This document shows, piece after piece, positions 1 to 64,000 of a stretch of DNA of 64,000 nucleotides; within the stretch, counting starts at the first letter, position 1, and every line of letters starts with the position of its first letter. The stretch is from positions 1-64,000 of the IMG/VR virus record IMGVR_UViG_3300026484_000087, one strand, 5' to 3'. The notes under the pieces were generated by a model. That model was not told the DNA's origin, made no database searches, and worked only from the letters and a program-made list of their open reading frames with translations. The translations under genes were made by a program, and so were the position numbers.

Positions 1-105
1 ATCCTTAACATAAACAAGCATTCTGTCACGTTTAGGAGTAAGGTTATTTCTGTCTTCTATAGTCTTAACCGTTTTATTTCTATCAGCATGTACTATTACA
101 CCCAT
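1..105 (-). CDS. 5' end of a gene running off the window (MGVIVHADRNKTVKTIEDRN...), probably a virion/fibre-cluster protein
   Basis: ATG at 105 with AAGGA RBS; frame open to the window edge. Confidence 0.6.
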   Translation of the reverse strand, partial: MGVIVHADRNKTVKTIEDRNNLTPKRDRMLVYVKD

Positions 106-138
106 AAGTATTCCTTTATATTTTTTATTTTATATATG

Positions 139-179
139 TAGTTATCCTACCGAAGCAAGTAGCTTCAGTAAGATAGCTA
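139..179 (-). terminator. Stem-loop downstream of the fibre gene
   Basis: Inverted repeat of about 18 bp; two of its three imperfect positions are G.U pairs on the - strand; no clear U-tract. Confidence 0.5.
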
Positions 180-195
180 AACAGTTAGTTATTTA

Positions 196-1188
196 CTAGC
201 TTGCTGGAATATAAGCGTATTGTACCATAACTTTTTTACCATCGAATTGACCTTCTTCATCTGGATGTAAGTTATATACTTTAGAACCAGCTTCATCAAC
301 AGTAACAGGGATATCAGATGCAACACCAGCATCATCTACGTTTCTAACTGTAGCGAAGTTAAAAATCATATCATTTTTAGCAACGTTAGAAATAGTGATA
401 GTATCAGAATCAACTTCTAATAACTCAGTATAGAATTTAGCCCCACCAAGTCTAACTTTTTCAGATACTTCAGCAGAACTATCTACAGAGATATTTGCTC
501 TAGCTGCAGCAGCATCAGTTACATCAGATAAGTTATCTTCTTTTTTAAGTGCAGTTGCAACAGCATCAGTCATTGCAGTATGCTCATCATCAATAGCTTT
601 AGTTCTAGCATCTGCTTCATCTTTGATAGCTTGCTCTAACTCAGCATCTTTATCATCATGTGCTTTATTTACTTCATCTTGTGCAGCAACAGCATCACTT
701 AATGCTTTTTCTCTAGCATCAGCAAGATCAGAGATAGCTGTATTGATGTCATTATCAGCATTTTTAAATGCATCAACGATTTCTTTAAGAGAATCTAAAG
801 CTTCTTCATCAGTATTTTCAATAATGTTATCAATTTTACCTTGTAAATCAGTAACAGCATCTTTTCTATCTTGTACCTCAGTATCAAGATTAGCTTGAAC
901 AGCATCAATAGCATCGCTACTAGCAGCATCTAAATCAGCGATAGCATCTTTTCTATCCTGTACTTCTTTATCTATATTTGCTTGTAACTCATCTTTGTTA
1001 TCAGCAACAGTTTTGTTAGTAGCATCGATAGCATCTTTTCTATCTTGTACTTCAGTGTCGATGTTTGCTTGTAAAGCATCATCAGCATCAGTTCTAGCTT
1101 GTGCCTCATTTGAGTCAGCAGTAGCTAAAGCTTGTAAATCAGAATTTAATCCAAGGATCATAGTCTTTGAACGTTTTAAAATAGCCAT
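196..1188 (-). CDS. Coiled-coil virion fibre/appendage protein with heptad repeats
   Basis: Three copies of (L/V)QAN(I/L)DxEVQDRKDA; NLSDVxDxxAARANI fibre motif; small C-terminal beta-rich domain. Confidence 0.6.
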   Translation of the reverse strand: MAILKRSKTMILGLNSDLQALATADSNEAQARTDADDALQANIDTEVQDRKDAIDATNKTVADNKDELQANIDKEVQDRKDAIADLDAASSDAIDAVQANLDTEVQDRKDAVTDLQGKIDNIIENTDEEALDSLKEIVDAFKNADNDINTAISDLADAREKALSDAVAAQDEVNKAHDDKDAELEQAIKDEADARTKAIDDEHTAMTDAVATALKKEDNLSDVTDAAAARANISVDSSAEVSEKVRLGGAKFYTELLEVDSDTITISNVAKNDMIFNFATVRNVDDAGVASDIPVTVDEAGSKVYNLHPDEEGQFDGKKVMVQYAYIPAS

Positions 1189-1218
1189 AATAGCTCCTTC
1201 ATATATTTTATTACAATA

Positions 1219-1431
1219 TTATAATTGTTTAGAGGTTAAGGAAGCAAGTCTTTTAACATTCTTCCTAATTTCTTTCATAACAGGTCCACAGTTGCTTTTA
1301 TATTCTTCCAATGCGTCCGTATATTGTTGTGATGTCATATTAACATATATTTTTTTATCATTAATCTTTATCTCATATTTTTTAACAACCATAAGCCATG
1401 ATATAAAATAATGATCATTTAGTCTAATCAT
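1219..1431 (-). CDS. Hypothetical protein (true start may be internal)
   Basis: ORF fills the gap between co-directional genes. Confidence 0.4.
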   Translation of the reverse strand: MIRLNDHYFISWLMVVKKYEIKINDKKIYVNMTSQQYTDALEEYKSNCGPVMKEIRKNVKRLASLTSKQL

Positions 1432-1433
1432 AT

Positions 1434-2333
1434 CTATTCCTTACTGCCTACAGTAAGATAGCTAACGGTACAATATTTACCATTTAGGTTATCTTCACTA
1501 TCAAATAATACATGTGTACCGTTTGTACTACATGTTGCCTCAAAAATGGTGTTATATTCTTTACCAATACCTTCAAATATTACAGCATAACCATTTATAA
1601 TATCACCGAATGCTTCTGATGGTAAAACTGCTTTATTCTCATATATTAAAAGTCTTTCTGTAGTAATTACTTTTCTACTTTCAAGAGCTTTTATTACATC
1701 AGAAAAAATGTTTAACTGATTAGCCATTTGTTGCATATTATAGTGTTTTTTAGGATTGGGTAAATTATAGTCTTTAGTTATTTCCCCATTATATAGACTT
1801 GGACCATCTATATCATTTATATCACTTCTTGGTTCAACAACAAAATCATCAACGTCAGTTATATATGAAGTTTCAACCTTATTGTCAATTTTAACAGGAA
1901 TTACATCATTATTATATTCTCCGAAACAATACCTAAGACTAATTTCTTTACCAATATACTCTTCTAAACCAGTTACTATATTATTACGTACTTTAAGATC
2001 ACTTTCTTTAAGTACCTTAAATATTTTCTTATCTTCATAAATAAAGATGTCCCATATAACCCCATCCAAAGGTATTTTAGATAACGCTAAATAATCGTTT
2101 TCTATATCTGTTGTCTCTATAAGATGTCCAAAGTTAATTATCTTCTTATCTGCAACATATACCCATCTATTTAAGTTAGCATCAAAACGCAGGATAATAG
2201 GATCCTTTTTATTAGGATACCTATTATCTGTGTTTAATACTAATGAAAAGCTATTATGTTTACCCTTATTGTTAAACATATCAGAGGTTATACTTGGTTG
2301 TATCTTATCTATACTACCAAATTTAATACTCAT
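1434..2333 (-). CDS. Putative virion protein; C-terminal domain resembles that of 196-1188
   Basis: Ends ...NLNGKYCTVSYL versus ...QFDGKKVMVQYAY. Confidence 0.5.
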   Translation of the reverse strand: MSIKFGSIDKIQPSITSDMFNNKGKHNSFSLVLNTDNRYPNKKDPIILRFDANLNRWVYVADKKIINFGHLIETTDIENDYLALSKIPLDGVIWDIFIYEDKKIFKVLKESDLKVRNNIVTGLEEYIGKEISLRYCFGEYNNDVIPVKIDNKVETSYITDVDDFVVEPRSDINDIDGPSLYNGEITKDYNLPNPKKHYNMQQMANQLNIFSDVIKALESRKVITTERLLIYENKAVLPSEAFGDIINGYAVIFEGIGKEYNTIFEATCSTNGTHVLFDSEDNLNGKYCTVSYLTVGSKE

Positions 2334-2387
2334 TAATTGTCCTTTATATTGTTTTAGTAGTTATCCTACTATAAAAAAGTTCAACTA

Positions 2388-3029
2388 TTATAGAGTACCG
2401 AAATCAACGTTTATAGAGATAGCGTCAACTCTATCATTAAGTTTTTTAACTTCATCTTCAGTATAGTCTTTTAAATCAGTAATCTTATCATCTAATTCAT
2501 CATTTACTGCATTGATTTTAATAGTTAACTTATCTTTAATATCTTTAGTAGCATTAACTGTAGAATATTCAGATACATTAACTGAAACTTGATAAACTTT
2601 AAATTTATCATTTACTTTATCATATACAGCAGTATATAGTTCATCAGCTTGTAAGAAACCATCAAAATTAGAACCAGTTGCATTAGCAGCATCTTTAGCT
2701 GGTAAAGTGTTAAGTTTAATTTTAAAATCACCTACATTTGCATTTGCAGGAGTGAAGAATACTGTTGTACCCTCTACTAAAGTTTCAATGTTATTTTGTG
2801 TAGATGTTCTAACTAAATGTAGTTCATTTTCTGAACCAATATCTTTATAAAAAACTGATTTAGTTGCAATATCAATAGCTTTAGCTAATTGATTGTTATC
2901 ATTAGCATTTAGCTCAACAGATGTACTAATAGCATTTTTAAGCTCGTTTATGATACTATTCATATCCTCAGCAGTTAAAAAACCTTGTTCAGTTGTAACG
3001 TTATTAATTTTTTCAGCAATATTTTTCAT
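2388..3029 (-). CDS. Putative tail-fibre/tail-associated protein
   Basis: N-terminal LTAEDMNSIINELKNAI...DNNQLAKAI resembles tail-fibre N-termini; FTPANAN module; C-terminal DFG motif. Confidence 0.5.
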   Translation of the reverse strand: MKNIAEKINNVTTEQGFLTAEDMNSIINELKNAISTSVELNANDNNQLAKAIDIATKSVFYKDIGSENELHLVRTSTQNNIETLVEGTTVFFTPANANVGDFKIKLNTLPAKDAANATGSNFDGFLQADELYTAVYDKVNDKFKVYQVSVNVSEYSTVNATKDIKDKLTIKINAVNDELDDKITDLKDYTEDEVKKLNDRVDAISINVDFGTL

Positions 3030-3062
3030 TTTTATGTTTCCTTTTATGTTTTAATTTTAAGA

Positions 3063-4031
3063 TTAGTCTTCATTAGATACGAATTTAATCGGTAAGTCTA
3101 ATGGATAATAAGTTTGTTCATTGTTGCCATTATATGGAATATTATCCCCTGTTGGTAACTCTAAGTCCTCATTGAACGGTTCAACATATGTATATGTCCA
3201 TTCACCTCGTTTACTATTGATTGTAGTTCTTACTCTAAGTACATTAGCAACTCCAGCATTAAGATTATCTTTACTTATGTTAAAGAAACATTCAGTAGTA
3301 GTACCACTCTCAACAACCTCTCCTTCTAAAAGAAATTCCCATTCTAAAGTATCTAAACCTTCCATAAATGGTAACGTTACATATAGATCAACATTAGGTG
3401 GAATAAATTTCATTTTTTCATGTAGAACAATTCTATCATCATTAGATAAATAAAAACTAATTGTACCAAATTGACTAATGTCTCCATTAGAACCTTTATA
3501 TGCTGCATGTACATGGCATACTGTATTTTTTGGTAAATATCTATCCATCAAAACGCTAGTAAGATTATCTTTATCATCTATGCTAGCCCATAAGGCTGTA
3601 CCCTCACTATCTTCAACGATCCATGTAGTAGATTCATGAGTAGCATTACCTAAAGTAGAGAACTCATTACCTATGATTTTAAAGTATGCGTTGGGATGTG
3701 AATCTTTTTCATACTTAGTTGTTAAAGTGGGAGCAGTAATAATGCTAGGAATATCCATATTCAATGCTACTTCATTAGCATCTTTAGGGATAAATACATC
3801 AATATTACTCCACTCTGTAAATCCAGTATTTAACAACATTCTAGCTCTACCGTAGTATTTCTTACCTAGATCTAATTTTTCATTGAAAATTATAGTAGTT
3901 AAATTCTCTTCATCGTCCATAGATTTAACAAGGATGTCTTTAAAACTTTCGTCTGTAGACACTTGCCAGTCTGTTTTATCATGTGTCCATCCCGTAGGTA
4001 AATCTGCATTATTAATTCTTAATACAATCAT
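3063..4031 (-). CDS. Virion structural protein with Ig/FN3-like repeats
   Basis: HDKTDWQVSTDESF and HESTTW repeats typical of jumbo-phage Ig-like virion proteins; start moved to ATG 4031 behind a GGAG RBS. Confidence 0.55.
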   Translation of the reverse strand: MIVLRINNADLPTGWTHDKTDWQVSTDESFKDILVKSMDDEENLTTIIFNEKLDLGKKYYGRARMLLNTGFTEWSNIDVFIPKDANEVALNMDIPSIITAPTLTTKYEKDSHPNAYFKIIGNEFSTLGNATHESTTWIVEDSEGTALWASIDDKDNLTSVLMDRYLPKNTVCHVHAAYKGSNGDISQFGTISFYLSNDDRIVLHEKMKFIPPNVDLYVTLPFMEGLDTLEWEFLLEGEVVESGTTTECFFNISKDNLNAGVANVLRVRTTINSKRGEWTYTYVEPFNEDLELPTGDNIPYNGNNEQTYYPLDLPIKFVSNED

Positions 4032-4126
4032 TACTGTCTCCAATTCATTTATTTTTTTCTTCAATAAAGTATAAGAAATTGATATCAAAAAAGAAAAAAA
4101 AGAACAATAAGAGGATTTAGTCTTAT

Positions 4127-5653
4127 CTAAATCTTCTTATTATATTCTTCTATAAAGATATTTTTACTTTTACTTTTGAATAATTCTATTCTTGATTTAT
4201 GATATTCATATTGTTTCTCTATATCTTTTGTATAGAAATAATAGAATCTCATATCTCGACCTTCTTTCTTACGCAACCTACCTAAAGCCTGTAGATTAGC
4301 CTGTTTAGATTTCATAGAGATTGTCTGTATAACAGTTATCAAACCCTTAATATCTACTGCTGTACCAGCTGAAAGAACCGTAGTTACAACCATATCAGCA
4401 GTTTGTAGATTTTCATATGGATCATCTTCCACGTATCTATTTATACTAAGATAATCATACTTTGTTTTAAAATACTCTGTTAACATAGTACAAAACTCTA
4501 TACTAGATGCAAATATTATTATCTTATCCCCATCTTTTCTTCTATCCAGGTATCCAACCTTAATATAGTTGCATATCATATCAACATAGTTTCTAAGTTG
4601 AATACTATGTCTCATTATGGATTGTTCAAACCCTATATGAGTATAACCCATACTACCGACAGCCCTAATACGCTTAGCATTTTCTATAGTATACTGCACT
4701 GCATGTATATCTATATACTTATCGTATTCTATGTTAGCTAACTTTGATTTAACTGGGAATAAAGCTCTATAAAATTTACCTACGCTTTCATTATCGGTTT
4801 CAAGTGTAGCTGACATACCTATAAAATGTTCTACGTTAAAATACAAACTTGCCTTATAAACACTAAAAAATTCTTGATGTACCTCATCTATTAATAGCGT
4901 ACCTATACCAAAAGTTTCCATAAGCAATGATGGTACCACTGGATAAATAAAATCATCCATATCTTTAAGACTTTCGTATGCTTTTATATAAAGATAGATT
5001 GTTCTGTTACTAAAAATTACAACTTTAGGAATGTATTCTCCAGAGATAGCCATCTCTGTAGCCAAGATAAGATCCTTACTCCCTCTTATAACTAAAATGT
5101 CATCATCTTTAATATCGGTTTTTTCTTTAAGCTCCTCTATCCATTTATCAATATATTTTGGAAGTATAAGAATAGCAGTAGCTTTATTTATAGCACACAT
5201 ACTACTTATAGAAATCATTCCTTTGCCTTTACCAGTCTGATGATCTATCAGTTTAGTAGGAGTACTATCATCCTTAACTATTCTAGTAAAAGCCTTTTCT
5301 TGGTAATCCCTGAGTATGTATTCTGATTTAAGATTTATATCTAATCTATTAGTCTTGAATGTTTCTTCTCTAACTATATTAATGTTATCACGATTAACAC
5401 TATACATTTTAAGCATCCACATAAAATCTTTAACAAAATTAATATTAAATCTATATTCGTTAAAATTATGATTTCCTCCAACGAATATCTTATCAAGCTC
5501 TCTTACTTTTCTTCTCTTCTTTGGATTATATACCAATCTAAAAGTATAGAACTTCTTCATTATAAAATCACGCAGTAGTCTCTTAGCATTAGGAGACTCA
5601 ACGTATACTGTGAAGAAATTCTTACTTACCATAATCATATATTCGTGTTTCAT
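4127..5653 (-). CDS. SF2 DExH-box helicase (phiKZ gp75-like)
   Basis: LRDYQ, QTGKGK, DEVH, SAT and QALGRLR motifs; follows the nvRNAP beta' gene. Confidence 0.9.
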   Translation of the reverse strand: MKHEYMIMVSKNFFTVYVESPNAKRLLRDFIMKKFYTFRLVYNPKKRRKVRELDKIFVGGNHNFNEYRFNINFVKDFMWMLKMYSVNRDNINIVREETFKTNRLDINLKSEYILRDYQEKAFTRIVKDDSTPTKLIDHQTGKGKGMISISSMCAINKATAILILPKYIDKWIEELKEKTDIKDDDILVIRGSKDLILATEMAISGEYIPKVVIFSNRTIYLYIKAYESLKDMDDFIYPVVPSLLMETFGIGTLLIDEVHQEFFSVYKASLYFNVEHFIGMSATLETDNESVGKFYRALFPVKSKLANIEYDKYIDIHAVQYTIENAKRIRAVGSMGYTHIGFEQSIMRHSIQLRNYVDMICNYIKVGYLDRRKDGDKIIIFASSIEFCTMLTEYFKTKYDYLSINRYVEDDPYENLQTADMVVTTVLSAGTAVDIKGLITVIQTISMKSKQANLQALGRLRKKEGRDMRFYYFYTKDIEKQYEYHKSRIELFKSKSKNIFIEEYNKKI

Positions 5654-5675
5654 TTCATCTCCTACACTATTTTTT

Positions 5676-7706
5676 TTATTTTAAAGCATTTAAAACCTCA
5701 TTTGGTTTTAATAGAACATCTAACAAGTGGTCTGGTTTATTAGTATCTGTAAATAAACCTGGCGTCAGTATCTTACCAGATAAGTTATCATAACCATAAC
5801 TAGCACCAGCTGAACGTTTATCTATTACTGTAAGCAACGGAGATAATTGAACGTTTTCACTGTTTCTACCTAAATCATAATTACCATTAGGTAAGTCGTA
5901 TACAGTAAATGCGTATACTACCACTTCAAACAAAGCAATATTAACATCAAGTTTACTATTAACTAAAGTGAATACTTTTGACAATAACGATTCTGGACTA
6001 TCTTTAGATACACCGCCTTTAAGGATGGACATTGTTTTAAACATATCCTTAGTATCTTTAGATAAGGCTAAGAAACTAAATTCAACTTCTGGTAACTTTA
6101 ATATAGGAGTAATAAATTTCCAATTACTCATATCCACTATGTAGTTATCATACTCATCTGCTTCATACCCATTCTCTATAATATAATTAAGGAACTTAAG
6201 TTCAAACACACCATATCTATTACCAAGTCTTATAGGCAATTCATAATGTTCAACATTACCCTTATACTCATACCTAACTATAATAGTCTCTAACCTACTA
6301 ACCCTACCTGGATCAATAATATTTATAGATTTGTCCATCTTTATATCTTTAAGACCAAAACATTCTTCCTGCTTAAAGATAAGCGATACCTTAGCATTCT
6401 TCTTAGCCAGAACTTGAGGTCTTATAACATAACCATTTTTATCTTTAATTACAAAGAACTTCTTAGCATCATCATTAAGCTCTATCGTATTAGATGTAGC
6501 TGATGTAACAAGGTGTTTAGTAGATAAGATAGATTGTGATATTTTAGCATTTATCTCAGTACTACAAAGATGTCCTAAGTTAGAGTGTTTAGGTATAGAA
6601 TATGCTAACTCCCCAAAACACTTAGAGCATATTTGTTTCTTATTAGGTAATTTACATTTTATAGCTGAACGAAGTTTTATTGTTTTACCATATAAATGTT
6701 TCATATCCGTAGTTATAGCTACTAACTCGTTAGTAGTTTCATCTAGATAATACTTACCTTCTAACTTGTTTAAATCACCTTTATAAATAGTTTCACCACT
6801 TACTGATTTCTCTACCGGTTTAACATACCAATCAAGATAGTCAGTGCTACCACAATCCCCAAAAACTATATCCTCAACTACCATAGTAGCCAACTGTAGT
6901 TCTCTACCAAAATATTCAGAATCCTGAATAGCCTTATTAGATAAGAATAATGCTTTTGCACCAGATCTACTATCAGCAGCTAATTCATACATGTTAGCCA
7001 TACCCATGGTAAATGATGAGCTAATAGGATATTTAAAAATAGAACTATCAAGTTCTGTAACATAACCTCTTGGACCAAGAACCTGTTTCATTTGGTTAGC
7101 ATTAACCATACCAGATATATATGCCTTAACAACTGGATTATTTAGAAGATCTTTATCGTTACGCATAATATGATCTAATAGATTATAAGTAACATCAATA
7201 GCATTAACGTTCATTTCATCTGACACTCTGGCCATTGATTTCATTAAATCCTCTTTTAACTGTATATCTAAAAGATCCTTTATATTCATAGACATAACGT
7301 GTTCTGTTATATTATAGCTAAATTCAGAATATAAGGTTTCAACTATCTTATATAAACTATAATATGTATATGCTAATTGTTTATGAACATCTTTACCATT
7401 TACTTTTATAACATTATTAATAAGATCATTTAATATTTCAGATAAAAACTTAGTATGCGATTTACCAGTATACATATCATTAGTGTAAAAGTTACGTATA
7501 TTATATTTTGATACTAATTTAATATCCTTATTAAGATTTGCCATCTCCCAGAAATATCTGGATATAATGACCTCTCTACTGTACATTCTTACACAGATAT
7601 TGTCTTCAAACATAACATTTACATAACCTGTAATATTATTAAGAATATCTAGCGGTTTATAATTTAGAAAATCTCTTACCAATACTGCTGTTTCTTTTTT
7701 ACCCAT
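5676..7706 (-). CDS. Non-virion RNA polymerase beta' C-terminal subunit (phiKZ gp74-like)
   Basis: QVLGPRG, DCGS, LRSAIKC...ICSKCFG zinc site, SQSILSTKH trigger-loop-like motif. Confidence 0.88.
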   Translation of the reverse strand: MGKKETAVLVRDFLNYKPLDILNNITGYVNVMFEDNICVRMYSREVIISRYFWEMANLNKDIKLVSKYNIRNFYTNDMYTGKSHTKFLSEILNDLINNVIKVNGKDVHKQLAYTYYSLYKIVETLYSEFSYNITEHVMSMNIKDLLDIQLKEDLMKSMARVSDEMNVNAIDVTYNLLDHIMRNDKDLLNNPVVKAYISGMVNANQMKQVLGPRGYVTELDSSIFKYPISSSFTMGMANMYELAADSRSGAKALFLSNKAIQDSEYFGRELQLATMVVEDIVFGDCGSTDYLDWYVKPVEKSVSGETIYKGDLNKLEGKYYLDETTNELVAITTDMKHLYGKTIKLRSAIKCKLPNKKQICSKCFGELAYSIPKHSNLGHLCSTEINAKISQSILSTKHLVTSATSNTIELNDDAKKFFVIKDKNGYVIRPQVLAKKNAKVSLIFKQEECFGLKDIKMDKSINIIDPGRVSRLETIIVRYEYKGNVEHYELPIRLGNRYGVFELKFLNYIIENGYEADEYDNYIVDMSNWKFITPILKLPEVEFSFLALSKDTKDMFKTMSILKGGVSKDSPESLLSKVFTLVNSKLDVNIALFEVVVYAFTVYDLPNGNYDLGRNSENVQLSPLLTVIDKRSAGASYGYDNLSGKILTPGLFTDTNKPDHLLDVLLKPNEVLNALK

Positions 7707-7730
7707 AACCTCTCCTCATTATATTTTTTT

Positions 7731-7762
7731 GATACTGCCTAGTACCTACTTTAATAATATAT
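7731..7762 (-). promoter_or_regulatory. Conserved early-promoter/5'-hairpin element, copy 1
   Basis: - strand ATATATTATTAAAGTAGGTACTAGGCAGTATC just upstream of the gp74-like gene. Confidence 0.75.
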
Positions 7763-7840
7763 TGCTATAATATATTCCATATGATATCACAATTCATTTA
7801 TATATGAGCTGAGCAAAAAATATATAATAACCTACCATGG

Positions 7841-8008
7841 CTAAGTCCATGGTAAGTCATCAAGTGTTTCTTCACAAATATCCATATCCCAGTCACAATC
7901 AAATTCTACATCTGGTTTAAAATCCTTCTTATCAGCCCAGTCTTCACATGCACTAACAAAATCGCTAACGGTATCCTCACTAAATAAATCGCTAAAAAAA
8001 TCAAACAT
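7841..8008 (-). CDS. Unannotated 55-aa highly acidic protein
   Basis: MFDFFSDLFSEDTVSDFVSACEDWADKKDFKPDVEFDCDWDMDICEETLDDLPWT; ATG with AGGA/AGGT RBS right after the upstream stop; hairpin over its stop codon. Confidence 0.7.
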   Translation of the reverse strand: MFDFFSDLFSEDTVSDFVSACEDWADKKDFKPDVEFDCDWDMDICEETLDDLPWT

Positions 8009-8018
8009 TACCTATCCT

Positions 8019-8408
8019 TTATTTAAGTCTAATCATTTTTTTAATGTAATCTTCCATTAAATTATCACTATGAAGATTATTCTCTATAGCTAACCTGTTT
8101 ATGAATCTAAGATAATAATCATTGAATATATCAACATTATTAACTACTATATTGTTTGCATCCATACCATTATTAAGAGTGTTACATATCTCATCTAATG
8201 GCTTAGTTATCTTAACTGAATCAAATCTACAGTCATCCAGGTATATACTTATATCTAAATCATTTATGGTAAGAACATCTAATTTAGTTCTTAATGTTAG
8301 ATCTTTTAACTTCTTTTCTTTTATATCTTTAAATACTGATAATAGAAATTTAAGAGTTCTATCATATGTATAAAATCTTCCATCAAATTCACAACAATAT
8401 TCTTTCAT
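8019..8408 (-). CDS. Hypothetical protein
   Basis: ORF with RBS in an operon. Confidence 0.65.
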   Translation of the reverse strand: MKEYCCEFDGRFYTYDRTLKFLLSVFKDIKEKKLKDLTLRTKLDVLTINDLDISIYLDDCRFDSVKITKPLDEICNTLNNGMDANNIVVNNVDIFNDYYLRFINRLAIENNLHSDNLMEDYIKKMIRLK

Positions 8409-8411
8409 AAC

Positions 8412-9062
8412 CTATCCTTTAATTAAACCATCTCTTTTTAGTATAAAAAGCATTTCTTTTAACTCTACTTCAATATCATTAATTAGATTTAACTTCTTAT
8501 ATTCGTTTGGCTTTGTTTGCTTAAGTGCTACATTGATAGTAGATATTAAGAATAATATCTTTTCATGTACATTCAAACCAGCTACTTTACACTCTATAAA
8601 TCCCTTAAGTATTTTAACTATCTCTTTAAGTCTATCCTCAAATGCTGAGTACGCATTTATTGGCATTGACTCGTTGAGTTTCTTATTATATAACACAGCT
8701 TCTTTTATATCCCTATGGTATTTATAGAATTTACGTATAGTGTAGTTTGGATTAGAATCTACAAACTGATTTATTGGCATATCTATATTTATAACATAAA
8801 ATGTATGATACTTGTACATTTCATAATATATTTTTTCTTTATGTATTTCATAAGTAACCTCAACATTTTCTATTTTAAGATCAGCTGTTTTACCTGTCTT
8901 AATTAAATCTATCATTGGATTATGATTGTTCTCGGTTCTAACATTATTTAGTAAATAGAACTTATTATTAAGAACTATTGTTTTAACTCGCTTAAGATCT
9001 ATATTAGCCAAGTCTAATGTACCCTCAAATTTGTTTTTATTTTTTAAAAATAATAAGCCCAT
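8412..9062 (-). CDS. Hypothetical protein
   Basis: ORF with AAGGA RBS and upstream motif 2. Confidence 0.7.
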   Translation of the reverse strand: MGLLFLKNKNKFEGTLDLANIDLKRVKTIVLNNKFYLLNNVRTENNHNPMIDLIKTGKTADLKIENVEVTYEIHKEKIYYEMYKYHTFYVINIDMPINQFVDSNPNYTIRKFYKYHRDIKEAVLYNKKLNESMPINAYSAFEDRLKEIVKILKGFIECKVAGLNVHEKILFLISTINVALKQTKPNEYKKLNLINDIEVELKEMLFILKRDGLIKG

Positions 9063-9082
9063 TTTTTATATCCTTTTATTTA

Positions 9083-9110
9083 TCATTTAAATATGTTGGC
9101 AAAAAAAAAA
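9083..9110 (-). promoter_or_regulatory. Promoter-like motif 2 (T-tract, CCA-N9-AWTGA)
   Basis: - strand CCAACATATTTAAATGA; same spacing at 20121, 26745, 53942 and 56801. Confidence 0.5.
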
Positions 9111-9257
9111 GATATTAATAATAGTATATGTATGTGGTTTACCACGTACATATACCATACTATTTAAATGCAGTATTACAAGGACGCCTTCTACTTCATT
9201 GCATTTTTTGTTCTTTATACATAGCTTATTACACAGTACCCATTATAAACTTATAGG

Positions 9258-9887
9258 TTAAGCTGCACTTCCATTGCACCTAATCCTATAATACTCTTCA
9301 CATGGAGTTGTTATGCGTATAACAGGATCCCTTACAATGCATCCATCAACATTATCTGTTTTAGTCTTAAATTTACCAAATGGTAAGATGTAATTCAATG
9401 CTTCACTATCAATACATGTCATTTGGAACTTATAAGGCCTAATCTCTTTTGCACAATAAACATCATTCTTATATTTAACTATTAGGGTTTTTAAACCATT
9501 GGCACTTACAGCTAAACTATAAATACATAATGTAGCATTATCATCATATTCTAATAAGAAGTTACGAATGCCATTCTTTTCCATCTCATTAGCGGTTTCC
9601 ATACTTATAGCACAATATACCATTTCAGACATACTGCCCTCAAAGTGTTGATAAAAATCAACGATACATGGATAGCACGGTGGTAGCTTCTCTTTACTAT
9701 TGTCAACCAAACCATGATATTCAAATGGATGATATCCATGCAGTCTTTGAATATAGTTAAAAGCACGCTTAAGCCCCCTCTTATTTCTAATCAAGAGAGA
9801 TTCTAATCGTTGTAGATAATTATCACCATACGTAACGGTTGGACTTGTTAAAGCATTTTGATTACTAATATCTTTTACATTTCTCAT
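9258..9887 (-). CDS. Hypothetical protein
   Basis: 209-aa ORF with AAGGA RBS. Confidence 0.65.
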   Translation of the reverse strand: MRNVKDISNQNALTSPTVTYGDNYLQRLESLLIRNKRGLKRAFNYIQRLHGYHPFEYHGLVDNSKEKLPPCYPCIVDFYQHFEGSMSEMVYCAISMETANEMEKNGIRNFLLEYDDNATLCIYSLAVSANGLKTLIVKYKNDVYCAKEIRPYKFQMTCIDSEALNYILPFGKFKTKTDNVDGCIVRDPVIRITTPCEEYYRIRCNGSAA

Positions 9888-9898
9888 AACTTATCCTT

Positions 9899-10831
9899 TT
9901 ATACATTATGCATGACATCAGTATCTGATTTATGTACCATCTCAATACCAGCACAGTTATATAAACTATTAACTATTTCTAATGCCTTATCTTGTCCATA
10001 TGGAACTTCATCTCTATTTATAACCCTAGGTATATTAGTTGGATTCTCTGCAGTAAGTATGTTTTTATACATATTCTCATGTGCTTTAATAGAGGAACCT
10101 CTATCTTTAAGTTCTGCTAAGAACTCTTCACCAACATAACTTGCATATAGCCTAGACTCGGTTTCAGATAAAACCTTAGTGGCACTGTTTCTCCATGGCA
10201 ATCTATGTTTCTCTGCTTTAGATGTACTTGTAGGTAAACCAAAATGATTTACTTTAGCAGAAGCAGTACTTAACCATGTATCAGCAATCTTAGCCAACAT
10301 CATTATATATAGTGGAGCTATAATTATATCATCTTTAGATTCAACTACACCCTTAACTGTGTTAAATTTAATTTTATCAACAAGAGGTTTAAATCTAGAA
10401 TTATTTAACTCTTCTATAATCTTATAAGCTGGTTTTGAACCAAGTGCGTAATACACATAGAATTCTTTGTCAACTATTTCTTTTAAGATCTCTCTCTTTT
10501 GTGTTAAATTTGTAGCTTTATAAGCACTATACTGTTCTGTACCAACTATTTTTAGATATTCTAATACCGTATTAAATAAGCTATTAACGATATCGGAACT
10601 AAGACCATCTATAGTTGAATCAAGATCATCTAAGTCATCTATATCCATGATGCTATTAGATATCATACGTTTAACTTGTCTAGAAGACTTAGCAATATAT
10701 GCTTCATAAAGTCTACCTATATTCATACGAGAAATAGTAGAGGCTGGATCCGAAATAATATCAGCTCTAGTACCATCTTTATCAACTGGCATATCTTCAT
10801 CTTTTCTAATTTCACATACGATACTTTTTGC
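9899..10831 (-). CDS. nvRNAP beta C-terminal subunit, exon 2 (phiKZ gp73-like)
   Basis: AKSIV...DMPVD...ADIISDPASTISRMNIGRLYE matches RpoB conserved regions; no RBS or ATG of its own. Confidence 0.88.
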   Translation of the reverse strand, partial: AKSIVCEIRKDEDMPVDKDGTRADIISDPASTISRMNIGRLYEAYIAKSSRQVKRMISNSIMDIDDLDDLDSTIDGLSSDIVNSLFNTVLEYLKIVGTEQYSAYKATNLTQKREILKEIVDKEFYVYYALGSKPAYKIIEELNNSRFKPLVDKIKFNTVKGVVESKDDIIIAPLYIMMLAKIADTWLSTASAKVNHFGLPTSTSKAEKHRLPWRNSATKVLSETESRLYASYVGEEFLAELKDRGSSIKAHENMYKNILTAENPTNIPRVINRDEVPYGQDKALEIVNSLYNCAGIEMVHKSDTDVMHNV

Positions 10832-11516
10832 CTTGGTGTTCAAGTGTAACGCTACTTACACCCCGCGACTCTACTCGCTGCTCCTACCATTACAGTGGAG
10901 GACACAGTTTATAAACTGTGAACATTTTGAACCGACCATATCAATCCTCATCCATTGATGAGGCCCTAACGTTTCGGGTCCGCTTGGATCCCTACTCTGG
11001 AGTAACCAGATGGCCTGTGAACACATACTCTCCTTGTATTAAGGATCACTTTCGTGGTTTAAGGTACTTCGCTGCGTCGATTAGAGCCAGGTAATAGAGT
11101 TTTCACTATGCCTACAGTATCCTTCATTACGGTTGTAGGTATTACAGTATGTTTCCACCTGTAAGTAGTATCTATTACTTTTAACAGCTCCTCCCCGCTA
11201 TTAGAAAGGTTTCATATGTACCTCACGATACATACGGGCTATTTTACATTGATTAAAATAAATATTGTTTATATTCTTTGGGAGTTGCATCTCCTGATAA
11301 AGAATTAAGATGACTATGTGGCGTCTGCTGAAACTCTCCGTGTTCAGGGCATATTAAGGCTATATTCTTTTCACCATGTTTGATTTTAGCTCTCTCTATA
11401 AACCTAAGTCTTAACTTTTCTTTCAATTCATTCCTCCTTTCTAAAAATACCAATGCAATAGTACTTTTAATCTTTTTTATTTTAATCTGTAACCTCGTAT
11501 CCATTACAAGGACTTA
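10832..11516 (-). mobile_element. Group I self-splicing intron (IA-like) in the nvRNAP beta gene
   Basis: Exon ends in U (GGT|TAAG), intron ends in G (ACCAAG|GCA). Q-like AATCGACGCAGCGAAG, R-like GTTCACAGGCCATC and S-like GATATGGTCGG, with P7 GGCCAU/AUGGUC. Splicing restores YKLTDLSG-AKSIV. GC-rich island. Confidence 0.88.
11253..11504 (-). pseudogene. Degenerate intron-encoded homing endonuclease remnant (DUF723-like zinc module)
   Basis: FIERAKIKHG...ICPEHGEFQQTPHSHL; no second CxxC and no nuclease domain. Confidence 0.7.
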
Positions 11517-12731
11517 ACCACTAAGATCAGTCAGCTTATACCCTACGCCGGGTAAGTACCTATATTTAATAGTAAACTCTATTCTGTAAATATCCATTGG
11601 ATCATTTCTATAGATCTTCTTAATGTTTCTATCACCTTTTACAATATCAGCATCAGTAATAGCCATTGCGTTGACTAATAGTCTTGTAAACTTAGGACTA
11701 ACTTTGACATTATCATTTCTATATCTTTGTTTATGTTCATCAACTATATTATCGTATACATCAAGTATATCTTTATAATATTGAACTAAAGCTTTAGAAT
11801 ACTTTTTAACTAAACCATCGGTATTACTATAAATCTCTTTTTTACTTTTTGGAGTATGATAAACTTTAATATCTGATACTACTCCTGAACCATCTCTAAC
11901 ATACGTTACCTTATCGAACATAGGATTGAATTCACATATATCTTTAGCACTCATCAATGCTGGGGCTAACTCATCATCATAATCTCTTACGGCAACAATA
12001 GCACCAGACTTATGTATCTTCTCACCTATCTCTGGGAATGGCTTATAATTATCTTTATCGCCATACAGATTTAACATAAAACTATCTGTACCAAACTCAA
12101 CCGTTCTTTTCTCGAAGATCTCTATAGCCATTTTCTCTGCTGTACTCTCAGATATAACTATACCATCCTCAGCTGTTTCATTGATTGTCATCATACAGAT
12201 ATTTAGATTAGCACCAAACTTATATCCATTATTATCACTAACTGCTGGAGATGAAGCCAATACTGTACCCGCCTCAAGTACATCATTGTGTTGAACTTTA
12301 TCAAGTATATCATGATTCCATTTATATCTAAAACCAAAATAGTTATGCATGTTAGAGTTATATGGTAAATCTAGATAGCTAATCTCACCTGTCTTAAGAT
12401 CTTCATAGATAACAATAGCGTCAACCATATGATTAATACTGTTAATATCTATACCATTCTTATATCTAGGTATAATGGAAATTATTCTAGAATCATTAAC
12501 CAGCTTCTTATCAAATGTTTGTCTGCCTAGCTCTCTTTCGATACCAGACTGAATAATCTTCTCATCTCCATTAAGCAATGTTAATGCTTGTGACATATGT
12601 GAGGACAACATAAGTGACCTAGCAGCACTATTATGATTACAAAATGGGTTTACTGCTGTTATACTCGTTAACTCTGGTCTAAGTTTTACTTTAGCAAATG
12701 ATTCTTTTAACGTTATTTTATCACTTTTCAT
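11517..12731 (-). CDS. nvRNAP beta C-terminal subunit, exon 1 (phiKZ gp71-like)
   Basis: NPFCNHNSAARSLMLSSHMSQ, GANLN, EDGIVISES, GYKLTDLSG; start placed at ATG 12731 behind GGAGG. Confidence 0.88.
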
Positions 12732-12918
12732 TATTATCCTCCATTGTACAAGTATCATCGCATATACTTCTTGAATCGATATCCACCAAAATTAGATCTT
12801 TGAACATCATTTTATATTGTCCTTTTGTAGTTATATTCTCATAGATGTCTCGTTCATGCATATATGCAGATAACGTCCATACTAAAGCAATTGCTACTAA
12901 TACTCTTATTGCTTCCAT
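12721..12918 (-). CDS. Small membrane or secreted protein overlapping the start of the beta gene
   Basis: N-terminal hydrophobic segment; AAGGAG RBS; first gene after motif copy 2. Confidence 0.6.
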   Translation of the reverse strand: MEAIRVLVAIALVWTLSAYMHERDIYENITTKGQYKMMFKDLILVDIDSRSICDDTCTMEDNNEK

Positions 12919-12942
12919 CTTATTCTCCTTGGGTTATTTATT

Positions 12943-12974
12943 GATACTGCCTAGTACCTACTTTAATAATATAT
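12943..12974 (-). promoter_or_regulatory. Conserved early-promoter/5'-hairpin element, copy 2
   Basis: Identical to copies 1 and 7. Confidence 0.75.
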
Positions 12975-12979
12975 AATTA

Positions 12980-13264
12980 TTAAACGTTTGGTTCATAACG
13001 ACGTATACCTACTATTGGAACATTACATTCGTCATCAGTATCTTTTGTTAAATTAATGCCAATTATCTCCTTGACATTAAGGTGTTTCTTTAATTGTTTA
13101 TATACTTCATTAGCATTCTTACAATTCACCTGTTCAAAATTATTTATATCGTCTTCATCATTTATCTGTACGATAGATACGACTTTGCCGTCTACATATA
13201 TTTCTTTAACTAAATCAAAATTTATAGACTCATTACCAGTTATTGCTGGAACTTCTATCCACAT
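12980..13264 (-). CDS. Hypothetical protein
   Basis: ORF with AAGGAG RBS. Confidence 0.6.
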   Translation of the reverse strand: MWIEVPAITGNESINFDLVKEIYVDGKVVSIVQINDEDDINNFEQVNCKNANEVYKQLKKHLNVKEIIGINLTKDTDDECNVPIVGIRRYEPNV

Positions 13265-13276
13265 AAGATCTCCTTA

Positions 13277-13504
13277 TTACTCAAATTTAGATTTAAACTC
13301 TTCAACGCTCATACCTTTAACTATGAATGTTTCGATTATATCTTCATCTACAGTACCTTTTTTATTTTCTTCTCTATTATCTAAAAACTCTAGAACCTTT
13401 CTAGGGGTCTCTATAGAAGTATAATTAGTGTTGAAACCTTCTAATTTTTTAACACCATTACCCATGTCGCTTAATATCTGAACCTTATCTATTACCAAAT
13501 ACAT
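13277..13504 (-). CDS. Hypothetical protein
   Basis: ORF in an operon. Confidence 0.6.
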   Translation of the reverse strand: MYLVIDKVQILSDMGNGVKKLEGFNTNYTSIETPRKVLEFLDNREENKKGTVDEDIIETFIVKGMSVEEFKSKFE

Positions 13505-13505
13505 C

Positions 13506-13643
13506 TTACCATCCTAACCTGCTATTATCTCCATATAGATAATCATCATCATTATCATCTATAATCCTTCGTTTATTAAAAAACATTATAATAGTTCCAA
13601 TTACTACTAAACTGCCTAAACCAAATAATACATTAACGTACAT
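13506..13643 (-). CDS. Unannotated 45-aa single-pass membrane protein
   Basis: MYVNVLFGLGSLVVIGTIIMFFNKRRIIDDNDDDYLYGDNSRLGW; AAGGAG RBS; fills the operon gap exactly. Confidence 0.65.
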   Translation of the reverse strand: MYVNVLFGLGSLVVIGTIIMFFNKRRIIDDNDDDYLYGDNSRLGW

Positions 13644-14175
13644 TATCCAACTCCTTACTTATTTTATTTAGATATGTTCTAACAGTATCTATGAACTCCA
13701 CATCATCATAGTCTATATACTGCAGTTCCTCATCAAGAGCTACCGTTATAAGTTCATCTCTAATACTATTTATGTATGTCTTATCTATATCCACCAAATA
13801 ATTTACCATATCACTATCGTAATTTATAATTATTATGGATTCATTGTTTTCATAATTAACAATATAAGGTATTAAAAAGTTTATAAACTTCTCAGCATCT
13901 TCATTCCTATTTTTTTGCTCTTTTATTAACCTTAATCTATAACCACCTTCAATTTCTTTAAACTTATAAAATGATATATCATCTTTCCAATAATTAGTAT
14001 TTAAATTAAGCATTCTATCCGCATCTAACAATTCTTTTGGCGTTAACCTATTAAACTCTGGTTTATCATAATCGGAACTGTTTTTAATCGTAGATAAAAA
14101 ATTAAACCATTCTACAACATTATCTGGTAATCCAGTTAATTTAACATCTAAATTTACTGTAACGCATATTGACAT
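13633..14175 (-). CDS. Hypothetical early protein
   Basis: ORF after motif copy 3, AAGGAG RBS. Confidence 0.65.
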   Translation of the reverse strand: MSICVTVNLDVKLTGLPDNVVEWFNFLSTIKNSSDYDKPEFNRLTPKELLDADRMLNLNTNYWKDDISFYKFKEIEGGYRLRLIKEQKNRNEDAEKFINFLIPYIVNYENNESIIIINYDSDMVNYLVDIDKTYINSIRDELITVALDEELQYIDYDDVEFIDTVRTYLNKISKELDNVR

Positions 14176-14207
14176 AATGTACTCCTTCTTCTTTTTTTCT
14201 TTTATTC

Positions 14208-14239
14208 GATACTGCCTAGTATCTACTTTAATAATATAT
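14208..14239 (-). promoter_or_regulatory. Conserved early-promoter/5'-hairpin element, copy 3
   Basis: ATATATTATTAAAGTAGATACTAGGCAGTATC (fully Watson-Crick stem variant). Confidence 0.75.
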
Positions 14240-14252
14240 GGTTATTAAAATC

Positions 14253-14516
14253 TTATTCATTATACTTAGTATAATCTGGTTTACCATCACGATATAACTC
14301 TTCTATACCTTTCCTATCATAAACACTAACCACATCTATAGCATTATACCTATTGGTTTCTTTTTCCCATAATCTATTAACTAAGTCCAATATTTCTATA
14401 AAGCATTTAGTATTAACCTGGAATTCATAAGGTAACTCTAAGATACTGGTTAAATATTTTATATCCTGACATTCTTTATCTTCAGCCAATGCCACTACAG
14501 CTATAATCATATTCAT
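14253..14516 (-). CDS. Hypothetical protein
   Basis: ORF. Confidence 0.55.
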   Translation of the reverse strand: MNMIIAVVALAEDKECQDIKYLTSILELPYEFQVNTKCFIEILDLVNRLWEKETNRYNAIDVVSVYDRKGIEELYRDGKPDYTKYNE

Positions 14517-14578
14517 CCTCCCATATATTTATCATTCCATTGAATTATTTGATTTATAAAAAATATATAGGAGTTTAT

Positions 14579-14905
14579 ATGGGACTGGATCATATGGTAG
14601 CCAAAACTATAACAGATGAATTAAATGAATCACTTCTACATAAATGGGATTCTGCTATACCATTAATGCACGGTGATGTTGTTGGTCTAAGAGAGATAAA
14701 AAATAATGAAGCAGATAAGTACATATTTGATTTCAACGGCTTACTGAATAGTTTAAATGTACCAGAGAAATATTGGTATGTACATATGAGATTAAACAAT
14801 TTAAAATCTAGTACTGATTATAACGGTACCAATAAAATATTCTTAGTAGATATGGAGTACTTAAACGGTATTTATAATTCATTCACTAACAGAAGTTATG
14901 GGTAA
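14579..14905 (+). CDS. Hypothetical protein
   Basis: ATG 14579 with AGGAG RBS; followed by a palindrome. Confidence 0.65.
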   Translation: MGLDHMVAKTITDELNESLLHKWDSAIPLMHGDVVGLREIKNNEADKYIFDFNGLLNSLNVPEKYWYVHMRLNNLKSSTDYNGTNKIFLVDMEYLNGIYNSFTNRSYG

Positions 14906-14919
14906 AAAATAAATAAGAT

Positions 14920-14953
14920 ATATAGTATAACGGAATATTCCGTTATACTATAT
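14920..14953. terminator. Perfect 34-bp palindrome between convergent genes (putative bidirectional terminator)
   Basis: ATATAGTATAACGGAAT|ATTCCGTTATACTATAT. Confidence 0.7.
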
Positions 14954-14957
14954 GATT

Positions 14958-16394
14958 TTAATAACCTCGATTATATCCAGTCATTGTATTTATACCCATT
15001 GGTCTCTGTTGCATAGGAGGTTGTTGCTGATACATATTTTGCATAGGCATTTGTTGTGGTACACCATACTGGTTTGGCATAGCCATATTGTTAGGCATAA
15101 CCATTTGTTGTTGTTGAACCTGCTGAGTCATTGTATTTATACCCATTGGTCTCTGTTGCTGTATTTGCTGTGTATTAGGCACCTGCATATTGCCATAAAG
15201 TATCTTTTGTGCAGCAGTCATACCACTAGTATCTACTGTTTGAACATTTTGTTGCTGTTGTTGTACTGGCATAACTGGTTGCTGTTGTACCGGAACCTGA
15301 TTATTATTACCATGTAATACTTGTTGTACTATGGCCTGAGTTGGAGTATAGTTTGCTACTGACTCAGCTATACCATTTTGACTATTCAATATACTTCTAG
15401 CAGTAACTTTTTCTTGCTTTGGCTGTTCAGCTGGAGCGTCTTTAACTAGGGCTCTATGTCTACCGGCATCAATATCTGATGGTATAGCAGCTAATTCATT
15501 TTTATAGATATCCAACTTATCAAGTTCATCTTCTGTAATCTTAACATCAATGATTGCACTTGTAGAAACAACCTCATCCATGAATTTAAGATCGTTAAGC
15601 AGCTCATTTAATCTATTAGCTATAGTTAAATATAACTTAGTAAGACTAATAAATCCTGGTGACGTATCATCCATACTACCAATAGCATACTTCTCAGGAT
15701 TATCTTCGATACCAGTAAAGATATATTCAAATATAAGTTTAAGTACTTTTGGATCTTTACCACGCATCTTAACACCAAGTAAAGGAGTATTTTTATTAAC
15801 ACTATCTAACATTTTGTAGATAGGAAATGATGCAGTAGCTAAACGATTATACTTAGTACCGTTAAGCATACCACCCCTTTTAAGGTACGTATGTATTAAA
15901 CCTTTAGTAGGACCTGCTTTGATACTTGCTTTATAAATCTTAAGCCATCTATCAATACTTCCTTCATCAATAAGGTCTTTAACATTGTTCGTTCTAGCTT
16001 TGTTTAAAGACCCAATGAATTTATTTAAATTAAGGGAAGCTTTCTTTTGCATCTCCAATGAAAGACCTAATTCAAGTAATAATTCTATGGTCATAGCTAA
16101 ACTAAAATTAAGCTTATGTTCCATGGCATTCTTTAATTTTCTTAAAGAAATACTTTCACCTTTAACGGCATCTTCATTAAGTGGATTAAACAATGTTTTA
16201 ACCAACGTAACCTCACCATCTATAACCTCTGTAAGACTAGACTTATGTTCATTTGTAGGTAGAACCATAGGTCTACCAGCATCAACTACTTGAATTGGTT
16301 TACCATTAGCTCTAGGTGCCTTAATGAACCCCTCATCATCATAAACAAAACCAGCTGTATTCAGCGTTCTCTTATAAAACTCTATTAACTTCAT
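14958..16394 (-). CDS. Conserved core protein (phiKZ gp70-like) with a Q/N/P/M-rich C-terminal tail
   Basis: Lies between the gp69- and gp71-like genes; MVLPT...FNPLNE N-terminal motif; low-complexity tail. Confidence 0.65.
   Translation of the reverse strand: MKLIEFYKRTLNTAGFVYDDEGFIKAPRANGKPIQVVDAGRPMVLPTNEHKSSLTEVIDGEVTLVKTLFNPLNEDAVKGESISLRKLKNAMEHKLNFSLAMTIELLLELGLSLEMQKKASLNLNKFIGSLNKARTNNVKDLIDEGSIDRWLKIYKASIKAGPTKGLIHTYLKRGGMLNGTKYNRLATASFPIYKMLDSVNKNTPLLGVKMRGKDPKVLKLIFEYIFTGIEDNPEKYAIGSMDDTSPGFISLTKLYLTIANRLNELLNDLKFMDEVVSTSAIIDVKITEDELDKLDIYKNELAAIPSDIDAGRHRALVKDAPAEQPKQEKVTARSILNSQNGIAESVANYTPTQAIVQQVLHGNNNQVPVQQQPVMPVQQQQQNVQTVDTSGMTAAQKILYGNMQVPNTQQIQQQRPMGINTMTQQVQQQQMVMPNNMAMPNQYGVPQQMPMQNMYQQQPPMQQRPMGINTMTGYNRGY
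14979..15159. repeat. 34-bp direct repeat (14979-15012 and 15126-15159) encoding QQRPMGINTMT
   Basis: Exact duplicate agtcattgtatttatacccattggtctctgttgc. Confidence 0.9.
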
Positions 16395-16408
16395 CTCTTT
16401 CCTTTTTC

Positions 16409-17878
16409 TTATACGATTTGACTTAGATTCATAATTTGACTAAAGTCTTCAACAACATTATTGTATGTGTTCTCATCACCAATCATACTTGTATATAAAC
16501 TATTACAAAATGTTGGTAATCTATATACTACTGGTGCTTGACCATTAATACTAACTGCAATAGTAGTATCGCCTAAAACATCTGCATGTATGAATATCTC
16601 TACACCAAGTAAGTTGTTTTTAGTTATAGAGTTAACTACAAGAGCTTTAAATTTACTCATAAATCTTTCTACATACATACTAACGTCAATACCATGTATA
16701 AATGATTTAACATTAGATACGGCATCAACAACTTCACTGTTTGGAGTCATGTTAGTAATACTAAAATCGATACTAGACAACATCTCATCTACAAGTAAAC
16801 TAGAAACAGCTTCACTTATAGTTGTTGCAATTGTTCCCTCAATGCTAGTAGCAGATAAATCTGCTGTTACATCTGTATCTAAAATAGTGGCATTCTGCTT
16901 AAACATTGGAGTATTATTATCAACAAGTATAAGTTTACTCTCAATATCTGGCTGAAGCTTAGCAAGTGCATTTAATGTAAACTCAACCGTTACCAGATCC
17001 CCAGTAATACTACTAAGTGCCTGAACAAGAGGTACTTCAGATAAATTATTCTCATTAAGATCAGAACTTGCCACACCGAATATATCATTACTCGTATGTC
17101 CTATCTCTGCCATATTATTACCAAGTATGAACGAGTTAATCACACTACTAACATGCATTGACCCAACAGAGTTTAATCTTTTACTTTCCAATGGAACAGC
17201 ACCATATAAATTCCTGGTATTATTAATGGGTACATTATTGTTACCCATCATATTATTTACCTCCATACCGCCTGCTACATCTTTAGGACGCATTAATCTA
17301 TGTGTTCTAGTAGTATCTTCAACGCTATAAGATCTATTAAAAGAATCATACAGTACATTGAAACTAGAAAGAACTCTAGTATTAACGATTCCTTGTAAAT
17401 TTACAGTTCTAACAACATTTGTTATACTATTTATATACATAGACATATTTGGGTCTATCCTACCACTCATAGTTGGATCATGGTATTCACTATATCCCTG
17501 AATATAACTAATAGTTAAAGCTTGTGTGTTCGGATCATGCGATTCAACTTCCATAAGGAATCTTAATCTAACTGTACCCCAACCATTAGCAATATTAATT
17601 CTCTCTGTAGGTATATCAGATATTTTCATAAGATCTGGAACGCTGTTTGCTAAAGAAACCGCATTTACTCTACCACCAGTTGCCACTTGCTGACCTATAA
17701 TATTTTCAAGATTATTAAGTGTACCAGAGTTTACATTCATTTCGAATGGTCTACGATAAATATCATTGTATTGTTTTGTTGGCACAAAAAGTATCTTTGT
17801 AATATTTAAGTCTATAGTGTTCATGTATTGCCCAGCATACATATTATTTAAAGAATTTTGTTGGAAATTATTTTGCAT
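16409..17878 (-). CDS. picA: Probable phage-nucleus protein import factor (phiKZ gp69/PicA/Imp1-like)
   Basis: Directly after the gp68-like gene; size and IANGW...RLRF motif fit the family as recalled; no search run. Confidence 0.6.
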   Translation of the reverse strand: MQNNFQQNSLNNMYAGQYMNTIDLNITKILFVPTKQYNDIYRRPFEMNVNSGTLNNLENIIGQQVATGGRVNAVSLANSVPDLMKISDIPTERINIANGWGTVRLRFLMEVESHDPNTQALTISYIQGYSEYHDPTMSGRIDPNMSMYINSITNVVRTVNLQGIVNTRVLSSFNVLYDSFNRSYSVEDTTRTHRLMRPKDVAGGMEVNNMMGNNNVPINNTRNLYGAVPLESKRLNSVGSMHVSSVINSFILGNNMAEIGHTSNDIFGVASSDLNENNLSEVPLVQALSSITGDLVTVEFTLNALAKLQPDIESKLILVDNNTPMFKQNATILDTDVTADLSATSIEGTIATTISEAVSSLLVDEMLSSIDFSITNMTPNSEVVDAVSNVKSFIHGIDVSMYVERFMSKFKALVVNSITKNNLLGVEIFIHADVLGDTTIAVSINGQAPVVYRLPTFCNSLYTSMIGDENTYNNVVEDFSQIMNLSQIV

Positions 17879-17891
17879 ATATTGTCCTTTT

Positions 17892-19442
17892 TTATTTGTT
17901 TAAGTGTATTATTAAATTAGCCAACTGTATTTTTAAATCAGAAGGCACTAACATTGTTTGCGAAGCGTTATCTTTCACTTCTAATATATATTCACTTGGT
18001 GCAGTAAATATCCATCTTTGTTTATAGAACTCATCAGCCATATTATTAGCAGATGTTTCAGCAACATTAACTTCACGGTTAGCAGTAGCTGTAGTAACGA
18101 TAACTTTTTTATAAGGAAATATAGTATCTAAGGTATCTTTATGTTCCTTAGTTATTCTACTCTTATTAGTAGTAAAGTTAATTACAACTGTATCGTCTTG
18201 TTCAGCCTGCAACGATGTAAGCAATAAAGCTAAATATTTAAATCCATGTGTCCATAGATAGGCAAATGCCAATGCCAATGAACTTATGATCGCATCTAAC
18301 TTAACATATTCTAAACTTCTTGGATCTATAACTTCTTTAAGTACCCAACCCAATAATGTTATCTGCACTCTAGTTAATGTTCCATGATGTAGTTTTGTTG
18401 TAAATGACAATGCATCACCATACACCTTAAGATCCAAATTCTTACATAACTTTAATGGGTTATCTCTAAGATTTTCTAATGACCATTCTAATTCAACAAC
18501 TGAACCAGCTGGTAAATTAGATGTTATTCTATAGCTCTCCAATATACTTTCTTGATCGCCGTCACCACTCTCAGTATCTACCATTGACTTCTTAGAACGT
18601 ATAGCATTTGATGTATCACCTTTAACTTTTAATTTGTTATTAACAAAATTATATGTTCTAGTAATGATATGTTTGTTCTCTGTATCATCAAGTATTGTAG
18701 CCATAGCTATCTTTTGCATCATAACTATACTTAAAACCCATACAACCATTTCATCAGATGGAATTCTTTTCTCAATTATACGAATCAAAGACTCATCTTC
18801 AGATCTATTTACTGATTCTATAACTTTATCCACTAAACCATATAACTTTATATAAGGTTCAGATTCAGATATTTTATGTTGGGTTATAAAGTTAAATAGA
18901 ATATAGTGATTATGTATCTTACCTAACTCACTATTATTCATAAAACCAAATTGACCTATTGGACCAATAATACTTTTAAGAACTTGTACAAAAGCTATAA
19001 GTTGCAAATAATCTGTTTTTGTATAGGTTTGTACTCTAGTACCTAACCCATCTTCAACCATCTTATTATCGAACTCATCTGGCATAGATCTAAGTGCCTG
19101 ATACTTATAAACATTTTTTATAAAATGATAAACATCTTCTAAATCCATTAATTCTAATATACCATTAACCAATTCATAAGGTAGGGGCATTATCTCTACC
19201 CTACCAATATTATCAAATAGTATTTCTTCAGCTTCAATGTACTTATTCATAAGTGCTGTTTTAAATGCATCACCTTTATAATCAAGGTATGCATGAAGTA
19301 AGACAAACTGCTTATCTGAATCTATTTCATCTTTGTTTCTCTTATTTACTATAGTACTTATGTTAAAATTTATAGTTACATTATTATAACTAATTTCTAT
19401 TTCTAACGGTGCACTGTTATATAAGTTATTTAACTTAAACAT
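17892..19442 (-). CDS. nvRNAP promoter-specificity (sigma-like) subunit, phiKZ gp68-like
   Basis: 516 aa; position in the gp65-gp75 block; RVQTYTKTDY and SILESYRI motifs; preceded by the same element as the other nvRNAP genes. Confidence 0.7.
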   Translation of the reverse strand: MFKLNNLYNSAPLEIEISYNNVTINFNISTIVNKRNKDEIDSDKQFVLLHAYLDYKGDAFKTALMNKYIEAEEILFDNIGRVEIMPLPYELVNGILELMDLEDVYHFIKNVYKYQALRSMPDEFDNKMVEDGLGTRVQTYTKTDYLQLIAFVQVLKSIIGPIGQFGFMNNSELGKIHNHYILFNFITQHKISESEPYIKLYGLVDKVIESVNRSEDESLIRIIEKRIPSDEMVVWVLSIVMMQKIAMATILDDTENKHIITRTYNFVNNKLKVKGDTSNAIRSKKSMVDTESGDGDQESILESYRITSNLPAGSVVELEWSLENLRDNPLKLCKNLDLKVYGDALSFTTKLHHGTLTRVQITLLGWVLKEVIDPRSLEYVKLDAIISSLALAFAYLWTHGFKYLALLLTSLQAEQDDTVVINFTTNKSRITKEHKDTLDTIFPYKKVIVTTATANREVNVAETSANNMADEFYKQRWIFTAPSEYILEVKDNASQTMLVPSDLKIQLANLIIHLNK

Positions 19443-19464
19443 ATTACTCCTTTTTCTTTTATTC

Positions 19465-19495
19465 GATACTGCCTGTATCTAAGTAAATAATATAT
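19465..19495 (-). promoter_or_regulatory. Conserved early-promoter/5'-hairpin element, copy 4
   Basis: ATATATTATTTACTTAGATACAGGCAGTATC. Confidence 0.7.
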
Positions 19496-19531
19496 TGCTA
19501 TAATATATTTAAAACATAGAGTAAAGAGTAT

Positions 19532-20098
19532 TTACATATCTTCTTTTTCTTTTAAAGATTCGAGAACTATATCGTAGTTAGTTTCTAGTTGTTTTAAGAA
19601 TCTAGCAGCATACATCTTAGAACCAACGCCATTAAGAGTTATATCTGTACCATTTCTGGTAACTATATGCCATTTATTATCTGTAACTAAATTAAATCTG
19701 ATCTTAGGTTTATTCTCTGCAACAACAGCTAGATATATAATGCCTTTATCATCTTTACCAACCACAACAGTTGAAACCAATTCTATCTCATCTGTTCTCT
19801 TATTAGCTTCTCTATCCCATTTAGCATTGAAACATTTTATTTCATATGTTGTACCATTATCATCATCAAGAACATTTTTTAAACATCCTAAGAAAACATT
19901 GAAACTTTTAAAATCAAATGGTGCATGAATCATATTATCAAAACCAGTAACAGTTCTATCTGGACCATTAATCCAAACAACTATTCTTGGATATCCATTA
20001 TTCACAGTGAATTTCATACTACTAGTTCTACCTGCTGAATTATCTTTATTTAAAGTTATAGGCTTAAAACTTATTCTTACCTTATTGTTATTTTCCAT
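19532..20098 (-). CDS. Conserved core protein (phiKZ gp67-like)
   Basis: NGYPRIVV and VGKDDKGIIYL...PKIRF motifs; immediately upstream of the gp68-like gene. Confidence 0.6.
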   Translation of the reverse strand: MENNNKVRISFKPITLNKDNSAGRTSSMKFTVNNGYPRIVVWINGPDRTVTGFDNMIHAPFDFKSFNVFLGCLKNVLDDDNGTTYEIKCFNAKWDREANKRTDEIELVSTVVVGKDDKGIIYLAVVAENKPKIRFNLVTDNKWHIVTRNGTDITLNGVGSKMYAARFLKQLETNYDIVLESLKEKEDM

Positions 20099-20248
20099 AT
20101 TGAGTCCTTTTTATATTTTTTCATTTAACTATTATGGGTAAAAAAATTATTTAAACGTTGGGAAAAACAAAATTAATTATATAGCTAATTATTATTATTT
20201 TTAATTCTATTTAGTTTATTGAAAAAAAATATTATTAAAGGATATAAA

Positions 20249-21019
20249 ATGTTAGAAACATTAAGTTTTAAAAGTAGAATAAAATTACTTTTTAATGGTG
20301 GAAATCTATTTGAAATAGATGAATGTGTAAAAGAGTTAGACATTAGAAGACAGGACACTGAAAATCTAATATTAGTTATCGCTGACCATAAAGATAGCAT
20401 TATTAAAAAAAATGCAAAGATAGCATTGTTAACGGAGGATTTAGCTGAACTTGAATTGGAGAAAATAAGATTATCTAAATCAAATGAGGCTTGCAGATCT
20501 GAATTAGTAAATATCAAAAATGATATGACTAAAGTAGGATTATATGTTCAAGACTTAGAAGCAGATGTTAGCAAGTATAAGAAACATATTCAAAAGTTAC
20601 AGTACGATATGTTATCTAAAGCAAGTGAAATCACTAAACTTAGAGAAAAAGTTGATGGCGTTATAACATTAGGTAAAATGGACAATTATGATACTGAAAT
20701 GTCTAAGTTAAATAAAATCATCGGTGGTAAACGTTTTGCTTCTGTTAAGAAGATATTTGCCTTATTAGTAGAGACTAAAGATAAGAAGATTAAAGATCTT
20801 GAAGATAAGTTAAATAGTATAGATGTTGTTGTTAAAAAAGAACGTAACGTTAATACTAAAACTCTAGACTGTAATAAGATTAAGGACCTTAAACATATGC
20901 TGGATACGGGTAGTAGTCGAAAAGATGTTATGGATAAATATAATATATCTAATAGCACCATAACTAGAATACTTAACTGTAAGACTTATAAAGAATGCTG
21001 TGAAGATAAAAAAGAATGA
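20249..21019 (+). CDS. Coiled-coil protein with C-terminal helix-turn-helix
   Basis: Long heptad region, then SRKDVMDKYNISNSTITRILNCKTY; start moved to ATG 20249 behind AAGGA. Confidence 0.7.
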   Translation: MLETLSFKSRIKLLFNGGNLFEIDECVKELDIRRQDTENLILVIADHKDSIIKKNAKIALLTEDLAELELEKIRLSKSNEACRSELVNIKNDMTKVGLYVQDLEADVSKYKKHIQKLQYDMLSKASEITKLREKVDGVITLGKMDNYDTEMSKLNKIIGGKRFASVKKIFALLVETKDKKIKDLEDKLNSIDVVVKKERNVNTKTLDCNKIKDLKHMLDTGSSRKDVMDKYNISNSTITRILNCKTYKECCEDKKE

Positions 21020-21051
21020 TATACATGGTAGGATAGTCCTACCATGTATAT
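21019..21051. terminator. Putative bidirectional terminator
   Basis: 15-bp perfect stem with 3-nt loop between convergent genes. Confidence 0.7.
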
Positions 21052-21052
21052 A

Positions 21053-21775
21053 CTACTTACACTCTTTGTACGTTTCACCTCTTACAGCTCTGCTAATGAT
21101 ACTAACGCTAACTCCATATTTCTTAGCTAGTTCAGTAAACTTAGAACCTTTCTCTCTTAGGACTCTTGCTTCTTTAATATCTTTACATGTAAGAGTTCTT
21201 GTGTTAGAACCAATACTTGTTTCTTTAGATACACGTTTCTCTTCGAGTTTAGCTTTTAAAGACTCTATCTCTTTTTTAAGTTTTTCCACTTCCTTAGATT
21301 GTTTTTTATCAGCTTTTAATAGATCATCTGCTATACTTTTAGAATTAGCTCTTTGACTATTTAAATTTGTTTTCTTTATATTTTCTATTTGCTTCTTGTG
21401 TTCAACATTTAAAGATCTTATAGTTGCTTTGCTATCTTTAATAACATCTTCTAAAACTACTTTCTCATTAGCTAAAGTTTCAAATCTAAGACTAGCTTTA
21501 TTTTCTCTATCTTTAAGTTCTTTTATCTCTTTTGTAAGATCTTTGATGGTTTCAGAATAATCATTTTCCAACTTTGTTATTTTATTTTTATACTTATTAC
21601 ATTCTATCTCTTTTTTACTTAAACTATCATACATAGATTTATTTTTATCTAACAATGCTTGATACTTATCTGAACATTCGTATATAATACCCTCTACATC
21701 AAATGCTGAATAAACCTTACCGAATACTCTACTTATAAAACCAACTGACTTTAGACCTTTAACACTGCAACTCAT
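21053..21775 (-). CDS. Coiled-coil protein with C-terminal HTH, paralogue of 20249-21019
   Basis: NTRTLTCKDIKE...FTELAKKYGVSVSIISRAVRGETYKEC. Confidence 0.7.
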   Translation of the reverse strand: MSCSVKGLKSVGFISRVFGKVYSAFDVEGIIYECSDKYQALLDKNKSMYDSLSKKEIECNKYKNKITKLENDYSETIKDLTKEIKELKDRENKASLRFETLANEKVVLEDVIKDSKATIRSLNVEHKKQIENIKKTNLNSQRANSKSIADDLLKADKKQSKEVEKLKKEIESLKAKLEEKRVSKETSIGSNTRTLTCKDIKEARVLREKGSKFTELAKKYGVSVSIISRAVRGETYKECK

Positions 21776-21824
21776 TCTTACTTCCTTATTTTTTATTTAA
21801 ATCAAATAAATAAAAAAATTACAA

Positions 21825-21850
21825 TAGTAAGTAGGAAATCCTACTTACTA
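21825..21850 (-). terminator. Intrinsic terminator after thyX
   Basis: 12-bp stem; T-tract a few nt downstream on the - strand. Confidence 0.6.
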
Positions 21851-22717
21851 CTTAGCTTTAATTATAAGATCTAAATATTTACTTGGGGTAACTTCTTTCA
21901 TCACTTTTGCTAAATTTCTTATCTGGAAATAAGCACTACCTGCATCCCTTAAATAGAAGTAGTTCTTTAAACTTCTTAGATTAAATGTAACAACCATATC
22001 TACTTTTACATTATCTGTCACCAAGTGCTTAAAAGAATCTCCAACATTTCTCTTCTTAGGTCCTTTTTCTAAAGCTTCAAATAGATCATGACTATCTATA
22101 TATCTTCCATTAAACAGCTCTAAAGAACTCTTAGCTACGCTTATCTTAAGGAACTCTTCTTTACCTATTCTATCTCTTTGTAAGATTAATTTCTTAAACA
22201 TAGCTTCTATTTCTATATTTAAATAATCATTATCATCAATAACAAACATATCAAATTGCTTCATTTTCAATAAGAAGAATTGTATTGGACTCTGACTATT
22301 TAAAGACGCTATAAATGCATGAATTATACTAGCCATAGTATAACGAGTACTTCTAACACTTATGGCTTGAATCCTATGCCTAGCATGCTCTTGAAGTACG
22401 CCTCTGGAGATTCCTTTTATAAGATAACTTAGATTTATATGTTCAAGTATACTGTGGTGAAAATATGTAAATGATAAATCTTTTAATAACTCACATTCGT
22501 CAATACTATTAAGATTATCTCTAAACATATCATCATATGTATCTTGTGTTAAACCACTATCTTGACAATTAGCCATATCTGCAACAACTTCATTTGTACT
22601 CTTACTAAAACTATCATAACATGTTCTAGCAGCGTACTCAGAAACACCTATACCTGTTTCTTGCAATAATATAACCTCTGGTGTTGTATATTTAAGACCT
22701 GCAACTTCATTAACCAT
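21848..22717 (-). CDS. thyX: FAD-dependent thymidylate synthase
   Basis: HHSILEH, ISRGVLQEHARHRIQAISVRSTRY (ThyX motif), NLRSLKNY. Confidence 0.92.
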   Translation of the reverse strand: MVNEVAGLKYTTPEVILLQETGIGVSEYAARTCYDSFSKSTNEVVADMANCQDSGLTQDTYDDMFRDNLNSIDECELLKDLSFTYFHHSILEHINLSYLIKGISRGVLQEHARHRIQAISVRSTRYTMASIIHAFIASLNSQSPIQFFLLKMKQFDMFVIDDNDYLNIEIEAMFKKLILQRDRIGKEEFLKISVAKSSLELFNGRYIDSHDLFEALEKGPKKRNVGDSFKHLVTDNVKVDMVVTFNLRSLKNYFYLRDAGSAYFQIRNLAKVMKEVTPSKYLDLIIKAK

Positions 22718-22727
22718 TTTTTTCTCC

Positions 22728-22967
22728 TTATAATTTAACTTTTATATTATAATAAAAATTAAGGTAATCTTCTATCTCTTTTAATGTATCCATTTTGGCT
22801 ATCTCTGTTAATAGTAACTCTTCACTATCAAACATCCTCTTGCGTGTTAATAATACATAACCCCTATGACATAGTCTTTTTCTAACATAAACCTTTTCAC
22901 CACCTATCACAGCATTTAGTTCAACTGACGGCAAATATTTAATTGCTTTAATTATACTCATTAACAT
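22728..22967 (-). CDS. Hypothetical protein
   Basis: AGGAG RBS before ATG 22967. Confidence 0.5.
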   Translation of the reverse strand: MLMSIIKAIKYLPSVELNAVIGGEKVYVRKRLCHRGYVLLTRKRMFDSEELLLTEIAKMDTLKEIEDYLNFYYNIKVKL

Positions 22968-23349
22968 TAAATAACTCCTGTAACTCTTTAAGAGTACAAG
23001 GCCTAACATCGCCTACAGTTTGACTACCACCATCGTGATGTACAATACCGCCATCTATAGATCTAATGATAATAACCTTCTTACATATTTTATCATAAGC
23101 TACTATATTAGATTTCTTAACAATGCCATGTTTTACATAATCGTTAACATTAACTATATTGGGACTTAAACTATTCACCACATAATCAAAAAATATCTTA
23201 GCTGATTCCTCAACATTGCCTTCAAATGTTCTCTTTTCAATATCCAAACAACCCATTAGATTATCTTCAGAATGAAAACATATTTTATGCTCATTATGAT
23301 CTTTAAAACTAGTGGGTTCTCCATTAACCATTAAATCTTTATTCTTCAT
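22948..23349 (-). CDS. Hypothetical protein
   Basis: Overlapping operon ORF. Confidence 0.6.
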   Translation of the reverse strand: MKNKDLMVNGEPTSFKDHNEHKICFHSEDNLMGCLDIEKRTFEGNVEESAKIFFDYVVNSLSPNIVNVNDYVKHGIVKKSNIVAYDKICKKVIIIRSIDGGIVHHDGGSQTVGDVRPCTLKELQELFNVNEYN

Positions 23350-23977
23350 TACATACTCCTACTACTTCTATATTTAATTTTTTAAGCATATTTATACCTG
23401 AAGTATCTTTATACTTTTCAAAATAGACAACCCTAGATATTCCAGACTGGGCTATAAGTTTAGAACATTGCTTACATGGACTAGTGGTAACATAAAGTGT
23501 AGCCCCAGCTGTACTAATACCCTCTTTAGCACAGAATGCGATGACATTCTGTTCAGCATGAACTGTGAAATCATTAGTTACCAAACTAAGACCCTCTATA
23601 CCATTACCTTTATCAGTAACTATAACATACTCACCACACCTACAAGATGCCCTATATTCTTTTACAAGATCTACTTCACCACCCTCTTTAAACATATTAA
23701 CATAAGAACTTGTTTCAAATTGTTCTATGTTCAATTCTGTACCACATTTATTACAAACTACAACATTATCTTCACAGTTATTCTCTACACCATTTATTGT
23801 ACCATTGTAACCAGTAGCTAATATTCTATTATCTATAGATAACACTGCACCAACTTTACGTCTTTTACAATACGACATCTCGGACCATATGTGAGCAGTA
23901 TCCATCATAACTTTATCATATTTATTTGGATAAGTAGTAATGAATTTATATTTTCTTTTATATTTCTCATCAAACAT
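23339..23977 (-). CDS. dCMP deaminase with an inserted Cys-rich segment
   Basis: SYCKRRKVGA, TGYNG, HAEQN, PCKQC; insertion containing CNKC...CRC. Confidence 0.92.
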   Translation of the reverse strand: MFDEKYKRKYKFITTYPNKYDKVMMDTAHIWSEMSYCKRRKVGAVLSIDNRILATGYNGTINGVENNCEDNVVVCNKCGTELNIEQFETSSYVNMFKEGGEVDLVKEYRASCRCGEYVIVTDKGNGIEGLSLVTNDFTVHAEQNVIAFCAKEGISTAGATLYVTTSPCKQCSKLIAQSGISRVVYFEKYKDTSGINMLKKLNIEVVGVCNEE

Positions 23978-24273
23978 TAAACATCTCCTTTAATAATTAA
24001 TAAATCTTCATGTATACTATCAAGTACTATTTTTAAATATGATCTAGCAAATATGAATTTAGTAATAACCGCTATCCTATATTCTTTTGGATCCAGATCT
24101 GATAGTGGGTCATTTAATAAATAGTGTGTATCGCTATAATACCTAAAATAAGCATTATATTTAGATACTTTATCTCTAATCATATTTTCTATATATAGAT
24201 CAATATCTAAACCATATAATATGTCTTCAACATTTATAGCATCAAACTTAAGTTCTTCATCATAACACCTCAT
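23977..24273 (-). CDS. Hypothetical protein
   Basis: Translationally coupled ORF. Confidence 0.6.
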   Translation of the reverse strand: MRCYDEELKFDAINVEDILYGLDIDLYIENMIRDKVSKYNAYFRYYSDTHYLLNDPLSDLDPKEYRIAVITKFIFARSYLKIVLDSIHEDLLIIKGDV

Positions 24274-24650
24274 GAATAATTCCTTATCCTTGTACCATAA
24301 AGATGATTTATTTTACTAATAATCGAATCTGGATAAAAATCAACTATGTTCGCATCTCGTAACGGTTTATAATAATGATCGCCCTTAACTAAATAGTTAT
24401 CAACCAATCTTAAAGACCTAATACGTAACTCTAATGCTCTTATATTAGCTATTTTATTATATTTCTGTTTCCAAAACTCTTTACAATATCCTGTACATTT
24501 TGGATTATATTGTTTCTTCCAACTGTCATTACAACTAGTTTCAATATATTTCTCTATAGAACTTAATTCCCTCTGGAATACTTTTAACAATTGTTTATAC
24601 GTTTTCAACTTAGCTCGTACAAGCTGCTTATAACATTTATCACTTACCAT
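24270..24650 (-). CDS. Hypothetical basic protein
   Basis: Translationally coupled ORF. Confidence 0.6.
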   Translation of the reverse strand: MVSDKCYKQLVRAKLKTYKQLLKVFQRELSSIEKYIETSCNDSWKKQYNPKCTGYCKEFWKQKYNKIANIRALELRIRSLRLVDNYLVKGDHYYKPLRDANIVDFYPDSIISKINHLYGTRIRNYS

Positions 24651-24659
24651 AACTTCCCC

Positions 24660-25538
24660 TTAAAATAATGTTTTAATTTTGCCAATATCTAAAATATCCT
24701 TCATCGATGCTTTAATATTGGTTTTTATTTTTGCTTCAGATGTAAAACTTGTCCATTTCCTCTCTATAGCCAACTTATATAATTCTGCCCTAACTTTAAA
24801 CTTAAGTGGTTTTATTAATGTATTATCACCAAGTATATAAAGTAAAATCTCGTTAAATGGAAATACTGTTTTATCAAGTTTTCCAAGATTATGATATTTT
24901 GTATTAAACATACTCTTATCCTTAAGTCTACCAGTATGACTCTCTAAAAGAAATAATCTTTTATTATTAAGAACATTTAACAGATCAAATGTATAATGCG
25001 TAGTTATTAAAGAATTACCTGAAACAACTGGTAACTTATAATCTGTTTTAACTATATCAATATTATTATAATGCGATAAGTTAAATATCTTAACACACAT
25101 TAGATTAAAATTATGTTGATGTAATTTGGCATCATTCATCTCTGCAGGGTTTATAACATTACTTACTTTGGAATAAACTGACTTATATGTTGGTATAAAT
25201 AATACTGGTTTACAGGTGGTTCCTGCATACAGTTCTTTAATAATTTCTAATTCTGTTATAAGAACCTCGACTACAGCCGATGGGCCATTGTTATCTTTTA
25301 ATAAATATTTCTTTATCTCAGAATTACTAACAGAATGAAGTATATTTCTTATAAGAGTAAAAATATTGTAATAATGAACTTTAAAATCATTTACTACTAC
25401 TTTCTCTATTATCCTAGAATCATCTATCCTATTGCTATTCGGTTCAAACAGCGATTCCAACATTAGACCAGTACCTACTGATATAAAGAAAGATGTCGTA
25501 TCTCTATTATCAAGTATAGTATTTAATCTACTATTCAT
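24660..25538 (-). CDS. Conserved core protein (phiKZ gp66-like, probable nuclease-like fold)
   Basis: ISVGTGLMLE, NIFTLIRN, ITTHY...DLL...LLESHTG motifs; follows sbcD; start at ATG 25538 behind AAGGAG. Confidence 0.6.
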   Translation of the reverse strand: MNSRLNTILDNRDTTSFFISVGTGLMLESLFEPNSNRIDDSRIIEKVVVNDFKVHYYNIFTLIRNILHSVSNSEIKKYLLKDNNGPSAVVEVLITELEIIKELYAGTTCKPVLFIPTYKSVYSKVSNVINPAEMNDAKLHQHNFNLMCVKIFNLSHYNNIDIVKTDYKLPVVSGNSLITTHYTFDLLNVLNNKRLFLLESHTGRLKDKSMFNTKYHNLGKLDKTVFPFNEILLYILGDNTLIKPLKFKVRAELYKLAIERKWTSFTSEAKIKTNIKASMKDILDIGKIKTLF

Positions 25539-25563
25539 AGCTTCTCCTTTTTTCATTGTTTAG

Positions 25564-25595
25564 AATACTACCAAGTATCTAATTAAATAATATAT
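25564..25595 (-). promoter_or_regulatory. Conserved early-promoter/5'-hairpin element, copy 5 (diverged)
   Basis: ATATATTATTTAATTAGATACTTGGTAGTATT. Confidence 0.6.
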
Positions 25596-25597
25596 AC

Positions 25598-26722
25598 TTA
25601 AATTATACTTGACAACTCTTCGTTAGCCAACGCATTTAATTCCTCATTGTCATTTATAGTATCAAGTTCTTTATTAATAAGTTCTTTAATATTACTACTT
25701 GTTATGCTTATGTTAACTATAGGATCATACTTAAGAACATTATCAGTTACTTTCTTTTCATTGGTATCTTTCATATGTTTGTTACTAAAGTTATAATCTT
25801 TAAATCTTTTATATACTTCCAGCAATGATTTATAAATAGGATTAAACTTATCAATAACTAAACGTATATGCGAATTTATCGGATACTTCTTTAATTCTAT
25901 TGTTAAGATATTTATAAGCTCATTAACATCTTCTGTATTAACTGATATGGATTTAAATATACATGCGTTATCATTAACTAAGAACTTATAAGTATTATCA
26001 CCGTTTGGATCAAGTGCTATAAGCATGGCACCTTTATCCTCTTCTTCATTATGGGCTAACCTGTCAAATGATCCCTGTGCAAGTATTCTCTTATAGATAG
26101 ACATACTATGTATGTGTCCTATTGATATATAATATCTAACAAGTTTAAGATATTCAAATTCATCATGCATACTAGGAAGTTCAATAACTGGTATTTGATA
26201 TTTAAAAGCTCCATGCATTACGGCTATGTCTACTTTATCTATACCCTTATCATCCATTAAAGTTTTAACATCCTTAAGTACTTTTTCAGACTCATGGTGT
26301 ATTTCATCTGGTACATACAATATATCTAAATTAAAACCAGACAATGTTTCTATGTATATATTATCTATATATTTAAAATCAACATTTATTTTTAATTTTT
26401 TAATAATTACATTAAGAACATTTGCCTGTCTAGAATCATGACTTGGTGTACCCTCTAATAGTCTTAAGATTATGTTATTCTTTTTACAATAATAGACTAA
26501 ATTAGTTAACCACTCTGTAGCAAGTATATTATCCGTAGATGATGATGATAATAATCTATCAAAGATATCTCCTGCTATTACGATCATATCTAAACCAGAT
26601 AAAACAGTATTATATTTTAAGAAAAAACTATTTAAATTATTTATTATATTTTCTGTCTTATTTTTATTACTACCAAAATGGATATCGCTTAGAACTAAAT
26701 ATTTTATCTTTTTTGTTAACAT
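25598..26722 (-). CDS. sbcD: SbcD/Mre11-family metallophosphoesterase nuclease
   Basis: SDIH, GDIFD, GTPSHD, MHG, GHIH, GSFDRL. Confidence 0.88.
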   Translation of the reverse strand: MLTKKIKYLVLSDIHFGSNKNKTENIINNLNSFFLKYNTVLSGLDMIVIAGDIFDRLLSSSSTDNILATEWLTNLVYYCKKNNIILRLLEGTPSHDSRQANVLNVIIKKLKINVDFKYIDNIYIETLSGFNLDILYVPDEIHHESEKVLKDVKTLMDDKGIDKVDIAVMHGAFKYQIPVIELPSMHDEFEYLKLVRYYISIGHIHSMSIYKRILAQGSFDRLAHNEEEDKGAMLIALDPNGDNTYKFLVNDNACIFKSISVNTEDVNELINILTIELKKYPINSHIRLVIDKFNPIYKSLLEVYKRFKDYNFSNKHMKDTNEKKVTDNVLKYDPIVNISITSSNIKELINKELDTINDNEELNALANEELSSII

Positions 26723-26794
26723 CGAAATCCTTTTTTTTATTTTATCAATGATTTGTTATGGGTAAAAAAAAGATATATAGAAGAGTAGCAACTG

Positions 26795-27409
26795 CTACTC
26801 TTCTATAACTTTTATAATATCTTCTTTAGTAATTTTATCAACTTCCTTTTTAAAGTCATTAACTATGTCTCCATATATAGACATATAGAATTCGTCATAC
26901 TTTCTATAACCATTACTACTGAACTTATCAATAAGATGTTCATATATCTCGTCAACTACCTTTATATCGCTTTTGCCGTCTCCAGAATGATATTTATAAC
27001 TTCTTAGAATTATATCTTTTAGATTAACTCTACCGATATCTGCTGTAGCTATTATTCTACTAAGGATATTACTTCTTTCTCCTTTATAAGAACTTCTATG
27101 TTGTAGGACTGCTTCAGCTATACTTAATCTTTGAGTTCCAGAAAACTCATTAAGTATCTCATCATCTTTTGCATCTAATACATATTTACTAGCAAGTATA
27201 TTATGCGTCTTTCTATTTACATTGCAGAATATATCATGTGTATATGCTGCAACTACAACCATTCTCTTATTTATATTTATTTTAAGAACATCCATTATAA
27301 ATAATGCCTCTTCACAAACACTATCTGCATGATCTATTCTATGTGCCTCGTCATTTAGATCATAATACTTTTTATAATATTCTCTTACTCTTTTTATAAA
27401 GTTTTGCAT
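26795..27409 (-). CDS. HD-domain phosphohydrolase
   Basis: AHRIDH, THD, H...QH...AD metal ligands. Confidence 0.85.
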   Translation of the reverse strand: MQNFIKRVREYYKKYYDLNDEAHRIDHADSVCEEALFIMDVLKININKRMVVVAAYTHDIFCNVNRKTHNILASKYVLDAKDDEILNEFSGTQRLSIAEAVLQHRSSYKGERSNILSRIIATADIGRVNLKDIILRSYKYHSGDGKSDIKVVDEIYEHLIDKFSSNGYRKYDEFYMSIYGDIVNDFKKEVDKITKEDIIKVIEE

Positions 27410-27533
27410 TAACTACTCCTTATGTATTCTGCTCAATAAAATGATATATGGTTATATATAATTCGATACTTAATTTAAATATACTTCTAAAGCAATAGCA
27501 TTTATTGAAAGAATATAACTTAAAGGTATAAAA

Positions 27534-27932
27534 ATGGGCGTTATAAAAGTACCATCTTTATCAACTGATAAATTCATACATGAACCATTACTTAAATTAG
27601 ATACCCTATATACATATTTTTTAGCTAGTGAATTTTCACAAACTAATATCTATAGAGGTAACATAAGTAGTTTAAAATATATATTCAGTAATAATTCTGA
27701 TAACAATAAAAGTTTAATTAGTGATGTAGATAGATCCCTAACCAATTTTTTAGAACGATATTTTAAAGAGGTTGATGTGTACGTTGATTATGATGAAGAT
27801 AATAATGAAATAAAAGTTAACATAAAAGTTAAAGAAGAAAATGGTGACGAAGCCACACTTGGTAACACGTTAAGTATTGCAGATGGTAAAATAGATACCT
27901 ATTCTGCTATAAGTGATATATTAAGAAAATAA
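27534..27932 (+). CDS. Conserved protein (phiKZ gp62-like; possible T4 gp25-like baseplate/sheath initiator)
   Basis: VPSLS...YF.ASEFSQT...L.RYF pattern; size; position. Confidence 0.45.
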   Translation: MGVIKVPSLSTDKFIHEPLLKLDTLYTYFLASEFSQTNIYRGNISSLKYIFSNNSDNNKSLISDVDRSLTNFLERYFKEVDVYVDYDEDNNEIKVNIKVKEENGDEATLGNTLSIADGKIDTYSAISDILRK

Positions 27933-27944
27933 AGGAAAGAGACA

Positions 27945-28508
27945 ATGGAATTAAAAGAGATCGCTACTGGTATGGAAACACAGGAGACTAAAGACTTAGA
28001 GCTACATATAAATGAATTAGCATCTGCTTTAGAAGATGAAAGTATGGTTAGAAAAGCCAAGTTACCTGAGAATGTATTTAAAGACTTCTTTGTACCAGCA
28101 CTTACTGGTGAGCTTAAAGAAAATGATGTTACTATAATGAAATATGTAGAATATGCTGGTAGTCCTTATGCTGAGGTAGATATCATTGATGATAAAGGTG
28201 AAGTCATGTTTACATGTCCTCCATTATATAATAGATCAGCTCCTAAAATAGATAAACCTGTTTTACCCTATACAGACATAGCTGGAACATATGAATTGAA
28301 GAAAGCAAGATTTAAAAACGAAGCCGATAACTATATGAGTGACGTTGTAGTTGGGGTTAGGGAAGATATTGTTGTTGAAGAAACATCTTCTGAAGAAAAA
28401 TGGAAAAAAATACTTGGTAAATATACTTCTAACAATGAAGTTAAAATGGATGATAACATAACTGTTGAACAAGATGATGATCTAGAAGATTTTATAGATT
28501 ACGATTAA
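27945..28508 (+). CDS. Conserved phiKZ-like core protein
   Basis: AGSPYAEVDIIDDKGEVMFTCPPL motif; acidic tail. Confidence 0.6.
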   Translation: MELKEIATGMETQETKDLELHINELASALEDESMVRKAKLPENVFKDFFVPALTGELKENDVTIMKYVEYAGSPYAEVDIIDDKGEVMFTCPPLYNRSAPKIDKPVLPYTDIAGTYELKKARFKNEADNYMSDVVVGVREDIVVEETSSEEKWKKILGKYTSNNEVKMDDNITVEQDDDLEDFIDYD

Positions 28509-28546
28509 ACATATACTACATAGGTAAATCCTATGTAGTATATGTT
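28508..28546. terminator. Putative bidirectional terminator
   Basis: 17-bp perfect stem, 5-nt loop. Confidence 0.7.
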
Positions 28547-28898
28547 AACTCATCGATCCATAAATTATTCCACCAAGCTTATCCTGATTATTTGCTATAG
28601 ATATTTTATAAGTTAATTCGCCTATAGTAAAATTAATACTAATAGCTGAATCAGTATCCTCAACAACATTTCTATAGTTAAACACAAATGCATCTGCAAC
28701 AATCCTAGATATAATCTCTTCAGATAAGGGTATATCCATTATAGGAGAAAATGTATTATCCTCACATACAGTAAAACCTTTTACTATATCAGTAATCATA
28801 TCCAAAAACTTATCTTCATTCATATGTGCATTATAAAGATAATCGTTTACCTTAGTAAACTCCATCTCCTTAATGATTAATTCTTTATATAAGTTCAT
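28545..28898 (-). CDS. Hypothetical protein
   Basis: Overlaps the end of the upstream gene. Confidence 0.6.
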   Translation of the reverse strand: MNLYKELIIKEMEFTKVNDYLYNAHMNEDKFLDMITDIVKGFTVCEDNTFSPIMDIPLSEEIISRIVADAFVFNYRNVVEDTDSAISINFTIGELTYKISIANNQDKLGGIIYGSMS

Positions 28899-30249
28899 CT
28901 TTATCCTTTTCTATAAATACATTTAAAATAGTACTACGCATCTTAGAAGACACATTGCATAAAGTATAGTGGCTTTGTAAGACACCATTAACTCTAATAA
29001 CATTATTGTCATCTCCTAAATAAACGTATATAACCGACATCCCCGGCAATAAATACTTGGGATTTGAAAAGTTCCATTTTAATTGCAACATATCACCATT
29101 TAGTTTCATATAATCTGAACGCATATGATATAAATTATCTGTTGGTTCTTTAACTGTTCTATACATAGAACCATCTCTTTTATCCTTAAGATAATTCTCT
29201 ATATTAACGCTGTCTTTAGAATTTATAACCATTGGTTCTAAGACATCAACCGGTCTATGCATAACCTTATTAACATCTAAAACAACATAACCAACACCTT
29301 TATCTGTAAAATCAGTATCTCCTTTGTTTATCTTTTTAGAATCATCATTTGATATTATATGGATATCCTCATTCTCTATCAAATACGTATTCTCTACCTG
29401 AGAATACTTTATATTAGGAACCCCATAAATAACCAGTTTATGTTTAGCATTAGCAGATATATCAGGTTTATATAAAGGAAAAACCGATACACTCATAATG
29501 TTTTTACATGGACTACCATCCAAATCACATCTATTGAAATATGTACCCTTTCTATAACGTTCTATGAATAAGCCAACATGTCCATTGAATAAACCATAAT
29601 CCGTTTCCTGTAAGTACGTAGGTAGATCTATAAGTTTTGTACCATTTGGTATGATTATGTGCTCATACTCTCTGGTATTATCCTCATTCTTTAGAGTAAC
29701 ACTAAGTTTAATTGGTGCTCCATTTACCATAATATCTTTTGTTTCATTAATAAATAGACCTTTAACTAAATTACCAGGCTTAACATTTCTATATATACCA
29801 GATATACGTTTAAGTCTTATGGCCTCAACAGCCCTATCAATACATTGACCCCTGACAGTAATATATTCTTGCTCATTGAGTTCTTCCTTTGTTTGGTTTT
29901 TATATCTACCACTACCATAATTCTCATCTAAATTTAGAAAGAGTATCTTATAACGATTTAAATCTTTTCTACCATTGACAACTTCTATAAGACTTATTTC
30001 AACGTTATTCCTATATGGATAAACATGTTTTACCAAATCTCCCATAGGCAATAGAAAATCCACATAAATATAAGCACCTATGTTAGCATTATAATCTTTC
30101 ATAACTTCAACTGTGGTAATTTTATCAACAACAAGATCATCATCTTCAGTATGTAATATCATTTCATAAACTACTTCATTAGTATTATTGTCATTCTTCT
30201 TTACAATCCTATCAACTTCTTCACCTATAAGAGATCTTTCTATTTCCAT
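28885..30249 (-). CDS. Virion baseplate hub-like protein (phiKZ gp101-like)
   Basis: DNTREYEHIIIPNG...LQ...G motif and WNFSNPKYLLPGM; gene order. Confidence 0.55.
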   Translation of the reverse strand: MEIERSLIGEEVDRIVKKNDNNTNEVVYEMILHTEDDDLVVDKITTVEVMKDYNANIGAYIYVDFLLPMGDLVKHVYPYRNNVEISLIEVVNGRKDLNRYKILFLNLDENYGSGRYKNQTKEELNEQEYITVRGQCIDRAVEAIRLKRISGIYRNVKPGNLVKGLFINETKDIMVNGAPIKLSVTLKNEDNTREYEHIIIPNGTKLIDLPTYLQETDYGLFNGHVGLFIERYRKGTYFNRCDLDGSPCKNIMSVSVFPLYKPDISANAKHKLVIYGVPNIKYSQVENTYLIENEDIHIISNDDSKKINKGDTDFTDKGVGYVVLDVNKVMHRPVDVLEPMVINSKDSVNIENYLKDKRDGSMYRTVKEPTDNLYHMRSDYMKLNGDMLQLKWNFSNPKYLLPGMSVIYVYLGDDNNVIRVNGVLQSHYTLCNVSSKMRSTILNVFIEKDKDELI

Positions 30250-30262
30250 ACGCTATCCTTTT

Positions 30263-31336
30263 TTAAACACTGATCCTATTTATAAAGAAACTATAAACTT
30301 CAAATATTGCATTATACTCACTCTCAGCTATTTTTAAATTTTCAATTATTCTATTTATAAGCATTATTTCAAGATTCTTTATTTTTAAAGATAGAGTAAA
30401 TAAAACATCTATATACTTTAATTGTATATCCGATTCAAGAGCACCGCTAACTAGGGCTTGACTATCTTCTATGCTAGAATACAATGACCTAACCGTACTA
30501 AGAACATCTATTGTTTTATAGTCGTTAAGCAATCCTATAGCCGCTTCCATATTTTCATCGGTATTATTAAGAAGTTTACGCATTAATTTAATAGTACCTA
30601 TATCATCATCAATATTAACTTCTAAAATACTATCTATCAAATCTATTTTATTAATAGACTCTATAAGTTCCTTCTCTTTTGCACCATAATACTGATTTAC
30701 ATTATTTATAATAATATCTATAACAGATGGATCTTTTTTAAATACTTCAGACATCTTAGAAACTGCTTCACTAAACGAATTAGGTATGCTAAGAACACTT
30801 CTTATAGCAGTAGGATCGCTCTTTGCAACCATAATAGTATTTAAATGTTCTTTTACAGCTTTATCTATATCATTTTGTTCAATAGTGTCATCGACGTTAT
30901 TTTTAACCATTAAGTTAATTATAAATGACTTAAGTTTACCTTTAGCTCTCTCTATAAGAACTGGATCTGTTTCTATTTTAGTTAACTTAGCATCAAGAGT
31001 ATCATCATTGGATAATTCAACCATGAACGATTTAATATTGTCAGCTATTTTAGAATCATTATCTTCTATAACTTTAACTACATCCAATAAATATTTTTTA
31101 GCAGATTCTTTAAATATCTCACCTATTACCTTAATTGCATCATCTTTAAGCCTATCATTTTTCAAAACGTTTTGATGTTTCTTAATCTCTGATAAATCAT
31201 AATAACTCTTTACATCTTCAGATAGAATACCATTTAATACTAAATCTATAGTATTTATTGCATCATTATTAAATAATGATAATATAACTACTGGATTATT
31301 CTCTGCAACATTATTGTTCTTTAATTGCTCTAACAT
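30263..31336 (-). CDS. Hypothetical helical protein
   Basis: 357-aa ORF in the structural operon. Confidence 0.65.
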   Translation of the reverse strand: MLEQLKNNNVAENNPVVILSLFNNDAINTIDLVLNGILSEDVKSYYDLSEIKKHQNVLKNDRLKDDAIKVIGEIFKESAKKYLLDVVKVIEDNDSKIADNIKSFMVELSNDDTLDAKLTKIETDPVLIERAKGKLKSFIINLMVKNNVDDTIEQNDIDKAVKEHLNTIMVAKSDPTAIRSVLSIPNSFSEAVSKMSEVFKKDPSVIDIIINNVNQYYGAKEKELIESINKIDLIDSILEVNIDDDIGTIKLMRKLLNNTDENMEAAIGLLNDYKTIDVLSTVRSLYSSIEDSQALVSGALESDIQLKYIDVLFTLSLKIKNLEIMLINRIIENLKIAESEYNAIFEVYSFFINRISV

Positions 31337-31349
31337 ATCTTTCCTTTTT

Positions 31350-31925
31350 TTACATTAATAGACTGTTTAGGTCATATTTAGATTCTCTGATTTTTTTAGG
31401 AGCTATACTTTGTCTCTCTATTTCATCATACTCTATTTCTGGTTCAGTTTTATTAACAACTATTTCAGACATCATTAGACTTCTAAAATCATTACTAAAC
31501 GATTTAGGTTTACTTATATCTTTTTGAATTATAGTTCTTTTGTTTATATTAAATATCTCATTTGCAAACTTATCCATTAAAATAAGATCATCTCTTGGCA
31601 ATGAAGCCTGATTGAGTGATTTAACACCATAGTCCCTCCATGCAATAAGATGTTTCTGTATAACATCATATATCTGCTCTACATCACTTTGCTTAGCAAC
31701 AGATACGGCAAAACCCTTATTGAACTTCTCTATCATATCGACTATTGTAATCTTAACAAGTACCTTTTCATTAAAACTATTATGTCTCTCATCATCTATA
31801 ATGTTTAATGGTACTCCTACAATATCTAACTCATCCTCGCTATATGTAGATATAATAGGAACATAAGCATCATATAGTTTATTAAATATAACATCTGCCC
31901 AATTATCATATATGCCAAATATCAT
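31350..31925 (-). CDS. Conserved protein (phiKZ gp100-like)
   Basis: IYDVIQKHLIAW...PRDDLILMDKFA; gene order. Confidence 0.5.
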   Translation of the reverse strand: MIFGIYDNWADVIFNKLYDAYVPIISTYSEDELDIVGVPLNIIDDERHNSFNEKVLVKITIVDMIEKFNKGFAVSVAKQSDVEQIYDVIQKHLIAWRDYGVKSLNQASLPRDDLILMDKFANEIFNINKRTIIQKDISKPKSFSNDFRSLMMSEIVVNKTEPEIEYDEIERQSIAPKKIRESKYDLNSLLM

Positions 31926-31940
31926 TTAGACTCCTATTTA

Positions 31941-33302
31941 TTAATTAACACTGAAAGATCTATTTACTGCATCTCTTAAAAGAATTATAAGAATTGGTAT
32001 ATAATAAAATTGTTCAACTTTATCCCAATATTTATAATCATCTATTAGACTTATAAGTAATCTAGTATCTATAACTTCGTTAAGTAAATACATTCTTACA
32101 AGACCTTCTATTAGTGACATGTTCTCAGCATCATCATTATAAAAAGCTTCTGTAAAAATATAATACTCATTATCAACACTAAACTTAGGAATAAGATTAT
32201 CATTTATATTAGCATCACCTCCATATTTATTTGGACAAGACTGTAAACTGTATGTAGGACCACCTTTTAAAGCACTCTGGGGGTCCTTATAATCAATATC
32301 TATATCACTAGGATAGATTATATACCCAATACCCAAATAAACGATAGTACGAAGATGTGGGTTATGACTAAAACTGCCTGCACTAACAGTACTAAACTTT
32401 TTATTGCATGTTTTTAAGATATTAACATCACGATTAAGTATAGCGTCTAAAACCGTTGGTTGTTTTATGTACTCGTCATTAACAGACAATCTAGTTATCC
32501 TATTAATTATATCAGAATCATTTGTATTTGTTATTTTGAAAATAAACTCCTGCATCATTAGGTCTACAACAACAAACTCTTGACCAGGAATAGCCAAAAC
32601 TGATCTTTCGGAATTAAACATATTTTTAAGATAATAATCTTTCATCTCTTCTAATTCTGAATTTATCTGTCTTTTTCTTCTATATTTTTCTTCTAATAAT
32701 AATGGGGTACCATTTGATTTTATAAATTCTCTATCGTAATAAAATGTTTTTATAACTTTATCATTAAGAGAATCTAATACGGTTTTATTAGAATCTATAA
32801 ACATATCAACTTTGTATTCTACTAAGTATACGTTATTTAGATTATAGCTTTTCTTATTTACACTCTCAACTCTAAGTATCGCTTTACGTTTACCCATAAG
32901 AGTAGCTACAAAAACATCTCCTTGATTTGGAACAACTCCAGCATTAATTATAGCACCACCAGAAAGATTACTGGCAGTATCTTGAGTTAATGGACTATCT
33001 ACAAATAATACTAATTGTTTTAATAACGTATATTGTACAGCAGTATCTGGTAGGTTAGGATCAAATCTTTCTATCTCATCATTTTTGGTAATAACCTGTA
33101 AATAATAATCTACTACCCACTCTTCACCTTCAATATAATTTATTATGTTGTCAAGCTGTTTGTCAGTATTAACTATCTCTATATATTCTTCTTCAGATTT
33201 AAGTTCTATAACTTCATTCTGAACAACACTACCAATTTTATTAATAATACAAGGTTCTATTTTATCTTCTTCCTCGTAACTGTCCATAGAAACTATAGCC
33301 AT
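31941..33302 (-). CDS. Virion structural protein (phiKZ gp99-like)
   Basis: IEGEEWVVDYY.Q, PNQGDVF and QFYYIPIL motifs. Confidence 0.6.
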   Translation of the reverse strand: MAIVSMDSYEEEDKIEPCIINKIGSVVQNEVIELKSEEEYIEIVNTDKQLDNIINYIEGEEWVVDYYLQVITKNDEIERFDPNLPDTAVQYTLLKQLVLFVDSPLTQDTASNLSGGAIINAGVVPNQGDVFVATLMGKRKAILRVESVNKKSYNLNNVYLVEYKVDMFIDSNKTVLDSLNDKVIKTFYYDREFIKSNGTPLLLEEKYRRKRQINSELEEMKDYYLKNMFNSERSVLAIPGQEFVVVDLMMQEFIFKITNTNDSDIINRITRLSVNDEYIKQPTVLDAILNRDVNILKTCNKKFSTVSAGSFSHNPHLRTIVYLGIGYIIYPSDIDIDYKDPQSALKGGPTYSLQSCPNKYGGDANINDNLIPKFSVDNEYYIFTEAFYNDDAENMSLIEGLVRMYLLNEVIDTRLLISLIDDYKYWDKVEQFYYIPILIILLRDAVNRSFSVN

Positions 33303-33313
33303 ATTATCTCCTT

Positions 33314-34825
33314 CTATTCTTCTTCCGTTATGAATGCAGCATTCATAACTGTATATCTAACTAAAGATGTTGGTTTATTATAAATCATAATCTTAGAATC
33401 TCTATCCAGCATATTAACATCGTTTGTATCTATTTCTAATGCTTCTAATGTTTTATTAAACACTATCTTATTAGATAAGGTTCTACTAACAGCATTAGGT
33501 TTAGCATATAGCATATCAGTAAGTAAACTAAAAACTACTCTATATGTTCTTTTAATATCTAAATCTTCTCTGGATGATATATTAAGATCACTATCTACAT
33601 ATAAAGAATTATTCTCCCTTATATTCTTATCGTCAATAAGTTCTAAAAGAAAAATACTATTATAAACATCGGTCATATACCTATACTCTGTTTCCTTTAT
33701 AAAATTTAAGAATACATCGTTTATCCTATAACCAGGTATCTCTGAAAGATTAAACAGATTTTTCTTATCTTCTAACGTTATAGATACTAATACAGAAAAT
33801 ATAGGTATATAGTTGGGATGTGGCAATGGATGTCTAAAATGATCAAAGTTGGGAATATTAACAATACTTTCTTCATAATTTACAACTTTACTCATACTAT
33901 GTTCTAACCTATTATTATTTAAAAATGGTCCATTACTAAAATTAGTATTAGTTGTTGGTTTAGTTCTTTCATTTTCTAATACAGTTGTCTTATTGTCTCT
34001 AAGCATTAAATACTTCTTTGGTATAAGTTGGTTATATATAAGTGGTGGATATAAAACATATAACGCCACTGGTTTATTATATGTTAAATAATACGTTAAC
34101 TGTGCTTCATACATACCGCTATCATCACCATATTCACCTTTAACAGATATAACATCACTTTTAAAATAACCATTAACCATTAATTGTGTTTCACTTACTC
34201 CTATATCCATTGTTTTAGTATTACCATTTAAACCACCAACAACTGTTAGCCTGCCATCACTTTTCTCTATCAGGTAATCCTCAAAGTTCTTATTTGTTGG
34301 AAACACTTTATTTTTAAGTATGCTTATATCTAAAAATAACTCTATAAGTTCTGGTCTAACATAGAACATATATTTAATATCATGTAATGTCATACCGTCA
34401 TTGTCTGCTATATTTAATTTAAGTGCATTTAAAAAATTGTTTACTGTTGTTTTAGATCTAGATCTGTATCGTATATTAAATGTTAATGTAGTATCTACAT
34501 ATATCGGTCTAATAAATGCTTCTACATCATCGTCGTACAAGATTGGTTTATAATCAGTATATTGCAATGGTGTGGTTATGAAGTTATCTTCATTTATTTC
34601 TTCTTCTACACTAAATTTAATTTCCTCTAATCTTGGACTATTATCCTCAAGATTTATTGGTGCAGTGTTTTCATTTGTTATATAACTATCTATTTGGTTC
34701 GCTAATTTAGTACGAACATCCTCATTGATGAATAATAACTCTTTAATATCATTAAGCACTCCTATAGATACTGGTCTAGTTATAGTTCTATCGGTACCAT
34801 CAATTGGCAATCTAAACTTAATCAT
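33314..34825 (-). CDS. Virion structural protein (phiKZ gp98-like)
   Basis: TITRPV and YNKP...YPPLIYNQ motifs; gene order. Confidence 0.55.
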   Translation of the reverse strand: MIKFRLPIDGTDRTITRPVSIGVLNDIKELLFINEDVRTKLANQIDSYITNENTAPINLEDNSPRLEEIKFSVEEEINEDNFITTPLQYTDYKPILYDDDVEAFIRPIYVDTTLTFNIRYRSRSKTTVNNFLNALKLNIADNDGMTLHDIKYMFYVRPELIELFLDISILKNKVFPTNKNFEDYLIEKSDGRLTVVGGLNGNTKTMDIGVSETQLMVNGYFKSDVISVKGEYGDDSGMYEAQLTYYLTYNKPVALYVLYPPLIYNQLIPKKYLMLRDNKTTVLENERTKPTTNTNFSNGPFLNNNRLEHSMSKVVNYEESIVNIPNFDHFRHPLPHPNYIPIFSVLVSITLEDKKNLFNLSEIPGYRINDVFLNFIKETEYRYMTDVYNSIFLLELIDDKNIRENNSLYVDSDLNISSREDLDIKRTYRVVFSLLTDMLYAKPNAVSRTLSNKIVFNKTLEALEIDTNDVNMLDRDSKIMIYNKPTSLVRYTVMNAAFITEEE

Positions 34826-34893
34826 AGATTCTCCTTTTTTTTTTAATAAGTGAATATGTTAGATGTGACTATGTCACAATCTAACATACTATG

Positions 34894-35340
34894 TTAATAT
34901 CTAACGTCTCTAAGTAATTTAAATAACATTAAAATACCAGTTATGTCTAGTTTCTTTAATAATATAACAAACTCTGTTTCTTTGTTACGCTTACTAAGAA
35001 TTAATATTTGTTCTTTCTTTCCTACATTAGAACCATATTTACTATCGCTATCAAGTAGACCATCATATTTAGAAAAGTCTATCCTATCTTTTGTTTCCAT
35101 AAGATTTTTTATATCGTTAAAAAACTGGTAGCATATAGTAGACATAGCATACTTGGTTTCGGTTTTAACCAGATCTCTAAGAGTCTTTAAATCATCACCA
35201 TGTCTTAAACTATATTCATATATAGCAAAAAGATTTAAATGATATTGTGCAGGATCTTTTTTCCACTCTCCAGATAAATAAAGGTTCTTCATATCCTCTA
35301 TATCTTTCTTCGTTATATTTCTTTTCTCTAAAATTATCAT
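34894..35340 (-). CDS. Hypothetical protein
   Basis: ORF bounded by hairpins. Confidence 0.6.
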   Translation of the reverse strand: MIILEKRNITKKDIEDMKNLYLSGEWKKDPAQYHLNLFAIYEYSLRHGDDLKTLRDLVKTETKYAMSTICYQFFNDIKNLMETKDRIDFSKYDGLLDSDSKYGSNVGKKEQILILSKRNKETEFVILLKKLDITGILMLFKLLRDVRY

Positions 35341-35394
35341 GTGATTAACCTTTATATATTTTCATCATATAAATGTTTTAACGGCAAATAAGAC

Positions 35395-35426
35395 GAAGAG
35401 CATTGGATTATAATCCAATGCTCTTC
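35395..35426 (-). terminator. Perfect 32-bp palindrome after the internal head protein gene
   Basis: GAAGAGCATTGGATTA|TAATCCAATGCTCTTC. Confidence 0.7.
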
Positions 35427-35449
35427 AATTTGCATTAAGCAGCTTTTGC

Positions 35450-36760
35450 TTATTTATCGCTTTTTGATTTATATTTAGACATAGATACATCAGCAAGATA
35501 TGCAGCATTTTTCATTACAGCAACATAACCTAAAAGAGAATCTGAACCATATTTAAGAACGTTTGTACTTAGAGCACCAACCATAGTTTTATATGTGTTT
35601 TCGATTGTTTTTTCATCAGCTTCTTTATCTTTATCAGAACCTTGTGCATCAATTTTAAGATCTTTAACAGCTTTATCAGTTTCATCAAGTACAGAATCTA
35701 CTTTCTTAACGAAATCTTTAGCATCTTTACCAAGAACTTCACCAGCATCAATAATAGCTTTAATTGCAGAAGTATCAGGAATTTTTACATCTTTACTATA
35801 TTTTTTAAGTAAATCTTTTTTAGCAGCACCAGTCATATAGTTACAAGTAATCTTAACCATTTTACCTGTTCTAAGAGCAACTTCTTCAGCTTTGAAAGTT
35901 ACAGCTTTATATGTAGTACCATCACTTCTAGAAACAACTGCAGCAGTATCATCAGAAGCAATTGAAGATGGAATACCATCGTAGTGTTTACTTAAGTTAG
36001 TTAGTTCACTTTTAGCAGCTTTTGCAGTTTTAGCAACAGCACTTACACCTTTATCTGTACTAACATAATCTTTAACAGTAGGAACAACATCTCTACTACC
36101 AGCAGCTTGAATACCATCAACAACTTTACCTAAACCACCACCGTCAAGTGCCATAGCTCTAAAGAATTTACCAGCAATTTTCTTAGATTCTTTTTCAGAG
36201 AAAGTATCTTTAACACCATCTTTTTTATCAGAACTAAGACCATCTAGTTTTTCACCAAGTTTTTTGAATTTTTTCTCATAGTCAGTAACCATAAGCATGA
36301 TTTTTCCACCAAGTTTTTTGATACTTGACCATACTTTAGAGAAGAACTGTTTGATTTTATCAATGATCTTTTTAAAAGTTTCTTTTGCATCTTCTACAGA
36401 TACTTTAAGAGCAGTTTGTGGAGATTGCTCAATTGACTCAGCAGAGATTTTAACTTGTTCTGGATCCATACCAAGCATAACAGCATTAGCTTGTAAGTTC
36501 GCAGCAGCTAATTGTGCAATACCAGCAGTAACATTACCTGAAGCAAGAACAGCTTCTTCTACAGCAACTTGTGTTTGGATATTTCCAGCAACTTCTAAAG
36601 CAGCATCCATCATTTGGATATCTTGTGCAATACCTTCTGCTTCTACAGCAACTTCTTCAGCGTTTTCTTCCATTGCAATAACAGTTTCTACTGTTAAAGG
36701 TTCATTTGCAGCGATTGCCGCTTCTTCTAAGCTAATAGCTCCGAATAATTTATTTTGCAT
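35450..36760 (-). CDS. Internal head/ejection protein with cleavable propeptide (phiKZ gp93-family-like)
   Basis: Acidic N-terminus with ISLE, IAME, ISAE and VSVE (S/A-x-E protease sites), then amphipathic KKIIDKIKQFFSKVWSSIKK. Confidence 0.7.
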   Translation of the reverse strand: MQNKLFGAISLEEAAIAANEPLTVETVIAMEENAEEVAVEAEGIAQDIQMMDAALEVAGNIQTQVAVEEAVLASGNVTAGIAQLAAANLQANAVMLGMDPEQVKISAESIEQSPQTALKVSVEDAKETFKKIIDKIKQFFSKVWSSIKKLGGKIMLMVTDYEKKFKKLGEKLDGLSSDKKDGVKDTFSEKESKKIAGKFFRAMALDGGGLGKVVDGIQAAGSRDVVPTVKDYVSTDKGVSAVAKTAKAAKSELTNLSKHYDGIPSSIASDDTAAVVSRSDGTTYKAVTFKAEEVALRTGKMVKITCNYMTGAAKKDLLKKYSKDVKIPDTSAIKAIIDAGEVLGKDAKDFVKKVDSVLDETDKAVKDLKIDAQGSDKDKEADEKTIENTYKTMVGALSTNVLKYGSDSLLGYVAVMKNAAYLADVSMSKYKSKSDK

Positions 36761-36914
36761 AACAATTCCTTATGTTTTTTAATTTTTGTTCTGTTCATAA
36801 TATAAACAGTAATAGGATTTTTATCCCAACGTGTATACCCAATGCATTAGATACGTTCAGTAATATAAAAAAATAAATATATATTACATCATAATAAAAG
36901 AGAATTATAAAAAA

Positions 36915-37796
36915 TTAATTCTCTTCCACCTTACGCATCTTATACTCAACGTTACTTAACTTGTCTTCATAGTACTGAATACTCTTTTCTAGTTTAGCAT
37001 TATTTTCACCAGCCGATCTAGATTTTAGATCCATGATTTTCAATTCTAATAAACGTTTCTTTTCTTTAAGAACCTCATATCTATTCATCTGTCTATCAAC
37101 TAACCACATCTTAACATGGTAAATTGGATTACCAATAAATCCAGAAATCTTCATAGTTAGACCACTTGGGTTAATAACAGATAATGTACCATTATCTTTA
37201 CCATCAGCTATAACTCTATCATTAGACAATTTACTAACAGTTTTAGATATGTTTTTAGTATTAGCAAAGAACTTAAGTATATTAGCATATTTAACCATAT
37301 TAACTCTGATCTCTTGTACCTTTGGTTTAACCATATCATTACTAACATGATTAATCTTCACATCCGAAAGAGTAACCAAGTACATTAAAAGATCTAGAGT
37401 ATAAAGTGCAACACTATTATAGTTATTAACTATATTTAATATAGTAGCTTGTTTAACTGTAATAATATCTCTACTAATTAACTCTGGCAACTCTTTTTCA
37501 ATAAGACCTGTTACATCATTAGATTCTTTCTCCATAATTGTAAGTATTTTAGTAATACCTGCAACTAAACCTTTTAAATCTTTTGCTTTTATTTCAGATG
37601 CTTTATTAAACATTCCGAACTCTGGAAGATCTGTTATCTTGATATTATCAAGTTTTATAAGATCATTCATAGATTTAAGACCGGGCATAACCTCATTGTT
37701 TATAGCAAGTAACGTGTTATTAAATTGTTCATGCACATCACCTTGCTTAACAGTATGATTAAGGCCTAGAATCAATTCTCTAAGTGCTTCATTCAT
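36915..37796 (-). CDS. Head/inner-body protein (phiKZ gp90-like)
   Basis: GFIGNPIYHV...RYE...LLELK...LEKSIQYYE motif. Confidence 0.65.
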   Translation of the reverse strand: MNEALRELILGLNHTVKQGDVHEQFNNTLLAINNEVMPGLKSMNDLIKLDNIKITDLPEFGMFNKASEIKAKDLKGLVAGITKILTIMEKESNDVTGLIEKELPELISRDIITVKQATILNIVNNYNSVALYTLDLLMYLVTLSDVKINHVSNDMVKPKVQEIRVNMVKYANILKFFANTKNISKTVSKLSNDRVIADGKDNGTLSVINPSGLTMKISGFIGNPIYHVKMWLVDRQMNRYEVLKEKKRLLELKIMDLKSRSAGENNAKLEKSIQYYEDKLSNVEYKMRKVEEN

Positions 37797-37808
37797 TTTT
37801 ATACTCTC

Positions 37809-39032
37809 CTAACTTTTTTTAAGTTCTTTAATATAAATAGATGCTAATCCATCTACCATATTAGGTATTTCAGCATATGTTTTACTAAGAACTAGTAAAA
37901 TCTCAGGCAAGGTTGCATAAATATTACCATTTTCCCAACCTGTATTATCATCTATTTTTTTAATAGTCTCTGAACCTATCTTAAGCATGTCATGAATATC
38001 ATTAACTACCTTTTTCTGGTTTTGAGTTACTTTAATACCAGCATCTATTAATTTAATTAGATCAGAATATTTTGGCGTATCAAATGTCTTAGGAGTACCA
38101 TATGCATCAAATGGAGGTAATGAAGATGCCACTATACTATAATTCCATGGAAATATTGATGCTGTTAAGTGCAATGGTTTACATCTTTCTAGAATAAAAA
38201 CATTATTATAAGTGGCACCTATAACCATTCTATCATCTTTAGTACTTTTACAAAAGAAATTCTTTATCTTTTTACCTAAGTTTCTTTCTACAGCTCTCAT
38301 CGCTTCTGTACCAGAGTAAATAGGTTTAAGTTTACCATCATCTCTAATCATACTTATAATAGATTCACACATATCTTTAACAAATGTAGGTTTACCATAA
38401 GCATTTATCATTTGATTTATACCGTCAACTGGATCCTTCATTTTACCCATCCCTACAGCACCAAGCATGGCCATACCATTCCATCCCCAGAATGTATCAT
38501 CAGCAATAGTAGCGTCTTCTATCCTTTTACCACTTTTAGTAAGGGTCTCTAACTCATTTTTTCTCTTAACTAGATTTGTACCTAAAGATGAAAGCAGTGT
38601 ATCAAACTTACCAATATATTTTAAAATAATATTATTATATCTGGCAAATGTTTTAGCTATGCCGTTTATAATTGATGTCAATATATTCTTTCCTTCCTCT
38701 ATACTTACCTTAAGAGCTTCATCAACGTTATTAAAATCCTCAGTAGATAAGTTTTCAATACATTCTAACCCAACAGAGTTAAGTGCTGTATTTATAGCTA
38801 AATGTAAATTTGCTAAATCTCTTTCATTAGCATTGCCGGATTCCAATGCCAAACTAGCATGTTCTAAAGCTTGGTTTAGAATCATTGCTGTATCTTTAGA
38901 ATCATTAATTATGAAATAAATTTCTTTTAATTCAGCCTCTAAAGATATTTGATCTAAAGAAGACATTAATAATTCTTCGTTACTTAATACCAGCGTATCA
39001 CTGGCTTCGCTATTAAACATTTTTTTCATCAT
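37809..39032 (-). CDS. Internal head protein paralogue with propeptide
   Basis: LSNE, ISLE, LALE, LSTE and ALKVSIE sites. Confidence 0.6.
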   Translation of the reverse strand: MMKKMFNSEASDTLVLSNEELLMSSLDQISLEAELKEIYFIINDSKDTAMILNQALEHASLALESGNANERDLANLHLAINTALNSVGLECIENLSTEDFNNVDEALKVSIEEGKNILTSIINGIAKTFARYNNIILKYIGKFDTLLSSLGTNLVKRKNELETLTKSGKRIEDATIADDTFWGWNGMAMLGAVGMGKMKDPVDGINQMINAYGKPTFVKDMCESIISMIRDDGKLKPIYSGTEAMRAVERNLGKKIKNFFCKSTKDDRMVIGATYNNVFILERCKPLHLTASIFPWNYSIVASSLPPFDAYGTPKTFDTPKYSDLIKLIDAGIKVTQNQKKVVNDIHDMLKIGSETIKKIDDNTGWENGNIYATLPEILLVLSKTYAEIPNMVDGLASIYIKELKKS

Positions 39033-39045
39033 ACACTCCTATGTT

Positions 39046-40320
39046 TTAAAATACTGGTGGTTTATTGCTACTAATAGCTTTAAATACTTCTGCCAGTTCA
39101 TTAGAATTACCATCGCCCTTTCTTTTCTTAATAACTTTAAAAGAAAGATCAGACGTACCTCTTAAATCTTTAGTATAAACAGTAACACGTTCCCAGTCAG
39201 TATCTACCACGTTTATCAGTAATGACTTAGTTTGTTCTGCTAACATCTCTTTATATCTAGGCTTATCGATTTTACCACCTAGTTTATTTTCAATAATAGC
39301 AAGTTGTCTTTTGTTAATGATTAATATACTGTAATACTTACCAAAACCAATGGCACCTTTAGTAAGAAGCTTTTTATTGGCAGTCGTAGCTCTAGATTCC
39401 ATATAACCTATAAGATCATCTTTATCTTTAAACTTATTATTTTTATATTCTTTAATAAGATCATCAGCAAAGATTAAATCACCTAAAGAAATCATACCTG
39501 CACGATACTCATCTAATCTAGAACTAAATTTCTTATCTCTACCATTTGTATCTACCATAGTTTCAATATTAGAAAAGTCACTGTAGATGACCGTAGCCTT
39601 GATAAGAACTGGAACGATAATATCCCTGGTGAACTTTTTACCAGATTTTTTATCTTCAGAATTTACAGTAAAAGTTATATCTATAGATTTTTGCATAAGA
39701 GTTGGAACTATAACACCTTTACCTTCATTTATTCTAGCAGATGGACTAACTAATTTCATCTCTTTATTTTCTTTTGGGGTCTTTTCTAATTTATTCAATC
39801 TACCGTTTACTTTGTTCATAAAGTTTTTTGCTTGTTGATATTTATTATTAGCGTTTTTATTAACCGGTCTTCTTCTATTACCTCTTTGCTCTAGACTAAT
39901 AGGTAAGAAATCATTATCTTCGAAAGAAATCATGTCCATTTCTTCAAAAGCACTTTTACCACCATTAGCTCTAATAGGCAAACCACCTTTACTAGACAAT
40001 ACATCAAATGCTGTATGTTGACTCATGCCATACACGTTAGTCATTACATTAAATGCTTGAATATAAAAACTTGCAAATATATCTAAATTTATCTCTGCTA
40101 GTTTTTCTGTAACCTCTTCTTCTCTAAGGTCTCTTGAAATTACAATTGTCGGCTCTATAATAAATGTAGAAAGTAATTTAATCATAGAACCTTTAGTACT
40201 ATAAAGCATTGCCTCATTTCTACTTATATCTATATCACCACTACCAGCCTGTTCCACTTTATCTAGCACCTTATTAAAACTTAATAGCGTCTGCTTAAGA
40301 GACATGTATGTTCCTAACAT
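39046..40320 (-). CDS. Head/inner-body protein (phiKZ gp89-like)
   Basis: IEPTIVIS, FYIQA and RAGMISLGDLIFADDLI motifs; internal ISFE and ISLE sites. Confidence 0.6.
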   Translation of the reverse strand: MLGTYMSLKQTLLSFNKVLDKVEQAGSGDIDISRNEAMLYSTKGSMIKLLSTFIIEPTIVISRDLREEEVTEKLAEINLDIFASFYIQAFNVMTNVYGMSQHTAFDVLSSKGGLPIRANGGKSAFEEMDMISFEDNDFLPISLEQRGNRRRPVNKNANNKYQQAKNFMNKVNGRLNKLEKTPKENKEMKLVSPSARINEGKGVIVPTLMQKSIDITFTVNSEDKKSGKKFTRDIIVPVLIKATVIYSDFSNIETMVDTNGRDKKFSSRLDEYRAGMISLGDLIFADDLIKEYKNNKFKDKDDLIGYMESRATTANKKLLTKGAIGFGKYYSILIINKRQLAIIENKLGGKIDKPRYKEMLAEQTKSLLINVVDTDWERVTVYTKDLRGTSDLSFKVIKKRKGDGNSNELAEVFKAISSNKPPVF

Positions 40321-40450
40321 GTTTAATCCTTTTTTTCAATTTTTTACGTATTAAAAGATAAAAAAATCTTTATATCAATCAATTTAATGTTACAATTATT
40401 AGAGAATCCATTTTCATGATTAATAAATATATTATATAAAGGATAAAATA

Positions 40451-41620
40451 ATGGCTATAGTAGTTGACAAAGACGAATTTGACCAGGATAAATTAGGTGA
40501 TAGTAACGTTATAAATAGTTTAGATAGTTTTATGGAAAATACTCAGCCTATGGGTAGTATTGATAAAGCTATAGGAAATGCGTTATACGGGATAAACCAT
40601 AGAAAGGTAAAAGGAATTCTCCCTGAGAATAAAGATGATCAGGGGTATACTTTCTTTACTAGACCACAACTTAACATGTCTACAAAAAATCTTGAAAATT
40701 ACAGACATTTTTATTCATTATTAACAACCAAAGAAAGATCAATACATAGATATGTAAGATGTATGCTTGACCCAAGAATAAATTTGGGCAATGGGGTTGA
40801 AACAATAACAACTCCACTGATAAATCCAAAGAGTGCATTTATACCTGTTCTAACTAATACATTAAAAAGCATCTCAGGATGGCCTGATGTGGTTAATTCT
40901 AGTCATATATCTAAGGCTGGTGTTAGAAAAGAGCAACATGCTATGGTTGATGGCACAGTAGATATTTACGAGGCATTTGACTTAGATGTTACATTTAACA
41001 ATATGAGAGAAGAGCCGTTAAGCTTACTTTTTGATACATGGCTACATTACATGTCCAATGTTTTTGAAGGCGTTCTTATGCCCTATATGGATTTTATTAC
41101 GGAAAATGAAATTGATTACAACACTAGGATATATAGAATAGTTTTAACGGAAAATAAAAAGTATGTAAAAAAAATAGCTGCAACTGGTGCAAGTTATCCT
41201 ATAAACATACCTACTGGTAAATTCTTCGATGCTAGTGATGAAAGACCATTTTCAGACCAGACAAAAGATGTTACTATAAGATTTAAATCTTTAGGTGCCA
41301 TGTATAATGATGATATACTAGTAAAAGAATTTAATGCTACTGTTGGAATATTTAATCCTGACATGAGGTTATTAAATAATGAAATACAAAACATGATAAC
41401 AGCTGGAGTATTTCATGTAGATCCAGAAAATGCCGAAACTATACTGGAGACAGTTGGTAAGAAATATGGCTTAGAAAAAATACCAGATAAGCTACTTGTT
41501 AGGCTAAACAATAGAGGTTATCCCAGAATAAATCCTATGTCGTTTGAATTCGAATGGTGGGCAGATAAAGAAGATATTGAATATGCCAATAAAAATATAG
41601 ATATGCAAATATTAAATTAA
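40451..41620 (+). CDS. Baseplate/tail protein (phiKZ gp88-like)
   Basis: GYTFFTRPQLN, SISGWPD and IDYNTRIYR motifs. Confidence 0.65.
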   Translation: MAIVVDKDEFDQDKLGDSNVINSLDSFMENTQPMGSIDKAIGNALYGINHRKVKGILPENKDDQGYTFFTRPQLNMSTKNLENYRHFYSLLTTKERSIHRYVRCMLDPRINLGNGVETITTPLINPKSAFIPVLTNTLKSISGWPDVVNSSHISKAGVRKEQHAMVDGTVDIYEAFDLDVTFNNMREEPLSLLFDTWLHYMSNVFEGVLMPYMDFITENEIDYNTRIYRIVLTENKKYVKKIAATGASYPINIPTGKFFDASDERPFSDQTKDVTIRFKSLGAMYNDDILVKEFNATVGIFNPDMRLLNNEIQNMITAGVFHVDPENAETILETVGKKYGLEKIPDKLLVRLNNRGYPRINPMSFEFEWWADKEDIEYANKNIDMQILN

Positions 41621-41634
41621 AAAAGGAAACAATA

Positions 41635-44499
41635 ATGAGTTTTGAAATAGACCTAGATAAAATTAAGTATAATCCTACACTTATACAGTCTAAGATACTT
41701 AATAGTATAGAAGAAAACAGTGACGGCAATATCACATTTACAGATCCAACTAATCCATTTCTGATGTTAATGGAAGCAAATATAGACTTAACTAATTCAG
41801 CGTTACAGGAATCGATAAGTAATTTAAGAAAGAATTATAGTAGTTTAGCTATTAGACCAACTGACTTATATCATCATCTATCAGACATAGAAATGGTTAA
41901 TGTTTTTGCAATACCAGCAGAGGCTACAATGCTTTTTACAATTAACTTAAAGGATCTTATAGATAACGGCTATGAAGAGGATGACAAATATATTATGTCC
42001 ATACCTGAATACAGTACAATAACTGTAAGTAATACTAAATTCACTACACTTAATGATATAAAAATAACTTACTATAAATCTAGTAAAAAAGCATATATAG
42101 AACAAATGATCTCCGATGATGATTTATCTATAAAGGATTTAGGTGTTCTTAGAAATGATATTATAAAAGACAGCAATGATAATGAATGGATTGTATTTGA
42201 AACTATGATAAAACAATTAGAGCGTTTTACAATAGAAGACAATATAATTAAGGGTATGGGATTTCAAAAAGAGGTGGAGTTTAGTGATCAATATCATTAC
42301 TCTATAGTTTATATAAAGAATCCAAATACTGGAAACAAATGGGTTAAGATAAATACTACTCATAGCGATATTATCTTTGATCCAGAAAAACCAACTATCC
42401 ATGTTAAGGTAATGGACAATCATGTCCTATACACTATACCTGAATTGTATCTTTTAAATAACACTATATCTGGTCTAATAAAGATAGTCGTTTATAGTAG
42501 TAAAGGAGAACTTACATTAAATATAAATAAATTTCCTATGGATGATTTTAGTTTGTTATTGGGTAATACTGCTAAAAATAAATATACTGCAGTTACTCCA
42601 AATATAGTAACGCTAACAAATAGTAACCATATTGTTGATGGTGGTAGAAACCAAAGAACCATGGAAGAACTAAGAAGCATAATCATAAATAATACTACTG
42701 GTAAGAATGATACTCCTATAACTTCAAACGAATTAAAAGAGTATGCTTCTTATAATGGTTTCTCTATAGACAAGGTATTAGATGTTATAACTGACAGGTA
42801 TTTTATAGCCACTAAGAACATACCAGAACCAGTTAATAAAAAAATAAAATCTAAGATGGATGTTTTCATTAATAAAACAGAATTCGTATTAAGTGACTAT
42901 CTGATGCATGATTATGTTAATGTTGTTGACTCAACTACGGCTGTAATAAGATCTGGCTCTACATTCATAAATAAAAACAACAAAGTTAGAATGTTGAGTA
43001 ACGCAGAATATGATTACTTAAAGAATCTTAATAATGAACCATTAATCTTAGAATTACTTGCAAATAAATATTTTTATACCCCATTCTACTATATAACAAG
43101 CATAGTTGATGGCATAACTACTTCTAGGGTATTTGATTTTGATGTACCTAAGTTGGATAATCTTAGAATACTAAGTAAAATAAATGATGACATTTCGGTA
43201 AACATAGATAAGTTTACCACTTATAGTACCAATAAAGGTTTTACAATAATCTTTACTGTTCTTGGAAATGAAATATTTAATAATATACCTACTGACAACA
43301 TAAAAGCTCAGCTAAGTATTAAAATGTCTAATACTGAAGATAGGGTATATTTCTATACAACTATGGAGAGAGTTACTGGTTATCTTAAATTTGAAATAGA
43401 CACTAACTTCTATGTTAATGATAATAATGAGTTAATGTTATTAAACGGTAATAAAGAACTTATCATGGCAAATATAGATTTAGAAACTGACTTGGAAGTT
43501 ATACTCTATACAAATTATGAAGCAGTTAATAGAACTAAATATGGTGTAACTGATGAGATAATTTATGATTTAGACATAAACAGACTGGCATTATCTAAAG
43601 AAACCGTGCTAGTAACATTTGGTAAAGAACTAAAATATCTATGGAATTCTGTTAACACTGATTATACAGATAGAAAGTATAAACTCTACGATACAGACAT
43701 ACCTATGCGGTATACCGAAGACATACTAGATATGGATATTGAAGATGGTAGTTTCTTCGATGCGGTAGATACAGACGGTGATGGTATTTGCGATAAGCTA
43801 GAGTATAAAATCATACATAAGAAAGGAGACATAGTAAAAGACTCTGAAGGAAATGATCTATATTTACATAGAAAAGGAGATCCTATACTCGATGATAAAG
43901 GCAATCCTGTTATAGATGGAGTATCTGGTATAGTTAGATATATAGATGTACTTATGTTAGAACATGAATATAGATTGGATACATCCGTTTTATATTCTGA
44001 TTATAAAGAAACAATAAATGATTTACTTAGACTTTATATAGATAAATATATGAATGATCTTAATGAAAAGATGTTGGATAATACAACAGTATTTTATAGT
44101 CCTTCTAGATCTAATAACAATGCGGTACTTACAGTTGGTGCTAAAAAATATGTAACGAATCAATTCATATCGCCTGTTGTAACATTATATGTTTCTGAAA
44201 ACAGTCCAATAAACAATGATAAACTTAGTTACTTAAAAAGTATAGTTGGTATAATCATACATGGACATTTAGATAATGGTGTTGTAAATATTAATAATAT
44301 AAAAGAAGATATAAAAAAATCTTTTGGTACTAGTTTAAAAGGTGTTAAAATAACTGGTCTTGATGGAGGTCATGATTTTGAGATGTTTAATATAGAGAAC
44401 AATACTTCTAGATTAACTATCAAAAAGAAAATAATGTATGACGTTAAGAAAGACATTAATATCGAATATGATATAGATTTAAGGATTTATACAGTTTAA
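41635..44499 (+). CDS. Large baseplate wedge-like protein (phiKZ gp87-like)
   Basis: DPTNPFLMLME, LYHHLSD, GGRNQRTMEELR (baseplate J/gp6-like), YTPFYY. Confidence 0.65.
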   Translation: MSFEIDLDKIKYNPTLIQSKILNSIEENSDGNITFTDPTNPFLMLMEANIDLTNSALQESISNLRKNYSSLAIRPTDLYHHLSDIEMVNVFAIPAEATMLFTINLKDLIDNGYEEDDKYIMSIPEYSTITVSNTKFTTLNDIKITYYKSSKKAYIEQMISDDDLSIKDLGVLRNDIIKDSNDNEWIVFETMIKQLERFTIEDNIIKGMGFQKEVEFSDQYHYSIVYIKNPNTGNKWVKINTTHSDIIFDPEKPTIHVKVMDNHVLYTIPELYLLNNTISGLIKIVVYSSKGELTLNINKFPMDDFSLLLGNTAKNKYTAVTPNIVTLTNSNHIVDGGRNQRTMEELRSIIINNTTGKNDTPITSNELKEYASYNGFSIDKVLDVITDRYFIATKNIPEPVNKKIKSKMDVFINKTEFVLSDYLMHDYVNVVDSTTAVIRSGSTFINKNNKVRMLSNAEYDYLKNLNNEPLILELLANKYFYTPFYYITSIVDGITTSRVFDFDVPKLDNLRILSKINDDISVNIDKFTTYSTNKGFTIIFTVLGNEIFNNIPTDNIKAQLSIKMSNTEDRVYFYTTMERVTGYLKFEIDTNFYVNDNNELMLLNGNKELIMANIDLETDLEVILYTNYEAVNRTKYGVTDEIIYDLDINRLALSKETVLVTFGKELKYLWNSVNTDYTDRKYKLYDTDIPMRYTEDILDMDIEDGSFFDAVDTDGDGICDKLEYKIIHKKGDIVKDSEGNDLYLHRKGDPILDDKGNPVIDGVSGIVRYIDVLMLEHEYRLDTSVLYSDYKETINDLLRLYIDKYMNDLNEKMLDNTTVFYSPSRSNNNAVLTVGAKKYVTNQFISPVVTLYVSENSPINNDKLSYLKSIVGIIIHGHLDNGVVNINNIKEDIKKSFGTSLKGVKITGLDGGHDFEMFNIENNTSRLTIKKKIMYDVKKDINIEYDIDLRIYTV

Positions 44500-44535
44500 G
44501 TATATAGTATGTCCTAATAGGACATACTATATACT
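44499..44535. terminator. Putative bidirectional terminator
   Basis: 18-bp perfect stem with 1-nt centre. Confidence 0.7.
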
Positions 44536-45400
44536 ATTTTGTAAAATACATTTTAAGTAATTTAAATAAATTTAAACTATCACTATCTTCAAACAATGAC
44601 AACATATTCACTATATGTCCATGTTTATGATTATATGTATAATTATAGTCAGTATGATTTTCATTCAGATCAAATCTGAAATCAAATATACTATAATTTA
44701 TTTCAGCATCTATTTGCTCCACAAGTTTACCTATCTTATAAAAACCTAAACCAGAAACTATAAGTTTATCAACAACATCCCCAATAAGATAAGGTTCCAT
44801 GTTATTTTCATAATGAAATAAAGACATATCATTATTAACCAGATTTGTTAACAAACTAAATATAGTTAATGGTTTGTTATCGTTACTTTCGGATAATAGA
44901 TAGGCAATTCTATTTATATTTTCCGCTATATCTTGCTTCTTACCAACTAACAATGCATCATTGAATTTATAAACATTTTCTAAAAATTCATCAGGAGTTA
45001 GTGTTAATGGATTAACTAATTCTTTACCTTTATAAAAACTAATATAATTGTTTTCCTTAATATCAGAAATTAAATCCAAATCACAACCATCCTTAACATT
45101 AAATAAACCCCTAACACTAACTAATTTAGATCTTAGTTTCTTAAGCTCTAGTATATAATCAGTTATATTGATTGCCGCTTCTTCTTTAGACTCAGCACTA
45201 ATAATAGTATCTAAGTGCTCTACTAATGAATTAAAATTAGTAGATGTAGCCAATGAAGTAAAACTATTAACATTAAAAGAATCACTAACTATACCTGGAC
45301 AAGCCTCTTCCATAGACATAACATCACTCTTAGATACCACGCCTTTTGAAACTATAGTATCTTTAAGTCCTATTAAAATCTTTCTTTCAGATTGATTCAT
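44534..45400 (-). CDS. Virion head protein (phiKZ gp86-like)
   Basis: GVVSKSDV...NSFTSLATSTN...ISAE N-terminal pattern; gene order. Confidence 0.5.
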   Translation of the reverse strand: MNQSERKILIGLKDTIVSKGVVSKSDVMSMEEACPGIVSDSFNVNSFTSLATSTNFNSLVEHLDTIISAESKEEAAINITDYILELKKLRSKLVSVRGLFNVKDGCDLDLISDIKENNYISFYKGKELVNPLTLTPDEFLENVYKFNDALLVGKKQDIAENINRIAYLLSESNDNKPLTIFSLLTNLVNNDMSLFHYENNMEPYLIGDVVDKLIVSGLGFYKIGKLVEQIDAEINYSIFDFRFDLNENHTDYNYTYNHKHGHIVNMLSLFEDSDSLNLFKLLKMYFTK

Positions 45401-45402
45401 AT

Positions 45403-45828
45403 TTAATCCTTTTTAGATAGAACTATATTTGATAAGTTAAATGCTTTATTAAATACGCCAATATTACCGTCAATAACTTTAACATATTCTTTACCAAATA
45501 TATCGTTAACGCCAATAATATCATTAAACTCGTTTATAATTAAAGGCTTGTAAATAACATCTAATTTAAACTGAATATATTTACTTACGATGGCAGTAAA
45601 CATATTTTTATCAAGTACAGCAATCTCATTAAGCTCATAAAATAGATCATGTATTTTAAATTTAGTATTACTATCTACCTTAGTAACTCCAGATTTTATT
45701 AAATCGTTTATAATACCATTAGTAAAACTTGCAGCAACACCAGAATATGCAGCTAATCTTTTCTCATCACCAGTAGCGTTTAATACTCCGCATAGTTCTT
45801 GTATATTTTTATCAGTTATTTTTAACAT
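45403..45828 (-). CDS. Conserved hypothetical protein (phiKZ gp85-like)
   Basis: Gene order. Confidence 0.45.
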   Translation of the reverse strand: MLKITDKNIQELCGVLNATGDEKRLAAYSGVAASFTNGIINDLIKSGVTKVDSNTKFKIHDLFYELNEIAVLDKNMFTAIVSKYIQFKLDVIYKPLIINEFNDIIGVNDIFGKEYVKVIDGNIGVFNKAFNLSNIVLSKKD

Positions 45829-45840
45829 CTTATTTTTCCT

Positions 45841-47274
45841 TTATATGTTTTTTAATTTATTCGAAGATACATGTAAACTATTTTCTGTTAAATCTTCTAA
45901 GTATTGTTCTAACTCTTTAAAGTTACTTGCTCGTTTATTCCATGGTAATAATTTATTACCTAACTTTTCCAGCCAACCAGTATCATCTGGAGTATCATCG
46001 ATTACCTTATCAATAAAATTAATCTCTTCTATAACCTTTTTCATATCTTTCTTAGGAAGATCGCTTGTTCTAAGTATACGAATCATATCGTTTCTTATCC
46101 TATAGTATCTTCTTTTATTTTTATCATATGTGATCGTATTGCTATCATCGCCACCAAACAATAGTGTCATTATTGCCTGCGTTATAATAAAAGTTATAAC
46201 TGCTGGTAAGAATACAACCAGCGTAATAGCACTTAATAAAACAAGTATAGAGATTAACAATATATCATTATTTAAATTAAGATCTAATCTATTAGCGTTA
46301 TGCAATTTAACTAAAGCATTTAGTAAATCGCTACCAACACCAAATCTATTTGCAAATTGATCAGCTAATTGCTCACTATCAGTTCCAGAATGTTTATCGT
46401 TTTTGGACATAAGCATAGTGTTAGACATGTATTTATCCATAAATCGAATACTAGCAATAGTTAAATTAGAATCTTTTAAATCCTTTTCATCACCACCTAA
46501 TTCATTTTTATAAAGAAGCATCAAAGTTTTCTTCATGCTTTTACCGTTAGTTAAATCTGCTCTTAAGGTATCCAAGATAACTGTAGTTGATTTTACAGTA
46601 CGATAAGAATATTCTAAATGAGTAAACGCATGACCTACCTCATGTAATAACGTAGCTACTAACTCCTTGGCATTTAACTTATATGTATTTATTAAAGAAA
46701 AAACATCTATAAGAAGAAATACTTCATAGTTAGATGGTAAACCTTTTACCGTCGCTTTATCTAAGTTTATCTTGACACCTTTAGAGTTAAGTGTTTTTTC
46801 TAATTCTAAATACCCAATATAGTTTTTATATATTAAAGACTTCTCATCTTTCCATGCATCTTTTATATCTGAACTAACGTCTTTTTTAGTAAATTCATTA
46901 TTACAATATTCAAACTCTGGGTTACACTTAGATTTACCCAAAAAATCTTTATACTTTTTAAATCTAGTACGAATATCTCCGCCTATAACATTATAATTTA
47001 TTGGGGGTATAGGCATAACAGCATAACTGATACCAGTAGCATTAACATGTTTAAATTGGATACCAAAACGTTTACTTATAGTCTTATCTATAGCATCTAT
47101 AATCTTTCTGGTTTCTTTATTTCTAAAGAAACTTATTCCAGTAACAAGCTTACTACTATATTTATCGGACATCTTTATTAGGATGTTAAAATATTGTTCT
47201 AGTTCTACTGTTATCGGATCATGAAGTTGCACATTTATCATCTCGTTAGAGACATTATTAAATATTTTACCCAT
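45841..47274 (-). CDS. Virion zinc metallopeptidase-like protein with a hydrophobic segment (phiKZ gp84-like)
   Basis: LLHEVGH (HExxH), EQLADQFA.RFG, long hydrophobic stretch. Confidence 0.75.
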   Translation of the reverse strand: MGKIFNNVSNEMINVQLHDPITVELEQYFNILIKMSDKYSSKLVTGISFFRNKETRKIIDAIDKTISKRFGIQFKHVNATGISYAVMPIPPINYNVIGGDIRTRFKKYKDFLGKSKCNPEFEYCNNEFTKKDVSSDIKDAWKDEKSLIYKNYIGYLELEKTLNSKGVKINLDKATVKGLPSNYEVFLLIDVFSLINTYKLNAKELVATLLHEVGHAFTHLEYSYRTVKSTTVILDTLRADLTNGKSMKKTLMLLYKNELGGDEKDLKDSNLTIASIRFMDKYMSNTMLMSKNDKHSGTDSEQLADQFANRFGVGSDLLNALVKLHNANRLDLNLNNDILLISILVLLSAITLVVFLPAVITFIITQAIMTLLFGGDDSNTITYDKNKRRYYRIRNDMIRILRTSDLPKKDMKKVIEEINFIDKVIDDTPDDTGWLEKLGNKLLPWNKRASNFKELEQYLEDLTENSLHVSSNKLKNI

Positions 47275-47308
47275 AACTGTCCTTTTTTAATTTATCAATA
47301 AAATAGAC

Positions 47309-47342
47309 TATATAAGACATAGAATCAACTATGTCTTATATA
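47309..47342 (-). terminator. Hairpin after the internal head protein gene
   Basis: 14-bp stem, 6-nt loop. Confidence 0.6.
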
Positions 47343-47343
47343 T

Positions 47344-48597
47344 TTACTTTTTGATTCTCTTTTTATAAATAGCTAAGTATCTTAGATTTAATTTATCAAG
47401 TGCTTTCTGTGCTTCTGTAATGCCTTGTAAAGATGATTTAACAACATCCATGGCAGTAGTAATAGATGACTTCAATAAAGCATCTGCATCCTTGCCCTCA
47501 ATCTTACCTTTTTCAAGAGCTTCTTTAATATAAACTGGAATATCTTTTTCAAAGTTTTTAAGGCTATCACTCATCTTATCACCCTTTTTAATTATATCCA
47601 ATCTAGAATTTTCTATCTTACTTAATAAACTCTTAGTAAGTCTACTGAATTTAGCATTTTGAAATTTCTTATCTATATTAGTTGGGGGAACCAATTTAGT
47701 AGTTTTAGATTTCAAAAACTCTTTATTCCCATTATAAGAATATAAAGTACAAATATAAACATTCGCTGGACCAACACCCGTAACCACATTACATTTAACT
47801 TCAGCATCGCCTACTTTACTAACGATAGCCTCTTTACCATTGCCATACATACCAAAGAACTTATTAAAGTCTGTTTCAATTTTAAATCCTGCTTCAGTAC
47901 TTATTTTACCAGGACCACCATCTTTAACACCTTTTATAAGAATCTCTTTATTAGTTAATAAATAATCATTATTCATAACTGTATCTGCTAAACGCTCTAT
48001 ATCTTTTTCAGATGCTAAGTCAAAACCTGATGTAAAGAATGTAAAGAAATCTTTTTTAAAATCTTTAACTAACTTTTCAGAATCTAGTTCAAAAGGGTCT
48101 AGGTCCTCTAATTCAGAAATCATTTTAAGTCTACTAGCTATTTCTTTCTCTTTAAATCCAAAGAACTTACTAACAGCATTACCTAATTTTTTAAGACCAT
48201 TCCAGATAGCTTTAAAGAATGATTTTATAGCGTCCCACGTACTACTAATAGCACTTTCTGTAGTAATTATCATTTCTTCTAAACTCTTGTTTAAGTTCTC
48301 TTCATCTATATTAGGCATTTCAACTTGTAAACCCAAACTGGCACTTTCTAAAGACATGGTATTGCCTATAAGAATTAAGTACTCTTTTGTAACTACATTA
48401 TGCTCTAACGCCATCTTATCTAACGCTAATCTTTCTTGCATAGATTCTACAGTAACAATTGCATCTGTAACCACTGAGATCTTAGTACTTAAATCAACTT
48501 TAAGTTCTTCTATAGATTCCTCAAGGTTATCCATGTCAAACTTTTCTTCCATGCTAAGTCCGACATTTTTTATTTCATCGCTAAATAATTTAGACAT
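47344..48597 (-). CDS. Internal head protein paralogue with propeptide
   Basis: LSME, MALE, MSLE sites, then amphipathic WDAIKSFFKAIWNGLKKL. Confidence 0.65.
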   Translation of the reverse strand: MSKLFSDEIKNVGLSMEEKFDMDNLEESIEELKVDLSTKISVVTDAIVTVESMQERLALDKMALEHNVVTKEYLILIGNTMSLESASLGLQVEMPNIDEENLNKSLEEMIITTESAISSTWDAIKSFFKAIWNGLKKLGNAVSKFFGFKEKEIASRLKMISELEDLDPFELDSEKLVKDFKKDFFTFFTSGFDLASEKDIERLADTVMNNDYLLTNKEILIKGVKDGGPGKISTEAGFKIETDFNKFFGMYGNGKEAIVSKVGDAEVKCNVVTGVGPANVYICTLYSYNGNKEFLKSKTTKLVPPTNIDKKFQNAKFSRLTKSLLSKIENSRLDIIKKGDKMSDSLKNFEKDIPVYIKEALEKGKIEGKDADALLKSSITTAMDVVKSSLQGITEAQKALDKLNLRYLAIYKKRIKK

Positions 48598-48708
48598 TTT
48601 TATTCCTTCTTTATCTTTTAATAATCATTAAATAGTTATAAGATTGTTACTTTTTTTTATTTTTTGTAATCCAGATACTTAATTGAAAAAATCCATAAAG
48701 GAATTATA

Positions 48709-50376
48709 ATGTCAAAAATAATAGGAAGAGAATGTAAGTTCGTAATACATTTACCAGAAGTAAAAGGTTTAAGAGACGATACACATTTTATAAAAGAAGT
48801 TTTACACTATGATGACAAAACAACTAAAATAAATTTACAGACTATAAAGAATTTTAAAAGACCATTTTATGTAACCAAACCCCATTTCCAAAACCATAAA
48901 CAAAAGAAAGAATTTGAATTAGAAAGCAGAGTTAATACATACTATTCTACACAATCTAGACTTGCGAATAATATAGCCGTTAGAATAGGTAAAAATGGTT
49001 ATTTTAAAAACAGTATGAGGGACGTTGTAGATAATCAATTTTTATATGGCGTAGATATAAAATCAACATCTATAATTAAGAAAATTTATCAAGAGAAATA
49101 TCCTGACTGCAATACTGAGAGTACAGTATGTGCACTTGATATTGAAAATGATATCGATACTGGAGTAATATCTATTATATCTATAGCAATGTATGATAAA
49201 TTATATACAGTAATAAACAAATCCTTAGTAGATGGAATAAAAGACATAGATAGTAAACTAAAAGATCTTTATGATAAATGGATGCCCGATACAGATATAA
49301 TAAAAGGTTGTACAAAAAGAGAATACGATATATTTGATAACGAATTAGAACTTATTATAAATATATTTAAAAAGGTACATGAATGGCAACCTGACTTCTT
49401 AGCTATATGGAATATCAATTACGATTTACCAGTAATGATGAGAGTGCTAGATAAATATGGAGTTAAACATGAAGATGTATTCTCTGATCCATCGCTACCT
49501 GATAAGTTTAAATATTTTAGATATAAAGAAGGGCAAAAGCAAAGAGTAACTGAGTCTGGTAGAGTTATGGCGATTAACCCAGAACAACAATGGCATTATG
49601 CTTATTGTACGTCAAGTTTTATTTTTATAGACGCCATGTGTGCATATAGTTACGTTAGAGTTGGTCAAGCAGCTGTTCCTGGTGGTTATGGTTTAGATAA
49701 TGTTTTAAAACATAATAAGATAAATACTAAATTGAAATTTGATGATGATAATAAATACAAAGGTGCTGACTGGCATAAATATATGGTTAAAAACAAACCA
49801 TTAGAATATATTATATACAACCAATATGATATCCTATCTATGTTAGAATTAGAAAATAAAACAAAAGATTTAACTACATCTTTACCTATCCTTGCTGGTA
49901 TATCCGATTTTGATATATTTAATAGTGGACCTAAAAAGATAGTTGATGGTTTACATTTCTTCTACTTACAGAATAAAAGAGTTCTTGGTACTAAACCTAG
50001 TAAGATAGTTGATGATAAGGTTTTAGGATTAGATAATTGGATTATAACGCTTCCAGCATATAGACTTATAGATAACGGTATAAAATGTATAGCTGAGGAT
50101 GGAGATATCCAAACTAATATAAGATGTCATGTATACGACATAGATGCTGTTAGTTCATATCCTAGTGATGGTGTTGCATGTAATATATCTAAACAAACAA
50201 CAAAAAAAGAAATAGTTTCCATAAAAGGAAAAAGAAAAGAAGACTTCATGTATGATAATATAAACTTATTTAGTGGAGCAGTTAATAGTGTAGAGTACTG
50301 TACAAGCATGTTCAATTTTCCGCAGTTAATAGATCTAGCAGAAGAAATAAAAAAAGAAGTTACTATAGAGGAATAA
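48709..50376 (+). CDS. Split family-B DNA polymerase: exonuclease half with motif A (phiKZ gp82-like)
   Basis: ALDIE (ExoI), WNINYD (ExoII), YNQYD (ExoIII), DIDAVSSYPS (PolB motif A); motifs B and C absent. Confidence 0.85.
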   Translation: MSKIIGRECKFVIHLPEVKGLRDDTHFIKEVLHYDDKTTKINLQTIKNFKRPFYVTKPHFQNHKQKKEFELESRVNTYYSTQSRLANNIAVRIGKNGYFKNSMRDVVDNQFLYGVDIKSTSIIKKIYQEKYPDCNTESTVCALDIENDIDTGVISIISIAMYDKLYTVINKSLVDGIKDIDSKLKDLYDKWMPDTDIIKGCTKREYDIFDNELELIINIFKKVHEWQPDFLAIWNINYDLPVMMRVLDKYGVKHEDVFSDPSLPDKFKYFRYKEGQKQRVTESGRVMAINPEQQWHYAYCTSSFIFIDAMCAYSYVRVGQAAVPGGYGLDNVLKHNKINTKLKFDDDNKYKGADWHKYMVKNKPLEYIIYNQYDILSMLELENKTKDLTTSLPILAGISDFDIFNSGPKKIVDGLHFFYLQNKRVLGTKPSKIVDDKVLGLDNWIITLPAYRLIDNGIKCIAEDGDIQTNIRCHVYDIDAVSSYPSDGVACNISKQTTKKEIVSIKGKRKEDFMYDNINLFSGAVNSVEYCTSMFNFPQLIDLAEEIKKEVTIEE

Positions 50377-50391
50377 CCTCTATAGTAACTT
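50357..50391. terminator. Putative bidirectional terminator overlapping both stop codons
   Basis: 15-bp perfect stem, 5-nt loop. Confidence 0.65.
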
Positions 50392-51090
50392 ACTGAACAT
50401 GATTGCTCCTATCTTGTCTTTTATCTTTGTAGAATAAGACTTATAATTACCACCAAAGTACCTTCGCATAGCAGAGGTCATTTTATCATGTGTTCCTTTC
50501 TTTAAGGGCATTTCCGATAACTCATGCAGTATATATGCTATACTCATTATGTTGTTATCTATATTATAAAGATCTGATTTGGTTTCTAATATACCATTCT
50601 GTTTAAGTTTATCACCCCATATAGAATACATTATAGAACCTAAACCAATAGCCCTATCTTTAACTCTTTTACCGGTAGAAGCAGTAACTTTTCTTTCTTT
50701 AGATTTGATCCAAAATCTAAAACTCGATTCTACAGATATAAGACCATATATAATTATAGGAGAGACATTATATTTCTTAGAAGATTTATCTATAGTATCT
50801 ATAACCAGATTTCTTTGCTTGCTGGACAGAAAAGAATAATTCTTCTTTAAATCATTTCTAAGATCATCCATAGATACACATACAATCATACCATCTGTAT
50901 TTGTGGTTTGTTTTATTACCTTTGTTTTAGTAATTACCCTTTCTTTTACTACCACTCTTTCTTTATATAATAAACCATTATATTGTAGGTACATATAATA
51001 TCCAGCGATACCTGCTAATATAGTTGCTGCCATTGTTACAATGTATAGATATTTAAGCGTTACGAATCTTGGTTGTTTATTTTCATTCAT
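50380..51090 (-). CDS. Membrane-anchored lytic transglycosylase (SLT family)
   Basis: N-terminal TM; LISVESSF catalytic Glu; AIGLGSI; LYNIDNNI; RYFGG. Confidence 0.8.
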   Translation of the reverse strand: MNENKQPRFVTLKYLYIVTMAATILAGIAGYYMYLQYNGLLYKERVVVKERVITKTKVIKQTTNTDGMIVCVSMDDLRNDLKKNYSFLSSKQRNLVIDTIDKSSKKYNVSPIIIYGLISVESSFRFWIKSKERKVTASTGKRVKDRAIGLGSIMYSIWGDKLKQNGILETKSDLYNIDNNIMSIAYILHELSEMPLKKGTHDKMTSAMRRYFGGNYKSYSTKIKDKIGAIMFSKLL

Positions 51091-51251
51091 ATTTTTTTCC
51101 TTTTATATGAGTAAATGTATTATTCTGTCTATGCTGAGACAAAAAAGAATAATGTGTTTACGGTTATGGTATTTAATTACCATGACGCATCTCCTATCGG
51201 AGTCCTTACGTTAACTGCACTGGCTTTAGGATGGCCAGTGTAGTTAATATT

Positions 51252-52220
51252 TTATAAGTCATTATAATCGACTTCCATAATATTATCCCCCATGTCTAGG
51301 GAATCTGTGTCAATGATGATCACATCATCGTTATCAGAAAAGTGATCATATATCTTATATGCACCAAATCCAATAAGACCTAAACCAATGATACCAGCGG
51401 CTACCTCTAGCCCTGACCAAGATGAGCTTGAAGAAGATGAGCTTGAAGATGTTTTAGACTCAGATTCTTTCTGAATCTTTTCAACTTCCTCTTTAACTAC
51501 TATGTTTAATTCTTCAACCAAAGTAGATGTATCAGCAGCTACTTCAGCTTCAGCTTCAGCAATAACATCTTCCTTTTTAGCTTCTGCGGCTTCTTTGTCT
51601 GCTTGTTCTTTAGCTAATCTTCTACCCTCATCTCTCATTGCTAAAACATACGATCTAACTGATGCAGTTGGGTTTGTCTTATATAACTCAACCCAGTCCT
51701 CTTTGAGGACTGGCATATATTGTTTTCTGTCTTCTGAATCTTTCTCCAGAAACTTAAAATAACTGGAAAATAATTTAACATTATCCTCATTAAGACCACC
51801 AATTTCATTAATAATTACTACCTCAGCATTGATCACTTTAAAAGTTTGAGCAACATCTAAAAGCTCGATTTGAAAATATTCGATTGGAGAATTACCCATA
51901 TCGATTTCTCCATCATAATACCTTTCGGCTTTTTCATCTTCCAATTCGGAAAATGAGTTCTCAAAAGCCTCACATTCATCAAGTATTGCGTCAACACGCT
52001 CTCTTGATGTTTTATCAACATTGCTATAAAACTCATCATTAAATACAGTGAAAGCAAGGTCAGCTAATTGAAGAACCCGATTTACTGCATCCAGATATTT
52101 TCCTAATACCGCTGTTGCTGCAGCATTAGCATCATATGTAGCTACAACTGTTTCCACCTGTTTAACGCTTTGTTTTTTAGTATTAATAGGTCTTTGTCTG
52201 TTTCTTCTTGAGTTTTTCAT
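51252..52220 (-). CDS. Early, membrane-anchored acidic helical protein
   Basis: Poly-Ser linker, TM near the C-terminus, acidic tail; start ATG 52220 behind AAGGA; motif copy 6 upstream. Confidence 0.7.
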   Translation of the reverse strand: MKNSRRNRQRPINTKKQSVKQVETVVATYDANAAATAVLGKYLDAVNRVLQLADLAFTVFNDEFYSNVDKTSRERVDAILDECEAFENSFSELEDEKAERYYDGEIDMGNSPIEYFQIELLDVAQTFKVINAEVVIINEIGGLNEDNVKLFSSYFKFLEKDSEDRKQYMPVLKEDWVELYKTNPTASVRSYVLAMRDEGRRLAKEQADKEAAEAKKEDVIAEAEAEVAADTSTLVEELNIVVKEEVEKIQKESESKTSSSSSSSSSSWSGLEVAAGIIGLGLIGFGAYKIYDHFSDNDDVIIIDTDSLDMGDNIMEVDYNDL

Positions 52221-52280
52221 AATATATCCTTTTGTTGTTAGAGGTACCATTCGAGGGCACTTAACTGTATATTATAGTTT

Positions 52281-52312
52281 AATACTGTCACGTATCTACA
52301 TATATTATATAT
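52281..52312 (-). promoter_or_regulatory. Conserved early-promoter/5'-hairpin element, copy 6 (diverged)
   Basis: ATATATAATATATGTAGATACGTGACAGTATT. Confidence 0.55.
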
Positions 52313-52339
52313 GGTTGAAAAAAAATGGAAACTCAATAT

Positions 52340-52373
52340 TTACATACATTAGCAATTAAGCTAATGTATGTAA
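52340..52373 (-). terminator. Intrinsic terminator-like hairpin
   Basis: 14-bp stem, 6-nt loop. Confidence 0.65.
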
Positions 52374-52375
52374 GA

Positions 52376-53188
52376 TTATGCAGAGTAATATCTGATAACG
52401 TTATCTCTAGCGATATCACTAACGATTGTTTCATCAGGATTTAGAGCGTACTCTAAGTTAAGTTGTTTAATTCTTTGCTGTCTAGTTTCATAGTTAGCAA
52501 GTTGACTAATAACTTCATTAACATTTAATAATGTAGTTAACTCTTCTTGATCCCATTTCCATAGATAATCGAATCTTGAAAGATAATGTTCACCCATAGA
52601 TTCTTTAGCATAGTGGTTAAAGAATAAGTTAACTATATCAAACTGTTGTTTAAATGCACCAAAGTCTTCTATAGAGAAGATAGTTCTATATAAGTTAAGT
52701 AGCTCATATTGTTTACCAACCATAAGTTGTTCATTTTGAACTGCACCTGGTTTCATAGCTTTATTATAAGACTCTAGGATATTAGCAGTAACTCTAATTT
52801 TACCAGTTGCTTCAGTTAAACAATATTTAACTTTGTCAGCAATACTAACTTTACTATCAGTTAAAGGATTCTTACCTCTAGCTTTTTTGGCTTTTTCTTC
52901 TTGAAGACGTTTCTCTTCAGCAAGTCTTTCCTCTTCTTCTTTTTTAGCTTTAGCTTCTGCGGCTTCTTTGTCTGCTTGTTCTTTAGCTATTTTTTCAGCT
53001 TCCTCTTTTTCAGCAGCTTCTGCCTTAGCAGCATCTTCAGCTTTTTGAGACTCAACATCTGCAATATCTTCTGTAGTAGGACCATCAATAGTTGGGTCAC
53101 TATCAATTTCAGTAGACTGTGTTTCTACTTGTTCAACTTCTGTAGTTTCTTCTACAACCTTTTGATTTCTATTTCTTTGCTTAGCCAT
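52376..53188 (-). CDS. Protein with E/K/A-rich N-terminal helix and phiKZ-like C-terminal domain
   Basis: YNKAMKPG...Q..L...I C-terminal pattern. Confidence 0.6.
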   Translation of the reverse strand: MAKQRNRNQKVVEETTEVEQVETQSTEIDSDPTIDGPTTEDIADVESQKAEDAAKAEAAEKEEAEKIAKEQADKEAAEAKAKKEEEERLAEEKRLQEEKAKKARGKNPLTDSKVSIADKVKYCLTEATGKIRVTANILESYNKAMKPGAVQNEQLMVGKQYELLNLYRTIFSIEDFGAFKQQFDIVNLFFNHYAKESMGEHYLSRFDYLWKWDQEELTTLLNVNEVISQLANYETRQQRIKQLNLEYALNPDETIVSDIARDNVIRYYSA

Positions 53189-53215
53189 ATATCTTTCCTT
53201 CTTTTAATTTTTGTT

Positions 53216-53917
53216 TCATTTTAAAGCATTTAAAAACTCAACTATACGCTCTTTTGCAGATGCATTTTTAAGATTAAAAACAGGTATACCCAGATCCTCA
53301 CATGCATAAATCATAAATGACATGTTACCTGTAGTTTTATAATCAACATCAGCTTTTGTTTCTGCACCATCTGGCGTATATGTTATAAATAGGTTAAGAG
53401 GAGTATTGCACTCATCACCTATTAACATATGTACATTTCTAGCAACGATGGCTCTTACAGTTGGTGGTAGCTTATTAAATGCTTTATGAAATAATGCAGC
53501 ATGACCATATGCTTTTTCAGAAGGTCTATTTAATTTAGCAGTTACATCTTTATTAAAACCTTTCCATGGAAGATAGATTTCAGATCTACTTTTACCAGCA
53601 CTATACCCTTGAAGAGATGCTTTATCCTGTACATTACCATCAAATCTATATGTGAAACCTTTGCTAATAAGTAACTTGGTAAGTTGTTCAATAAGAATTA
53701 TAGTTTCACCAGGAACTTCGCCATGCGACATAACAGTAAACATTCTGTTAAATCTAAGTAAACTATCTTTATCAACCTTAACTGGTTCGATATGATCTTC
53801 CCATAAGTTAACTTTCTTCTTATCATCTTTTTTATATTCTTGCTTAGGCTCTGGAGACGAAGCAATTTCAGATTTTGGTTCTTCAGTACTATCTAAGATA
53901 TCCATTAAATCATCCAT
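53216..53917 (-). CDS. DprA/SLOG-like nucleotide-binding protein
   Basis: EIYLPWKGFN, ARNVHMLIG, YTPDG, IPVFNL. Confidence 0.75.
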   Translation of the reverse strand: MDDLMDILDSTEEPKSEIASSPEPKQEYKKDDKKKVNLWEDHIEPVKVDKDSLLRFNRMFTVMSHGEVPGETIILIEQLTKLLISKGFTYRFDGNVQDKASLQGYSAGKSRSEIYLPWKGFNKDVTAKLNRPSEKAYGHAALFHKAFNKLPPTVRAIVARNVHMLIGDECNTPLNLFITYTPDGAETKADVDYKTTGNMSFMIYACEDLGIPVFNLKNASAKERIVEFLNALK

Positions 53918-53970
53918 AATTATCCTTTTTATATTATTTTATCATTTAAACATGTTGGTTAAAAAAACTA

Positions 53971-55254
53971 TTAAGACAACATATCACCTAAATCCATTTT
54001 AACTGTTTTTATAGTAGTATCATGCATTGCTTTCATACTCAGATTAAGTATTGTACCACCAATATTAGTAACGATTAATGGAACGCTATTCGCATTTATA
54101 CTTAAACCAGTACCTGCACATATACTGCATATAGATTCACCTTTACTTAAACAATACATTGGCGATCTCATTTTAACATCTTTACCTATATAAGATTTGG
54201 CTACATTAATATCCTCCACATAAACTATTGTGGACCCAGATACAAGATATCTACCTATAAGGCTTTTATAATTATCATTCGTAACATTCCACATCTTATA
54301 ACCGTTGGTTTTACAATCCCCTTTACTTATAGTAATAGCCGAAGTTGCTCTAAGAAGTATCTTAGCTGTAAGTCCACCTTTATATGTTTCATTACCCCTA
54401 CTATAACTTGCGAACCTAACACTATTAAAATTACTGGCTAATTCTTTTGGATCATTACTATAACCATCTTCTAAGGCATGTTCAACTAGCTGTGCGTCAT
54501 CTTCTGGATTACTAAAGTTAACTTCAGCACCAGTCATTAGGAATAGTTTCTTTCTACTATTATTAAGGATCTTACCACCCATTAATTTACCTAAGGAAGG
54601 ATCATCTTTTAAGAACTCTTTATCATATGCTTTTAACTTATTCTCTATCTCAGCAATAACAGTATAATCTTTAAGGGCATCTGGACCATGTTCTTTAACA
54701 ACTTCCTCTATGAGCTTTTTACGATATTGTTTTATTCCATCTGGGGCTATCATTGACTTTTCTGTAGCTGAAACAGATATGACTTCTGCCCAATTCTGTA
54801 AATAAGTAGAGGCGTCTACAAAGTTAACATATTCGTCAATGCTTATGCCATCTTTTTTATCATCGTTATCCTTAAGAAGTATCGTTATATATTCATTCTC
54901 TATATCACTTACTTCAAAACGTTTATTTTGATAAGGCACCTTAGAACCAAAATTACCACTTAATAAAACATAGTTTAAAAGAACTCTACCTATTGTAGTA
55001 TCCTCATCCTTTTCAACGTTTTCTAAGAAACCTTTTTCTATCTTTATAGTATCTGTTGGATTTAAAATAGCTTTTCCTTTAACAGCACCATCTAAAACAA
55101 TATCTTTACCGTCAACATTAACCAATATAGAATTCTTATCAAACTTTATAAAATCGTTATCTTCTAGACCTATGGAAAACATAGCTATAACCCAATTAAG
55201 CTTTAATACTAACTTATTGTCTATGCTATACTTTAAATACTCTTTAATAGTCAT
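53971..55254 (-). CDS. Virion RNA polymerase beta' fragment (phiKZ gp80-like)
   Basis: TTIGR, R..SYSRG.ET.KGG bridge-helix-like region, DC, MRSPMYC...ICSICAG, MKAMH. Confidence 0.82.
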   Translation of the reverse strand: MTIKEYLKYSIDNKLVLKLNWVIAMFSIGLEDNDFIKFDKNSILVNVDGKDIVLDGAVKGKAILNPTDTIKIEKGFLENVEKDEDTTIGRVLLNYVLLSGNFGSKVPYQNKRFEVSDIENEYITILLKDNDDKKDGISIDEYVNFVDASTYLQNWAEVISVSATEKSMIAPDGIKQYRKKLIEEVVKEHGPDALKDYTVIAEIENKLKAYDKEFLKDDPSLGKLMGGKILNNSRKKLFLMTGAEVNFSNPEDDAQLVEHALEDGYSNDPKELASNFNSVRFASYSRGNETYKGGLTAKILLRATSAITISKGDCKTNGYKMWNVTNDNYKSLIGRYLVSGSTIVYVEDINVAKSYIGKDVKMRSPMYCLSKGESICSICAGTGLSINANSVPLIVTNIGGTILNLSMKAMHDTTIKTVKMDLGDMLS

Positions 55255-56159
55255 TATGCCTCCTTACTGAATACGTTATACTTATCCAAGTCTTTCAACT
55301 TAGAATATATAGATTCTACTTTTGATTTAACAATATTATAAACTATTGCTTTATCATTCTCATTCTCTATAATGTCCTCTACTATTTCTATATAAGCATC
55401 TAACATATTAAAACGTTGATCTTTAGATATTAAGATTAATGAAATGATGTCAAATGCAGCTTCTCTTGGATCGTGAGATATGTTATCAAAATATGCTTCC
55501 ATTAGTTTAGACAACTCTATATCTAAAATCATACCATCTACAGATATAACTAAACCAAGTATTTTATGGTCCTTAGTATCTTTATCTATAAACCTAAGAA
55601 GTTTTATCATGACATTGGCTTTTCTACTATCAATGATGCTTTGTGTAATATCTTCACTCTCATCTATAGTATTAACTATTGTATCTAGAACTTCTTTTAC
55701 CTTTTTACTAAACATAGGTCTAACTTCATCTATGATATCAAATACTCTATATTTACCAATATCGGTTATAGAACTTATAACGTCTGACATTACTTCAAAC
55801 TGATCATCTACGTTCTCATAGCTACTAACAAGGTTAACTGCTATACTATAATCAATTTCCATAATAGTAGCCATAGACATTAGAATAGAACTTATTTCAT
55901 TTAACTTAGTTTTTTCTCTATCAAGAATCAATCCCATTTCATCTAGCACATCAAATGCACTATTAGTTATAGTCTTAATTAATAAAAAAGAATAATTATC
56001 TGGTCTACCATCCATAGGTAGGTTAACTATATCATATAACCTATTTGTTATAACATCATATTCCAATATCTCAAATGCAGATAATATTCTAAATATATCT
56101 GCATGTGATACTGGATGACAGTTATCATAAATTTCTTCCTTTATTAACTCATCTTCCAT
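55254..56159 (-). CDS. Conserved hypothetical protein (phiKZ gp79-like)
   Basis: Coupled to the vRNAP gene; gene order. Confidence 0.55.
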   Translation of the reverse strand: MEDELIKEEIYDNCHPVSHADIFRILSAFEILEYDVITNRLYDIVNLPMDGRPDNYSFLLIKTITNSAFDVLDEMGLILDREKTKLNEISSILMSMATIMEIDYSIAVNLVSSYENVDDQFEVMSDVISSITDIGKYRVFDIIDEVRPMFSKKVKEVLDTIVNTIDESEDITQSIIDSRKANVMIKLLRFIDKDTKDHKILGLVISVDGMILDIELSKLMEAYFDNISHDPREAAFDIISLILISKDQRFNMLDAYIEIVEDIIENENDKAIVYNIVKSKVESIYSKLKDLDKYNVFSKEA

Positions 56160-56174
56160 ATTTTACTTCCTTAT

Positions 56175-56783
56175 TTAAAGCTCATCACCATCTGGACTAG
56201 ATGGATCAATACCATTAGCGATTAAGTCAGCAACAGCATCCCAAGTATCTCTTATTGAAAATTGATCTATAGGATGTAAATCATCTATTTCACTACTACT
56301 GTAAGAAACAATAAAACCATCACCGTTATCATCAAATTGTAACATTCCATCCATAACCTCTTTATAACGGATATGTTCCTCCACATTTTTAACACTTGGA
56401 TCCACGTTATAATACATATCGTCATATGCACTACATTGTTGATTTCTGTTAAGATCGAATAATTCTGGTTGTACCATAATATATTCTTGCATCTTTGGTG
56501 TAGCATTAAATACTGTTGATGTATTGTATCTAATAATTACATCTGGATTAATATGGTTATCTAATGTACTAACTAACGCTTTCGCACTATTTATAACAGC
56601 TGCACTATTATAATTCTCATAGATACTCCTAGTTGTATCTATGAAGTTACTGGCAATATTACCTAACTTAGCAGTAGCTGAATTTATAGAATTATTTATA
56701 TAGTTTAACAAATTGCCATCTGGTTGCGTATATACTAAGGCTTCAAACCCAGCATCCCCGCCTGATATAACTCTTGCTTGCAT
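56175..56783 (-). CDS. Conserved phiKZ-like core protein
   Basis: MQEYIMVQP...YKEVMDG...TW...DPSS; start ATG 56783 behind AAGGAGG. Confidence 0.6.
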   Translation of the reverse strand: MQARVISGGDAGFEALVYTQPDGNLLNYINNSINSATAKLGNIASNFIDTTRSIYENYNSAAVINSAKALVSTLDNHINPDVIIRYNTSTVFNATPKMQEYIMVQPELFDLNRNQQCSAYDDMYYNVDPSVKNVEEHIRYKEVMDGMLQFDDNGDGFIVSYSSSEIDDLHPIDQFSIRDTWDAVADLIANGIDPSSPDGDEL

Positions 56784-56954
56784 GCGTCCTCCTTTTCTTA
56801 TCATTTATTTACCATGGTTGAAAAAAGTATAAGAATATACAGTTCTCTATATTAATAATATATGCTTAAATAAAATTTGATTACATAAAAAATGTAAATG
56901 ATTAATATTATTGATAACAGACATATTAGTCTAATTATACAAAAGGATAAAAAA

Positions 56955-57506
56955 ATGAGTGAAAATGTTAAAAACGAAAAGGTAACTGCTGAGAATGATG
57001 ATTTCTCTGCTAAGAAAGTAGATAAGGAAAATATTGCTGGAAATGAAGAAATCGTTGGAGTAGTTCCTGTTGATAGCAAAAATGTTAGTTGGGATGAATT
57101 ACATGCCACACATAAGGGTATGGCTAGTGACATTTTAGACTTACAAATGCTTGTTGTTACTATGGTTAAAACAAATGAACATAAAATTGATTCAGACCCT
57201 AAACTATATGCGATGGTTACTGGATTAATGAAATCTATAGATGATGTTGCTTTAGAGCTAAAAGAAACTCAAGATAGATACGCTGGTAAGGGTACTGGTC
57301 TTATCGATAAAGACGATGAAGAAGGAAACATGTTATATGTTGAAACTCTTGGTAGATATATTGGTATCGGTGAAAAATTTGCTGTTCTATCTAGCACTGC
57401 TATTACCGACATTGTTACCCTTATAAATTTGGATAATAACATTATTCAAACATCTATAAAAGTACAAACTGACATAGCTAAAGCTGTAGCTGAAAACAAT
57501 AAATAA
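56955..57506 (+). CDS. Hypothetical protein
   Basis: ATG 56955 behind AAGGA. Confidence 0.65.
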   Translation: MSENVKNEKVTAENDDFSAKKVDKENIAGNEEIVGVVPVDSKNVSWDELHATHKGMASDILDLQMLVVTMVKTNEHKIDSDPKLYAMVTGLMKSIDDVALELKETQDRYAGKGTGLIDKDDEEGNMLYVETLGRYIGIGEKFAVLSSTAITDIVTLINLDNNIIQTSIKVQTDIAKAVAENNK

Positions 57507-57519
57507 GAAAGGATGATTT

Positions 57520-59133
57520 ATGAATAAGCCGAAATTTAATGGAGGTATTGATCTAACTTCAAATAGACCAGTATCTGTAGCCGACGTTGAAGTAAAAGAA
57601 GAAGGTGCTGTAGTTGAGCCTAAGGTAGCCGATGTAGCTCCTAAAAAAGAGATACAAGAACCAATTAAACAGGAAGAACCTATAGAGGTTGAAAAAGAAA
57701 TAGAGGAAATATTACCTGGTGGACCTATGGTAGATGCTGTAATTATGCCTAGTAGTACATATGAAGATATTTTTAATGCCATGAAAATCATGAATAGTAT
57801 CGACGACGATACGTTTGCTGATGATTTCACAGATAAAGAGTCTTTAGCTGTAGGAATAGTTGCTGATGGTCTTAGAGTAACAGTTAAGCAGAATGCTTTA
57901 GTTAATACTCTAAAAGACAAAGAAGCACAATGGGAACTTGAACCAAAGTATGCAGATAAAGCTTTAACTATCAGAGAACTTGTTGTTGGTAAAAATGCTA
58001 AAGGAGAACTAAAGGGTTCTGCTGCTACAGCTAAGTTTTATAACTACCTTGGACTTGGTGGTATTATACAGGTACCATTATGGCATAGTGGGTTTTGGAT
58101 CTCTTTAAAACCAATTAAAGAATCTGATCTTCTAAACTTGGAGATGTCTATTGCTGACAACCAAATTAGATTAGGTAGGGAAACAAACACTTTAATCTAT
58201 TCTAACTACAGCGTTGTATTTGATAGACTTGTTTTAGAATTTGTTACTAGACATATCCAAAGTTGTTCTTTAGACATTGCTGACATAAATGAGATAACTA
58301 AATATATTAAGATGCAAGATCTTTATCCTTTAGTTAATGGTTTAATTCAATCTATTTATGTTAAAGGTTTTAAAGACGTTAGAACATGTATGAATTCTTT
58401 AAACATAAATCCAGTTACTGGTAAACCTGAATGCGATCATACCATAGAATCCATTATTGATCCTAAGAAATTGTTATGGGTAAATAGAAAAGCTCTAGAT
58501 ACTAACCATATGAAAATAATGGTTAAGCGTGGTCCTAAAACAGTAAGTATAGATGAGGTGCTTGAGTATCAATCTACATTACCTGTAAACAAACCACATA
58601 CGTATACTATACCTACTGAAAATGGTCTAGATATAACAATGACTTTAAAAGCACCTACAATTGATGAACATATTATTAGTGGTGAAACGTGGGTAAACAA
58701 CATTATAGATCTTACTGAAAAATTATTCACTGAGAAACTTAGTGTAGATGAAAAGAACAAGAGAGTTAACGCAAGTAGTAAAATGGTTCTTCTAAGTGCA
58801 TACAATCACTTTATTCAGTCTCTTGGATTACCAGATGGTAGCACTGTTAATGATAAAGAAACAATGGACAATATCTTAGAGATGCTAGTTTCTGATCAAG
58901 TTGCATTTAAAGAGATTCTTAGTAGAGTAAAAGATTATATAGATCTTAACACTATTGCTGTTGTTGGTATTCCTAAATACAGATGTCCAAATTGTGATCT
59001 TAAACAAGGTGATGATAATCTAAATGAGGCATTTAAAGACATTATTCCAATAAATGTACTTGAAGCTTTTTTCGACCTAAGCATTCTCAAAACAAGCAAA
59101 ATTTCAGAAAGAAACCTGGAAGAGAACATCTAG
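57520..59133 (+). CDS. Baseplate-hub/tail assembly chaperone-like protein (phiKZ gp77-like)
   Basis: VPLWHSGFWI, C..C and CPNC zinc motifs, C-terminal IIPIN...FF. Confidence 0.65.
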   Translation: MNKPKFNGGIDLTSNRPVSVADVEVKEEGAVVEPKVADVAPKKEIQEPIKQEEPIEVEKEIEEILPGGPMVDAVIMPSSTYEDIFNAMKIMNSIDDDTFADDFTDKESLAVGIVADGLRVTVKQNALVNTLKDKEAQWELEPKYADKALTIRELVVGKNAKGELKGSAATAKFYNYLGLGGIIQVPLWHSGFWISLKPIKESDLLNLEMSIADNQIRLGRETNTLIYSNYSVVFDRLVLEFVTRHIQSCSLDIADINEITKYIKMQDLYPLVNGLIQSIYVKGFKDVRTCMNSLNINPVTGKPECDHTIESIIDPKKLLWVNRKALDTNHMKIMVKRGPKTVSIDEVLEYQSTLPVNKPHTYTIPTENGLDITMTLKAPTIDEHIISGETWVNNIIDLTEKLFTEKLSVDEKNKRVNASSKMVLLSAYNHFIQSLGLPDGSTVNDKETMDNILEMLVSDQVAFKEILSRVKDYIDLNTIAVVGIPKYRCPNCDLKQGDDNLNEAFKDIIPINVLEAFFDLSILKTSKISERNLEENI

Positions 59134-59582
59134 TAGAACGCAAACTAGAAAGTAACAACCTTGAATATATAGATAACATTATACAAAATATAAGTATAGT
59201 GTTATCTAGCCCTGAGAGTGCTATTCTTTTATCTGACGTTTATGATGACATAAATGGTCTTAAGGGCAATAGTGAAGCCGATAAACTATTCGGCAGCGTT
59301 TTATACAGAGAAGAGGAAGACCTGGTTGTTTGTACTAGATTAGATAGCCTTATAAAGATTTACAGTTCTTACAATATAAGAGAATTCTTTGGACTTAGTC
59401 TAAATGAATTTATGGATTTGCCTGGATGGAAAATAAATAGTCTTACAGAAAATGCAATAGAAATAATGGAAGAAAAAGAAAAAGAATTAGCTGAACTTCA
59501 GGAAGAAGTTGAAAATGATTCATCTAACATAGAAAATAGTATGGAGAGAACAATGTATGATATAGGAGAAACACGTGGATAA
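59064..59582 (+). CDS. phiKZ gp76-like ORF, probably expressed as a frameshift extension of 57520-59133
   Basis: YNIREFFGLSLNEFMDLP motif; first possible start (GTG 59199) has no RBS. Confidence 0.65.
   Translation, partial: SFFRPKHSQNKQNFRKKPGREHLVERKLESNNLEYIDNIIQNISIVLSSPESAILLSDVYDDINGLKGNSEADKLFGSVLYREEEDLVVCTRLDSLIKIYSSYNIREFFGLSLNEFMDLPGWKINSLTENAIEIMEEKEKELAELQEEVENDSSNIENSMERTMYDIGETRG
59067..59073 (+). other. Candidate programmed -1 ribosomal frameshift site T TTT TTC
   Basis: X XXY YYZ heptamer in the correct phase; the -1 frame opens at 59064 and runs without a stop to 59582. Confidence 0.65.
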
Positions 59583-60273
59583 TGATATTATAAACGGGGT
59601 ATACATAGAACTTGATACATTAATGGATACCAGATTAAGTTTATTATTCGATATAGATAAGGATATGATAGTACCTTACATAACAAGTGGTAAGTATCAT
59701 AATCGCTATATTGATGAATTTGGTTATTTGTCTGTAAAAGTATTTAGAACTATTTATAAAAAAAGAAATGCTAATGTTCTAAATAACCCTAGTCCAACTA
59801 TGATAATGGACCTATTGTCTGACTATTGTTACGAAGCTCTGCATTCTAGTAAAACATTTAATAATGGTAAACCAATAAATGTATTCTTAAATCTGTACCC
59901 GTACAATCTAACTGAAGAAAGCAAAGAGCTTATAAGAATGGGTATGGTTAATAATCTCAAATCTGAAGTTAATGTTGAGTTACTATTTAAACCTTACGAT
60001 GAAATTACTCCTGACTTCATAAATGATGAAATAGGGTTGATGATAATGTATGATGGATTATCTTGGGTGGAACACCATATGCTTAATAAAAACTTAATTA
60101 AGACATCTTTACCAAATGTTACACTATTAACTCCTATGCTTCTACATAGAAAACTTATGATTAAAGAAAGTGAGTTAGGAACGTTCTTTGAAGATGTAGA
60201 AAAAAACATGGCTATGCTAATAGGTATAAATTTTATACCTACCAAATTCTTCTCTGTTAAAAAAGAAAAATAA
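59575..60273 (+). CDS. Conserved core protein (phiKZ gp59-like, HAD-like N-terminus)
   Basis: YIELDTLMDTRL and NLYPYNL motifs; GTG start with AGGAG. Confidence 0.65.
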   Translation: MDNDIINGVYIELDTLMDTRLSLLFDIDKDMIVPYITSGKYHNRYIDEFGYLSVKVFRTIYKKRNANVLNNPSPTMIMDLLSDYCYEALHSSKTFNNGKPINVFLNLYPYNLTEESKELIRMGMVNNLKSEVNVELLFKPYDEITPDFINDEIGLMIMYDGLSWVEHHMLNKNLIKTSLPNVTLLTPMLLHRKLMIKESELGTFFEDVEKNMAMLIGINFIPTKFFSVKKEK

Positions 60274-60307
60274 CTATACTATGTAGCAATGCTACATAGT
60301 ATAGTTA
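60271..60307. terminator. Putative bidirectional terminator
   Basis: 18-bp perfect stem overlapping both stop codons. Confidence 0.7.
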
Positions 60308-60487
60308 ACCTGCTGAGTGTATTAGACTTAAAAGTATTAACCATGTTATATACATGCCTATAAAGGCCCCTACAACATAAAATGATATACCTAATAAGAA
60401 TATCATATCACGATTCTTTATAGCCGTATAGAGCATTAGAATGAGCATTAGAGACAATATTATTGTCGTAGCTATTAAAACAAACAT
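60305..60487 (-). CDS. Small two-TM membrane protein
   Basis: Two hydrophobic segments. Confidence 0.6.
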   Translation of the reverse strand: MFVLIATTIILSLMLILMLYTAIKNRDMIFLLGISFYVVGAFIGMYITWLILLSLIHSAG

Positions 60488-60488
60488 T

Positions 60489-60695
60489 TTAATACTTACT
60501 TAAAATCTCTAATAATAAAGCTTCTGCTGTTTCTTCAACAACATCTTCTATAGTAAGAAGAGCTTCTAGCTCTCCTATAAAATCTTTATTATTATCATCT
60601 AACAATTTAAATACTTTTAATCTAGTTTCATCATTTATATTTGGATGGATATGCTCATCTATAAATATATCCATTCTTTCTTTAGTAACCATCAT
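60489..60695 (-). CDS. Small acidic hypothetical protein
   Basis: AAGGAG RBS. Confidence 0.6.
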   Translation of the reverse strand: MMVTKERMDIFIDEHIHPNINDETRLKVFKLLDDNNKDFIGELEALLTIEDVVEETAEALLLEILSKY

Positions 60696-60702
60696 TACTC
60701 CT

Positions 60703-62199
60703 TTAAGTTACAATACTATCAGCATCTACTTCTATTTTTCTCATACTAGCTATAATATTAAGACTATCTATGTTAGTATCATTCTTATCATAAAGATAGT
60801 TAGTTATAGTTGCAATAGTTGGTTTAGGTAGATTTAATAAACCACTAACTTCATTAATGGAATTTCTACCAGGGATTGAATATGCAGGATCTAATGTATG
60901 TGCTTTATCACACATATTATTATCTGCCAATATAATACAGTTTAACTCATCGCCATCAAAGTCAGCATTCATAGCAGCAGTTATAAGAATAGACATACTA
61001 ATGGTATAATCCATCGGATCTGTCTTAAACTTATTAATAAAAACTCTTTGAGCACTACCCTGGTGCAAACTTGGATTTCTATGTAGAATTATAGCTATTT
61101 TACCTTTAGTATAACTATCTCTAAGTAACTCGTTTAAAGCTTTATCAACTATAGGATCATAATTGTTAACTGCGTATATAAGTAAGTTACTTGCTACCTT
61201 AAAGGTCATATCATATCTATTACAAAGAATATTAAGAAGATGCGGTCTAAATGCGGTAACGCCTATCGCCCATGGTACCTCTACTTCATCATACTTATGT
61301 GGTCCAGGAATTGATGTAATTACGGCTCTAAAGGTAAAGTGACCTCTACCACCATAGATATGTTTTCTAAAGATACCTGGTTTACTAGATAGGTAAACCT
61401 TGTTGTAATACTGATATATTCCAGATAAGTCACTAATGGTTCTGGCCATAGCATTTGATTTCTTATTAGGTGTTTGTTTTGGATCATTAACCATCTTAAC
61501 AAATTGAAGAACTGTATCTATTACATCAGCTATACCTAAATTTGTATAGTTACCTTTACTAGTATTTTCGATAATGAACAGTTTCTTGTTAACTATAGGA
61601 AGCCAGTAGCTATATATTAAATCTTTACTATTCCTATATAGATTTAAAAGACCTTCAATTATCTCTTTCTTTCTAGGTGTTTTAAATGTAGAGTAATTCT
61701 GAAGAAAGATAAGAATGTTCTCTATATTGTCAACTAAGAAAGGATAACTTCTCTCAAAGTTTGGAAGAGTATTCTTAATAGCTATTAAGAAATCTGGTAT
61801 CTCGGTACCAGGATTATAACTAGTATCGGATAACCAACGCATACAATCTATCTTTTTACCCATAACTGTACGCAACATTAGCCAAAAGTGGGGACTCATG
61901 AACTTGGGCATATCGTCGATAGCATGTAACCATAATAATGGATCTGTTTTATCCTGAAATTCTCTTACAGTAGTAGAACATTTAGGACAAATTTTACCAC
62001 TAAGATAACCGCCTTTCATATGTCCACAATCACATGCTGGGACCATTGAAATAGTGTTATCATCATATACTGTTAAAAGTGCATTTGTTATTCTCTCTCT
62101 ATCTTCTATAGAATAGTATTTAACATCATTAAGTACTATTTTATCACCTGTTGTTTCTTTATAATAAGTGTCAAGATTTTTTAATCTTTGAAATATCAT
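60703..62199 (-). CDS. nvRNAP beta' N-terminal catalytic subunit (phiKZ gp55-like)
   Basis: CDC...CPKC zinc finger, KPGIFRKHIYGGR, RAVITS, RNPSL, NADFDGD catalytic motif. Confidence 0.93.
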   Translation of the reverse strand: MIFQRLKNLDTYYKETTGDKIVLNDVKYYSIEDRERITNALLTVYDDNTISMVPACDCGHMKGGYLSGKICPKCSTTVREFQDKTDPLLWLHAIDDMPKFMSPHFWLMLRTVMGKKIDCMRWLSDTSYNPGTEIPDFLIAIKNTLPNFERSYPFLVDNIENILIFLQNYSTFKTPRKKEIIEGLLNLYRNSKDLIYSYWLPIVNKKLFIIENTSKGNYTNLGIADVIDTVLQFVKMVNDPKQTPNKKSNAMARTISDLSGIYQYYNKVYLSSKPGIFRKHIYGGRGHFTFRAVITSIPGPHKYDEVEVPWAIGVTAFRPHLLNILCNRYDMTFKVASNLLIYAVNNYDPIVDKALNELLRDSYTKGKIAIILHRNPSLHQGSAQRVFINKFKTDPMDYTISMSILITAAMNADFDGDELNCIILADNNMCDKAHTLDPAYSIPGRNSINEVSGLLNLPKPTIATITNYLYDKNDTNIDSLNIIASMRKIEVDADSIVT

Positions 62200-62223
62200 C
62201 TTATTCTCCTTGGGTTATTTATT

Positions 62224-62255
62224 GATACTGCCTAGTACCTACTTTAATAATATAT
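62224..62255 (-). promoter_or_regulatory. Conserved early-promoter/5'-hairpin element, copy 7
   Basis: Identical to copies 1 and 2. Confidence 0.75.
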
Positions 62256-62268
62256 GGTTATGATATAT

Positions 62269-62661
62269 TTACTTAATATTTAATCTACCTGCTTCCATTA
62301 CTGGGATGTTCGCTTCAGTAGGCACATATATAATCTTTTCAATATTACCATTATTTAATGCTTCTCCAAATGCACCTAAGAACTCTTGATATCTGTACTC
62401 TGGATATTTCTTTGCAGCCTCACCAACTATTTTAATTGCTTGTGCTCTAAGCTTTGATGCCTCTAGTTCACCCCTAGCCTGTTCAATTTGTATTTGTCTA
62501 GATTGAGTAGCCTCTGCTAACTTGGCTCTACCTGACATCTCCATAGACCAAACCTTATATTTAGGTATTATAAACATTAATGTCGCAATACAAACCATTA
62601 TTAAAATACCATATGCAATTAGATCAACCCTTACCATAAACTCTTTTTCATTATTATTCAT
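62269..62661 (-). CDS. Small membrane protein resembling the SPFH/band-7 C-terminal region
   Basis: N-terminal TM, GRAKLAEA coiled coil, IIYVPTEANIPVMEAGR; start ATG 62661. Confidence 0.7.
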   Translation of the reverse strand: MNNNEKEFMVRVDLIAYGILIMVCIATLMFIIPKYKVWSMEMSGRAKLAEATQSRQIQIEQARGELEASKLRAQAIKIVGEAAKKYPEYRYQEFLGAFGEALNNGNIEKIIYVPTEANIPVMEAGRLNIK

Positions 62662-62698
62662 CTTCTTTTTTCCTTTATAAATTAAACTAAAAAATAAA

Positions 62699-62729
62699 GA
62701 CAAGCTTGGTAATAAATACCAAACTTATC
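62699..62729 (-). terminator. Intrinsic terminator after chimallin
   Basis: 13-bp stem with two G.U pairs on the - strand, followed by UUUAUUUUU. Confidence 0.7.
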
Positions 62730-62737
62730 TTAAACTA

Positions 62738-64000
62738 TTATTGAAATCTGTTAAAACCTGCAGTAGCATATGGTGTTTGGTAAGAATTACCACCAGCAAA
62801 TGATCTTGCAAAGTCAGCAGATTGTTGACCAATACCTGCACCAGATAAGTAATTACCAATAGCAGCAATAGAACTTTGTTCTGTAAACTGTACTTCTGGA
62901 TCATATCTAGTCTCGAAACCAGCTGAAGCACATGCACTAGATAACGTTTGGATAAATTTACTAGAGAATGTAACTCTTGTAGCTTTACCAGAAATCTCTG
63001 CATTTGGAATAAGCTTGCTGATGATATCAACTTTAGTAATGAATGGATCAATACCAGAAACAGATTGTGGAACATTTGAAAGAGTCCATTTGTTAATGTT
63101 TTCACTAACTTGGTTTGGAGCACTTAATGTAGCAATTGCACTTAAGTCTAGATCTCTAATATCTCTAGATGCACCATCTTTATCTGTCCATGTACCTGTT
63201 GGAATATTAACACCATCATTAAGGAAGATCTCATTAGCTGGGAAATTATGTGGGAATGCCCCATTTGTTAACCATACAGCTGTAGATAAAATCTCTTGAG
63301 CTGCAGCATATTTCTTATCACCAACATCACTGTTAGCTGGAGCAGCAGCAACACCAAAGATTGAAGCAAAGTTACTATATGTACCATAAGCATCGATATC
63401 AATACTGAACATAGCATCTAGCGAATACATTTGTTTAATAAGACTGAATAACTCTTGAGAGTTTAGTTTAGAATCTCTTAAATCTAATGGTTCACCAAAT
63501 CCACTGCTATTATTTTCTAAGTTAGTAGAAATATTCAACTTACCAATATCGTGTAGTTGATCATTTGGTTTTGGAGCAACTGCAGCAAGCCACATATTTG
63601 GTCTAACCATAACAACTGATGAGATGATTGCCAATAAAGCATAACCTGTTGTAGGCATATCTGTATCCATAGATGTTAGAATAACATGTGGTCTAAGTCT
63701 GATCATAGATGTAGAGGCTGCTCCAGGTAATGCTTGAACAGTAAACTCTTCTTGCATAGCATCTACAAAACCTGTAGTTTTACAAACTCTTGTTCTATTG
63801 TTTTGTAGGTTAAGAGACTGAGCAACATTTCTGTTATCAATACTATTTAACTCAATTTGCCAATCAGCTCTAATTGGTTTACCTGCAGCATCCATAATTG
63901 TTGTTGGTAATAAGTTACTATCAATTTTAAGATATGCACCTGGAGCTTCTTTAATAGCTTCACTGATATTTAAATCTCTAAACTCTTTGTTAATTTTACC
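62738..64000 (-). CDS. chmA: Probable chimallin (phage nuclear shell protein), 5'-truncated by the window edge
   Basis: Frame open to 64000; sits upstream of the gp55-like gene as phiKZ gp54 does; D..GKPIRAD and VTFSSKFI..L..A...AG patterns; flexible C-terminal tail; own terminator. Confidence 0.72.
   Translation of the reverse strand, partial: GKINKEFRDLNISEAIKEAPGAYLKIDSNLLPTTIMDAAGKPIRADWQIELNSIDNRNVAQSLNLQNNRTRVCKTTGFVDAMQEEFTVQALPGAASTSMIRLRPHVILTSMDTDMPTTGYALLAIISSVVMVRPNMWLAAVAPKPNDQLHDIGKLNISTNLENNSSGFGEPLDLRDSKLNSQELFSLIKQMYSLDAMFSIDIDAYGTYSNFASIFGVAAAPANSDVGDKKYAAAQEILSTAVWLTNGAFPHNFPANEIFLNDGVNIPTGTWTDKDGASRDIRDLDLSAIATLSAPNQVSENINKWTLSNVPQSVSGIDPFITKVDIISKLIPNAEISGKATRVTFSSKFIQTLSSACASAGFETRYDPEVQFTEQSSIAAIGNYLSGAGIGQQSADFARSFAGGNSYQTPYATAGFNRFQ

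Follow-up and report, generated by a model that had tools for sequence, protein, structure and literature searches.

Background and comparison with described systems

The early promoters of the Bacillus phage AR9/PBS1, which are assigned to the virion RNA polymerase (vRNAP) and are active without new protein synthesis, have the form AAATATATATTAT-(6N)-G+1 (Lavysh et al. 2017, PMC5312081). Dozens of copies precede early genes, nvRNAP genes among them, and the phage has split vRNAP and nvRNAP genes. Early promoters of phiKZ and 201phi2-1 are of the TATATTAC type, with conservation at -10, -20 and -30 (PMC11512511) and a start 6 nt after the core (PMC5312081), and in 201phi2-1 not all nvRNAP genes have nearby early promoters. 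The early promoters of coliphage N4 are read by an injected single-subunit virion RNA polymerase that recognises a short hairpin formed in the template DNA upstream of the start. At the RNA level, stem-loops within a few nucleotides of the 5' end, largely free in sequence but critical in position, stabilise mRNAs such as those with the E. coli ompA and papA leaders (Emory, Bouvet and Belasco 1992, cited in PMC3997798), and the B. subtilis small RNA (sRNA) RoxS pairs with the extreme 5' end of yflS and blocks RNase J1 (PMC5419742).

We examined a promoter-hairpin element in the window, i.e. the first 64 kb (64,000 nucleotides) of a 206-kb genome (hereafter G000) of an uncultured jumbo phage from a hydrothermal-vent metagenome. 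The genome is about 77% complete and contains a chimallin homolog, nvRNAP genes and a vRNAP beta'-like gene (phrog_3148, E=0). Its promoters share with AR9 the identical ATATATTAT core, a T at -1 and a predicted purine start 7 nt after the core. As in AR9, dozens of copies precede early genes, nvRNAP genes among them, and the phage has split vRNAP and nvRNAP genes. The promoters differ in that the usual predicted start is A instead of G, an upstream GTTTYNA box is present, and all copies lie on one strand. The proteins are only about 25-30% identical to the nearest known jumbo-phage proteins. With phiKZ/201phi2-1 the phage shares an AT-rich multi-block promoter, a chimallin gene and gp68-gp74-like synteny of the nvRNAP genes, but the core ends in T and not in C.

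The repeated element is present in seven copies in the window

An earlier note had described seven copies on the - strand of a promoter followed by a hairpin, preceding all four nvRNAP subunit genes of the window and three other genes. This observation was confirmed. A search for ATATATTAT-N5-TAGRTAC with up to 2 mismatches gave 8 hits against 1.58 expected, and none of 100 shuffles reached 8 hits. All hits were on the - strand and they included all seven copies. Each of these is followed by GRUAC(U)-loop-(A)GUAUY, and the stem variants and G.U pairs were as described in the note, with GGUACU/AGUAUC at 7762, 12974 and 62255, and GAUAC/GUAUU at 25595 and 52312.

The copy at 7731-7797 (-) precedes the gp74-like nvRNAP beta'-like subunit gene (5676-7706, -; phrog_3015). 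It has its core at 7754-7762, a predicted transcription start site (TSS) at 7747, a hairpin at 7731-7746 (GGUACU/AGUAUC, one G.U pair), an upstream tandem core at 7767-7775 and a leader of 41 nt. The copy at 12943-13000 (-; core 12966-12974, predicted TSS 12959, hairpin 12943-12958) leads a unit consisting of a 65-aa ORF and the split gp71/73-like nvRNAP beta-like gene (9899-12758, -). Of the two pieces of this gene, 11514-12758 matches phrog_3295 positions 9-402 and 9899-10843 matches positions 404-695, while the insert between them holds an 83-aa endonuclease-like ORF (11253-11504) and a weak group I intron match (10912-11265). The copy at 14208-14265 (-; core 14231-14239, predicted TSS 14224, hairpin 14208-14223) lies before a 180-aa gene of unknown function.

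The copy at 19465-19521 (-; core 19487-19495, predicted TSS 19480, hairpin 19465-19479 with 5 bp and the loop AGGCA, upstream tandem core 19500-19508) lies before the gp68-like (17892-19442) and gp69-like (16409-17878) genes, which together span 16409-19442 (-) and have the same order as in phiKZ. The assignment of the gp68-like gene rests on its position next to a PHIKZ069-like gene and on one phage hit annotated as an nvRNAP subunit. The copy at 25564-25621 (-; core 25587-25595, predicted TSS 25580) has a hairpin at 25564-25579 (GAUACU/AGUAUU, G.U pair at the base, loop UUGGUA) and lies before a phrog_3229 gene. The copy at 52237-52340 (-) belongs to a sub-class, here termed (b), with the upstream box GAGTTTCCATTTTTTTTCAACC, the core ATATATAAT at 52304-52312, a predicted TSS at 52297 and a hairpin at 52281-52296; its 77-nt leader holds a second conserved hairpin at 52237-52265. 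The copy at 62224-62281 (-; core 62247-62255, predicted TSS 62240, hairpin 62224-62239) lies before the gp55-like nvRNAP beta'-like N-terminal subunit gene (60703-62199, -; phrog_2987, Pfam RNA_pol_Rpb1_2). The 59 nt at 12916-12974 are identical to those at 62197-62255. The gene assignments of the note thus hold, as judged from PHROG and Pfam profile hits and gene order.

The eighth hit, at 56820-56889 (-), is a promoter of the same class with a core at 56855-56863, a predicted TSS at 56848 and a different, non-canonical 5' hairpin at 56820-56847 (-5.7 kcal/mol). It lies before a phrog_3254 gene.

The element belongs to a general class of predicted early promoters

A matrix scan of the 206-kb genome identified about 29 copies of the promoter, with the core 9-mer exact or with one mismatch, all on one strand and nearly all intergenic, with leaders mostly 38-77 nt long. 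A covariance model found 17 copies with the canonical hairpin. The seven copies are therefore 7 of 17 canonical copies and of about 29 promoters of this class. These promoters precede mostly unknown early genes, the chimallin gene and a noncoding RNA. The homolog of the nuclear shell protein chimallin (62738-64000, -, within the window) runs on to 64651, and its own promoter, whose core ends at 64738, has a strong non-canonical 5' hairpin (-9.0 kcal/mol). The view of the note that the element marks nvRNAP transcription units was therefore not supported. All five nvRNAP genes lie in units led by promoters of this class, but the canonical hairpin leads only four of these. The fifth gene, gp123-like, had been proposed in advance as a test of this view. 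It is located at G000:189460-191154 and is the second gene of a unit led by promoters 192534 and 192780, which belong to the same class but have other hairpins, and the covariance model found no canonical copy before it. The prediction thus failed in its strict form.

The core and its spacing are identical to those of the 41 mapped AR9 early promoters. Position 6N+1 is A or G at all sites and is preceded by T, as in AR9. A 186-nt metatranscriptome contig covers positions 8579-8764 of sequence L065 and ends 1 nt from the TSS predicted for promoter 192780; however, it should be noted that this is a single contig without strand information from a related strain, and that the mRNA starts are predicted throughout. 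One could argue that these promoters are read by a host sigma-70-type polymerase and that the hairpins are ordinary leader structure, as the geometry resembles TTTCNA-N16-TAT(T/A)AT with a start 7 nt downstream and sub-class (b) has a perfect TATAAT. We consider this unlikely in view of the near-invariance of the 9-10 nt core, which is unlike cellular promoters, its identity to the AR9 core, the presence of a vRNAP gene, and the location of all copies on one strand.

The 5' hairpin appears to be selected in the RNA

With the TSS inferred from AR9, the hairpin would lie at the very 5' end of the RNA. Among the sites of this phage and its relatives, stems begin at +1 (7 sites), +2 (25), +3 (7) or +4 (4). 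Of the 29 sites, 28 have a 5'-anchored hairpin of -2.5 kcal/mol or better, with a mean of -4.84 against -1.82 in shuffles, whereas in 131 other 5'UTR windows only 27% reach that value (Mann-Whitney U-test p-value of 4e-9). Twelve promoters carry unrelated, non-canonical hairpins at the same place, and these alone differ from shuffles with a Fisher p-value of 8.5e-5; eight sites in relatives give 6.7e-4. When sites were selected on the promoter plus the 5' arm only, 38 of 41 had the 3' arm. The core stem is paired in 190 of 190 cells, and all 10 one-sided changes are G.U or U.G, i.e. wobble-type on the coding strand, as the note had proposed. Comparison of orthologous promoters in related contigs (L115, L027 and L013) showed compensatory or wobble changes for 192534 versus L115 (A-U to G-C), 165754 versus L027 and 84226 versus L013, and the chimallin promoters of two phages carry unrelated hairpins at the same place. 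In addition, the sense strand folds better than the antisense strand (p=0.004). No hairpin enrichment was observed at 22 AR9 sites (-1.58 versus -1.27 in shuffles; 2 of 22 sites at p≤0.05), and six strong phiKZ promoters showed no consistent 5' hairpin. No Rfam family matched at the gathering score anywhere in the 206 kb.

However, the canonical hairpin is weak (-2.8 to -5.9 kcal/mol at 37 C), the canonical class shows no double compensatory change, and its covariation score is not above that of shuffles (84/500). Moreover, the stem and loop sequences are conserved, which could also be explained by a sequence-specific reader, be it a polymerase or a protein. We therefore considered whether the stretch from +1 to +17 could be a DNA-level promoter part, either an initially transcribed or downstream element read by the vRNAP or a hairpin extruded in DNA as in N4, the RNA fold being a by-product. 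The conservation of the stem and part of the loop as sequence in 17 copies and in relatives would fit this view, and since AR9 early transcripts also tend to start with GAUA/GAAU, the 5' arm may be constrained by initiation. Nevertheless, this possibility seems unlikely, because twelve promoters with the same core have entirely different sequences after +2 and still form hairpins, stems range from 5 to 21 bp and loops from 3 to 13 nt, and the changes are wobble-type and favour the sense strand. Also, the hairpin lies at +1 to +45, downstream of the predicted start, while N4 hairpins are centred upstream of it and have a fixed short loop.

Even less likely is that the inverted repeat GATAC-N4-7-GTATC represents a double-stranded DNA operator for a dimeric regulator turning early promoters off or on. 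An inverted repeat overlapping the predicted start at many co-regulated promoters has a geometry typical of operators, but the arm spacing varies from 3 to 7 nt, the changes make G.T pairs on one strand only, the sense/antisense asymmetry argues against a symmetric DNA site, and the non-canonical promoters keep a hairpin but not the sequence.

A noncoding RNA is complementary to most copies of the canonical hairpin

One promoter of this class, 192780, is predicted to drive a noncoding RNA of about 200 nt encoded at G000:192551-192765, which represents a new finding. The promoter has a score of 29.4, a terminator followed by a T-run is located at L065:8597-8568, and the fold z-score is -3.95. 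No ORF is conserved, and indels occur in L115. The metatranscriptome contig mentioned above covers this RNA (L065:8579-8764), while the neighbouring early genes have no coverage. The sequence GAUACUGCC of this putative sRNA is the exact complement of the loop plus 3' arm (GGCAGUAUC) of 13 leaders, and all 13 GGCAGTATC sites in the sense orientation lie in early leaders. In related genomes (G001-G004), the syntenic sRNA of G001 and a noncoding RNA of G002 carry GAUACUACC, which is complementary to 13 promoter-linked GGUAGUAUC leaders in G001-G004, and no GGC form is present there. The predicted duplex energies are -13.8 or -11.8 kcal/mol for matched pairs and -7.1 kcal/mol for the mismatched pair. 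It should be noted that the match comprises only 9 nt and was noticed post hoc, that only three to four lineages are available, that the seed is only moderately accessible in the sRNA fold of this phage (P unpaired 0.40), and that a crude duplex-energy scan did not separate leaders from random windows.

An alternative is that the hairpin is an RNA operator for a phage or host protein, such as a translational repressor, a regulator of nvRNAP subunit stoichiometry or an export or localisation tag, and that it is not mainly a nuclease shield and the sRNA match is incidental. In favour of this are the conserved GGY loop and the A before the 3' arm, the identical 59-nt promoter-leader cassette of two nvRNAP units, and the fact that the phage encodes chimallin, so that its mRNAs must cross compartments. 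However, no candidate protein was identified, and the chimallin unit, the gp123-like unit and ten others have unrelated hairpins, so one sequence-specific protein cannot serve them all. In addition, the loop nucleotide co-varies with the sRNA seed across lineages, which a protein model does not predict. We therefore regard this alternative as doubtful.

Implications for early gene expression

Altogether, the interpretation of the earlier note was partly supported: the element is of the early-promoter type and its hairpin appears to be under selection as RNA, but it is not specific to nvRNAP genes. Sequence statistics and comparison show that the first 15-45 bases after the predicted start form a stem-loop, beginning at +1 to +4, that appears to be kept by selection on the RNA strand, whatever its sequence. 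What we infer from AR9 is that a bipartite promoter (a GTTTYNA-like box, about 13 nt, then ATATATTAT) is read by the injected vRNAP, which would start at the purine 7 nt after the core. The functions are likewise inferred, including the nuclease shield, protein binding and export tag proposed in the note, to which our data add a complementary sRNA as a different possible partner. With moderate confidence, we propose that the 5'-terminal stem-loop most likely shields the 5' end of early mRNAs from 5'-end-dependent decay of the pyrophosphohydrolase, RNase E or RNase J type. The twelve unrelated hairpins at the same position match the sequence-independent stabilisers of ompA and papA. Those, however, are single-gene cases in cellular mRNAs with experimentally shown stabilisation, whereas here the structure is a class-wide feature tied to one promoter type and any stabilisation is by analogy.

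In this view, the canonical version (GAUAC(U)-NNGGYA-GUAUC), with 17 copies, is in addition the docking site of a conserved early sRNA, whose GAUACUGCC would pair with the loop and 3' arm and thereby open or replace the hairpin. This resembles the RoxS-yflS case, in which a trans-acting sRNA pairs with the first nucleotides of a leader and so controls the access of 5'-end-dependent nucleases. RoxS is a host sRNA with individual targets, while here a phage sRNA would address a repeated leader hairpin, the pairing being only inferred and its effect possibly stabilising or destabilising. The complementarity suggests an RNA-guided control of early genes, which would give the phage one handle on a regulon of about 15 early transcripts.

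The general early promoter and its hairpin

The pattern ATATATTAT-N5-TAGRTAC was found 8 times in the window at up to 2 mismatches, always on the - strand, whereas 1.58 occurrences were expected and none of 100 shuffles reached 8. The seven copies listed in the earlier note were all recovered, together with one more at 56843-56863, and the observation on which that note was based is therefore confirmed. An alignment showed the conserved core, a conserved TAG and GRTAC(T)-loop-(A)GTATY, and the stem variants and G.U pairs that the note had described were present. A second ATATATTAT core lies 13 nt upstream of the main core, in the place of the upstream box, at the gp74-like (7767-7775) and gp68-like (19500-19508) promoters, and it is conserved in related loci (L145, L082 and L103).

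The window is the first 64 kb of a single contig of 206,244 bp with 29.8% G+C (Ga0256837_1000004, here G000), which derives from a hydrothermal-vent metagenome and is rated about 77% complete by CheckV. The contig belongs to a jumbo phage. The gp74-like and gp55-like nvRNAP genes were identified by PHROG and Pfam, and the gp68-like gene lies next to a PHIKZ069-like gene. The gp71/73-like nvRNAP beta gene is split into two halves of phrog_3295. The insert between them (10844-11513, - strand) holds an 83-aa endonuclease-like ORF (11253-11504, phrog_681) and a sub-threshold group I intron match (RF00028, 25 bits, E=4.8e-4, 10912-11265), which is the same arrangement as in the phiKZ gene 71/72/73 region. 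The phage also has a vRNAP beta'-like gene (phrog_3148), a major head protein, a tail sheath and a chimallin (phage nucleus shell) homolog at 62738-64000, the gene for which continues to 64651. The nearest database phages are only about 25-31% identical in the beta' subunit. No tRNA and, at gathering scores, no Rfam family was detected anywhere in the 206 kb.

A position matrix built from clear copies found about 29 sites in the genome, all on the - strand. Of the 29 sites, 27 are intergenic, while the other two (93074 and 151773) overlap the end of the preceding ORF. Each site is followed by a - strand gene after a leader of mostly 38-77 nt, and most of the first genes downstream have no known function. 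Unusually long, structured leaders of 111-295 nt lie behind promoters 165754, 123729, 93074 and 162243 (G000:165444-165739, 123586-123714, 92923-93059 and 162117-162228, - strand), and these may hold further noncoding RNAs or small ORFs. A covariance model of the canonical promoter-proximal hairpin found 17 copies, 7 of which are in the window. Two sub-classes could be distinguished: class (a) consists of a GTTTYNA-like box, about 13 nt and then ATATATTATT, and class (b) of GAGTTTCCAYTTWTTTTCAACC followed by ATATATAAT. A second conserved hairpin, followed by CUCUAAC, was observed in long leaders of 72-77 nt, namely at 52237-52265 (- strand), in the G000 leaders of promoters 113349 and 158220, and in the locus L025. 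It shows a covariation series of GUAUC/GAUAC, GUAUC/GGUAC and GUGCC/GGUAC.

The core and spacing equal those of the AR9 early promoter AAATATATATTAT-(6N)-G+1, which was mapped at 41 sites by dRNA-seq, with selected promoters validated by primer extension, and was assigned to the virion RNAP (PMC5312081). Transcription in phiKZ and phiR1-37 also starts 6 nt after the respective cores (PMC5312081). In the present phage, position 6N+1 is always a purine preceded by T, as in AR9. The predicted start is therefore the A of TAG, which would place the beginning of the canonical hairpin at +2. None of the RNA runs examined covered early mRNAs, and this start thus remains a prediction for the mRNAs.

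We also considered whether strand separates early from late genes. All of the roughly 29 early promoters are on the - strand, and the 51 + strand genes, which include two DNA polymerase parts, RNR, a helicase, the tail sheath and SbcC, have none. However, the late-looking genes for the major head protein and vRNAP beta' share the - strand with early genes, whereas the DNA polymerase and RNR genes are on the + strand, and this idea was therefore rejected. Two separate DNA-polymerase-family genes (phrog_3011 and phrog_2927; 48709-50376 and G000:98782-100896, + strand) lie 48 kb apart.

Relation of the element to the nvRNAP genes

The interpretation offered in the earlier note, that the element marks every nvRNAP transcription unit, was only partly supported. 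All five nvRNAP genes lie behind promoters of this class, but the element does not mark them specifically. The gp123-like gene, before which an absence of the element had been named beforehand as counting against the note, was not detected with the AR9 beta-N subunit, but it was found with phiKZ gp123 at G000:189460-191154 (E=1e-36). It is the second gene of a unit led by promoters 192534 and 192780, the hairpins of which are different, and the covariance model found no canonical copy in front of this gene. The claim thus fails for the canonical element, though not for the promoter class. The beta catalytic part (Pfam Rpb2_6), which might have been expected outside the window, is inside it at 9899-10843. 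Two different nvRNAP transcription units are preceded by an identical 59-nt cassette comprising core, hairpin, leader, Shine-Dalgarno sequence and ATG (12916-12974 and 62197-62255), while the sequences upstream of the two cassettes differ.

Evidence for selection on the hairpin

A profile of hairpins starting exactly at a given position was confounded, because the AT-rich core pairs with downstream A/T runs, and we therefore examined hairpins anchored within the predicted transcript only. Of 29 predicted transcripts, 28 have a hairpin of -2.5 kcal/mol or better that begins at +1 to +4. The mean is -4.84, as compared to -1.82 in dinucleotide shuffles. In 131 other 5'UTR windows of the same genome the mean is -1.84 and 27% reach the -2.5 kcal/mol value (MWU p=4e-9). 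Twelve promoters have quite different sequences after +2 and still form hairpins of -4 to -15 kcal/mol (Fisher p=8.5e-5), and eight such sites in related vent contigs gave a p-value of 6.7e-4. However, it should be noted that the canonical stems reach only -2.8 to -5.9 kcal/mol at 37 C, and that all positions refer to predicted rather than mapped mRNA starts.

To extend these observations to relatives, IMG/VR was searched for related loci. Searches with single nvRNAP proteins found no relatives, and a search with the major head protein found only the related contig G001, but pattern scans brought in the related contigs G001-G004 from IMG/VR and several Ga02568xx contigs. When sites were selected on promoter plus 5' arm alone, 38 of 41 distinct sites had the 3' arm. 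In the core stem, 190 of 190 cells pair, and the 10 one-sided changes are all G.U or U.G. There is, however, no double change, and covariation in the canonical stem did not exceed that in shuffles (84/500). The structural argument therefore rests on the non-canonical copies, the orthologues and the strand asymmetry. Among orthologous promoters, the comparison of 192534 with the close relative L115 showed an A-U pair becoming G-C, with two further wobble changes, the comparison of 165754 with locus L027 showed three pairing-preserving changes in the 3' arm and one break at the base, and the comparison of 84226 with locus L013 showed an A-U/G.U swap. Unrelated hairpins at the same place were found in 108346 and locus L012, and in the chimallin promoters of this phage and of G002. 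Since choosing the segments on the sense strand biases a comparison of strands, both strands were optimised independently, and the sense strand folded better (-5.36 versus -4.40; 25 sites against 12; p=0.004).

Such hairpins are not a general trait of promoters of this type. AR9 gave -1.58 versus -1.27 in shuffles (22 sites), phiKZ gave -3.1 versus -2.3 (6 sites), and the more distant relative G005 showed only weak enrichment. In addition, contigs of an unrelated metagenome (Ga0157363/Ga0157364; loci L069, L072, L094, L097, L104, L108, L109, L111, L126 and L137) hold many copies of the same core plus AGGTAC, preceded by a T-rich box and followed by a different conserved sequence of ~60 nt without the GTATC arm. 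This is probably another phage lineage with its own leader element.

A candidate small RNA complementary to the canonical leaders

Promoter 192780 lies just after the major head gene and its terminator. It drives about 200 nt without a conserved ORF, ending in a terminator hairpin and a T-run, and this candidate early small RNA is encoded at G000:192551-192765 (- strand; L065:8551-8765), outside the window. Its fold is well below shuffles (z=-3.95). The stretch around GAUACUGCC is unpaired in the centroid structure, but its ensemble accessibility is moderate (0.40). GAUACUGCC is the exact complement of GGCAGUAUC, the loop plus 3' arm of the canonical hairpin. All 13 sense-strand occurrences of this 9-mer in the genome are in early leaders, and two more leaders pair through wobble. 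It should be noted, however, that this match was noticed post hoc, and that RNAduplex of the whole sRNA against leaders, a crude scan that ignores intramolecular structure, did not beat random windows.

G001 has a syntenic, homologous but much shorter sRNA of about 95 nt (L010:12012-12111), which shares the same 5' start, seed position and terminator, but the seed of which is GAUACUACC. G002 has a non-syntenic noncoding RNA of about 225 nt (L001:2418-2645) behind a promoter of this class, also with GAUACUACC. G001-G004 hold 13 promoter-linked GGUAGUAUC leaders and no GGC form, whereas L115 keeps GCC in the seed and GGC in its leader. The number of lineages on which this co-variation rests is small. 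The predicted duplexes are -13.8 (GCC:GGC), -11.8 (GCC:GGU and ACC:GGU) and -7.1 (ACC:GGC) kcal/mol, and opening the hairpin costs 4-6 kcal/mol.

A biofilm metatranscriptome (run X5) contains a 186-nt contig covering L065:8579-8764, which is the sRNA from 1 nt after its predicted start, although the contig carries no strand information. The flanking early genes are uncovered and the head gene is covered. This shows that the RNA exists as a discrete species in a related strain, and it supports the start-site rule.

Interpretation

Our analysis establishes the promoter class with its copy number and distribution, a hairpin at the predicted 5' end, RNA-type conservation of this hairpin, and the existence of the sRNA and its seed/loop co-variation. 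By contrast, transcription by the virion RNAP is inferred from the identity with AR9, and the start at core+7, the protection of the 5' end by the stem, as for known 5'-terminal stem-loops (references in PMC3997798), the docking of the sRNA on the canonical hairpin and any regulatory effect of such docking are likewise inferences. Docking could be destabilising, by exposing the 5' arm, but it could also be protective, as when RoxS pairs at the 5' end of yflS (PMC5419742).

Early promoters of the AR9/phiKZ type are already known, and the promoter described here adds to them. The AR9 paper does not contain the words 'hairpin' or 'stem-loop', and the 201phi2-1 paper mentions them only for terminators and sRNAs, not for the 5' ends of early transcripts. 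A wider full-text search, judged by titles alone, turned up no paper pointing to such hairpins. Phage sRNAs are known, for example the 11 found in 201phi2-1 with unknown targets, but an sRNA aimed at a repeated leader of the phage's own early mRNAs did not turn up in our literature searches.

A more far-reaching reading, which we put forward only tentatively and consider somewhat less likely than not, is that this jumbo phage encodes an early small RNA whose 9-nt seed is complementary to the loop and 3' arm of a hairpin placed at the 5' end of most of its early mRNAs, including four of the five nvRNAP units. In this view, one RNA could switch the stability or translation of a whole early regulon by opening or replacing the 5' hairpin, while transcripts that must escape this control, i.e. 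chimallin, the gp123-like unit and the sRNA itself, carry other hairpins. This would be an RNA-guided counterpart of protein-based early-mRNA shut-off, such as that by T4 RegB.

How jumbo phages time and balance early gene expression after the injected polymerase starts work is poorly understood, and no post-transcriptional layer is known for their early mRNAs. The presence of a chimallin homolog in this genome extends chimallin-type phages to AT-rich hydrothermal-vent communities. The class-wide 5' stem-loop tied to inferred virion-polymerase promoters gives a testable rule for early mRNA protection and, in practice, the promoter-plus-hairpin rule lets early genes of uncultured relatives be called from sequence alone. 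The matching phage sRNA, in turn, would be a simple, transferable mechanism for co-regulating polymerase subunits and other early genes.

What the first reader, a model, noticed from the sequence alone, without database searches (positions are those of the whole stretch)
10832..11516. Group I intron splits the nvRNAP beta gene inside the conserved K-x4-G-x-K motif
Seen: the ORF track shows two fragments. Removing 10832-11516 joins ...YKLTDLSG to AKSIVCEI..., matching RpoB GDKxxxxHGNKGV. The 5' exon ends in U, the intron begins UAA and ends in G, and Q/R/S-like elements and P7 are present, with extra helices between the P7 strands (IA-like). Established: phiKZ gp71/73 is also intron-split. Inference: splicing is required for middle and late transcription.
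Basis: partly seen in the sequence, partly recalled or inferred. Interest (0 to 1): 0.6.

Follow-up and report, generated by a model that had tools for sequence, protein, structure and literature searches.

The report
Group I intron in phage RNA-polymerase gene
A 685-base self-splicing-type (group I) intron, carrying only the stump of its homing-endonuclease gene, interrupts the catalytic loop of the non-virion RNA polymerase beta gene of an uncultured hydrothermal-vent jumbo phage; this is a known kind of element, and sister phages in the same vents hold both the intron-less allele and the full-length intron.

Summary
On the minus strand, exon 1 (11517-12758) ends ...YKLTDLSG followed by TAA. 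Exon 2 (9899-10831) starts AKSIVCEI. The two exons are collinear with one RNAP-beta family profile and with the solved phiKZ gp71-73 chain.

A 99%-identical (protein) metagenome relative, L100, lacks precisely these 685 nt. A 78-80% relative, L093, has the same intron at the same site, 1720 nt long, with an intact 413-aa endonuclease ORF.

Rfam RF00028 reaches only 25 bits against a threshold of 50. A profile of 43 related phage introns, built without the window, hits it at E=2.5e-25. All core elements (P2-P9, P/Q/R/S, P7.1/P7.2, U at -1, terminal G) are present. The 22 differences from the L093 copy include 5 compensatory pair changes and break no predicted pair.

The window's 83-aa intron ORF is an in-frame deletion remnant of the endonuclease.

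The insertion point lies one codon (3 nt) upstream of the phiKZ/PhiPA3 intron site, which suggests a separate invasion.

No RNA data exist, so splicing is inferred, not shown. This is a new member of a known kind, of moderate interest.

The parts
11517..12758 (-). Exon 1 of the nvRNAP beta (phiKZ gp71-like) gene, 414 codons, ending AGT GGT (…LSG)
   Evidence: PHROG 3295 profile positions 9-402 of 698, E=3.8e-101. PDB 7ogp_C residues 13-392, E=6.8e-53. tblastn matches to 300 phage records.
10832..11516 (-). Group I intron, 685 nt; begins UAAGUCC, ends CACCAAG (terminal G at 10832)
   Evidence: Exactly absent from the intron-less allele L100 and from contigs of runs X4 and X6. Same intron at the same site in L093. 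RF00028 25 bits. Family profile E=2.5e-25.
9899..10831 (-). Exon 2 (phiKZ gp73-like), 310 codons plus stop, starting GCA AAA AGT (AKS…)
   Evidence: PHROG 3295 profile positions 404-695 of 698. Pfam RNA_pol_Rpb2_6, E=7.4e-9. 7ogp_C residues 394-697; K2 aligns with E. coli beta K1073.
11253..11504 (-). 83-codon intron ORF: in-frame deletion remnant of a homing endonuclease. It keeps the N-end, one zinc-finger module piece and the C-end, and has no nuclease domain.
   Evidence: phrog_681, E=1.4e-4, partial match. Its three pieces match the 413-aa ORF of the L093 intron (blastn segments and the two ORF translations). That ORF hits phrog_559/681/9084 and Pfam DUF4379.
11493..11511 (-). Hairpin just after the 5' splice site (CCUUGUA-AUGGA-UACGAGG). 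Its loop holds the ORF start codon (AUG here, GUG in L093).
   Evidence: Read from the sequence. One U.G to U-A change between the two copies keeps the stem. A regulatory role is inference.
11237..11241 (-). Proposed internal guide sequence UAGCC. It pairs with GGU|UA to form P1 (5 bp, U.G at the splice site). The ORF lies in the P1 loop.
   Evidence: Lies directly 5' of P2, as in relatives L036 (GGCU|UA / UAGGCC), L021 and L058. Inferred; there is no covariation for this helix.
11213..11236 (-). P2, a 10-bp hairpin with a GUGA loop
   Evidence: Local fold of -10.4 kcal/mol. The equivalent hairpin has a different sequence in the relatives.
11194..11209 (-). P3 5' strand (CCUUUC), J3/4 (AAU) and P4 5' strand (AGCGGG) = element P
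   Evidence: Fixed-offset comparison with 40 family members. P4 pair 1 is A.A here and in L093, against U-A in 40 of 40 others.
11083..11193 (-). P5 with a three-way P5abc-like extension, including a GAAA-capped arm
   Evidence: Local fold. Shares 72-80% identity with L060, L058, L036 and vB_pir03. Three compensatory pair changes and four one-sided pair-keeping changes against L093.
11025..11082 (-). J5/4 and P4 3' strand (AAUCGACGCAGC = element Q) and P6/P6a/P6b
   Evidence: A 16-nt motif shared with 73 IMG/VR loci. P6 pairs covary across the family.
10934..11022 (-). Catalytic 3' half: J6/7 and P7 5' strand (GUUCACAGGCCA = R), P7.1, P7.2, P3 3' strand, P8, J8/7 and P7 3' strand (GAUAUGGUC = S)
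   Evidence: P7 shows U-A to C-G, as in L012 and L024. P8 is a perfect 7-bp hairpin. P7.1 and P7.2 are predicted hairpins.
10838..10933 (-). P9 domain: closing helix GUUCAA/UUGAAC, three to four inner hairpins, then ACCAAG| to the 3' splice site
   Evidence: Local fold of -29 kcal/mol. Helix GCGA/UCGC becomes GCAC/GUGC in L093 and GCAU/AUGC in L060.

Best explanation
Window 10832-11516 (minus strand) is a group I intron with an IA-like layout. It interrupts the gene for the C-terminal half of the beta-like subunit of the phage's non-virion RNA polymerase (the phiKZ gp71-73 homologue). The insertion lies between the codons equivalent to E. coli beta G1071 and N1072, in the loop GxKxxxxxG|xK(G) that lines the active site.

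The primary transcript cannot give a full-length subunit, because the intron opens with UAA. The proposed mechanism is standard group I self-splicing. The intron folds into P1 (GGU|UA with the guide UAGCC), P2 and the P3-P9 core. Guanosine attacks after the U of AGUGGU. The terminal G (10832) then docks, and the exons are joined to give AGUGGU-GCAAAA (…LSG-AKS…), encoding a 724-residue subunit.

The intron once carried a homing endonuclease in the P1 loop. That enzyme had treble-clef zinc-finger repeats and a C-terminal nuclease. In this phage, two in-frame deletions have reduced it to 83 codons, so the intron is probably no longer mobile on its own.

Shown here: the split, the exact boundaries at DNA level, membership of a phage group I intron family, and selection on RNA pairing.

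Inferred: the splicing chemistry, the P1 pairing, and the dependence of middle and late transcription on splicing.
For: (1) Collinearity. The exons hit PHROG 3295 at profile positions 9-402 and 404-695. They hit 7ogp_C at residues 13-392 and 394-697. In intron-less homologues the two matches abut exactly, for example FLC9 at 301923|301922, and likewise RVTF4, D6, PS119XW and RP31.

(2) Intron-less allele. In L100 (98.6% and 99.7% protein identity for the two exons) the exons abut at 417|418. Contigs of runs X4 and X6 skip 694 nt and put 9 nt in their place, a net loss of 685 nt.

(3) Same intron at the same site in L093, with a full endonuclease ORF. The ribozyme part is 95% identical. Of 22 differences, 8 are unpaired, 10 make up 5 compensatory pair changes, 4 keep the pair through a change on one side, and none breaks a pair.

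(4) Family profile. A profile of 43 IMG/VR introns built without the window gives E=2.5e-25. Members of that family score 77-97 bits on RF00028.

(5) Core helices. P3, P6 and P7 covary across 40 members and the window conforms, including the P7 change U-A to C-G.

(6) Splice-site rules. U at -1 and a terminal G.

(7) The same protein loop is occupied by strong group I introns in PA7 (phiKZ-like), PhiPA3, L007, L008 and L015.
Against: RF00028 reaches only 25 bits against a gathering score of 50, and nothing passes at the gathering threshold.

The first P4 pair is A.A where 40 of 40 family members have U-A. P3 has two U.U mismatches. Both oddities are shared with the L093 copy, which carries an intact endonuclease gene.

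P1 has only 5 bp, and I found no convincing P10.

No RNA run holds this phage, so no spliced read exists.

For phiKZ itself, a long-read transcriptome study saw no spliced reads (PMC10914365), although the purified enzyme contains the joined chain.
Confidence: 0.9

Rival explanations
1. The insert is a decayed, no longer splicing intron (or other mobile remnant), and the beta gene of this phage is a pseudogene.
For: Low RF00028 score. A.A at the otherwise invariant first P4 pair and U.U mismatches in P3. The endonuclease is already deleted. The genome is a metagenome assembly estimated 77% complete.
Against: Both exons are intact over 724 codons and 99% identical in protein to the intron-less allele. 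The unusual P3 and P4 features are shared with L093, whose intron keeps a full endonuclease ORF. No substitution between the two copies breaks a predicted pair, and five are compensatory. The subunit carries active-site residues and is single copy (one place per record).
Confidence: 0.04
2. No splicing: the gene is expressed as two separate polypeptides (414 aa and about 314 aa) that assemble, as other jumbo-phage RNAP subunits are naturally split.
For: Jumbo-phage beta and beta' subunits are already divided into several genes (review PMC7598289). An in-frame TTG lies at 10843, 12 nt before the junction.
Against: The TTG lies inside the predicted P9 domain, and its only Shine-Dalgarno-like run (GGGGUG) is about 15 nt upstream. 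The break falls inside the most conserved active-site loop. The close relative L100 and most homologues encode one continuous chain. The insert has a complete ribozyme core under structural selection. Purified phiKZ enzyme holds the joined chain.
Confidence: 0.02
3. It is a group I intron, but the real junction is shifted. For example, exon 1 ends ...AGUGG and exon 2 starts GGCAAA, which gives the same protein.
For: Removing 685 nt one base to the left gives GGG GCA, still Gly-Ala (sequences). DNA comparison cannot separate the two options, because the intron-less allele has GGA there.
Against: That junction would leave an intron ending in A and a 5' exon ending in G. This breaks the U(-1) and terminal-G rules, which the proposed junction meets here and in L093.
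Confidence: 0.03

Closest known systems
phiKZ gp71/gp72/gp73 intron (also in PA7) and the PhiPA3 gene 065 intron, in the nvRNAP beta gene
   Same: Same gene and same catalytic loop. Group I introns with extra helices between P7 and P3'. The 5' exon ends in U and the intron ends in G. The joined chain is seen in the solved enzyme 7OGP. The gp72 intron was predicted by Mesyanzhinov 2002, as cited in PMC10914365.
   Different: The insertion point is 3 nt (one codon) downstream: HGG|KG there, SG|AKS here. Their cores score 79-84 bits on RF00028, against 25 bits here. No DNA similarity to this intron was found by blastn. In PA7 and PhiPA3 the introns are 307 and about 450 nt, and neither record annotates an ORF inside the intron.
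Unannotated intron plus endonuclease in Vibrio phage vB_pir03 (MT811961, about 37.9-39.4 kb), and IMG/VR introns L060, L058, L036
   Same: Same intron lineage: 72-80% identity over the P4-P6 domain. The endonuclease (phrog_559/681/9084) lies 5' of the core in the P1 loop. The host genes are jumbo-phage RNAP subunits.
   Different: They interrupt other RNAP genes. In vB_pir03 it is a phrog_3148 beta-type gene. In L060 and L021 it is a beta'-like gene, right after the DFDGD motif. They have larger P7.1/P7.2 inserts and intact endonucleases.
PhiPA3 gp210 intron endonuclease (Birkholz et al. 2024, PMC11620839; review PMC12908238)
   Same: A mobile group I intron with a homing endonuclease in a jumbo-phage RNAP subunit gene. 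It is the model for why such introns sit in RNAP active sites and can act in phage-phage competition.
   Different: That intron is in a virion RNAP gene and its endonuclease is active. Here the endonuclease is a stump, so no such role is expected in this phage. It may apply to L093.
Classical phage group I introns (T4 td, nrdB, nrdD; SPO1/Bastille DNA polymerase; Twort)
   Same: Self-splicing introns in essential nucleic-acid-metabolism genes at conserved motifs. They often carry an endonuclease ORF looped out of the core, and show a cycle of gain, endonuclease decay and loss (established knowledge; PMC11878797, PMC12908238).
   Different: Different host genes. In T4 the ORFs lie in peripheral loops such as P6 or P9 (from memory), whereas here the ORF lies in the P1 loop.

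Membership tests
Group I intron | Conserved catalytic core: P3-P4-P5-P6 and P7-P3'-P8-P7' in canonical order, with the P/Q/R/S elements | tested here: met
   All elements are present at family-typical spacing. P3, P6 and P7 covary across 40 relatives and the window conforms. A family profile built without the window gives E=2.5e-25.
Group I intron | Operational criterion, not a defining trait: reaches the Rfam RF00028 gathering score (50 bits) | tested here: not met
   25 bits, E=5.8e-4 in a 1.15-kb search; nothing at the gathering threshold. The closest relatives L083, L084 and L085 are also missed. More distant members of the same family score 77-97 bits.
Group I intron | 5' exon ends in U, which pairs with G of an internal guide in P1; the intron ends in G | tested here: met
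   AGUGGU|UAAG… and …CCAAG|GCA. The guide UAGCC lies directly 5' of P2 and gives GGU|UA/UAGCC with a U.G pair. The P1 pairing itself is inferred by analogy with L036, L021 and L058.
Group I intron | Precise removal restores the host reading frame at a conserved site | tested here: met
   The natural intron-less allele L100 and contigs of runs X4 and X6 lack exactly 685 nt. The exons are collinear with 7ogp_C without a gap.
Group I intron | RNA structure under selection (compensatory changes) | tested here: met
   Window versus L093: 5 double compensatory changes, 4 one-sided changes that keep the pair, none that breaks a pair, 8 unpaired. P7 changes U-A to C-G in 3 lineages.
Group I intron | Guanosine-dependent self-splicing, or a spliced RNA in vivo | not testable with these tools
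   No RNA run holds the sequence.
Subgroup IA | Extra helices P7.1/P7.2 between the P7 5' strand and the P3 3' strand | tested here: inconclusive
   A 35-nt insert folds into two hairpins. The P7.1 stem differs between the window, L083 and L036 in a pair-keeping way (read by eye). No subgroup-specific model was available.
Mobile intron with an active homing endonuclease | Intact endonuclease ORF with a nuclease domain | tested here: not met
   Only 83 codons remain, with no nuclease domain. The L093 copy has 413 codons and hits phrog_559, phrog_681, phrog_9084 and Pfam DUF4379.
Jumbo-phage nvRNAP beta, C-terminal half (phiKZ gp71-73) | Full-length collinear homology with the solved subunit, and local gene order | tested here: met
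   7ogp_C at E=6.8e-53 and 1.1e-39. The next best hit is AR9 nvRNAP 7s00_C. A gp74-like gene (phrog_3015) lies downstream at 5679-7706 and phrog_3520 upstream. The upstream CDS in PhiPA3 is annotated gp70-like.

The most novel reading that the evidence does not exclude
At least two unrelated group I intron lineages have invaded adjacent phosphodiester bonds (3 nt apart) of the same active-site loop of the jumbo-phage nvRNAP beta gene. One lineage, with the endonuclease in the P1 loop, moves between active-site motifs of different RNAP subunits: the beta KxxxxxGxK loop, the beta' DFDGD motif, and a vRNAP beta-type gene. The vent population would then capture a full homing cycle: intron with endonuclease in L093, intron with a deleted endonuclease in the window, and an empty site in L100. 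The 5' exon flank appears co-converted (AGT GGT against TCA GGA). RNAP active sites would thus be a recurrent battleground for intron-endonuclease weapons of the PhiPA3 gp210 type.
Probability: 0.5. Interest if true: 0.5.

Novelty: new member of a known kind. Interest (0 to 1): 0.38.

Why it matters
For annotation: the two ORFs must be joined into one essential polymerase subunit, and the standard Rfam model misses this intron lineage. The same lineage is unannotated in the cultured Vibrio phage vB_pir03.

For biology: it adds a natural three-state series (endonuclease-bearing intron, endonuclease-less intron, empty site) in closely related uncultured jumbo phages. It also shows that the beta catalytic loop has been invaded at two neighbouring positions. 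Both points bear on the recent idea that intron endonucleases in jumbo-phage RNAP genes serve in phage-phage competition. It does not open a new kind of system.

Tried and rejected
- Rfam at the gathering threshold over the whole window found nothing.
- megablast of the gene region against GenBank phages found no match. The closest cultured homologue shares only 35% protein identity.
- A search for RNA runs found none, so the spliced junction could not be read.
- RNAalifold on a MAFFT alignment of the 3' catalytic half of 15 relatives recovered only P7, because the variable P7.1/P7.2/P8 inserts misalign. I therefore built no covariance model and counted pairs at fixed offsets from sequence anchors instead.
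- BLASTP of the 83-aa ORF against the intron ORFs of L060 and L058 found no similarity. The true parent ORF turned up in L093.
- I looked for P10 pairing between GCAAAA and the guide region and found nothing convincing.
- An intein is excluded, because the insert begins with a stop codon.
- A tRNA-intron explanation for the tandem cores found in IMG/VR: ARAGORN found no tRNA.
All protein searches were done exon by exon, by reference.

Full report
**What is in the sequence**

The gene lies on the minus strand. ORF 11514..12758 (414 codons) ends …YRYLPGVGYKLTDLSG and then TAA. A second frame is open from 10855 and reads …LNTK AKSIVCEIRKDEDMPVDKDG… down to the stop at 9899-9901. Taking out 10832-11516 (685 nt) joins AGT GGT to GCA AAA in frame. 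The last exon base is U. The insert starts UAAG and ends CCAAG.

**The two pieces are one gene**

- Exon 1 matches PHROG 3295 (RNA polymerase beta subunit, 698 positions) at positions 9-402. Exon 2 matches at positions 404-695.
- Exon 2 also passes Pfam RNA_pol_Rpb2_6.
- Against solved structures, the best hit of both exons is chain C of the phiKZ non-virion RNA polymerase (7OGP, 'PHIKZ071', 700 aa). Exon 1 residues 30-414 align with chain 13-392. Exon 2 residues 2-301 align with chain 394-697. Next comes the AR9 non-virion enzyme.
- K2 of exon 2 aligns with E. coli beta K1073. The break therefore lies between the equivalents of G1071 and N1072 in the GDKxxxxHGNKG active-site loop.
- In many phages the tblastn matches of the two exons abut to the base: FLC9 at 301923|301922, RVTF4 at 120258|120259, and likewise D6, PS119XW and RP31.
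- Downstream lies a complete gp74-like subunit gene (5679-7706, phrog_3015). Upstream lies a phrog_3520 gene. The upstream CDS in PhiPA3 is annotated gp70-like, which fits the phiKZ gene order.

**The boundaries are fixed by natural alleles**

The genome is an IMG/VR virus record of 206,244 nt from a hydrothermal-vent metagenome.

- Laying contigs of four DNA runs on 10300-12100 showed a 1443-nt contig from another vent study (X4, and weakly X6). It covers 10300-10831 and 11526-11968 with nine other letters between them.
- A metagenome scan then returned the sequence itself. In L100 (Ga0256828_1001672), exon 1 (98.6% protein identity) and exon 2 (99.7%) abut at 417|418: …GAT TTA TCA GGA|GCA AAA AGT…. 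What the window has in addition is exactly 10832-11516.
- L093 is a 110-kb contig from the window's own metagenome, 78-80% identical in protein. It has an insert of 1720 nt at the very same point: …AGT GGT|TAAGTCCTTGTAGTGG … CTTGAACATCAAG|GCAAAAAGT.

**The insert is a group I intron**

Rfam's RF00028 finds nothing at its gathering score. In a 1.15-kb search it gives 25 bits, E=5.8e-4, at 10912-11265. That alone is weak, so I looked for relatives.

- The intron shares 72-80% identity over its P4-P6 domain with Vibrio phage vB_pir03 and with IMG/VR loci.
- The 16-mer AATCGACGCAGCGAAG (J5/4-P4'-P6) occurs in 73 IMG/VR loci. Members of this family score 77-97 bits on RF00028.
- An nhmmer profile of 43 members, built without the window, finds the window's intron at E=2.5e-25 in the whole genome.
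- In 40 family members, measured at fixed offsets from sequence anchors, P3, P6 and P7 covary strongly and P4 is invariant.
- The window fits this pattern: P3 is CCUUUC/GUUAGG, P4 is AGCGGG/UC..CGCA, P6 is GUAC/GUAU, and P7 is GGCCA/UGGUC. The P7 change U-A to C-G is also seen in L012 and L024.

**The RNA structure is under selection**

The ribozyme part of L093 is 95% identical to the window's. The 22 differences in intron positions 251-685 break down as follows:

| Class of difference | Count |
|---|---|
| In unpaired positions | 8 nt |
| Compensatory double changes (three in the P5 extension, two in a P9 helix) | 10 nt, in 5 pairs |
| One-sided changes that keep the pair | 4 nt |
| Changes that break a predicted pair | 0 |

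The two features that depress the Rfam score are both shared with L093, whose intron still carries an intact endonuclease gene. These features are A.A at the first P4 pair (U-A in 40 of 40 other members) and two U.U mismatches in P3. They are lineage traits, not assembly errors or private decay.

**P1 and the ORF**

- In relatives the guide sequence sits directly 5' of P2. L036 has GGCU|UA with UAGGCC, L021 has GGAGAU with GUCUCC, and L058 has GGAU|U with AGUCC.
- The window has UAGCC at 11241-11237, directly before P2. This gives a 5-bp P1, GGU|UA/UAGCC, with the U.G pair at the splice site. This helix is inferred. I found no convincing P10.
- The ORF lies in the P1 loop.
- In L093 the ORF has 413 codons. 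It contains four to five treble-clef zinc-finger modules (Pfam DUF4379, DUF723) and a C-terminal nuclease region (phrog_559 'HNH endonuclease', phrog_9084 'homing endonuclease').
- The window's 83-codon ORF keeps the N-end, a piece of one module and the last 17 codons, all in frame. It is a deletion remnant without a nuclease domain.

**Comparison with phiKZ**

- PA7 (a phiKZ-like phage) and PhiPA3 have RF00028 hits of 84 and 79 bits between their gp71-like and gp73-like parts.
- The mature phiKZ chain reads …MTDFHG392 G393 | K394 GVICKV. With U at -1 and a terminal G, that places the phiKZ/PA7 intron between codons 393 and 394.
- The same reasoning places the introns of PhiPA3, L007, L008 and L015 at that position.
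- The window and L093 intron lies between the equivalents of 392 and 393, 3 nt upstream.
- It shows no blastn similarity to the phiKZ-type introns.
- Its nearest relatives sit in other RNAP subunit genes. In L060 and L021 they lie directly after the DFDGD motif of a beta'-like gene. In vB_pir03 the intron lies in a phrog_3148 beta-type gene.
- So the loop is the same but the site and the intron lineage differ. This is most simply explained by an independent invasion.

**Flank signature**

- The nine bases before the junction are CTT AGT GGT in the window and CTC AGT GGT in L093. In the intron-less L100 they are TTA TCA GGA. That is six differences, all synonymous, including a switch of serine codon family.
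- Exon 1 as a whole is 90% identical between the window and L100, and 79% between the window and L093.
- Differences from L100 are denser in the last 73 nt of exon 1 (14 differences). There are none in the first 35 nt of exon 2.
- This fits co-conversion of the 5' flank during homing, or selection for P1 pairing, or both. I cannot separate the two.

**What is not shown**

- No RNA run holds this phage. Splicing, its junction and its necessity for middle and late transcription are therefore inferred, from the anatomy and from phiKZ biology.
- For phiKZ, a long-read transcriptome study reported no spliced reads for the predicted introns (PMC10914365). The purified polymerase nevertheless contains the joined chain.

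**Verdict**

This is a real, precisely bounded group I intron in the nvRNAP beta gene. It is a new, divergent member of a known kind, with a decayed endonuclease. It is notable for the neighbouring insertion site and for the three allelic states found in one habitat.

Noticed in passing
G000 (own genome) about 138,769-139,410, minus strand (L091 about 2769-3410); outside the window: A second split RNAP gene. A 493-aa ORF matches phrog_2986 positions 3-484 and a 63-aa ORF matches positions 481-537. About 640 nt lie between them and hold GUUCAACGACUAUC … GAUAUAGUC. The family profile hits this stretch at E=1e-6, but RF00028 finds nothing. The 5' exon again ends …GAU|UAA.
   Followed up: partly
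L053 6883-9216; L019 401-2390; also L017, L032, L042, L055 (IMGVR_UViG_3300045988_176405 and _176431, about 250-kb contigs): Five or six group I cores (P4 motif, core 16-mer, GATATAGTC) lie in tandem on one strand every 371-484 nt. In most gaps only 77-83 nt separate one P7 3' strand from the next P3. No ORF of 45 aa or more spans them, and ARAGORN finds no tRNA. Either the exons are tiny or this is an array of ribozyme-like repeats. Unexplained.
   Followed up: partly
L005 = Vibrio phage vB_pir03 MT811961, 37,939-39,436: The 'hypothetical protein' QNI20980 is a homing endonuclease (phrog_559/681/9084). It is followed by a group I core (RF00028 45 bits). Together they split a phrog_3148 RNAP beta-type gene that is annotated as separate CDSs. 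This is an unannotated intron in a cultured phage.
   Followed up: partly
L060 9100-9150 and 10560-11053; L021: The nearest relatives of the window's intron sit directly after the D-F-D-G-D catalytic motif of a beta'-like RNAP subunit (phrog_2987). In L060 a 477-aa ORF lies 5' of the core. The L060 contig ends inside the intron.
   Followed up: partly
window 7841-9887, minus strand: Four small ORFs (209, 216, 129 and 55 aa) sit between exon 2 and the gp74-like gene. The three larger ones had no PHROG match; the 55-aa ORF was not searched. In PA7 and PhiPA3 the two genes are adjacent.
   Followed up: partly
window 11032-11305: This stretch of the intron core lies on many short contigs of all four vent and epibiont runs. 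The contigs have unrelated flanks (loose ends such as …CCCCGCAATTA). Introns of this family are therefore common in these habitats.
   Followed up: no
window 11493-11511, minus strand: The remnant ORF's start codon (AUG; GUG in L093) lies in the loop of a 7-bp hairpin placed 5 nt after the 5' splice site. This could be translational control of the endonuclease. One U.G to U-A change keeps the stem.
   Followed up: no

What the first reader, a model, noticed from the sequence alone, without database searches (positions are those of the whole stretch)
21848..64000. Possible nucleus-forming jumbo phage of Campylobacterota
Seen: probable chmA, picA-like and both RNAP types in very AT-rich DNA, with AAGGA as the dominant RBS. 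ThyX (RTCYDSF...H.SILEH...I.GISR..LQE.ARHR...SV.STRYT) resembles Campylobacter/Arcobacter-type ThyX as I recall it. Established: characterised chimallin phages infect mainly Gamma- and Betaproteobacteria. Inference: the host may be Arcobacter/Sulfurimonas/Campylobacter-like, which would widen the host range of the phage nucleus.
Basis: inference. Interest (0 to 1): 0.65.

Follow-up and report, generated by a model that had tools for sequence, protein, structure and literature searches.

The report
Vent chimallivirus with Campylobacterota-like host genes
The window is the first 64 kb of a 206-kb hydrothermal-vent jumbo phage that carries the full gene kit for building a phage nucleus, and its borrowed metabolic genes are closest to those of Campylobacterota, a bacterial group from which no such phage has been isolated; the host itself is still unproven.

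Summary
The window is the start of one 206,244-bp viral contig (29.8% GC, no tRNA) from a hydrothermal vent metagenome.

It has a full-length 637-aa chimallin:
- Pfam PF25677 scores 45.5 bits against a cut-off of 27.
- hhalign against five known ChmA gives 99.9% probability.

It also has a PicA homolog, all nvRNAP and vRNAP subunit homologs, a PhuZ-like tubulin, and phiKZ-like order of the core genes. It is a deep-branching chimallivirus: TerL is at most 47% and ChmA at most 26% identical to any isolate.

Three host-like genes have their nearest cellular relatives in Campylobacterota:
- ThyX is 58-64% identical to a long form found here only in Sulfurimonas/Sulfurimonadaceae-type genomes.
- DapD is 58-62% identical.
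- LigA is 45-50% identical.

In the ThyX and LigA trees the phage copies sit outside the bacterial clade, so the transfers are old and the host family is open.

1,328 spacers from 353 Sulfurimonadaceae genomes gave no match. The host therefore remains an inference: about 0.75 for Campylobacterota and about 0.4 for Sulfurimonadaceae.

Close relatives recur in three other metagenome runs. This is a new member of a known kind with a probable new host phylum.

The parts
62738..64000 (-). chmA (chimallin, nuclear shell protein). This is the C-terminal 420 aa of a 637-aa protein; the gene continues to contig position 64651.
   Evidence: Pfam PF25677 scores 45.5 bits against cut-off 27. PDB chimallins match at E 4e-10. 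hhalign gives 99.92%. It sits between the gp55 and gp52 homologs as in phiKZ.
60703..62199 (-). nvRNAP beta' N-terminal piece with the NADFDGD catalytic motif (phiKZ gp55 homolog).
   Evidence: tblastn against gp55 gives E 4e-53. Pfam RNA_pol_Rpb1_2 scores 34.2 bits. The motif is visible in the translation.
53971..55254 (-). Virion RNAP subunit (phiKZ gp80 homolog).
   Evidence: tblastn gives E 3e-49. phrog_2962 'RNA polymerase beta subunit' gives E 3e-103.
16409..17878 (-). PicA homolog (phiKZ gp69, the protein importer of the phage nucleus). It lies outside the finding's stated span.
   Evidence: tblastn against gp69 gives E 5e-19 over 497 aa. phrog_3141 gives E 8e-62. It is flanked by gp70 and gp68 homologs as in phiKZ. 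gp69 is PicA according to PMC11087766. There is no Pfam hit.
17892..19442 (-). nvRNAP fifth subunit homolog (phiKZ gp68).
   Evidence: tblastn gives E 7e-14. phrog_3209 gives E 8e-61.
11514..12758 (-). nvRNAP beta piece (phiKZ gp71 homolog).
   Evidence: tblastn gives E 4e-57. phrog_3295 positions 9-402 match at E 4e-101.
9899..10843 (-). nvRNAP beta piece (phiKZ gp73 homolog).
   Evidence: tblastn gives E 7e-45. phrog_3295 positions 404-695 match at E 3e-73.
5676..7706 (-). nvRNAP beta' C-terminal piece (phiKZ gp74 homolog).
   Evidence: tblastn gives E 6e-55. phrog_3015 gives E 2e-139.
4127..5653 (-). DNA helicase (phiKZ gp75 homolog).
   Evidence: tblastn gives E 1e-48. phrog_16 also matches.
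21848..22717 (-). ThyX, flavin-dependent thymidylate synthase, long Sulfurimonadaceae-type form.
   Evidence: Pfam Thy1 scores 91 bits. Identity to Sulfurimonas ThyX is 58-64%. Tree.
23339..23977 (-). dCMP deaminase with an inserted Cys-rich segment.
   Evidence: Pfam dCMP_cyt_deam_1 scores 75.8 bits. Identity to Sulfurimonas deaminases is only 41-48% over 60 aa.
25598..26722 (-). SbcD-like nuclease (phiKZ gp65 homolog).
   Evidence: tblastn gives E 1e-61. Pfam Metallophos also matches.
28885..34825 (-). Block of virion or conserved phiKZ-like proteins (gp101, gp100, gp99 and gp98 homologs).
   Evidence: tblastn. phrog_3245, phrog_3013 and phrog_3289 match.
39046..44499 (.). phiKZ gp89, gp88 and gp87 homologs (head and virion proteins).
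   Evidence: tblastn gives E 2e-11, 3e-46 and 2e-70. phrog_3239, phrog_3196 and phrog_3248 match.
48709..50376 (+). DNA polymerase part (phiKZ gp82 homolog, PolB exonuclease domain).
   Evidence: tblastn gives E 2e-59. Pfam DNA_pol_B_exo1 also matches.
50380..51090 (-). Lytic transglycosylase (SLT) with an N-terminal membrane anchor.
   Evidence: Pfam SLT scores 25.7 bits against cut-off 21.3. The hydrophobic N-terminus is visible in the translation.
53216..53917 (-). DprA-like recombination mediator.
   Evidence: phrog_768 gives E 4e-21.
57520..59133 (+). phiKZ gp77 homolog, function unknown.
   Evidence: tblastn gives E 2e-27. phrog_4585 gives E 1e-79.

Best explanation
The window is the left third of the genome of an uncultivated member of the Chimalliviridae from deep-sea hydrothermal vents.

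The life cycle below is inferred from homology to phiKZ-like phages:
- The virion injects DNA together with a virion-packaged multisubunit RNAP (gp80, gp149, gp178 and gp180 homologs).
- Early products include ChmA, which assembles into a protein shell around the replicating genome.
- PicA at the shell imports selected phage proteins.
- The second, non-virion RNAP (gp55, gp68, gp71, gp73, gp74 and gp123 homologs) transcribes middle and late genes inside the shell.
- A PhuZ-like tubulin positions the compartment.

The phage also carries its own dTTP supply for a 70% A+T genome: ThyX, dCMP deaminase, a dimeric dUTPase and NrdAB. In addition it has a NAD-dependent ligase and a DapD.

ThyX, DapD and LigA are of the types used by Campylobacterota. 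The most likely host is therefore a vent campylobacterotal chemolithotroph. Sulfurimonadaceae is favoured by ThyX. Sulfurovum or Arcobacteraceae are equally allowed by LigA and DapD.

What is shown is the gene content, the homology and the gene affinities. Nucleus formation and the host are inferred.
For: Chimallivirus identity:
- ChmA: Pfam, PDB and hhalign matches.
- 51 ORFs match phiKZ genes in conserved order, including PicA, both RNAP sets, MCP, TerL, sheath, protease and the RecA-like gp152.
- phiKZ-type PHROGs match at E down to 1e-159.
- The tubulin hits Pfam PF00091 at 43.8 bits against cut-off 33, and matches phiKZ gp39 and PhuZ201 in the PDB.
- The genome is 206,244 bp, and the same proteins also lie on a 213,312-bp contig.

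Host affinity:
- The source is a hydrothermal vent metagenome.
- ThyX: every named hit in the 5.8-billion-protein word search is Sulfurimonas, Campylobacterales or Campylobacterota at 60-64% identity.
- ThyX: the best 80 of 319 relatives in 185,579 species genomes are all of that group.
- ThyX: within the phylum only 10 of 201 sampled genomes carry this form.
- DapD: after three unnamed closer hits on metagenome contigs (96, 76 and 67% identity; the 76% cluster lies on relatives' 110-kb and 179,951-bp contigs), hits run at 58-62%, and the named ones among them are Campylobacterota or Arcobacteraceae apart from one labelled only 'hydrothermal vent metagenome' and one Anaeramoba entry from a eukaryote protein set.
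- DapD: the full-length PDB match is 2rij at 419 bits, against 190 bits or less for other DapD types.
- LigA: all named hits are Sulfurovum, Aliarcobacter, Poseidonibacter or Campylobacterales at 609-679 bits. Thermus scores 376 bits and E. coli 317 bits.
- The relatives' contigs share these genes: the 179,951-bp contig encodes LigA at 69% and a DapD of the 76% cluster, and locus L128 (110-kb contig) carries that DapD. The association therefore predates the split of this phage clade.
- Strong Shine-Dalgarno use argues against a Bacteroidota-type host.
Against: - No CRISPR spacer match. 1,328 spacers from 71 arrays next to cas1 in the 353 Sulfurimonadaceae species genomes gave at best 24 of 30 matching bases, the same as a shuffled control.
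- No chimallivirus TerL is binned in those genomes.
- In the ThyX and LigA trees the phage copies lie outside the bacterial clades. They group with other vent phage-like contigs. The transfers are therefore old and say less about the present host.
- The three genes disagree on the family. Sulfurimonas is nearest for ThyX, but it scores lower than Sulfurovum and Arcobacteraceae for LigA (520-551 against 609-679 bits) and for DapD (453-472 against about 520 bits).
- The phage GC of 29.8% is below the 36% mean of the 80 Sulfurimonadaceae thyX-region loci, each about 2-3 kb around the gene.
- My trees have no rows from other phyla. The only out-of-phylum baseline is PDB scores.
- Nucleus formation has not been observed.
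Confidence: 0.72

Rival explanations
1. The phage is a chimallivirus, but its present host is not a member of Campylobacterota. It could be a vent gammaproteobacterium, a member of Aquificota or another low-GC bacterium. The Campylobacterota-like genes would then be old or indirect acquisitions circulating in a vent phage gene pool.
For: - Phage ThyX and LigA branch outside the bacterial clades, with other phage-like vent contigs.
- No spacer match was found.
- Nearly all isolated phages with a ChmA homolog infect Gamma- or Betaproteobacteria.
- The phage GC is lower than that of typical Sulfurimonas loci.
Against: - Three unlinked genes of different pathways all have their nearest cellular relatives in one phylum.
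- The long ThyX form is restricted to a small part of that phylum.
- The genes are kept in diverged relatives.
- No gene tested pointed to any other phylum.
Confidence: 0.2
2. The ChmA homolog is present, but this lineage does not build a closed nucleus. The protein would be diverged in function or merely a remnant.
For: - ChmA is only 19-26% identical to characterised chimallins.
- ChmB, gp67 and other shell-associated proteins of phiKZ were not found by tblastn.
- No usable structure model was obtained.
Against: - The homology is full length, over residues 88-593, with positions that are invariant across known ChmA conserved.
- PicA, both RNAP sets and PhuZ are all retained in syntenic positions. 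These only make sense together with a shell.
- The ChmA part of the window is kept at about 97% identity in relatives in two other runs.
Confidence: 0.06

Closest known systems
Pseudomonas phage phiKZ and the family Chimalliviridae
   Same: - ChmA, PicA (gp69), the split nvRNAP (gp55, 68, 71, 73, 74, 123) and the vRNAP (gp80, 149, 178, 180).
- A PhuZ-type tubulin, MCP, TerL, sheath, protease and an SLT lysin.
- Long stretches of identical gene order.
   Different: - Protein identities are only 19-41%.
- The genome is smaller (206 against 280 kb), much more AT-rich, and has no tRNA.
- It carries ThyX, DapD, a dimeric dUTPase and LigA of campylobacterotal type.
- It comes from a vent metagenome and is not a cultured phage.
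- No homolog of phiKZ gp2 or gp67 was detected by tblastn.
Burkholderia phage FLC9 and Ralstonia phages RP12/RP31
   Same: They are the nearest isolates by TerL (46.8% and 44%) and by ChmA (FLC9 25.8%, E 1e-28).
   Different: They infect Betaproteobacteria, have genomes of 277-322 kb, and are still below 50% identity in the most conserved protein. This phage is therefore at least a new genus and probably a deeper lineage.
Uncultivated relatives: a 179,951-bp ENA contig (L139), a 110-kb JGI contig (L128), and contigs in runs X3 and X4
   Same: - L139 carries LigA (69%), tubulin, RecJ, divDNApol and an Apyc1-like protein in the same order. L128 carries DapD (76%), dUTPase_2 and the DUF488-DUF7831-YAcAr protein near one another as in this genome.
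- X3 and X4 contigs are 94-97% identical over window 58001-64000, including chmA.
   Different: They are not described in any paper I could find. Their chmA could not be fetched, because the record is not held.
Sulfurimonadaceae ThyX (long form)
   Same: 58-64% identity over the full length, the same length class of about 277-289 aa, and the same catalytic motifs.
   Different: The phage copy groups with 290-298-aa copies from phage-like vent contigs, outside the clade of all 80 bacterial copies.

Membership tests
Chimalliviridae (nucleus-forming jumbo phages) | Encodes the nuclear shell protein chimallin (ChmA). | tested here: met
   Pfam PF25677 scores 45.5 bits against cut-off 27. PDB chimallins match at E 4e-10. 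hhalign gives 99.92% over residues 88-593.
Chimalliviridae (nucleus-forming jumbo phages) | Encodes PicA (phiKZ gp69), a core gene present in all ChmA phages (PMC11087766). | tested here: met
   The ORF 16409-17878(-) matches gp69 by tblastn at E 5e-19, has syntenic neighbours, and hits phrog_3141 at E 8e-62. This is sequence-level evidence only; no Pfam model hit it.
Chimalliviridae (nucleus-forming jumbo phages) | Two multisubunit RNAPs, one virion-packaged and one not. | tested here: met
   Homologs of gp55, gp68, gp71, gp73, gp74 and gp123, and of gp80, gp149, gp178 and gp180, were found. PHROG RNAP families match. The assignment of subunits to the two enzymes rests on published phiKZ work, recalled from my own knowledge.
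Chimalliviridae (nucleus-forming jumbo phages) | phiKZ-like core genome: MCP gp120, TerL gp25, sheath gp29, protease gp175, gp152 and others. | tested here: met
   51 ORFs have phiKZ matches, many in conserved order. TerL is 41-47% identical to chimallivirus isolates.
Chimalliviridae (nucleus-forming jumbo phages) | PhuZ tubulin (common in the family but not universal). | tested here: met
   Contig 106670-107716(-) hits Pfam Tubulin at 43.8 bits against cut-off 33. It matches PDB 9pm9 at E 4e-23, phiKZ gp39 at E 2e-10 and PhuZ201 at E 2e-7.
Chimalliviridae (nucleus-forming jumbo phages) | A proteinaceous compartment encloses phage DNA in infected cells. | not testable with these tools
   This needs a host culture and microscopy or cryo-ET. 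The single-sequence AF2 model of ChmA was unusable, with pLDDT 32.6.
Phage of Campylobacterota (host assignment) | Host-derived genes whose nearest cellular relatives are in the host lineage. | tested here: met
   Shown for ThyX, DapD and LigA. Family-level signals conflict, and the phage copies lie outside the bacterial clades.
Phage of Campylobacterota (host assignment) | A CRISPR spacer from a host array matches the phage. | tested here: not met
   1,328 spacers from 71 arrays in 353 Sulfurimonadaceae species genomes gave no match above the shuffled control. Other families, metagenome arrays and arrays far from cas1 were not screened.
Phage of Campylobacterota (host assignment) | Occurs where the host lives. 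| tested here: met
   Three of the four holder runs are labelled hydrothermal vent metagenome, in separate studies. That Campylobacterota dominate many vents is background knowledge and was not measured here.
Phage of Campylobacterota (host assignment) | Productive infection of a campylobacterotal strain. | not testable with these tools
   No isolate exists.
ThyX (Pfam Thy1, flavin-dependent thymidylate synthase) | Thy1 domain with the RHR...S..R.S motif. | tested here: met
   Pfam PF02511 scores 91 bits against cut-off 24.8. The motif residues are invariant in alignment A1.

The most novel reading that the evidence does not exclude
A whole clade of nucleus-forming jumbo phages has lived with vent Campylobacterota long enough to trade essential nucleotide and cell-wall genes with them. 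The unusual long-form ThyX of the Sulfurimonadaceae may itself have come from this vent phage gene pool, replacing the ancestral short ThyX. In the rooted tree the bacterial clade is nested inside a grade of copies from phage-like contigs.
Probability: 0.15. Interest if true: 0.72.

Novelty: new member of a known kind. Interest (0 to 1): 0.55.

Why it matters
All cultured chimalliviruses found with this query infect Gamma- or Betaproteobacteria, plus one Bacillus phage. A 2025 survey of 2,001 chimallin-encoding genomes does not mention Campylobacterota in its main text (its supplementary tables were not available to me).

A vent lineage tied to Campylobacterota would carry the phage nucleus into a separate phylum and into chemolithoautotrophs of an extreme habitat. 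It would be a very divergent ChmA and PicA pair for comparative structural work. It would also point to a defence-resistant phage type acting on key sulfur-oxidising primary producers.

It suggests concrete enrichment hosts for isolation: Sulfurimonas, Sulfurovum and Arcobacteraceae from vent fluids.

Tried and rejected
- megablast of window 40-60 kb against INPHARED phages found no match.
- The search for related loci with ThyX as a single protein in genome contigs used non-conserved peptides and found nothing. It worked with alignment A1.
- The search for related loci with ChmA in viral contigs found nothing as a single protein. The alignment of six ChmA was too divergent to give patterns.
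- The genome search on the relative's JGI record failed because the record is not held, so the relatives' chmA was not fetched.
- The AF2 single-sequence model of ChmA had pLDDT 32.6 and pTM 0.21. I discarded it and ran no fold search. The large representative search was not spent on building an alignment, because Pfam had already named the protein.
- Pfam found nothing for the PicA, gp70, gp68, gp66 and gp77 homologs.
- dCMP deaminase against Sulfurimonas gave only 41-48% over 60 aa, which is not diagnostic. RecJ at 30%, NrdA at 48-49% and dUTPase at 43-44% had no out-group baseline and were left as uninformative.
- A DNA search of window 44001-64000 against 121 Sulfurimonadaceae genomes gave five short matches. 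The three best were fetched; of these, the top two were inspected (the third was not): the best lies in low-complexity Glu/Lys-coding sequence, and neither lies in a repeat array.
- The cas1-anchored spacer screen found no match above the shuffled control.
- TerL was searched in 353 Sulfurimonadaceae genomes to catch mis-binned phage contigs, and none was found.
- Control genomes of family searches are not returned as loci, so my trees have no rows from other phyla.
- The listing of cluster members returned truncated names and added no taxonomy.
- No supplement of the 2025 survey is held.
No alternative genetic code was needed. No broken toxin gene was met.

Full report
**What the sequence is.** The window is bases 1-64000 of a single 206,244-bp contig that the tools treat as a virus record.
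- The contig is 29.8% G+C, 93% coding by a simple ORF call (225 ORFs, three quarters on the minus strand), and has no tRNA and no terminal repeat.
- Its own ThyX and LigA are also recorded on a 213,312-bp contig, so the record may lack about 7 kb.
- The only sequencing run holding all sampled words is labelled hydrothermal vent metagenome.

**Check of the observation: chmA.** The ORF at 62738..64000(-) runs off the window. The full gene is 62738-64651(-), 637 aa, which is the usual chimallin length.
- It passes Pfam's Chimallin_Phikzvirus model at 45.5 bits against a cut-off of 27.
- It matches the three solved chimallins by sequence, with E 4e-10 for 7sqt.
- It aligns over 98% of its length to the annotated 'nuclear shell protein' of phage Eowyn.
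- It scores 99.92% probability (E 7.9e-35, residues 88-593) against a profile of five known ChmA.
- Identity to any known ChmA is only 19-26%.

**Check of the observation: the rest of the kit.** A tblastn of all 225 ORFs against phiKZ gave 51 matches with long runs of conserved order.
- Reading the window backwards, the homologs run gp75, gp74, gp73, gp71, gp70, gp69, gp68, gp66 and gp65.
- They continue with gp101 to gp98, gp89 to gp87, gp84, gp82, gp80, gp77, gp55 and gp54, followed by gp52 just past the window.
- By the published phiKZ assignments (my own knowledge), gp55, gp68, gp71, gp73, gp74 and gp123 are the non-virion RNAP, and gp80, gp149, gp178 and gp180 are the virion RNAP. All ten have homologs.
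- Six of them lie in the window. One of each enzyme lies inside the finding's span: gp55 at 60703-62199, with NADFDGD, and gp80 at 53971-55254.
- PHROG matches to phiKZ-type families are very strong.
- The gp69 homolog at 16409-17878 is PicA. Its identity with gp69 and its status as a core gene come from PMC11087766. It lies in the window but before the finding's start.
- AAGGA is the dominant ribosome-binding motif: 57% of ORFs, 31.5-fold enriched, spacer 5-8 nt.

**Beyond the window.**
- A tubulin/FtsZ protein at 106670-107716 matches phiKZ gp39 and PhuZ of 201phi2-1.
- MCP, TerL, sheath, protease, the RecA-like gp152 and a DnaB homolog are all present.
- The nearest isolates by TerL are Burkholderia phage FLC9 (46.8%) and Ralstonia phages RP12/RP31 (44%). 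phiKZ itself is at about 41%.
- This is therefore a deep branch of the Chimalliviridae and not a close relative of any cultured phage.

**Host: what was tested.**

*ThyX.*
- The word search over 5.8 billion proteins gave 60-64% identity. Every hit that carries an organism name is Sulfurimonas, Campylobacterales or Campylobacterota, including a complete Sulfurimonas marina chromosome.
- A scan of one genome per species (185,579 species) with a ThyX alignment found 319 relatives. The best 80 are all Sulfurimonas, Sulfurimonadaceae, 'Helicobacteraceae' MAGs or Campylobacterota.
- Within an even sample of 201 genomes of that phylum the scores are bimodal. Ten genomes score 327-359 bits with a protein of about 280 aa. 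The other 176 matching genomes score only 40-52 bits with the ordinary ThyX of 210-240 aa.
It is a special long form that, among the genomes sampled here, was seen only in Sulfurimonas/Sulfurimonadaceae-type genomes.
- In a tree of 110 rows all 80 bacterial copies form one clade (SH-aLRT 99). The phage copy groups at 97 with four metagenome copies of 290-298 aa outside that clade. Further such copies sit below.
- Three of those contigs were inspected. They look like phage or mobile-element DNA: one-directional small ORFs, an ATP-dependent ligase, an actin-like segregation protein. One is explicitly from a hydrothermal vent metagenome, and one is from the JGI sample that also holds a relative of this phage.

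*DapD (contig 74662-75861).* This is the long type with the THDPS_N domain.
- After three unnamed closer hits on metagenome contigs (96, 76 and 67%; the 76% cluster lies on relatives' 110-kb and 179,951-bp contigs), hits run at 58-62%. Nearly all named ones among them are Campylobacterota, Arcobacter or Arcobacteraceae; the exceptions are one labelled only 'hydrothermal vent metagenome' and one Anaeramoba entry from a eukaryote protein set.
- Sulfurimonas genomes give 54-57%.
- The only full-length PDB match is 2rij at 419 bits. By my recollection 2rij is from Campylobacter jejuni. Other DapD types score 190 bits or less.

*LigA (contig 104639-106594).*
- After relatives at 69, 57 and 53%, all named hits are Sulfurovum, Aliarcobacter, Poseidonibacter or Campylobacterales, at 45-50% and 609-679 bits.
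- Thermus and E. coli LigA score 376 and 317 bits. Sulfurimonas scores 520-551 bits.
- In the LigA tree the phage clade lies outside a strongly supported cellular clade that holds Arcobacteraceae, Sulfurimonas and Sulfurovum together.

*Direct links.*
- A DNA search of 20 kb of the window against 121 Sulfurimonadaceae genomes gave only short chance-level matches. Of the two best, which I inspected, one lies in low-complexity sequence and neither lies in a repeat array.
- I then located cas1 in all 353 genomes of the family; 93 have it. I fetched 115 neighbourhoods and extracted 71 arrays with 1,328 spacers.
- I compared the spacers with the whole phage and with two relatives' loci. The best match was 24 of 30 bases, identical to the best match against a shuffled genome.
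- No chimallivirus TerL is binned in those genomes.

**How I read this.** Three unlinked genes from three pathways point to one phylum, and none points elsewhere. That is hard to obtain without repeated residence in campylobacterotal cells, and the vent origin fits.

The limits are real:
- The copies are old acquisitions, kept in relatives that have diverged to 69-76% protein identity.
- They sit outside the bacterial clades and disagree on the family.
- The spacer screen was negative. That negative is weak, because only species representatives of one family were screened, and only arrays near cas1. The 2025 survey also reports that only 9% of chimallin phages match a host by spacers (PMC12625630).

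I put the host in Campylobacterota at about 0.75 and in Sulfurimonadaceae at about 0.4.

**Distribution.** Contigs of four runs from four studies were laid on window 58001-64000, 6,000 bases.
- X1 reproduces the window exactly. It also holds a second relative, about 80% identical, at higher depth.
- X2 holds that same 80% relative.
- X3 and X4 hold contigs 94-97% identical across the stretch, about 97% over the chmA part.
- Larger relatives exist as a 179,951-bp ENA contig and a 110-kb JGI contig. Each shows part of this genome's gene order: tubulin, RecJ, LigA, divDNApol and an Apyc1-like protein on the ENA contig, and DapD, dUTPase_2 and the DUF488 protein on the JGI contig.
- This is therefore a recurring vent phage lineage.

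**Mechanism.** By homology the phage should behave like phiKZ:
- It injects vRNAP for early transcription.
- ChmA forms a shell around the replicating DNA.
- PicA mediates selective protein import.
- nvRNAP transcribes inside the shell.
- PhuZ filaments position the compartment.

ThyX, dCMP deaminase, a dimeric dUTPase and NrdAB give a self-contained route to dTTP, which is sensible for a 70% A+T genome. None of this was observed directly.

**Novelty and literature.**
- The ChmA query found homologs in 68 isolated phages of Pseudomonas, Ralstonia, Burkholderia, Serratia, Klebsiella, Escherichia, Xanthomonas and Erwinia, and in one Bacillus phage.
- The 2025 survey of 2,001 chimallin-encoding genomes lists Enterobacterales, Alteromonadales, Pseudomonadales, Vibrionales, Bacillales, Corynebacteriales and Neisseria as predicted hosts. 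Its main text never mentions Campylobacter or hydrothermal; its supplementary tables are not held here.
- No paper in the library links Chimalliviridae to Campylobacterota or reports a Sulfurimonas jumbo phage.
- A vent virome study notes that very few Campylobacterota phages are known.
- The contig itself is public and may already be counted in such surveys.

The finding is therefore a new, deep-branching member of a known kind with a probable new host phylum. It is not a new kind of system.

Noticed in passing
contig 74662-75861(-) (L001:12662-13861), outside the window: A phage-encoded DapD, the tetrahydrodipicolinate N-succinyltransferase of the lysine and diaminopimelate pathway, long THDPS_N type. 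It is conserved in relatives at 96, 76 and 67% identity. This is an unusual auxiliary gene for a phage, and its role is unexplained.
   Followed up: partly
contig 67392-70532(+) (L001:5392-8532): A SNF2-family helicase of 1,046 aa has LAGLIDADG/Hom_end homing-endonuclease hits at residues 361-443, upstream of the helicase motifs. It may be an intein or an inserted endonuclease. The relative in L128 has a SNF2 ORF of only 693+ aa.
   Followed up: no
contig 66847-67359(+) (L001:4847-5359): A 170-aa protein with a GGDEF diguanylate-cyclase domain (62 bits) lies close to chmA. It might allow manipulation of host c-di-GMP signalling, or it could be a CD-NTase-like decoy.
   Followed up: no
contig 96973-98031(-) (L121:16973-18031): A metallo-beta-lactamase-fold protein hits the anti-Pycsar Apyc1 family below its cut-off (34.8 against 50 bits). 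The homolog on the 180-kb relative carries the same Pfam label.
   Followed up: no
window 20219-21019(+) and 21053-21775(-); also contig 86616-87380(+): Two convergent ORFs each combine a long coiled coil with a similar C-terminal helix-turn-helix ending in ...TYKEC. A third ORF elsewhere has a sigma-70 region-4-like end. They are possible phage transcription regulators and may be paralogs.
   Followed up: no
window 51252-52250(-) and 52376-53188(-): Two neighbouring ORFs share Glu/Lys/Ala-rich low-complexity stretches with the same short motif. One also has a Ser run and a C-terminal hydrophobic segment. This low-complexity DNA caused the best false 'spacer-like' hit.
   Followed up: partly
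window 58001-64000 in runs X1 and X2: A second phage, about 80% identical at the DNA level, co-occurs with this one in the source run at roughly three times the depth. It is also present in another vent run.
   Followed up: partly
ThyX tree; loci L255, L256: Long-form ThyX copies of 290-298 aa lie on small phage-like vent contigs that carry no chimallivirus genes. In the rooted tree the Sulfurimonadaceae clade is nested among them, so the bacterial long form may be of phage origin. The root lies on a very long branch and is unreliable.
   Followed up: partly
window 9899-12758(-): The nvRNAP beta homolog is split into two ORFs (gp71-like and gp73-like) that match the two halves of one PHROG. 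They are separated by about 670 bp holding an 83-aa ORF. This recalls the gp71-gp72-gp73 arrangement of phiKZ.
   Followed up: no
whole contig; The phage's own proteins are also recorded on a 213,312-bp contig, so the 206,244-bp record is probably about 7 kb short of the longest assembly. No terminal repeat was found.
   Followed up: no
Bacillus phage vB_BspM_AgentSmith MW749006.1 99595-101493 (L131): An unannotated 'hypothetical protein' of this 200-kb Bacillus phage aligns with the vent ChmA over 82% of its length (E 7e-19) and with the other ChmA in the alignment. It looks like a chimallin homolog in a phage of a Gram-positive host.
   Followed up: partly

Follow-up and report, generated by a model that had tools for sequence, protein, structure and literature searches.

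We identified a conserved −1 frameshift arrangement in a core gene of nucleus-forming jumbo phages, the phiKZ gp77 family, which probably produces a second protein, 150 residues longer, by a programmed −1 slip on a run of T's. In the absence of expression data, a ribosomal slip is favored over a transcriptional one but is not proven. The arrangement is kept in over 80 distant relatives, phiKZ included, and no description of a frameshift in this gene was found in nine literature searches, the "gp77" of the Goslar and PCH45 papers referring to other proteins.

Anatomy of the frameshift locus

The analyzed window is a stretch of 64,000 nucleotides (29.8% GC) from a 206-kb metagenomic contig, IMG/VR record IMGVR_UViG_3300026484_000087. 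The first-pass annotation proposed, from the sequence alone, a −1 frameshift fusing two open reading frames (ORFs), and every coordinate of that proposal is confirmed. The locus comprises the following features:

57520..59133 (+), upstream 0-frame ORF of 537 aa, a homologue of phiKZ gp77 (Chimalliviridae core gene cg18); termination here gives the short product
59061..59063 (+), TGA in the −1 frame, which closes that frame 3 nt (59064-66) before the heptamer, so that the −1 ORF opens exactly at the slip site
59067..59073 (+), slippery heptamer T_TTT_TTC, the proposed site of the −1 slip, with the P-site codon TTT at 59068-70 and the A-site codon TTC at 59071-73
59073..59582 (+), −1 frame extension of 169 codons plus a stop, the C-terminal domain of the long (687-aa) product, homologous to the ORF that contains PHIKZ076.4
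59074..59133 (+), stretch that codes in two frames, holding the 19-residue 0-frame tail (DLSILKTSKISERNLEENI) with its stop codon and the start of the −1 extension (RPKHSQNKQ...)
59134..59198 (+), stretch between the 0-frame stop and the first possible start, which an annotation would call intergenic but which evolves as −1-frame coding sequence

The 0-frame codons read CTT GAA GCT TTT TTC GAC (L-E-A-F-F-D), with F517 and F518 at 59068-59073. The −1 frame is open from the TGA at 59061-63 to the TAA at 59580-82, and its first ATG/GTG/TTG is the GTG at 59199, 45 codons after the TGA. Slippage would join 518 and 169 residues into a 687-aa fusion (...LEAFF-RPKHSQ...). The arrangement is far beyond chance. 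Specifically, among 136 in-phase X_XXY_YYZ heptamers (Y = A or T) in long ORFs of the window, the median −1 run-on is 4 codons, the 90th percentile is 16 and the next best is 34, and the probability that 169 codons stay open at the GC content of the window is about 3e-6.

The upstream protein matches phrog_4585 at E 1.3e-79 over residues 27-535, and tblastn finds it in 220 jumbo-phage records. Its AlphaFold2 model (pLDDT 85.5, pTM 0.84, residues 1-69 disordered) matches jumbo-phage homologues in BFVD by Foldseek at E 1e-29 to 1e-18, and cg18 corresponds to phiKZ gp077 and RAY gp267 (PMC10299810) and to 201phi2-1 gp136. Consistent with a chimallin-encoding jumbo phage, a nuclear shell protein homologue (phrog_4795, E 1e-35) and two RNA polymerase beta-subunit homologues flank the locus. 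The extension hits phrog_12109 and phrog_7580, and its AlphaFold2 model (pLDDT 81.5) is all-helical with a long helix at residues 118-167. A search of the phage collection for near-identical DNA gave no match, Pfam gave nothing on the window proteins, and neither profile searches of both parts against PDB sequences nor Foldseek of both models against PDB gave anything significant, so neither part has a solved relative.

The first-pass annotation named the downstream partner as gp76-like. The phiKZ counterpart is instead PHIKZ076.4, an 80-aa ORF on the same strand as gp77, whereas PHIKZ076 lies on the other strand. In phiKZ, the −1 ORF matches a profile built from 72 relatives at 99.1% probability (E 4e-19).

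Conservation of the T-run and the −1 frame

In 82 of 82 complete, non-duplicate IMG/VR and GenBank relatives (21-43% identity), the −1 frame is open across the 0-frame stop and runs 136-174 aa further, while the +1 frame usually closes within 10 aa. A T5-T9 run sits 24-58 nt before the stop at the aligned Phe-Phe column. The same holds in five closer relatives (L088-L092; L numbers denote relative loci), in phiKZ, 201phi2-1 and RAY, and in the more distant Kwan and CR5, giving extensions of 129-174 aa overall. In AT-rich relatives, the −1 frame likewise opens 0-14 nt before the T-run and never after it. Homologues with variable frames and their own RBS/ATG were not seen.

The heptamer T_TTT_TTY/A is in phase in 72 of 82 loci, as T_TTT_TTT in 46, T_TTT_TTC in 25 and T_TTT_TTA in 1. 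The P-site codon is TTT in 78/78, against about 30 expected from Phe codon usage in the same ORFs, and in the 36 loci with GC of 50% or more, TTT makes up 0.15 of Phe codons elsewhere but 36/36 at the site. In addition, the preceding codon ends in T in 73/78 (22 expected), although its amino acid varies among V, T, L, I, Y, A, S, H and N. Synonymous positions are selected to form the heptamer, even in genomes of 58-59% GC. Ten of 82 loci lack the canonical heptamer (N_TTT_TTT, or T5 runs such as GTT TTT ACC), and several of these have an ATG or TTG upstream of or within the conserved motif of the −1 protein, so that in some lineages the downstream part may start on its own.

Conserved residues of the −1 protein mostly lie upstream of any possible start codon. 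Specifically, 64 of 75 loci have no ATG/GTG/TTG between the slip site and the conserved H-V-x4-F-G motif, ten have none before the conserved Y column, and Shine-Dalgarno motifs are mostly absent. In phiKZ, 58 profile-aligned residues precede the annotated ATG of PHIKZ076.4, with no start codon among them. Furthermore, the GTG at 59199 is not conserved, first starts in relatives falling at codons 2, 35, 37, 38 and 113. Among close relatives, synonymous differences in the −1 frame are suppressed in the dual-coding stretch 59074-59133 (pS 0.26 against 0.64-0.71 elsewhere), as expected for dual coding, whereas pN/pS in 59134-59198 is 0.58, similar to the rest of the −1 ORF (0.49-0.69), and the motifs SN[DN]LEYID and H-[VIL]-V are conserved there.

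No in-frame fusion was found among 120 upstream homologues or the top 150 downstream clusters. The 120 upstream homologues are all 309-671 aa, the 671-aa one having an N-terminal extension rather than a fusion. The 1852 clusters matching the downstream profile include, in the top 150, only proteins of 105-186 aa, whose called starts scatter over profile positions 1-57; this fits selection for two products. Two BFVD hits of 686-687 aa (phiEaH2, ctLnO19), not inspected, are probably N-terminally extended, by analogy with Kwan gp51 (672 aa, same frameshift layout).

No shared downstream RNA structure was found family-wide (mean z +0.38), in a 20-sequence set or in the clade of the window (no consensus pairs), pseudoknots not being modeled. 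Only one subclade has a 9-bp hairpin, 9 nt after the heptamer, with some covariation (59.6% of cells paired against 22-40% in slid controls).

Mechanism of the frame change

The comparative data are best explained, with fairly good confidence, by a programmed −1 ribosomal frameshift in a two-product gene. In this model, most ribosomes pass T_TTT_TTC and stop at 59131-33, giving the 537-aa short form, whose last predicted helix starts at the Phe-Phe pair. A fraction slip one base back, tRNA-Phe on UUU and tRNA-Phe on UUC each re-pairing with UUU, and continue with CGA CCT AAG to make the 687-aa long form, in which the terminal helix is replaced by a predicted flexible linker and 140-residue helical domain. 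The downstream domain, having no start of its own, would be made only as this fusion. The minimal feature common to all relatives is a Phe codon preceded by T in phase (T_TTY), so the P-site tRNA-Phe can always re-pair, and most relatives add the tandem A-site slip. That the shift is ribosomal, and its efficiency, are inferred, and U_UUU_UUC is probably not among the most efficient bacterial slip sites.

Transcriptional slippage, in which the RNA polymerase, probably the phage's own multisubunit enzyme, adds one U to some transcripts, would give the same fusion but seems unlikely. The conserved element is a homopolymer of 6-9 T, many relatives have T8 or T9, lengths at which bacterial polymerases are known to slip (Thermus dnaX, IS elements), no ribosomal stimulator is shared across the family, and selection for T at the preceding wobble position would also lengthen the run. 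Moreover, the Phe-Phe pair is itself conserved as protein, which fixes the phase of the T-run, so phase conservation alone cannot separate the two mechanisms. However, the clade of the window conserves only T6 ended by C (the window, L088-L092, L006-L009 and L054), although at 26-34% GC a longer run would cost nothing, and T6 is short for productive polymerase slippage. In addition, the feature common to all loci is the phased T_TTY rather than run length, and the subclade hairpin lies at the spacing typical of ribosomal stimulators.

It is also unlikely that the two ORFs are separate genes, the downstream one being started at a non-canonical codon, at the scattered GTG/TTG/ATG codons or by re-initiation, with the T-run merely encoding a conserved Phe-Phe. 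This is how the genomes are annotated (PHIKZ076.4, 201phi2-1 gp135, RAY gp266, LucasX gp95, Psa21 gp83), some loci without a canonical heptamer (Psa21, L081-L083, L058/59/71) have ATG or TTG before or within the conserved motif, and in 201phi2-1 a TTG overlaps the upstream stop. This reading does not, however, explain why the −1 frame stays open back to the T-run in every locus while stops lie just upstream of it, the selection of the wobble T and TTT against codon bias, the conserved residues upstream of every possible start in 64 of 75 loci, the 113, 87 and 85 start-less codons after the slip site in L089, AgentSmith and phiKZ, or the lack of conserved start positions and Shine-Dalgarno motifs. 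A homopolymer sequencing error or recent decay of a single 687-aa ORF is effectively refuted, although such runs are error-prone and the window is a metagenome assembly, because the same frame break occurs at the same place, with T-runs of different lengths, in over 85 independent assemblies and finished isolate genomes, with no in-frame version among the homologues and clusters examined.

Possible function and relation to known systems

cg18 is still listed as a hypothetical protein, and its downstream partner is annotated inconsistently (80 aa in phiKZ, a 136-nt overlap in RAY, a TTG start in 201phi2-1) and is missing from the published core-gene table (PMC10299810). Recognition of a conserved recoding site would correct the annotation of hundreds of genomes, add a hidden domain of about 150 residues to the core proteome, supply a natural T_TTT_TTY frameshift for hosts from Bacillus to Pseudomonas, and give a handle on an unknown assembly step. 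The likely function, which is less certain than the frameshift, is that of a non-virion assembly factor distantly related to T4 hub-assembly chaperones gp26/gp51, with the short:long ratio set by slip efficiency. More tentatively, the frameshift may be an ancient, essentially universal feature of cg18 across nucleus-forming jumbo phages and their relatives, including Bacillus phage AgentSmith and the Kwan and CR5 groups, and the long isoform an overlooked core protein of Chimalliviridae; cg18 would then be the jumbo-phage counterpart of gp26/gp51, with the ratio controlling hub or tail initiation, linking two chaperone systems so far treated as unrelated.

The recoding mechanism itself is not new. 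As in IS3-family OrfA/OrfAB, T7 gene 10A/10B and HIV-1 gag-pol (U_UUU_UUA), a −1 frameshift on X_XXY_YYZ would fuse an upstream ORF to an overlapping −1 ORF that has no start of its own, and AgentSmith carries exactly T_TTT_TTA, the HIV-1 heptamer. The proteins and their biology are unrelated, and those systems generally have defined stimulators (a pseudoknot, hairpin or internal Shine-Dalgarno sequence), none of which is shared here.

The "tail/baseplate chaperone" label given by the first-pass annotation rests only on weak, sub-threshold similarity to T4 gp26 and gp51, which are listed as hub assembly chaperones (PMC3004832). Foldseek matches the model to T4-like "baseplate hub assembly protein" and "hub subunit" entries in BFVD at E 1.9e-5 to 2.4e-3 (probability 1.0, target-normalized TM 0.45-0.47), two family members hit phrog_150 "baseplate hub", and a CxxC sits near the C-terminus in both the jumbo-phage and the T4 proteins. 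Only 2 of 67 members, and not the window protein, hit PF12322 (T4_baseplate), the best (E 5.2e-5, covering the C-terminal half up to the CxxC) scoring 23.5 bits against a gathering score of 24.5. hhalign of the family profile against gp26, gp51 or a three-sequence alignment of them finds only the CxxC, with probability 23% or less; attempts to collect diverse gp26 relatives from IMG/VR gave only near-identical copies. The jumbo-phage protein is more than twice as long. T4 gene 26 also makes two products, 26 and 26', but these arise by internal in-frame initiation and share a C-terminus.

The inference of the first-pass annotation that the two ORFs form one −1 recoding unit built like lambda G/GT is supported, although the pair is not a member of that family by position, size or fold. 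It does not lie between the tail tube and tape-measure genes, its neighbors in the window and in phiKZ, Psa21, 201phi2-1 and Kwan being RNA polymerase subunits, a helicase, chimallin and small ORFs. The upstream protein is 480-620 aa rather than about 140 aa, its best Foldseek matches to annotated tail assembly chaperones have E 0.14-0.9, and the heptamer is T_TTT_TTY rather than G_GGA_AAG. There are only indirect hints that the products are absent from the virion, in that 201phi2-1 gp135 and gp136 lack the mass spectrometry note that gp138 carries, and Goslar gp81 is not mentioned among the 28 modeled virion proteins. At the level of sequence and comparative evidence, the locus resembles lambda G/GT and P2 E/E+E' (Levin et al. 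1993; Xu, Hendrix & Duda 2004) in having an inferred −1 slip on a canonical heptamer a few codons before the end of the upstream ORF, a downstream ORF with no start of its own that would be made only as a C-terminal extension, two products that would share an N-terminus, and an arrangement conserved across very divergent phages while the sequences diverge.

Genes and candidate frameshift site

To examine the candidate recoding site, we first read the codons and the -1 frame directly from the sequence. In the frame of the upstream ORF the window reads CTT GAA GCT TTT TTC GAC, which places a slippery heptamer in the phase needed for tandem -1 slippage. The relevant features are as follows.

57520-59133: upstream ORF in the 0 frame, 537 aa
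59061-59063: TGA in the -1 frame
59067-59073: heptamer T_TTT_TTC
59199: GTG, the first ATG/GTG/TTG in the -1 frame
59580-59582: TAA in the -1 frame, closing 169 open codons
59565-60273 (+): next gene, 232 aa (phrog_3328, E 3e-39), starting at GTG 59575, with an AGGAGA Shine-Dalgarno sequence at 59565-59570
62738-63895 (-): chimallin (nuclear shell protein) homologue, 385-aa ORF

The predicted fusion is 518 + 169 = 687 aa, and all numbers in the first-pass annotation, which proposed a -1 frameshift fusing the two ORFs, are right. The arrangement is not a chance event: among the 136 in-phase slippery heptamers inside long ORFs of the window (29.8% GC), the median -1 run-on is 4 codons and the second longest is 34, compared with 169 here. 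In most of the window's clade (the window and aligned positions in the related loci L088, L090, L092, L006, L008 and L009), the Leu-Glu codons just before the heptamer (CTT/CTA/TTA GAA) create a TGA or TAG in the -1 frame 3 nt upstream of the slip site, so that any ribosome shifting early terminates at once.

The window comes from a 206-kb IMG/VR contig and belongs to a chimallin-encoding jumbo phage, as a nuclear-shell protein homologue and two RNA polymerase beta-subunit homologues flank the locus. The chimallin homologue matches only positions 283-652 of the 677-position PHROG profile; its N-terminal third must lie beyond 63895, possibly in another frame or past an interruption near the window's end. 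The upstream protein belongs to phrog_4585 (E 1e-79) and has relatives in 220 jumbo-phage records. Its phiKZ homologue is gp77, which in the published core-genome table is cg18 (Goslar gp081, phiKZ gp077, RAY gp267), listed as a hypothetical protein. One 583-aa homologue, labelled 'hypothetical protein [Campylobacter coli]' in NCBI, sits on a 214,766-bp contig and probably represents a jumbo-phage genome deposited within a bacterial assembly.

The downstream -1 ORF matches phrog_12109 and phrog_7580. Although the first-pass annotation called it gp76-like, its phiKZ counterpart is the ORF containing PHIKZ076.4, not PHIKZ076. The phiKZ -1 translation matches the profile of 72 relatives at 99.1% probability (E 4e-19), and the aligned region starts 58 residues before the annotated ATG. 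The Shine-Dalgarno sequence of the next gene lies inside the end of the -1 ORF, and its GTG start lies 8 nt before the -1 ORF's stop. Close relatives all have this 229-237-aa gene but phiKZ does not; there a terminator-like hairpin follows the -1 ORF.

Public annotations treat the two ORFs as separate and place the downstream start inconsistently. In phiKZ (16443-16940 of the locus examined) the downstream ORF is annotated as 80 aa from an internal ATG (PHIKZ076.4); in RAY (2541-3089) gp266 overlaps gp267 by 136 nt; and in 201phi2-1 (2526-2987) gp135 starts at a TTG overlapping the upstream stop. The published Chimalliviridae core-gene table lists cg18 but not the downstream ORF, although the latter is present in every genome examined. 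We found no description of a frameshift in this gene in the open-access papers and preprints searched, which does not exclude a report elsewhere. A canonical -1 frameshift is itself well known; what appears not to have been recognised is its inferred presence in this gene family, a core gene of a much-studied phage family.

Conservation of the site and of the -1 frame

For comparison, we fetched 80 IMG/VR loci using a profile of four upstream proteins, and added three GenBank loci, five closer relatives, and phiKZ, 201phi2-1, RAY, Kwan and CR5 (individual loci carry L numbers). In all 82 complete, non-duplicate loci of the first set, the -1 frame is open across the 0-frame stop and continues 136-174 aa, while the +1 frame usually closes within a few codons. 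A run of 5-9 T lies 24-58 nt before the stop, at the aligned Phe-Phe column. The heptamer is T_TTT_TTT in 46 loci, T_TTT_TTC in 25 and T_TTT_TTA in one (Bacillus phage AgentSmith). In AT-rich genomes the -1 frame opens only 0-14 nt before the run and never after it. phiKZ reads ACT TTT TTT ACT, followed by 255 nt without any start codon, and 201phi2-1, RAY, Kwan and CR5 show the same layout.

Selection acts on the nucleotides and not only on the protein. Specifically, in 78 non-identical loci the P-site codon is TTT in 78, against about 30 expected from Phe codon usage elsewhere in the same ORFs; in the 36 loci with at least 50% GC, TTT makes up 15% of Phe codons elsewhere but 36 of 36 at the site. 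Furthermore, the codon before the Phe pair encodes eleven different amino acids, yet it ends in T in 73 of 78 loci, against 22 expected, which is the signature of a conserved slippery heptamer.

The -1 protein has a conserved H-V-x4-F-G motif soon after the slip site, followed by further conserved columns: Y, G-I, P-L, E-D, and S-x2-E-F-L-x-L-P. In 64 of 75 loci there is no ATG, GTG or TTG between the slip site and the H column, in ten loci there is none before the Y column, and Shine-Dalgarno-like motifs are mostly absent, indicating that in most genomes the downstream part cannot start on its own. Among close relatives of the window (46-68% identity by BLASTP), the sequence after the heptamer translates in the -1 frame to RP[KQV][HYR]SQ..., H[VIL]V, and SN[DN]LEYID, and the first possible start falls at codons 2, 35, 37, 38, 42 or 113. 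The stretch between the 0-frame stop and GTG 59199 has a pN/pS of 0.58, like the rest of the -1 ORF (0.49-0.69), whereas the overlap with the 0-frame tail has depressed synonymous change (pS 0.26), as expected for dual coding.

A profile search of 1.84 billion cluster representatives found 1852 clusters. The best 150 are all 105-186 aa, and their called N-termini scatter over profile positions 1-57, which is what gene callers produce when the true N-terminus lies in another frame. None of these 150 is an in-frame fusion, and none of 120 upstream homologues is fused either. The separated layout is thus maintained, which argues for selection on making both products.

Ten of the 82 loci have lost the canonical heptamer. 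Psa21 (L003), L082, L083 and L063 have N_TTT_TTT with N = A or G, Noxifer (L081) has GAG TTT TTC, L038 and L045 have CTT TTT ATT, and L058, L059 and L071 have GTT TTT followed by TCC, ACC or ATC. Several of these have an ATG or TTG before or inside the conserved N-terminal motif of the -1 protein, so some lineages may have moved from frameshift fusion towards a separately started gene. Even so, every locus keeps a Phe codon preceded by T in phase, and P-site tRNA-Phe can therefore always re-pair in the -1 frame. L086 (2501-4516; upstream homologue P0102), which has a G_TTT_TTT site (GTG TTT TTT) and a 150-residue N-terminal extension, keeps the -1 ORF with 78 start-less codons after the site. 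This family member lacks the C-terminal CxxC, reading IPVTEDQEKSD instead, and the zinc-ribbon-like cysteines are therefore not essential to the family.

Ribosomal slippage and alternative mechanisms

We favour a ribosomal -1 slip as the probable mechanism, because the common element is a phased heptamer rather than a maximal run, and because the window's AT-rich clade conserves only T6, ended by C. In addition, one subclade (L014-L020, L027, L029 and L036) carries a 9-bp hairpin 9 nt downstream of the heptamer (about 9-45 nt after it), for example ACTCAGCG...CGCTGAGT, whose 3' arm contains the 0-frame TGA stop. Compensatory changes between members give partial covariation, with 59.6% of cells paired against 22-40% in slid controls, and the hairpin may be a lineage-specific frameshift stimulator. 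No stimulator was found to be shared by the family or by the window's clade. Lambda G/GT also appears not to need one.

Transcriptional slippage is less likely but is not excluded, as many relatives have T8 or T9, the phase is also fixed by the conserved Phe-Phe, and the base after the run is constrained by the first -1 codon (CGA for Arg or TAC for Tyr). Independent initiation of the downstream ORF, which we consider unlikely, and an artefact, which we consider very unlikely, fit the data poorly.

Predicted structure and comparison with known systems

The upstream protein is predicted to fold confidently (pLDDT 85.5, pTM 0.84), with its first 69 residues disordered and a terminal helix at 513-536 that begins at the Phe pair. 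The long form would therefore replace this helix with a low-confidence linker and an all-helical domain ending in a 50-residue helix (pLDDT 81.5). Neither model significantly matches any PDB structure. Against predicted viral structures, the upstream model matches jumbo-phage homologues first and then T4-like 'baseplate hub assembly protein' and 'hub subunit' entries at E 1.9e-5 to 2.4e-3, whereas annotated tail assembly chaperones appear only at E > 0.1.

Two of 67 family members hit PF12322 (best 23.5 bits, cutoff 24.5), and two hit phrog_150 'baseplate hub'. PF12322 covers both T4 gp26 and gp51, which are listed as hub assembly chaperones (PMC3004832), but direct profile comparison with T4 gp26 and gp51 aligned only the CxxC. 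The 'baseplate chaperone' label of the first-pass annotation is therefore a reasonable lead, not a result. Two hints suggest that the protein is not in the virion: 201phi2-1 gp135 and gp136 lack the mass-spectrometry note that neighbouring gp138 carries, and Goslar gp81 is not mentioned among the modelled virion proteins.

As judged from sequence and comparative evidence, in architecture and logic this is a G/GT-type module, with a near-terminal -1 slip, a downstream domain made only as a fusion, and two products with a common N-terminus. However, it is not a member of the G/GT family, as it is not between the tube and tape-measure genes, the upstream protein is four times too large, and the fold does not match. 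It is a member of the cg18/gp77 family, and its link to T4 gp26/gp51 is suggestive but below threshold.
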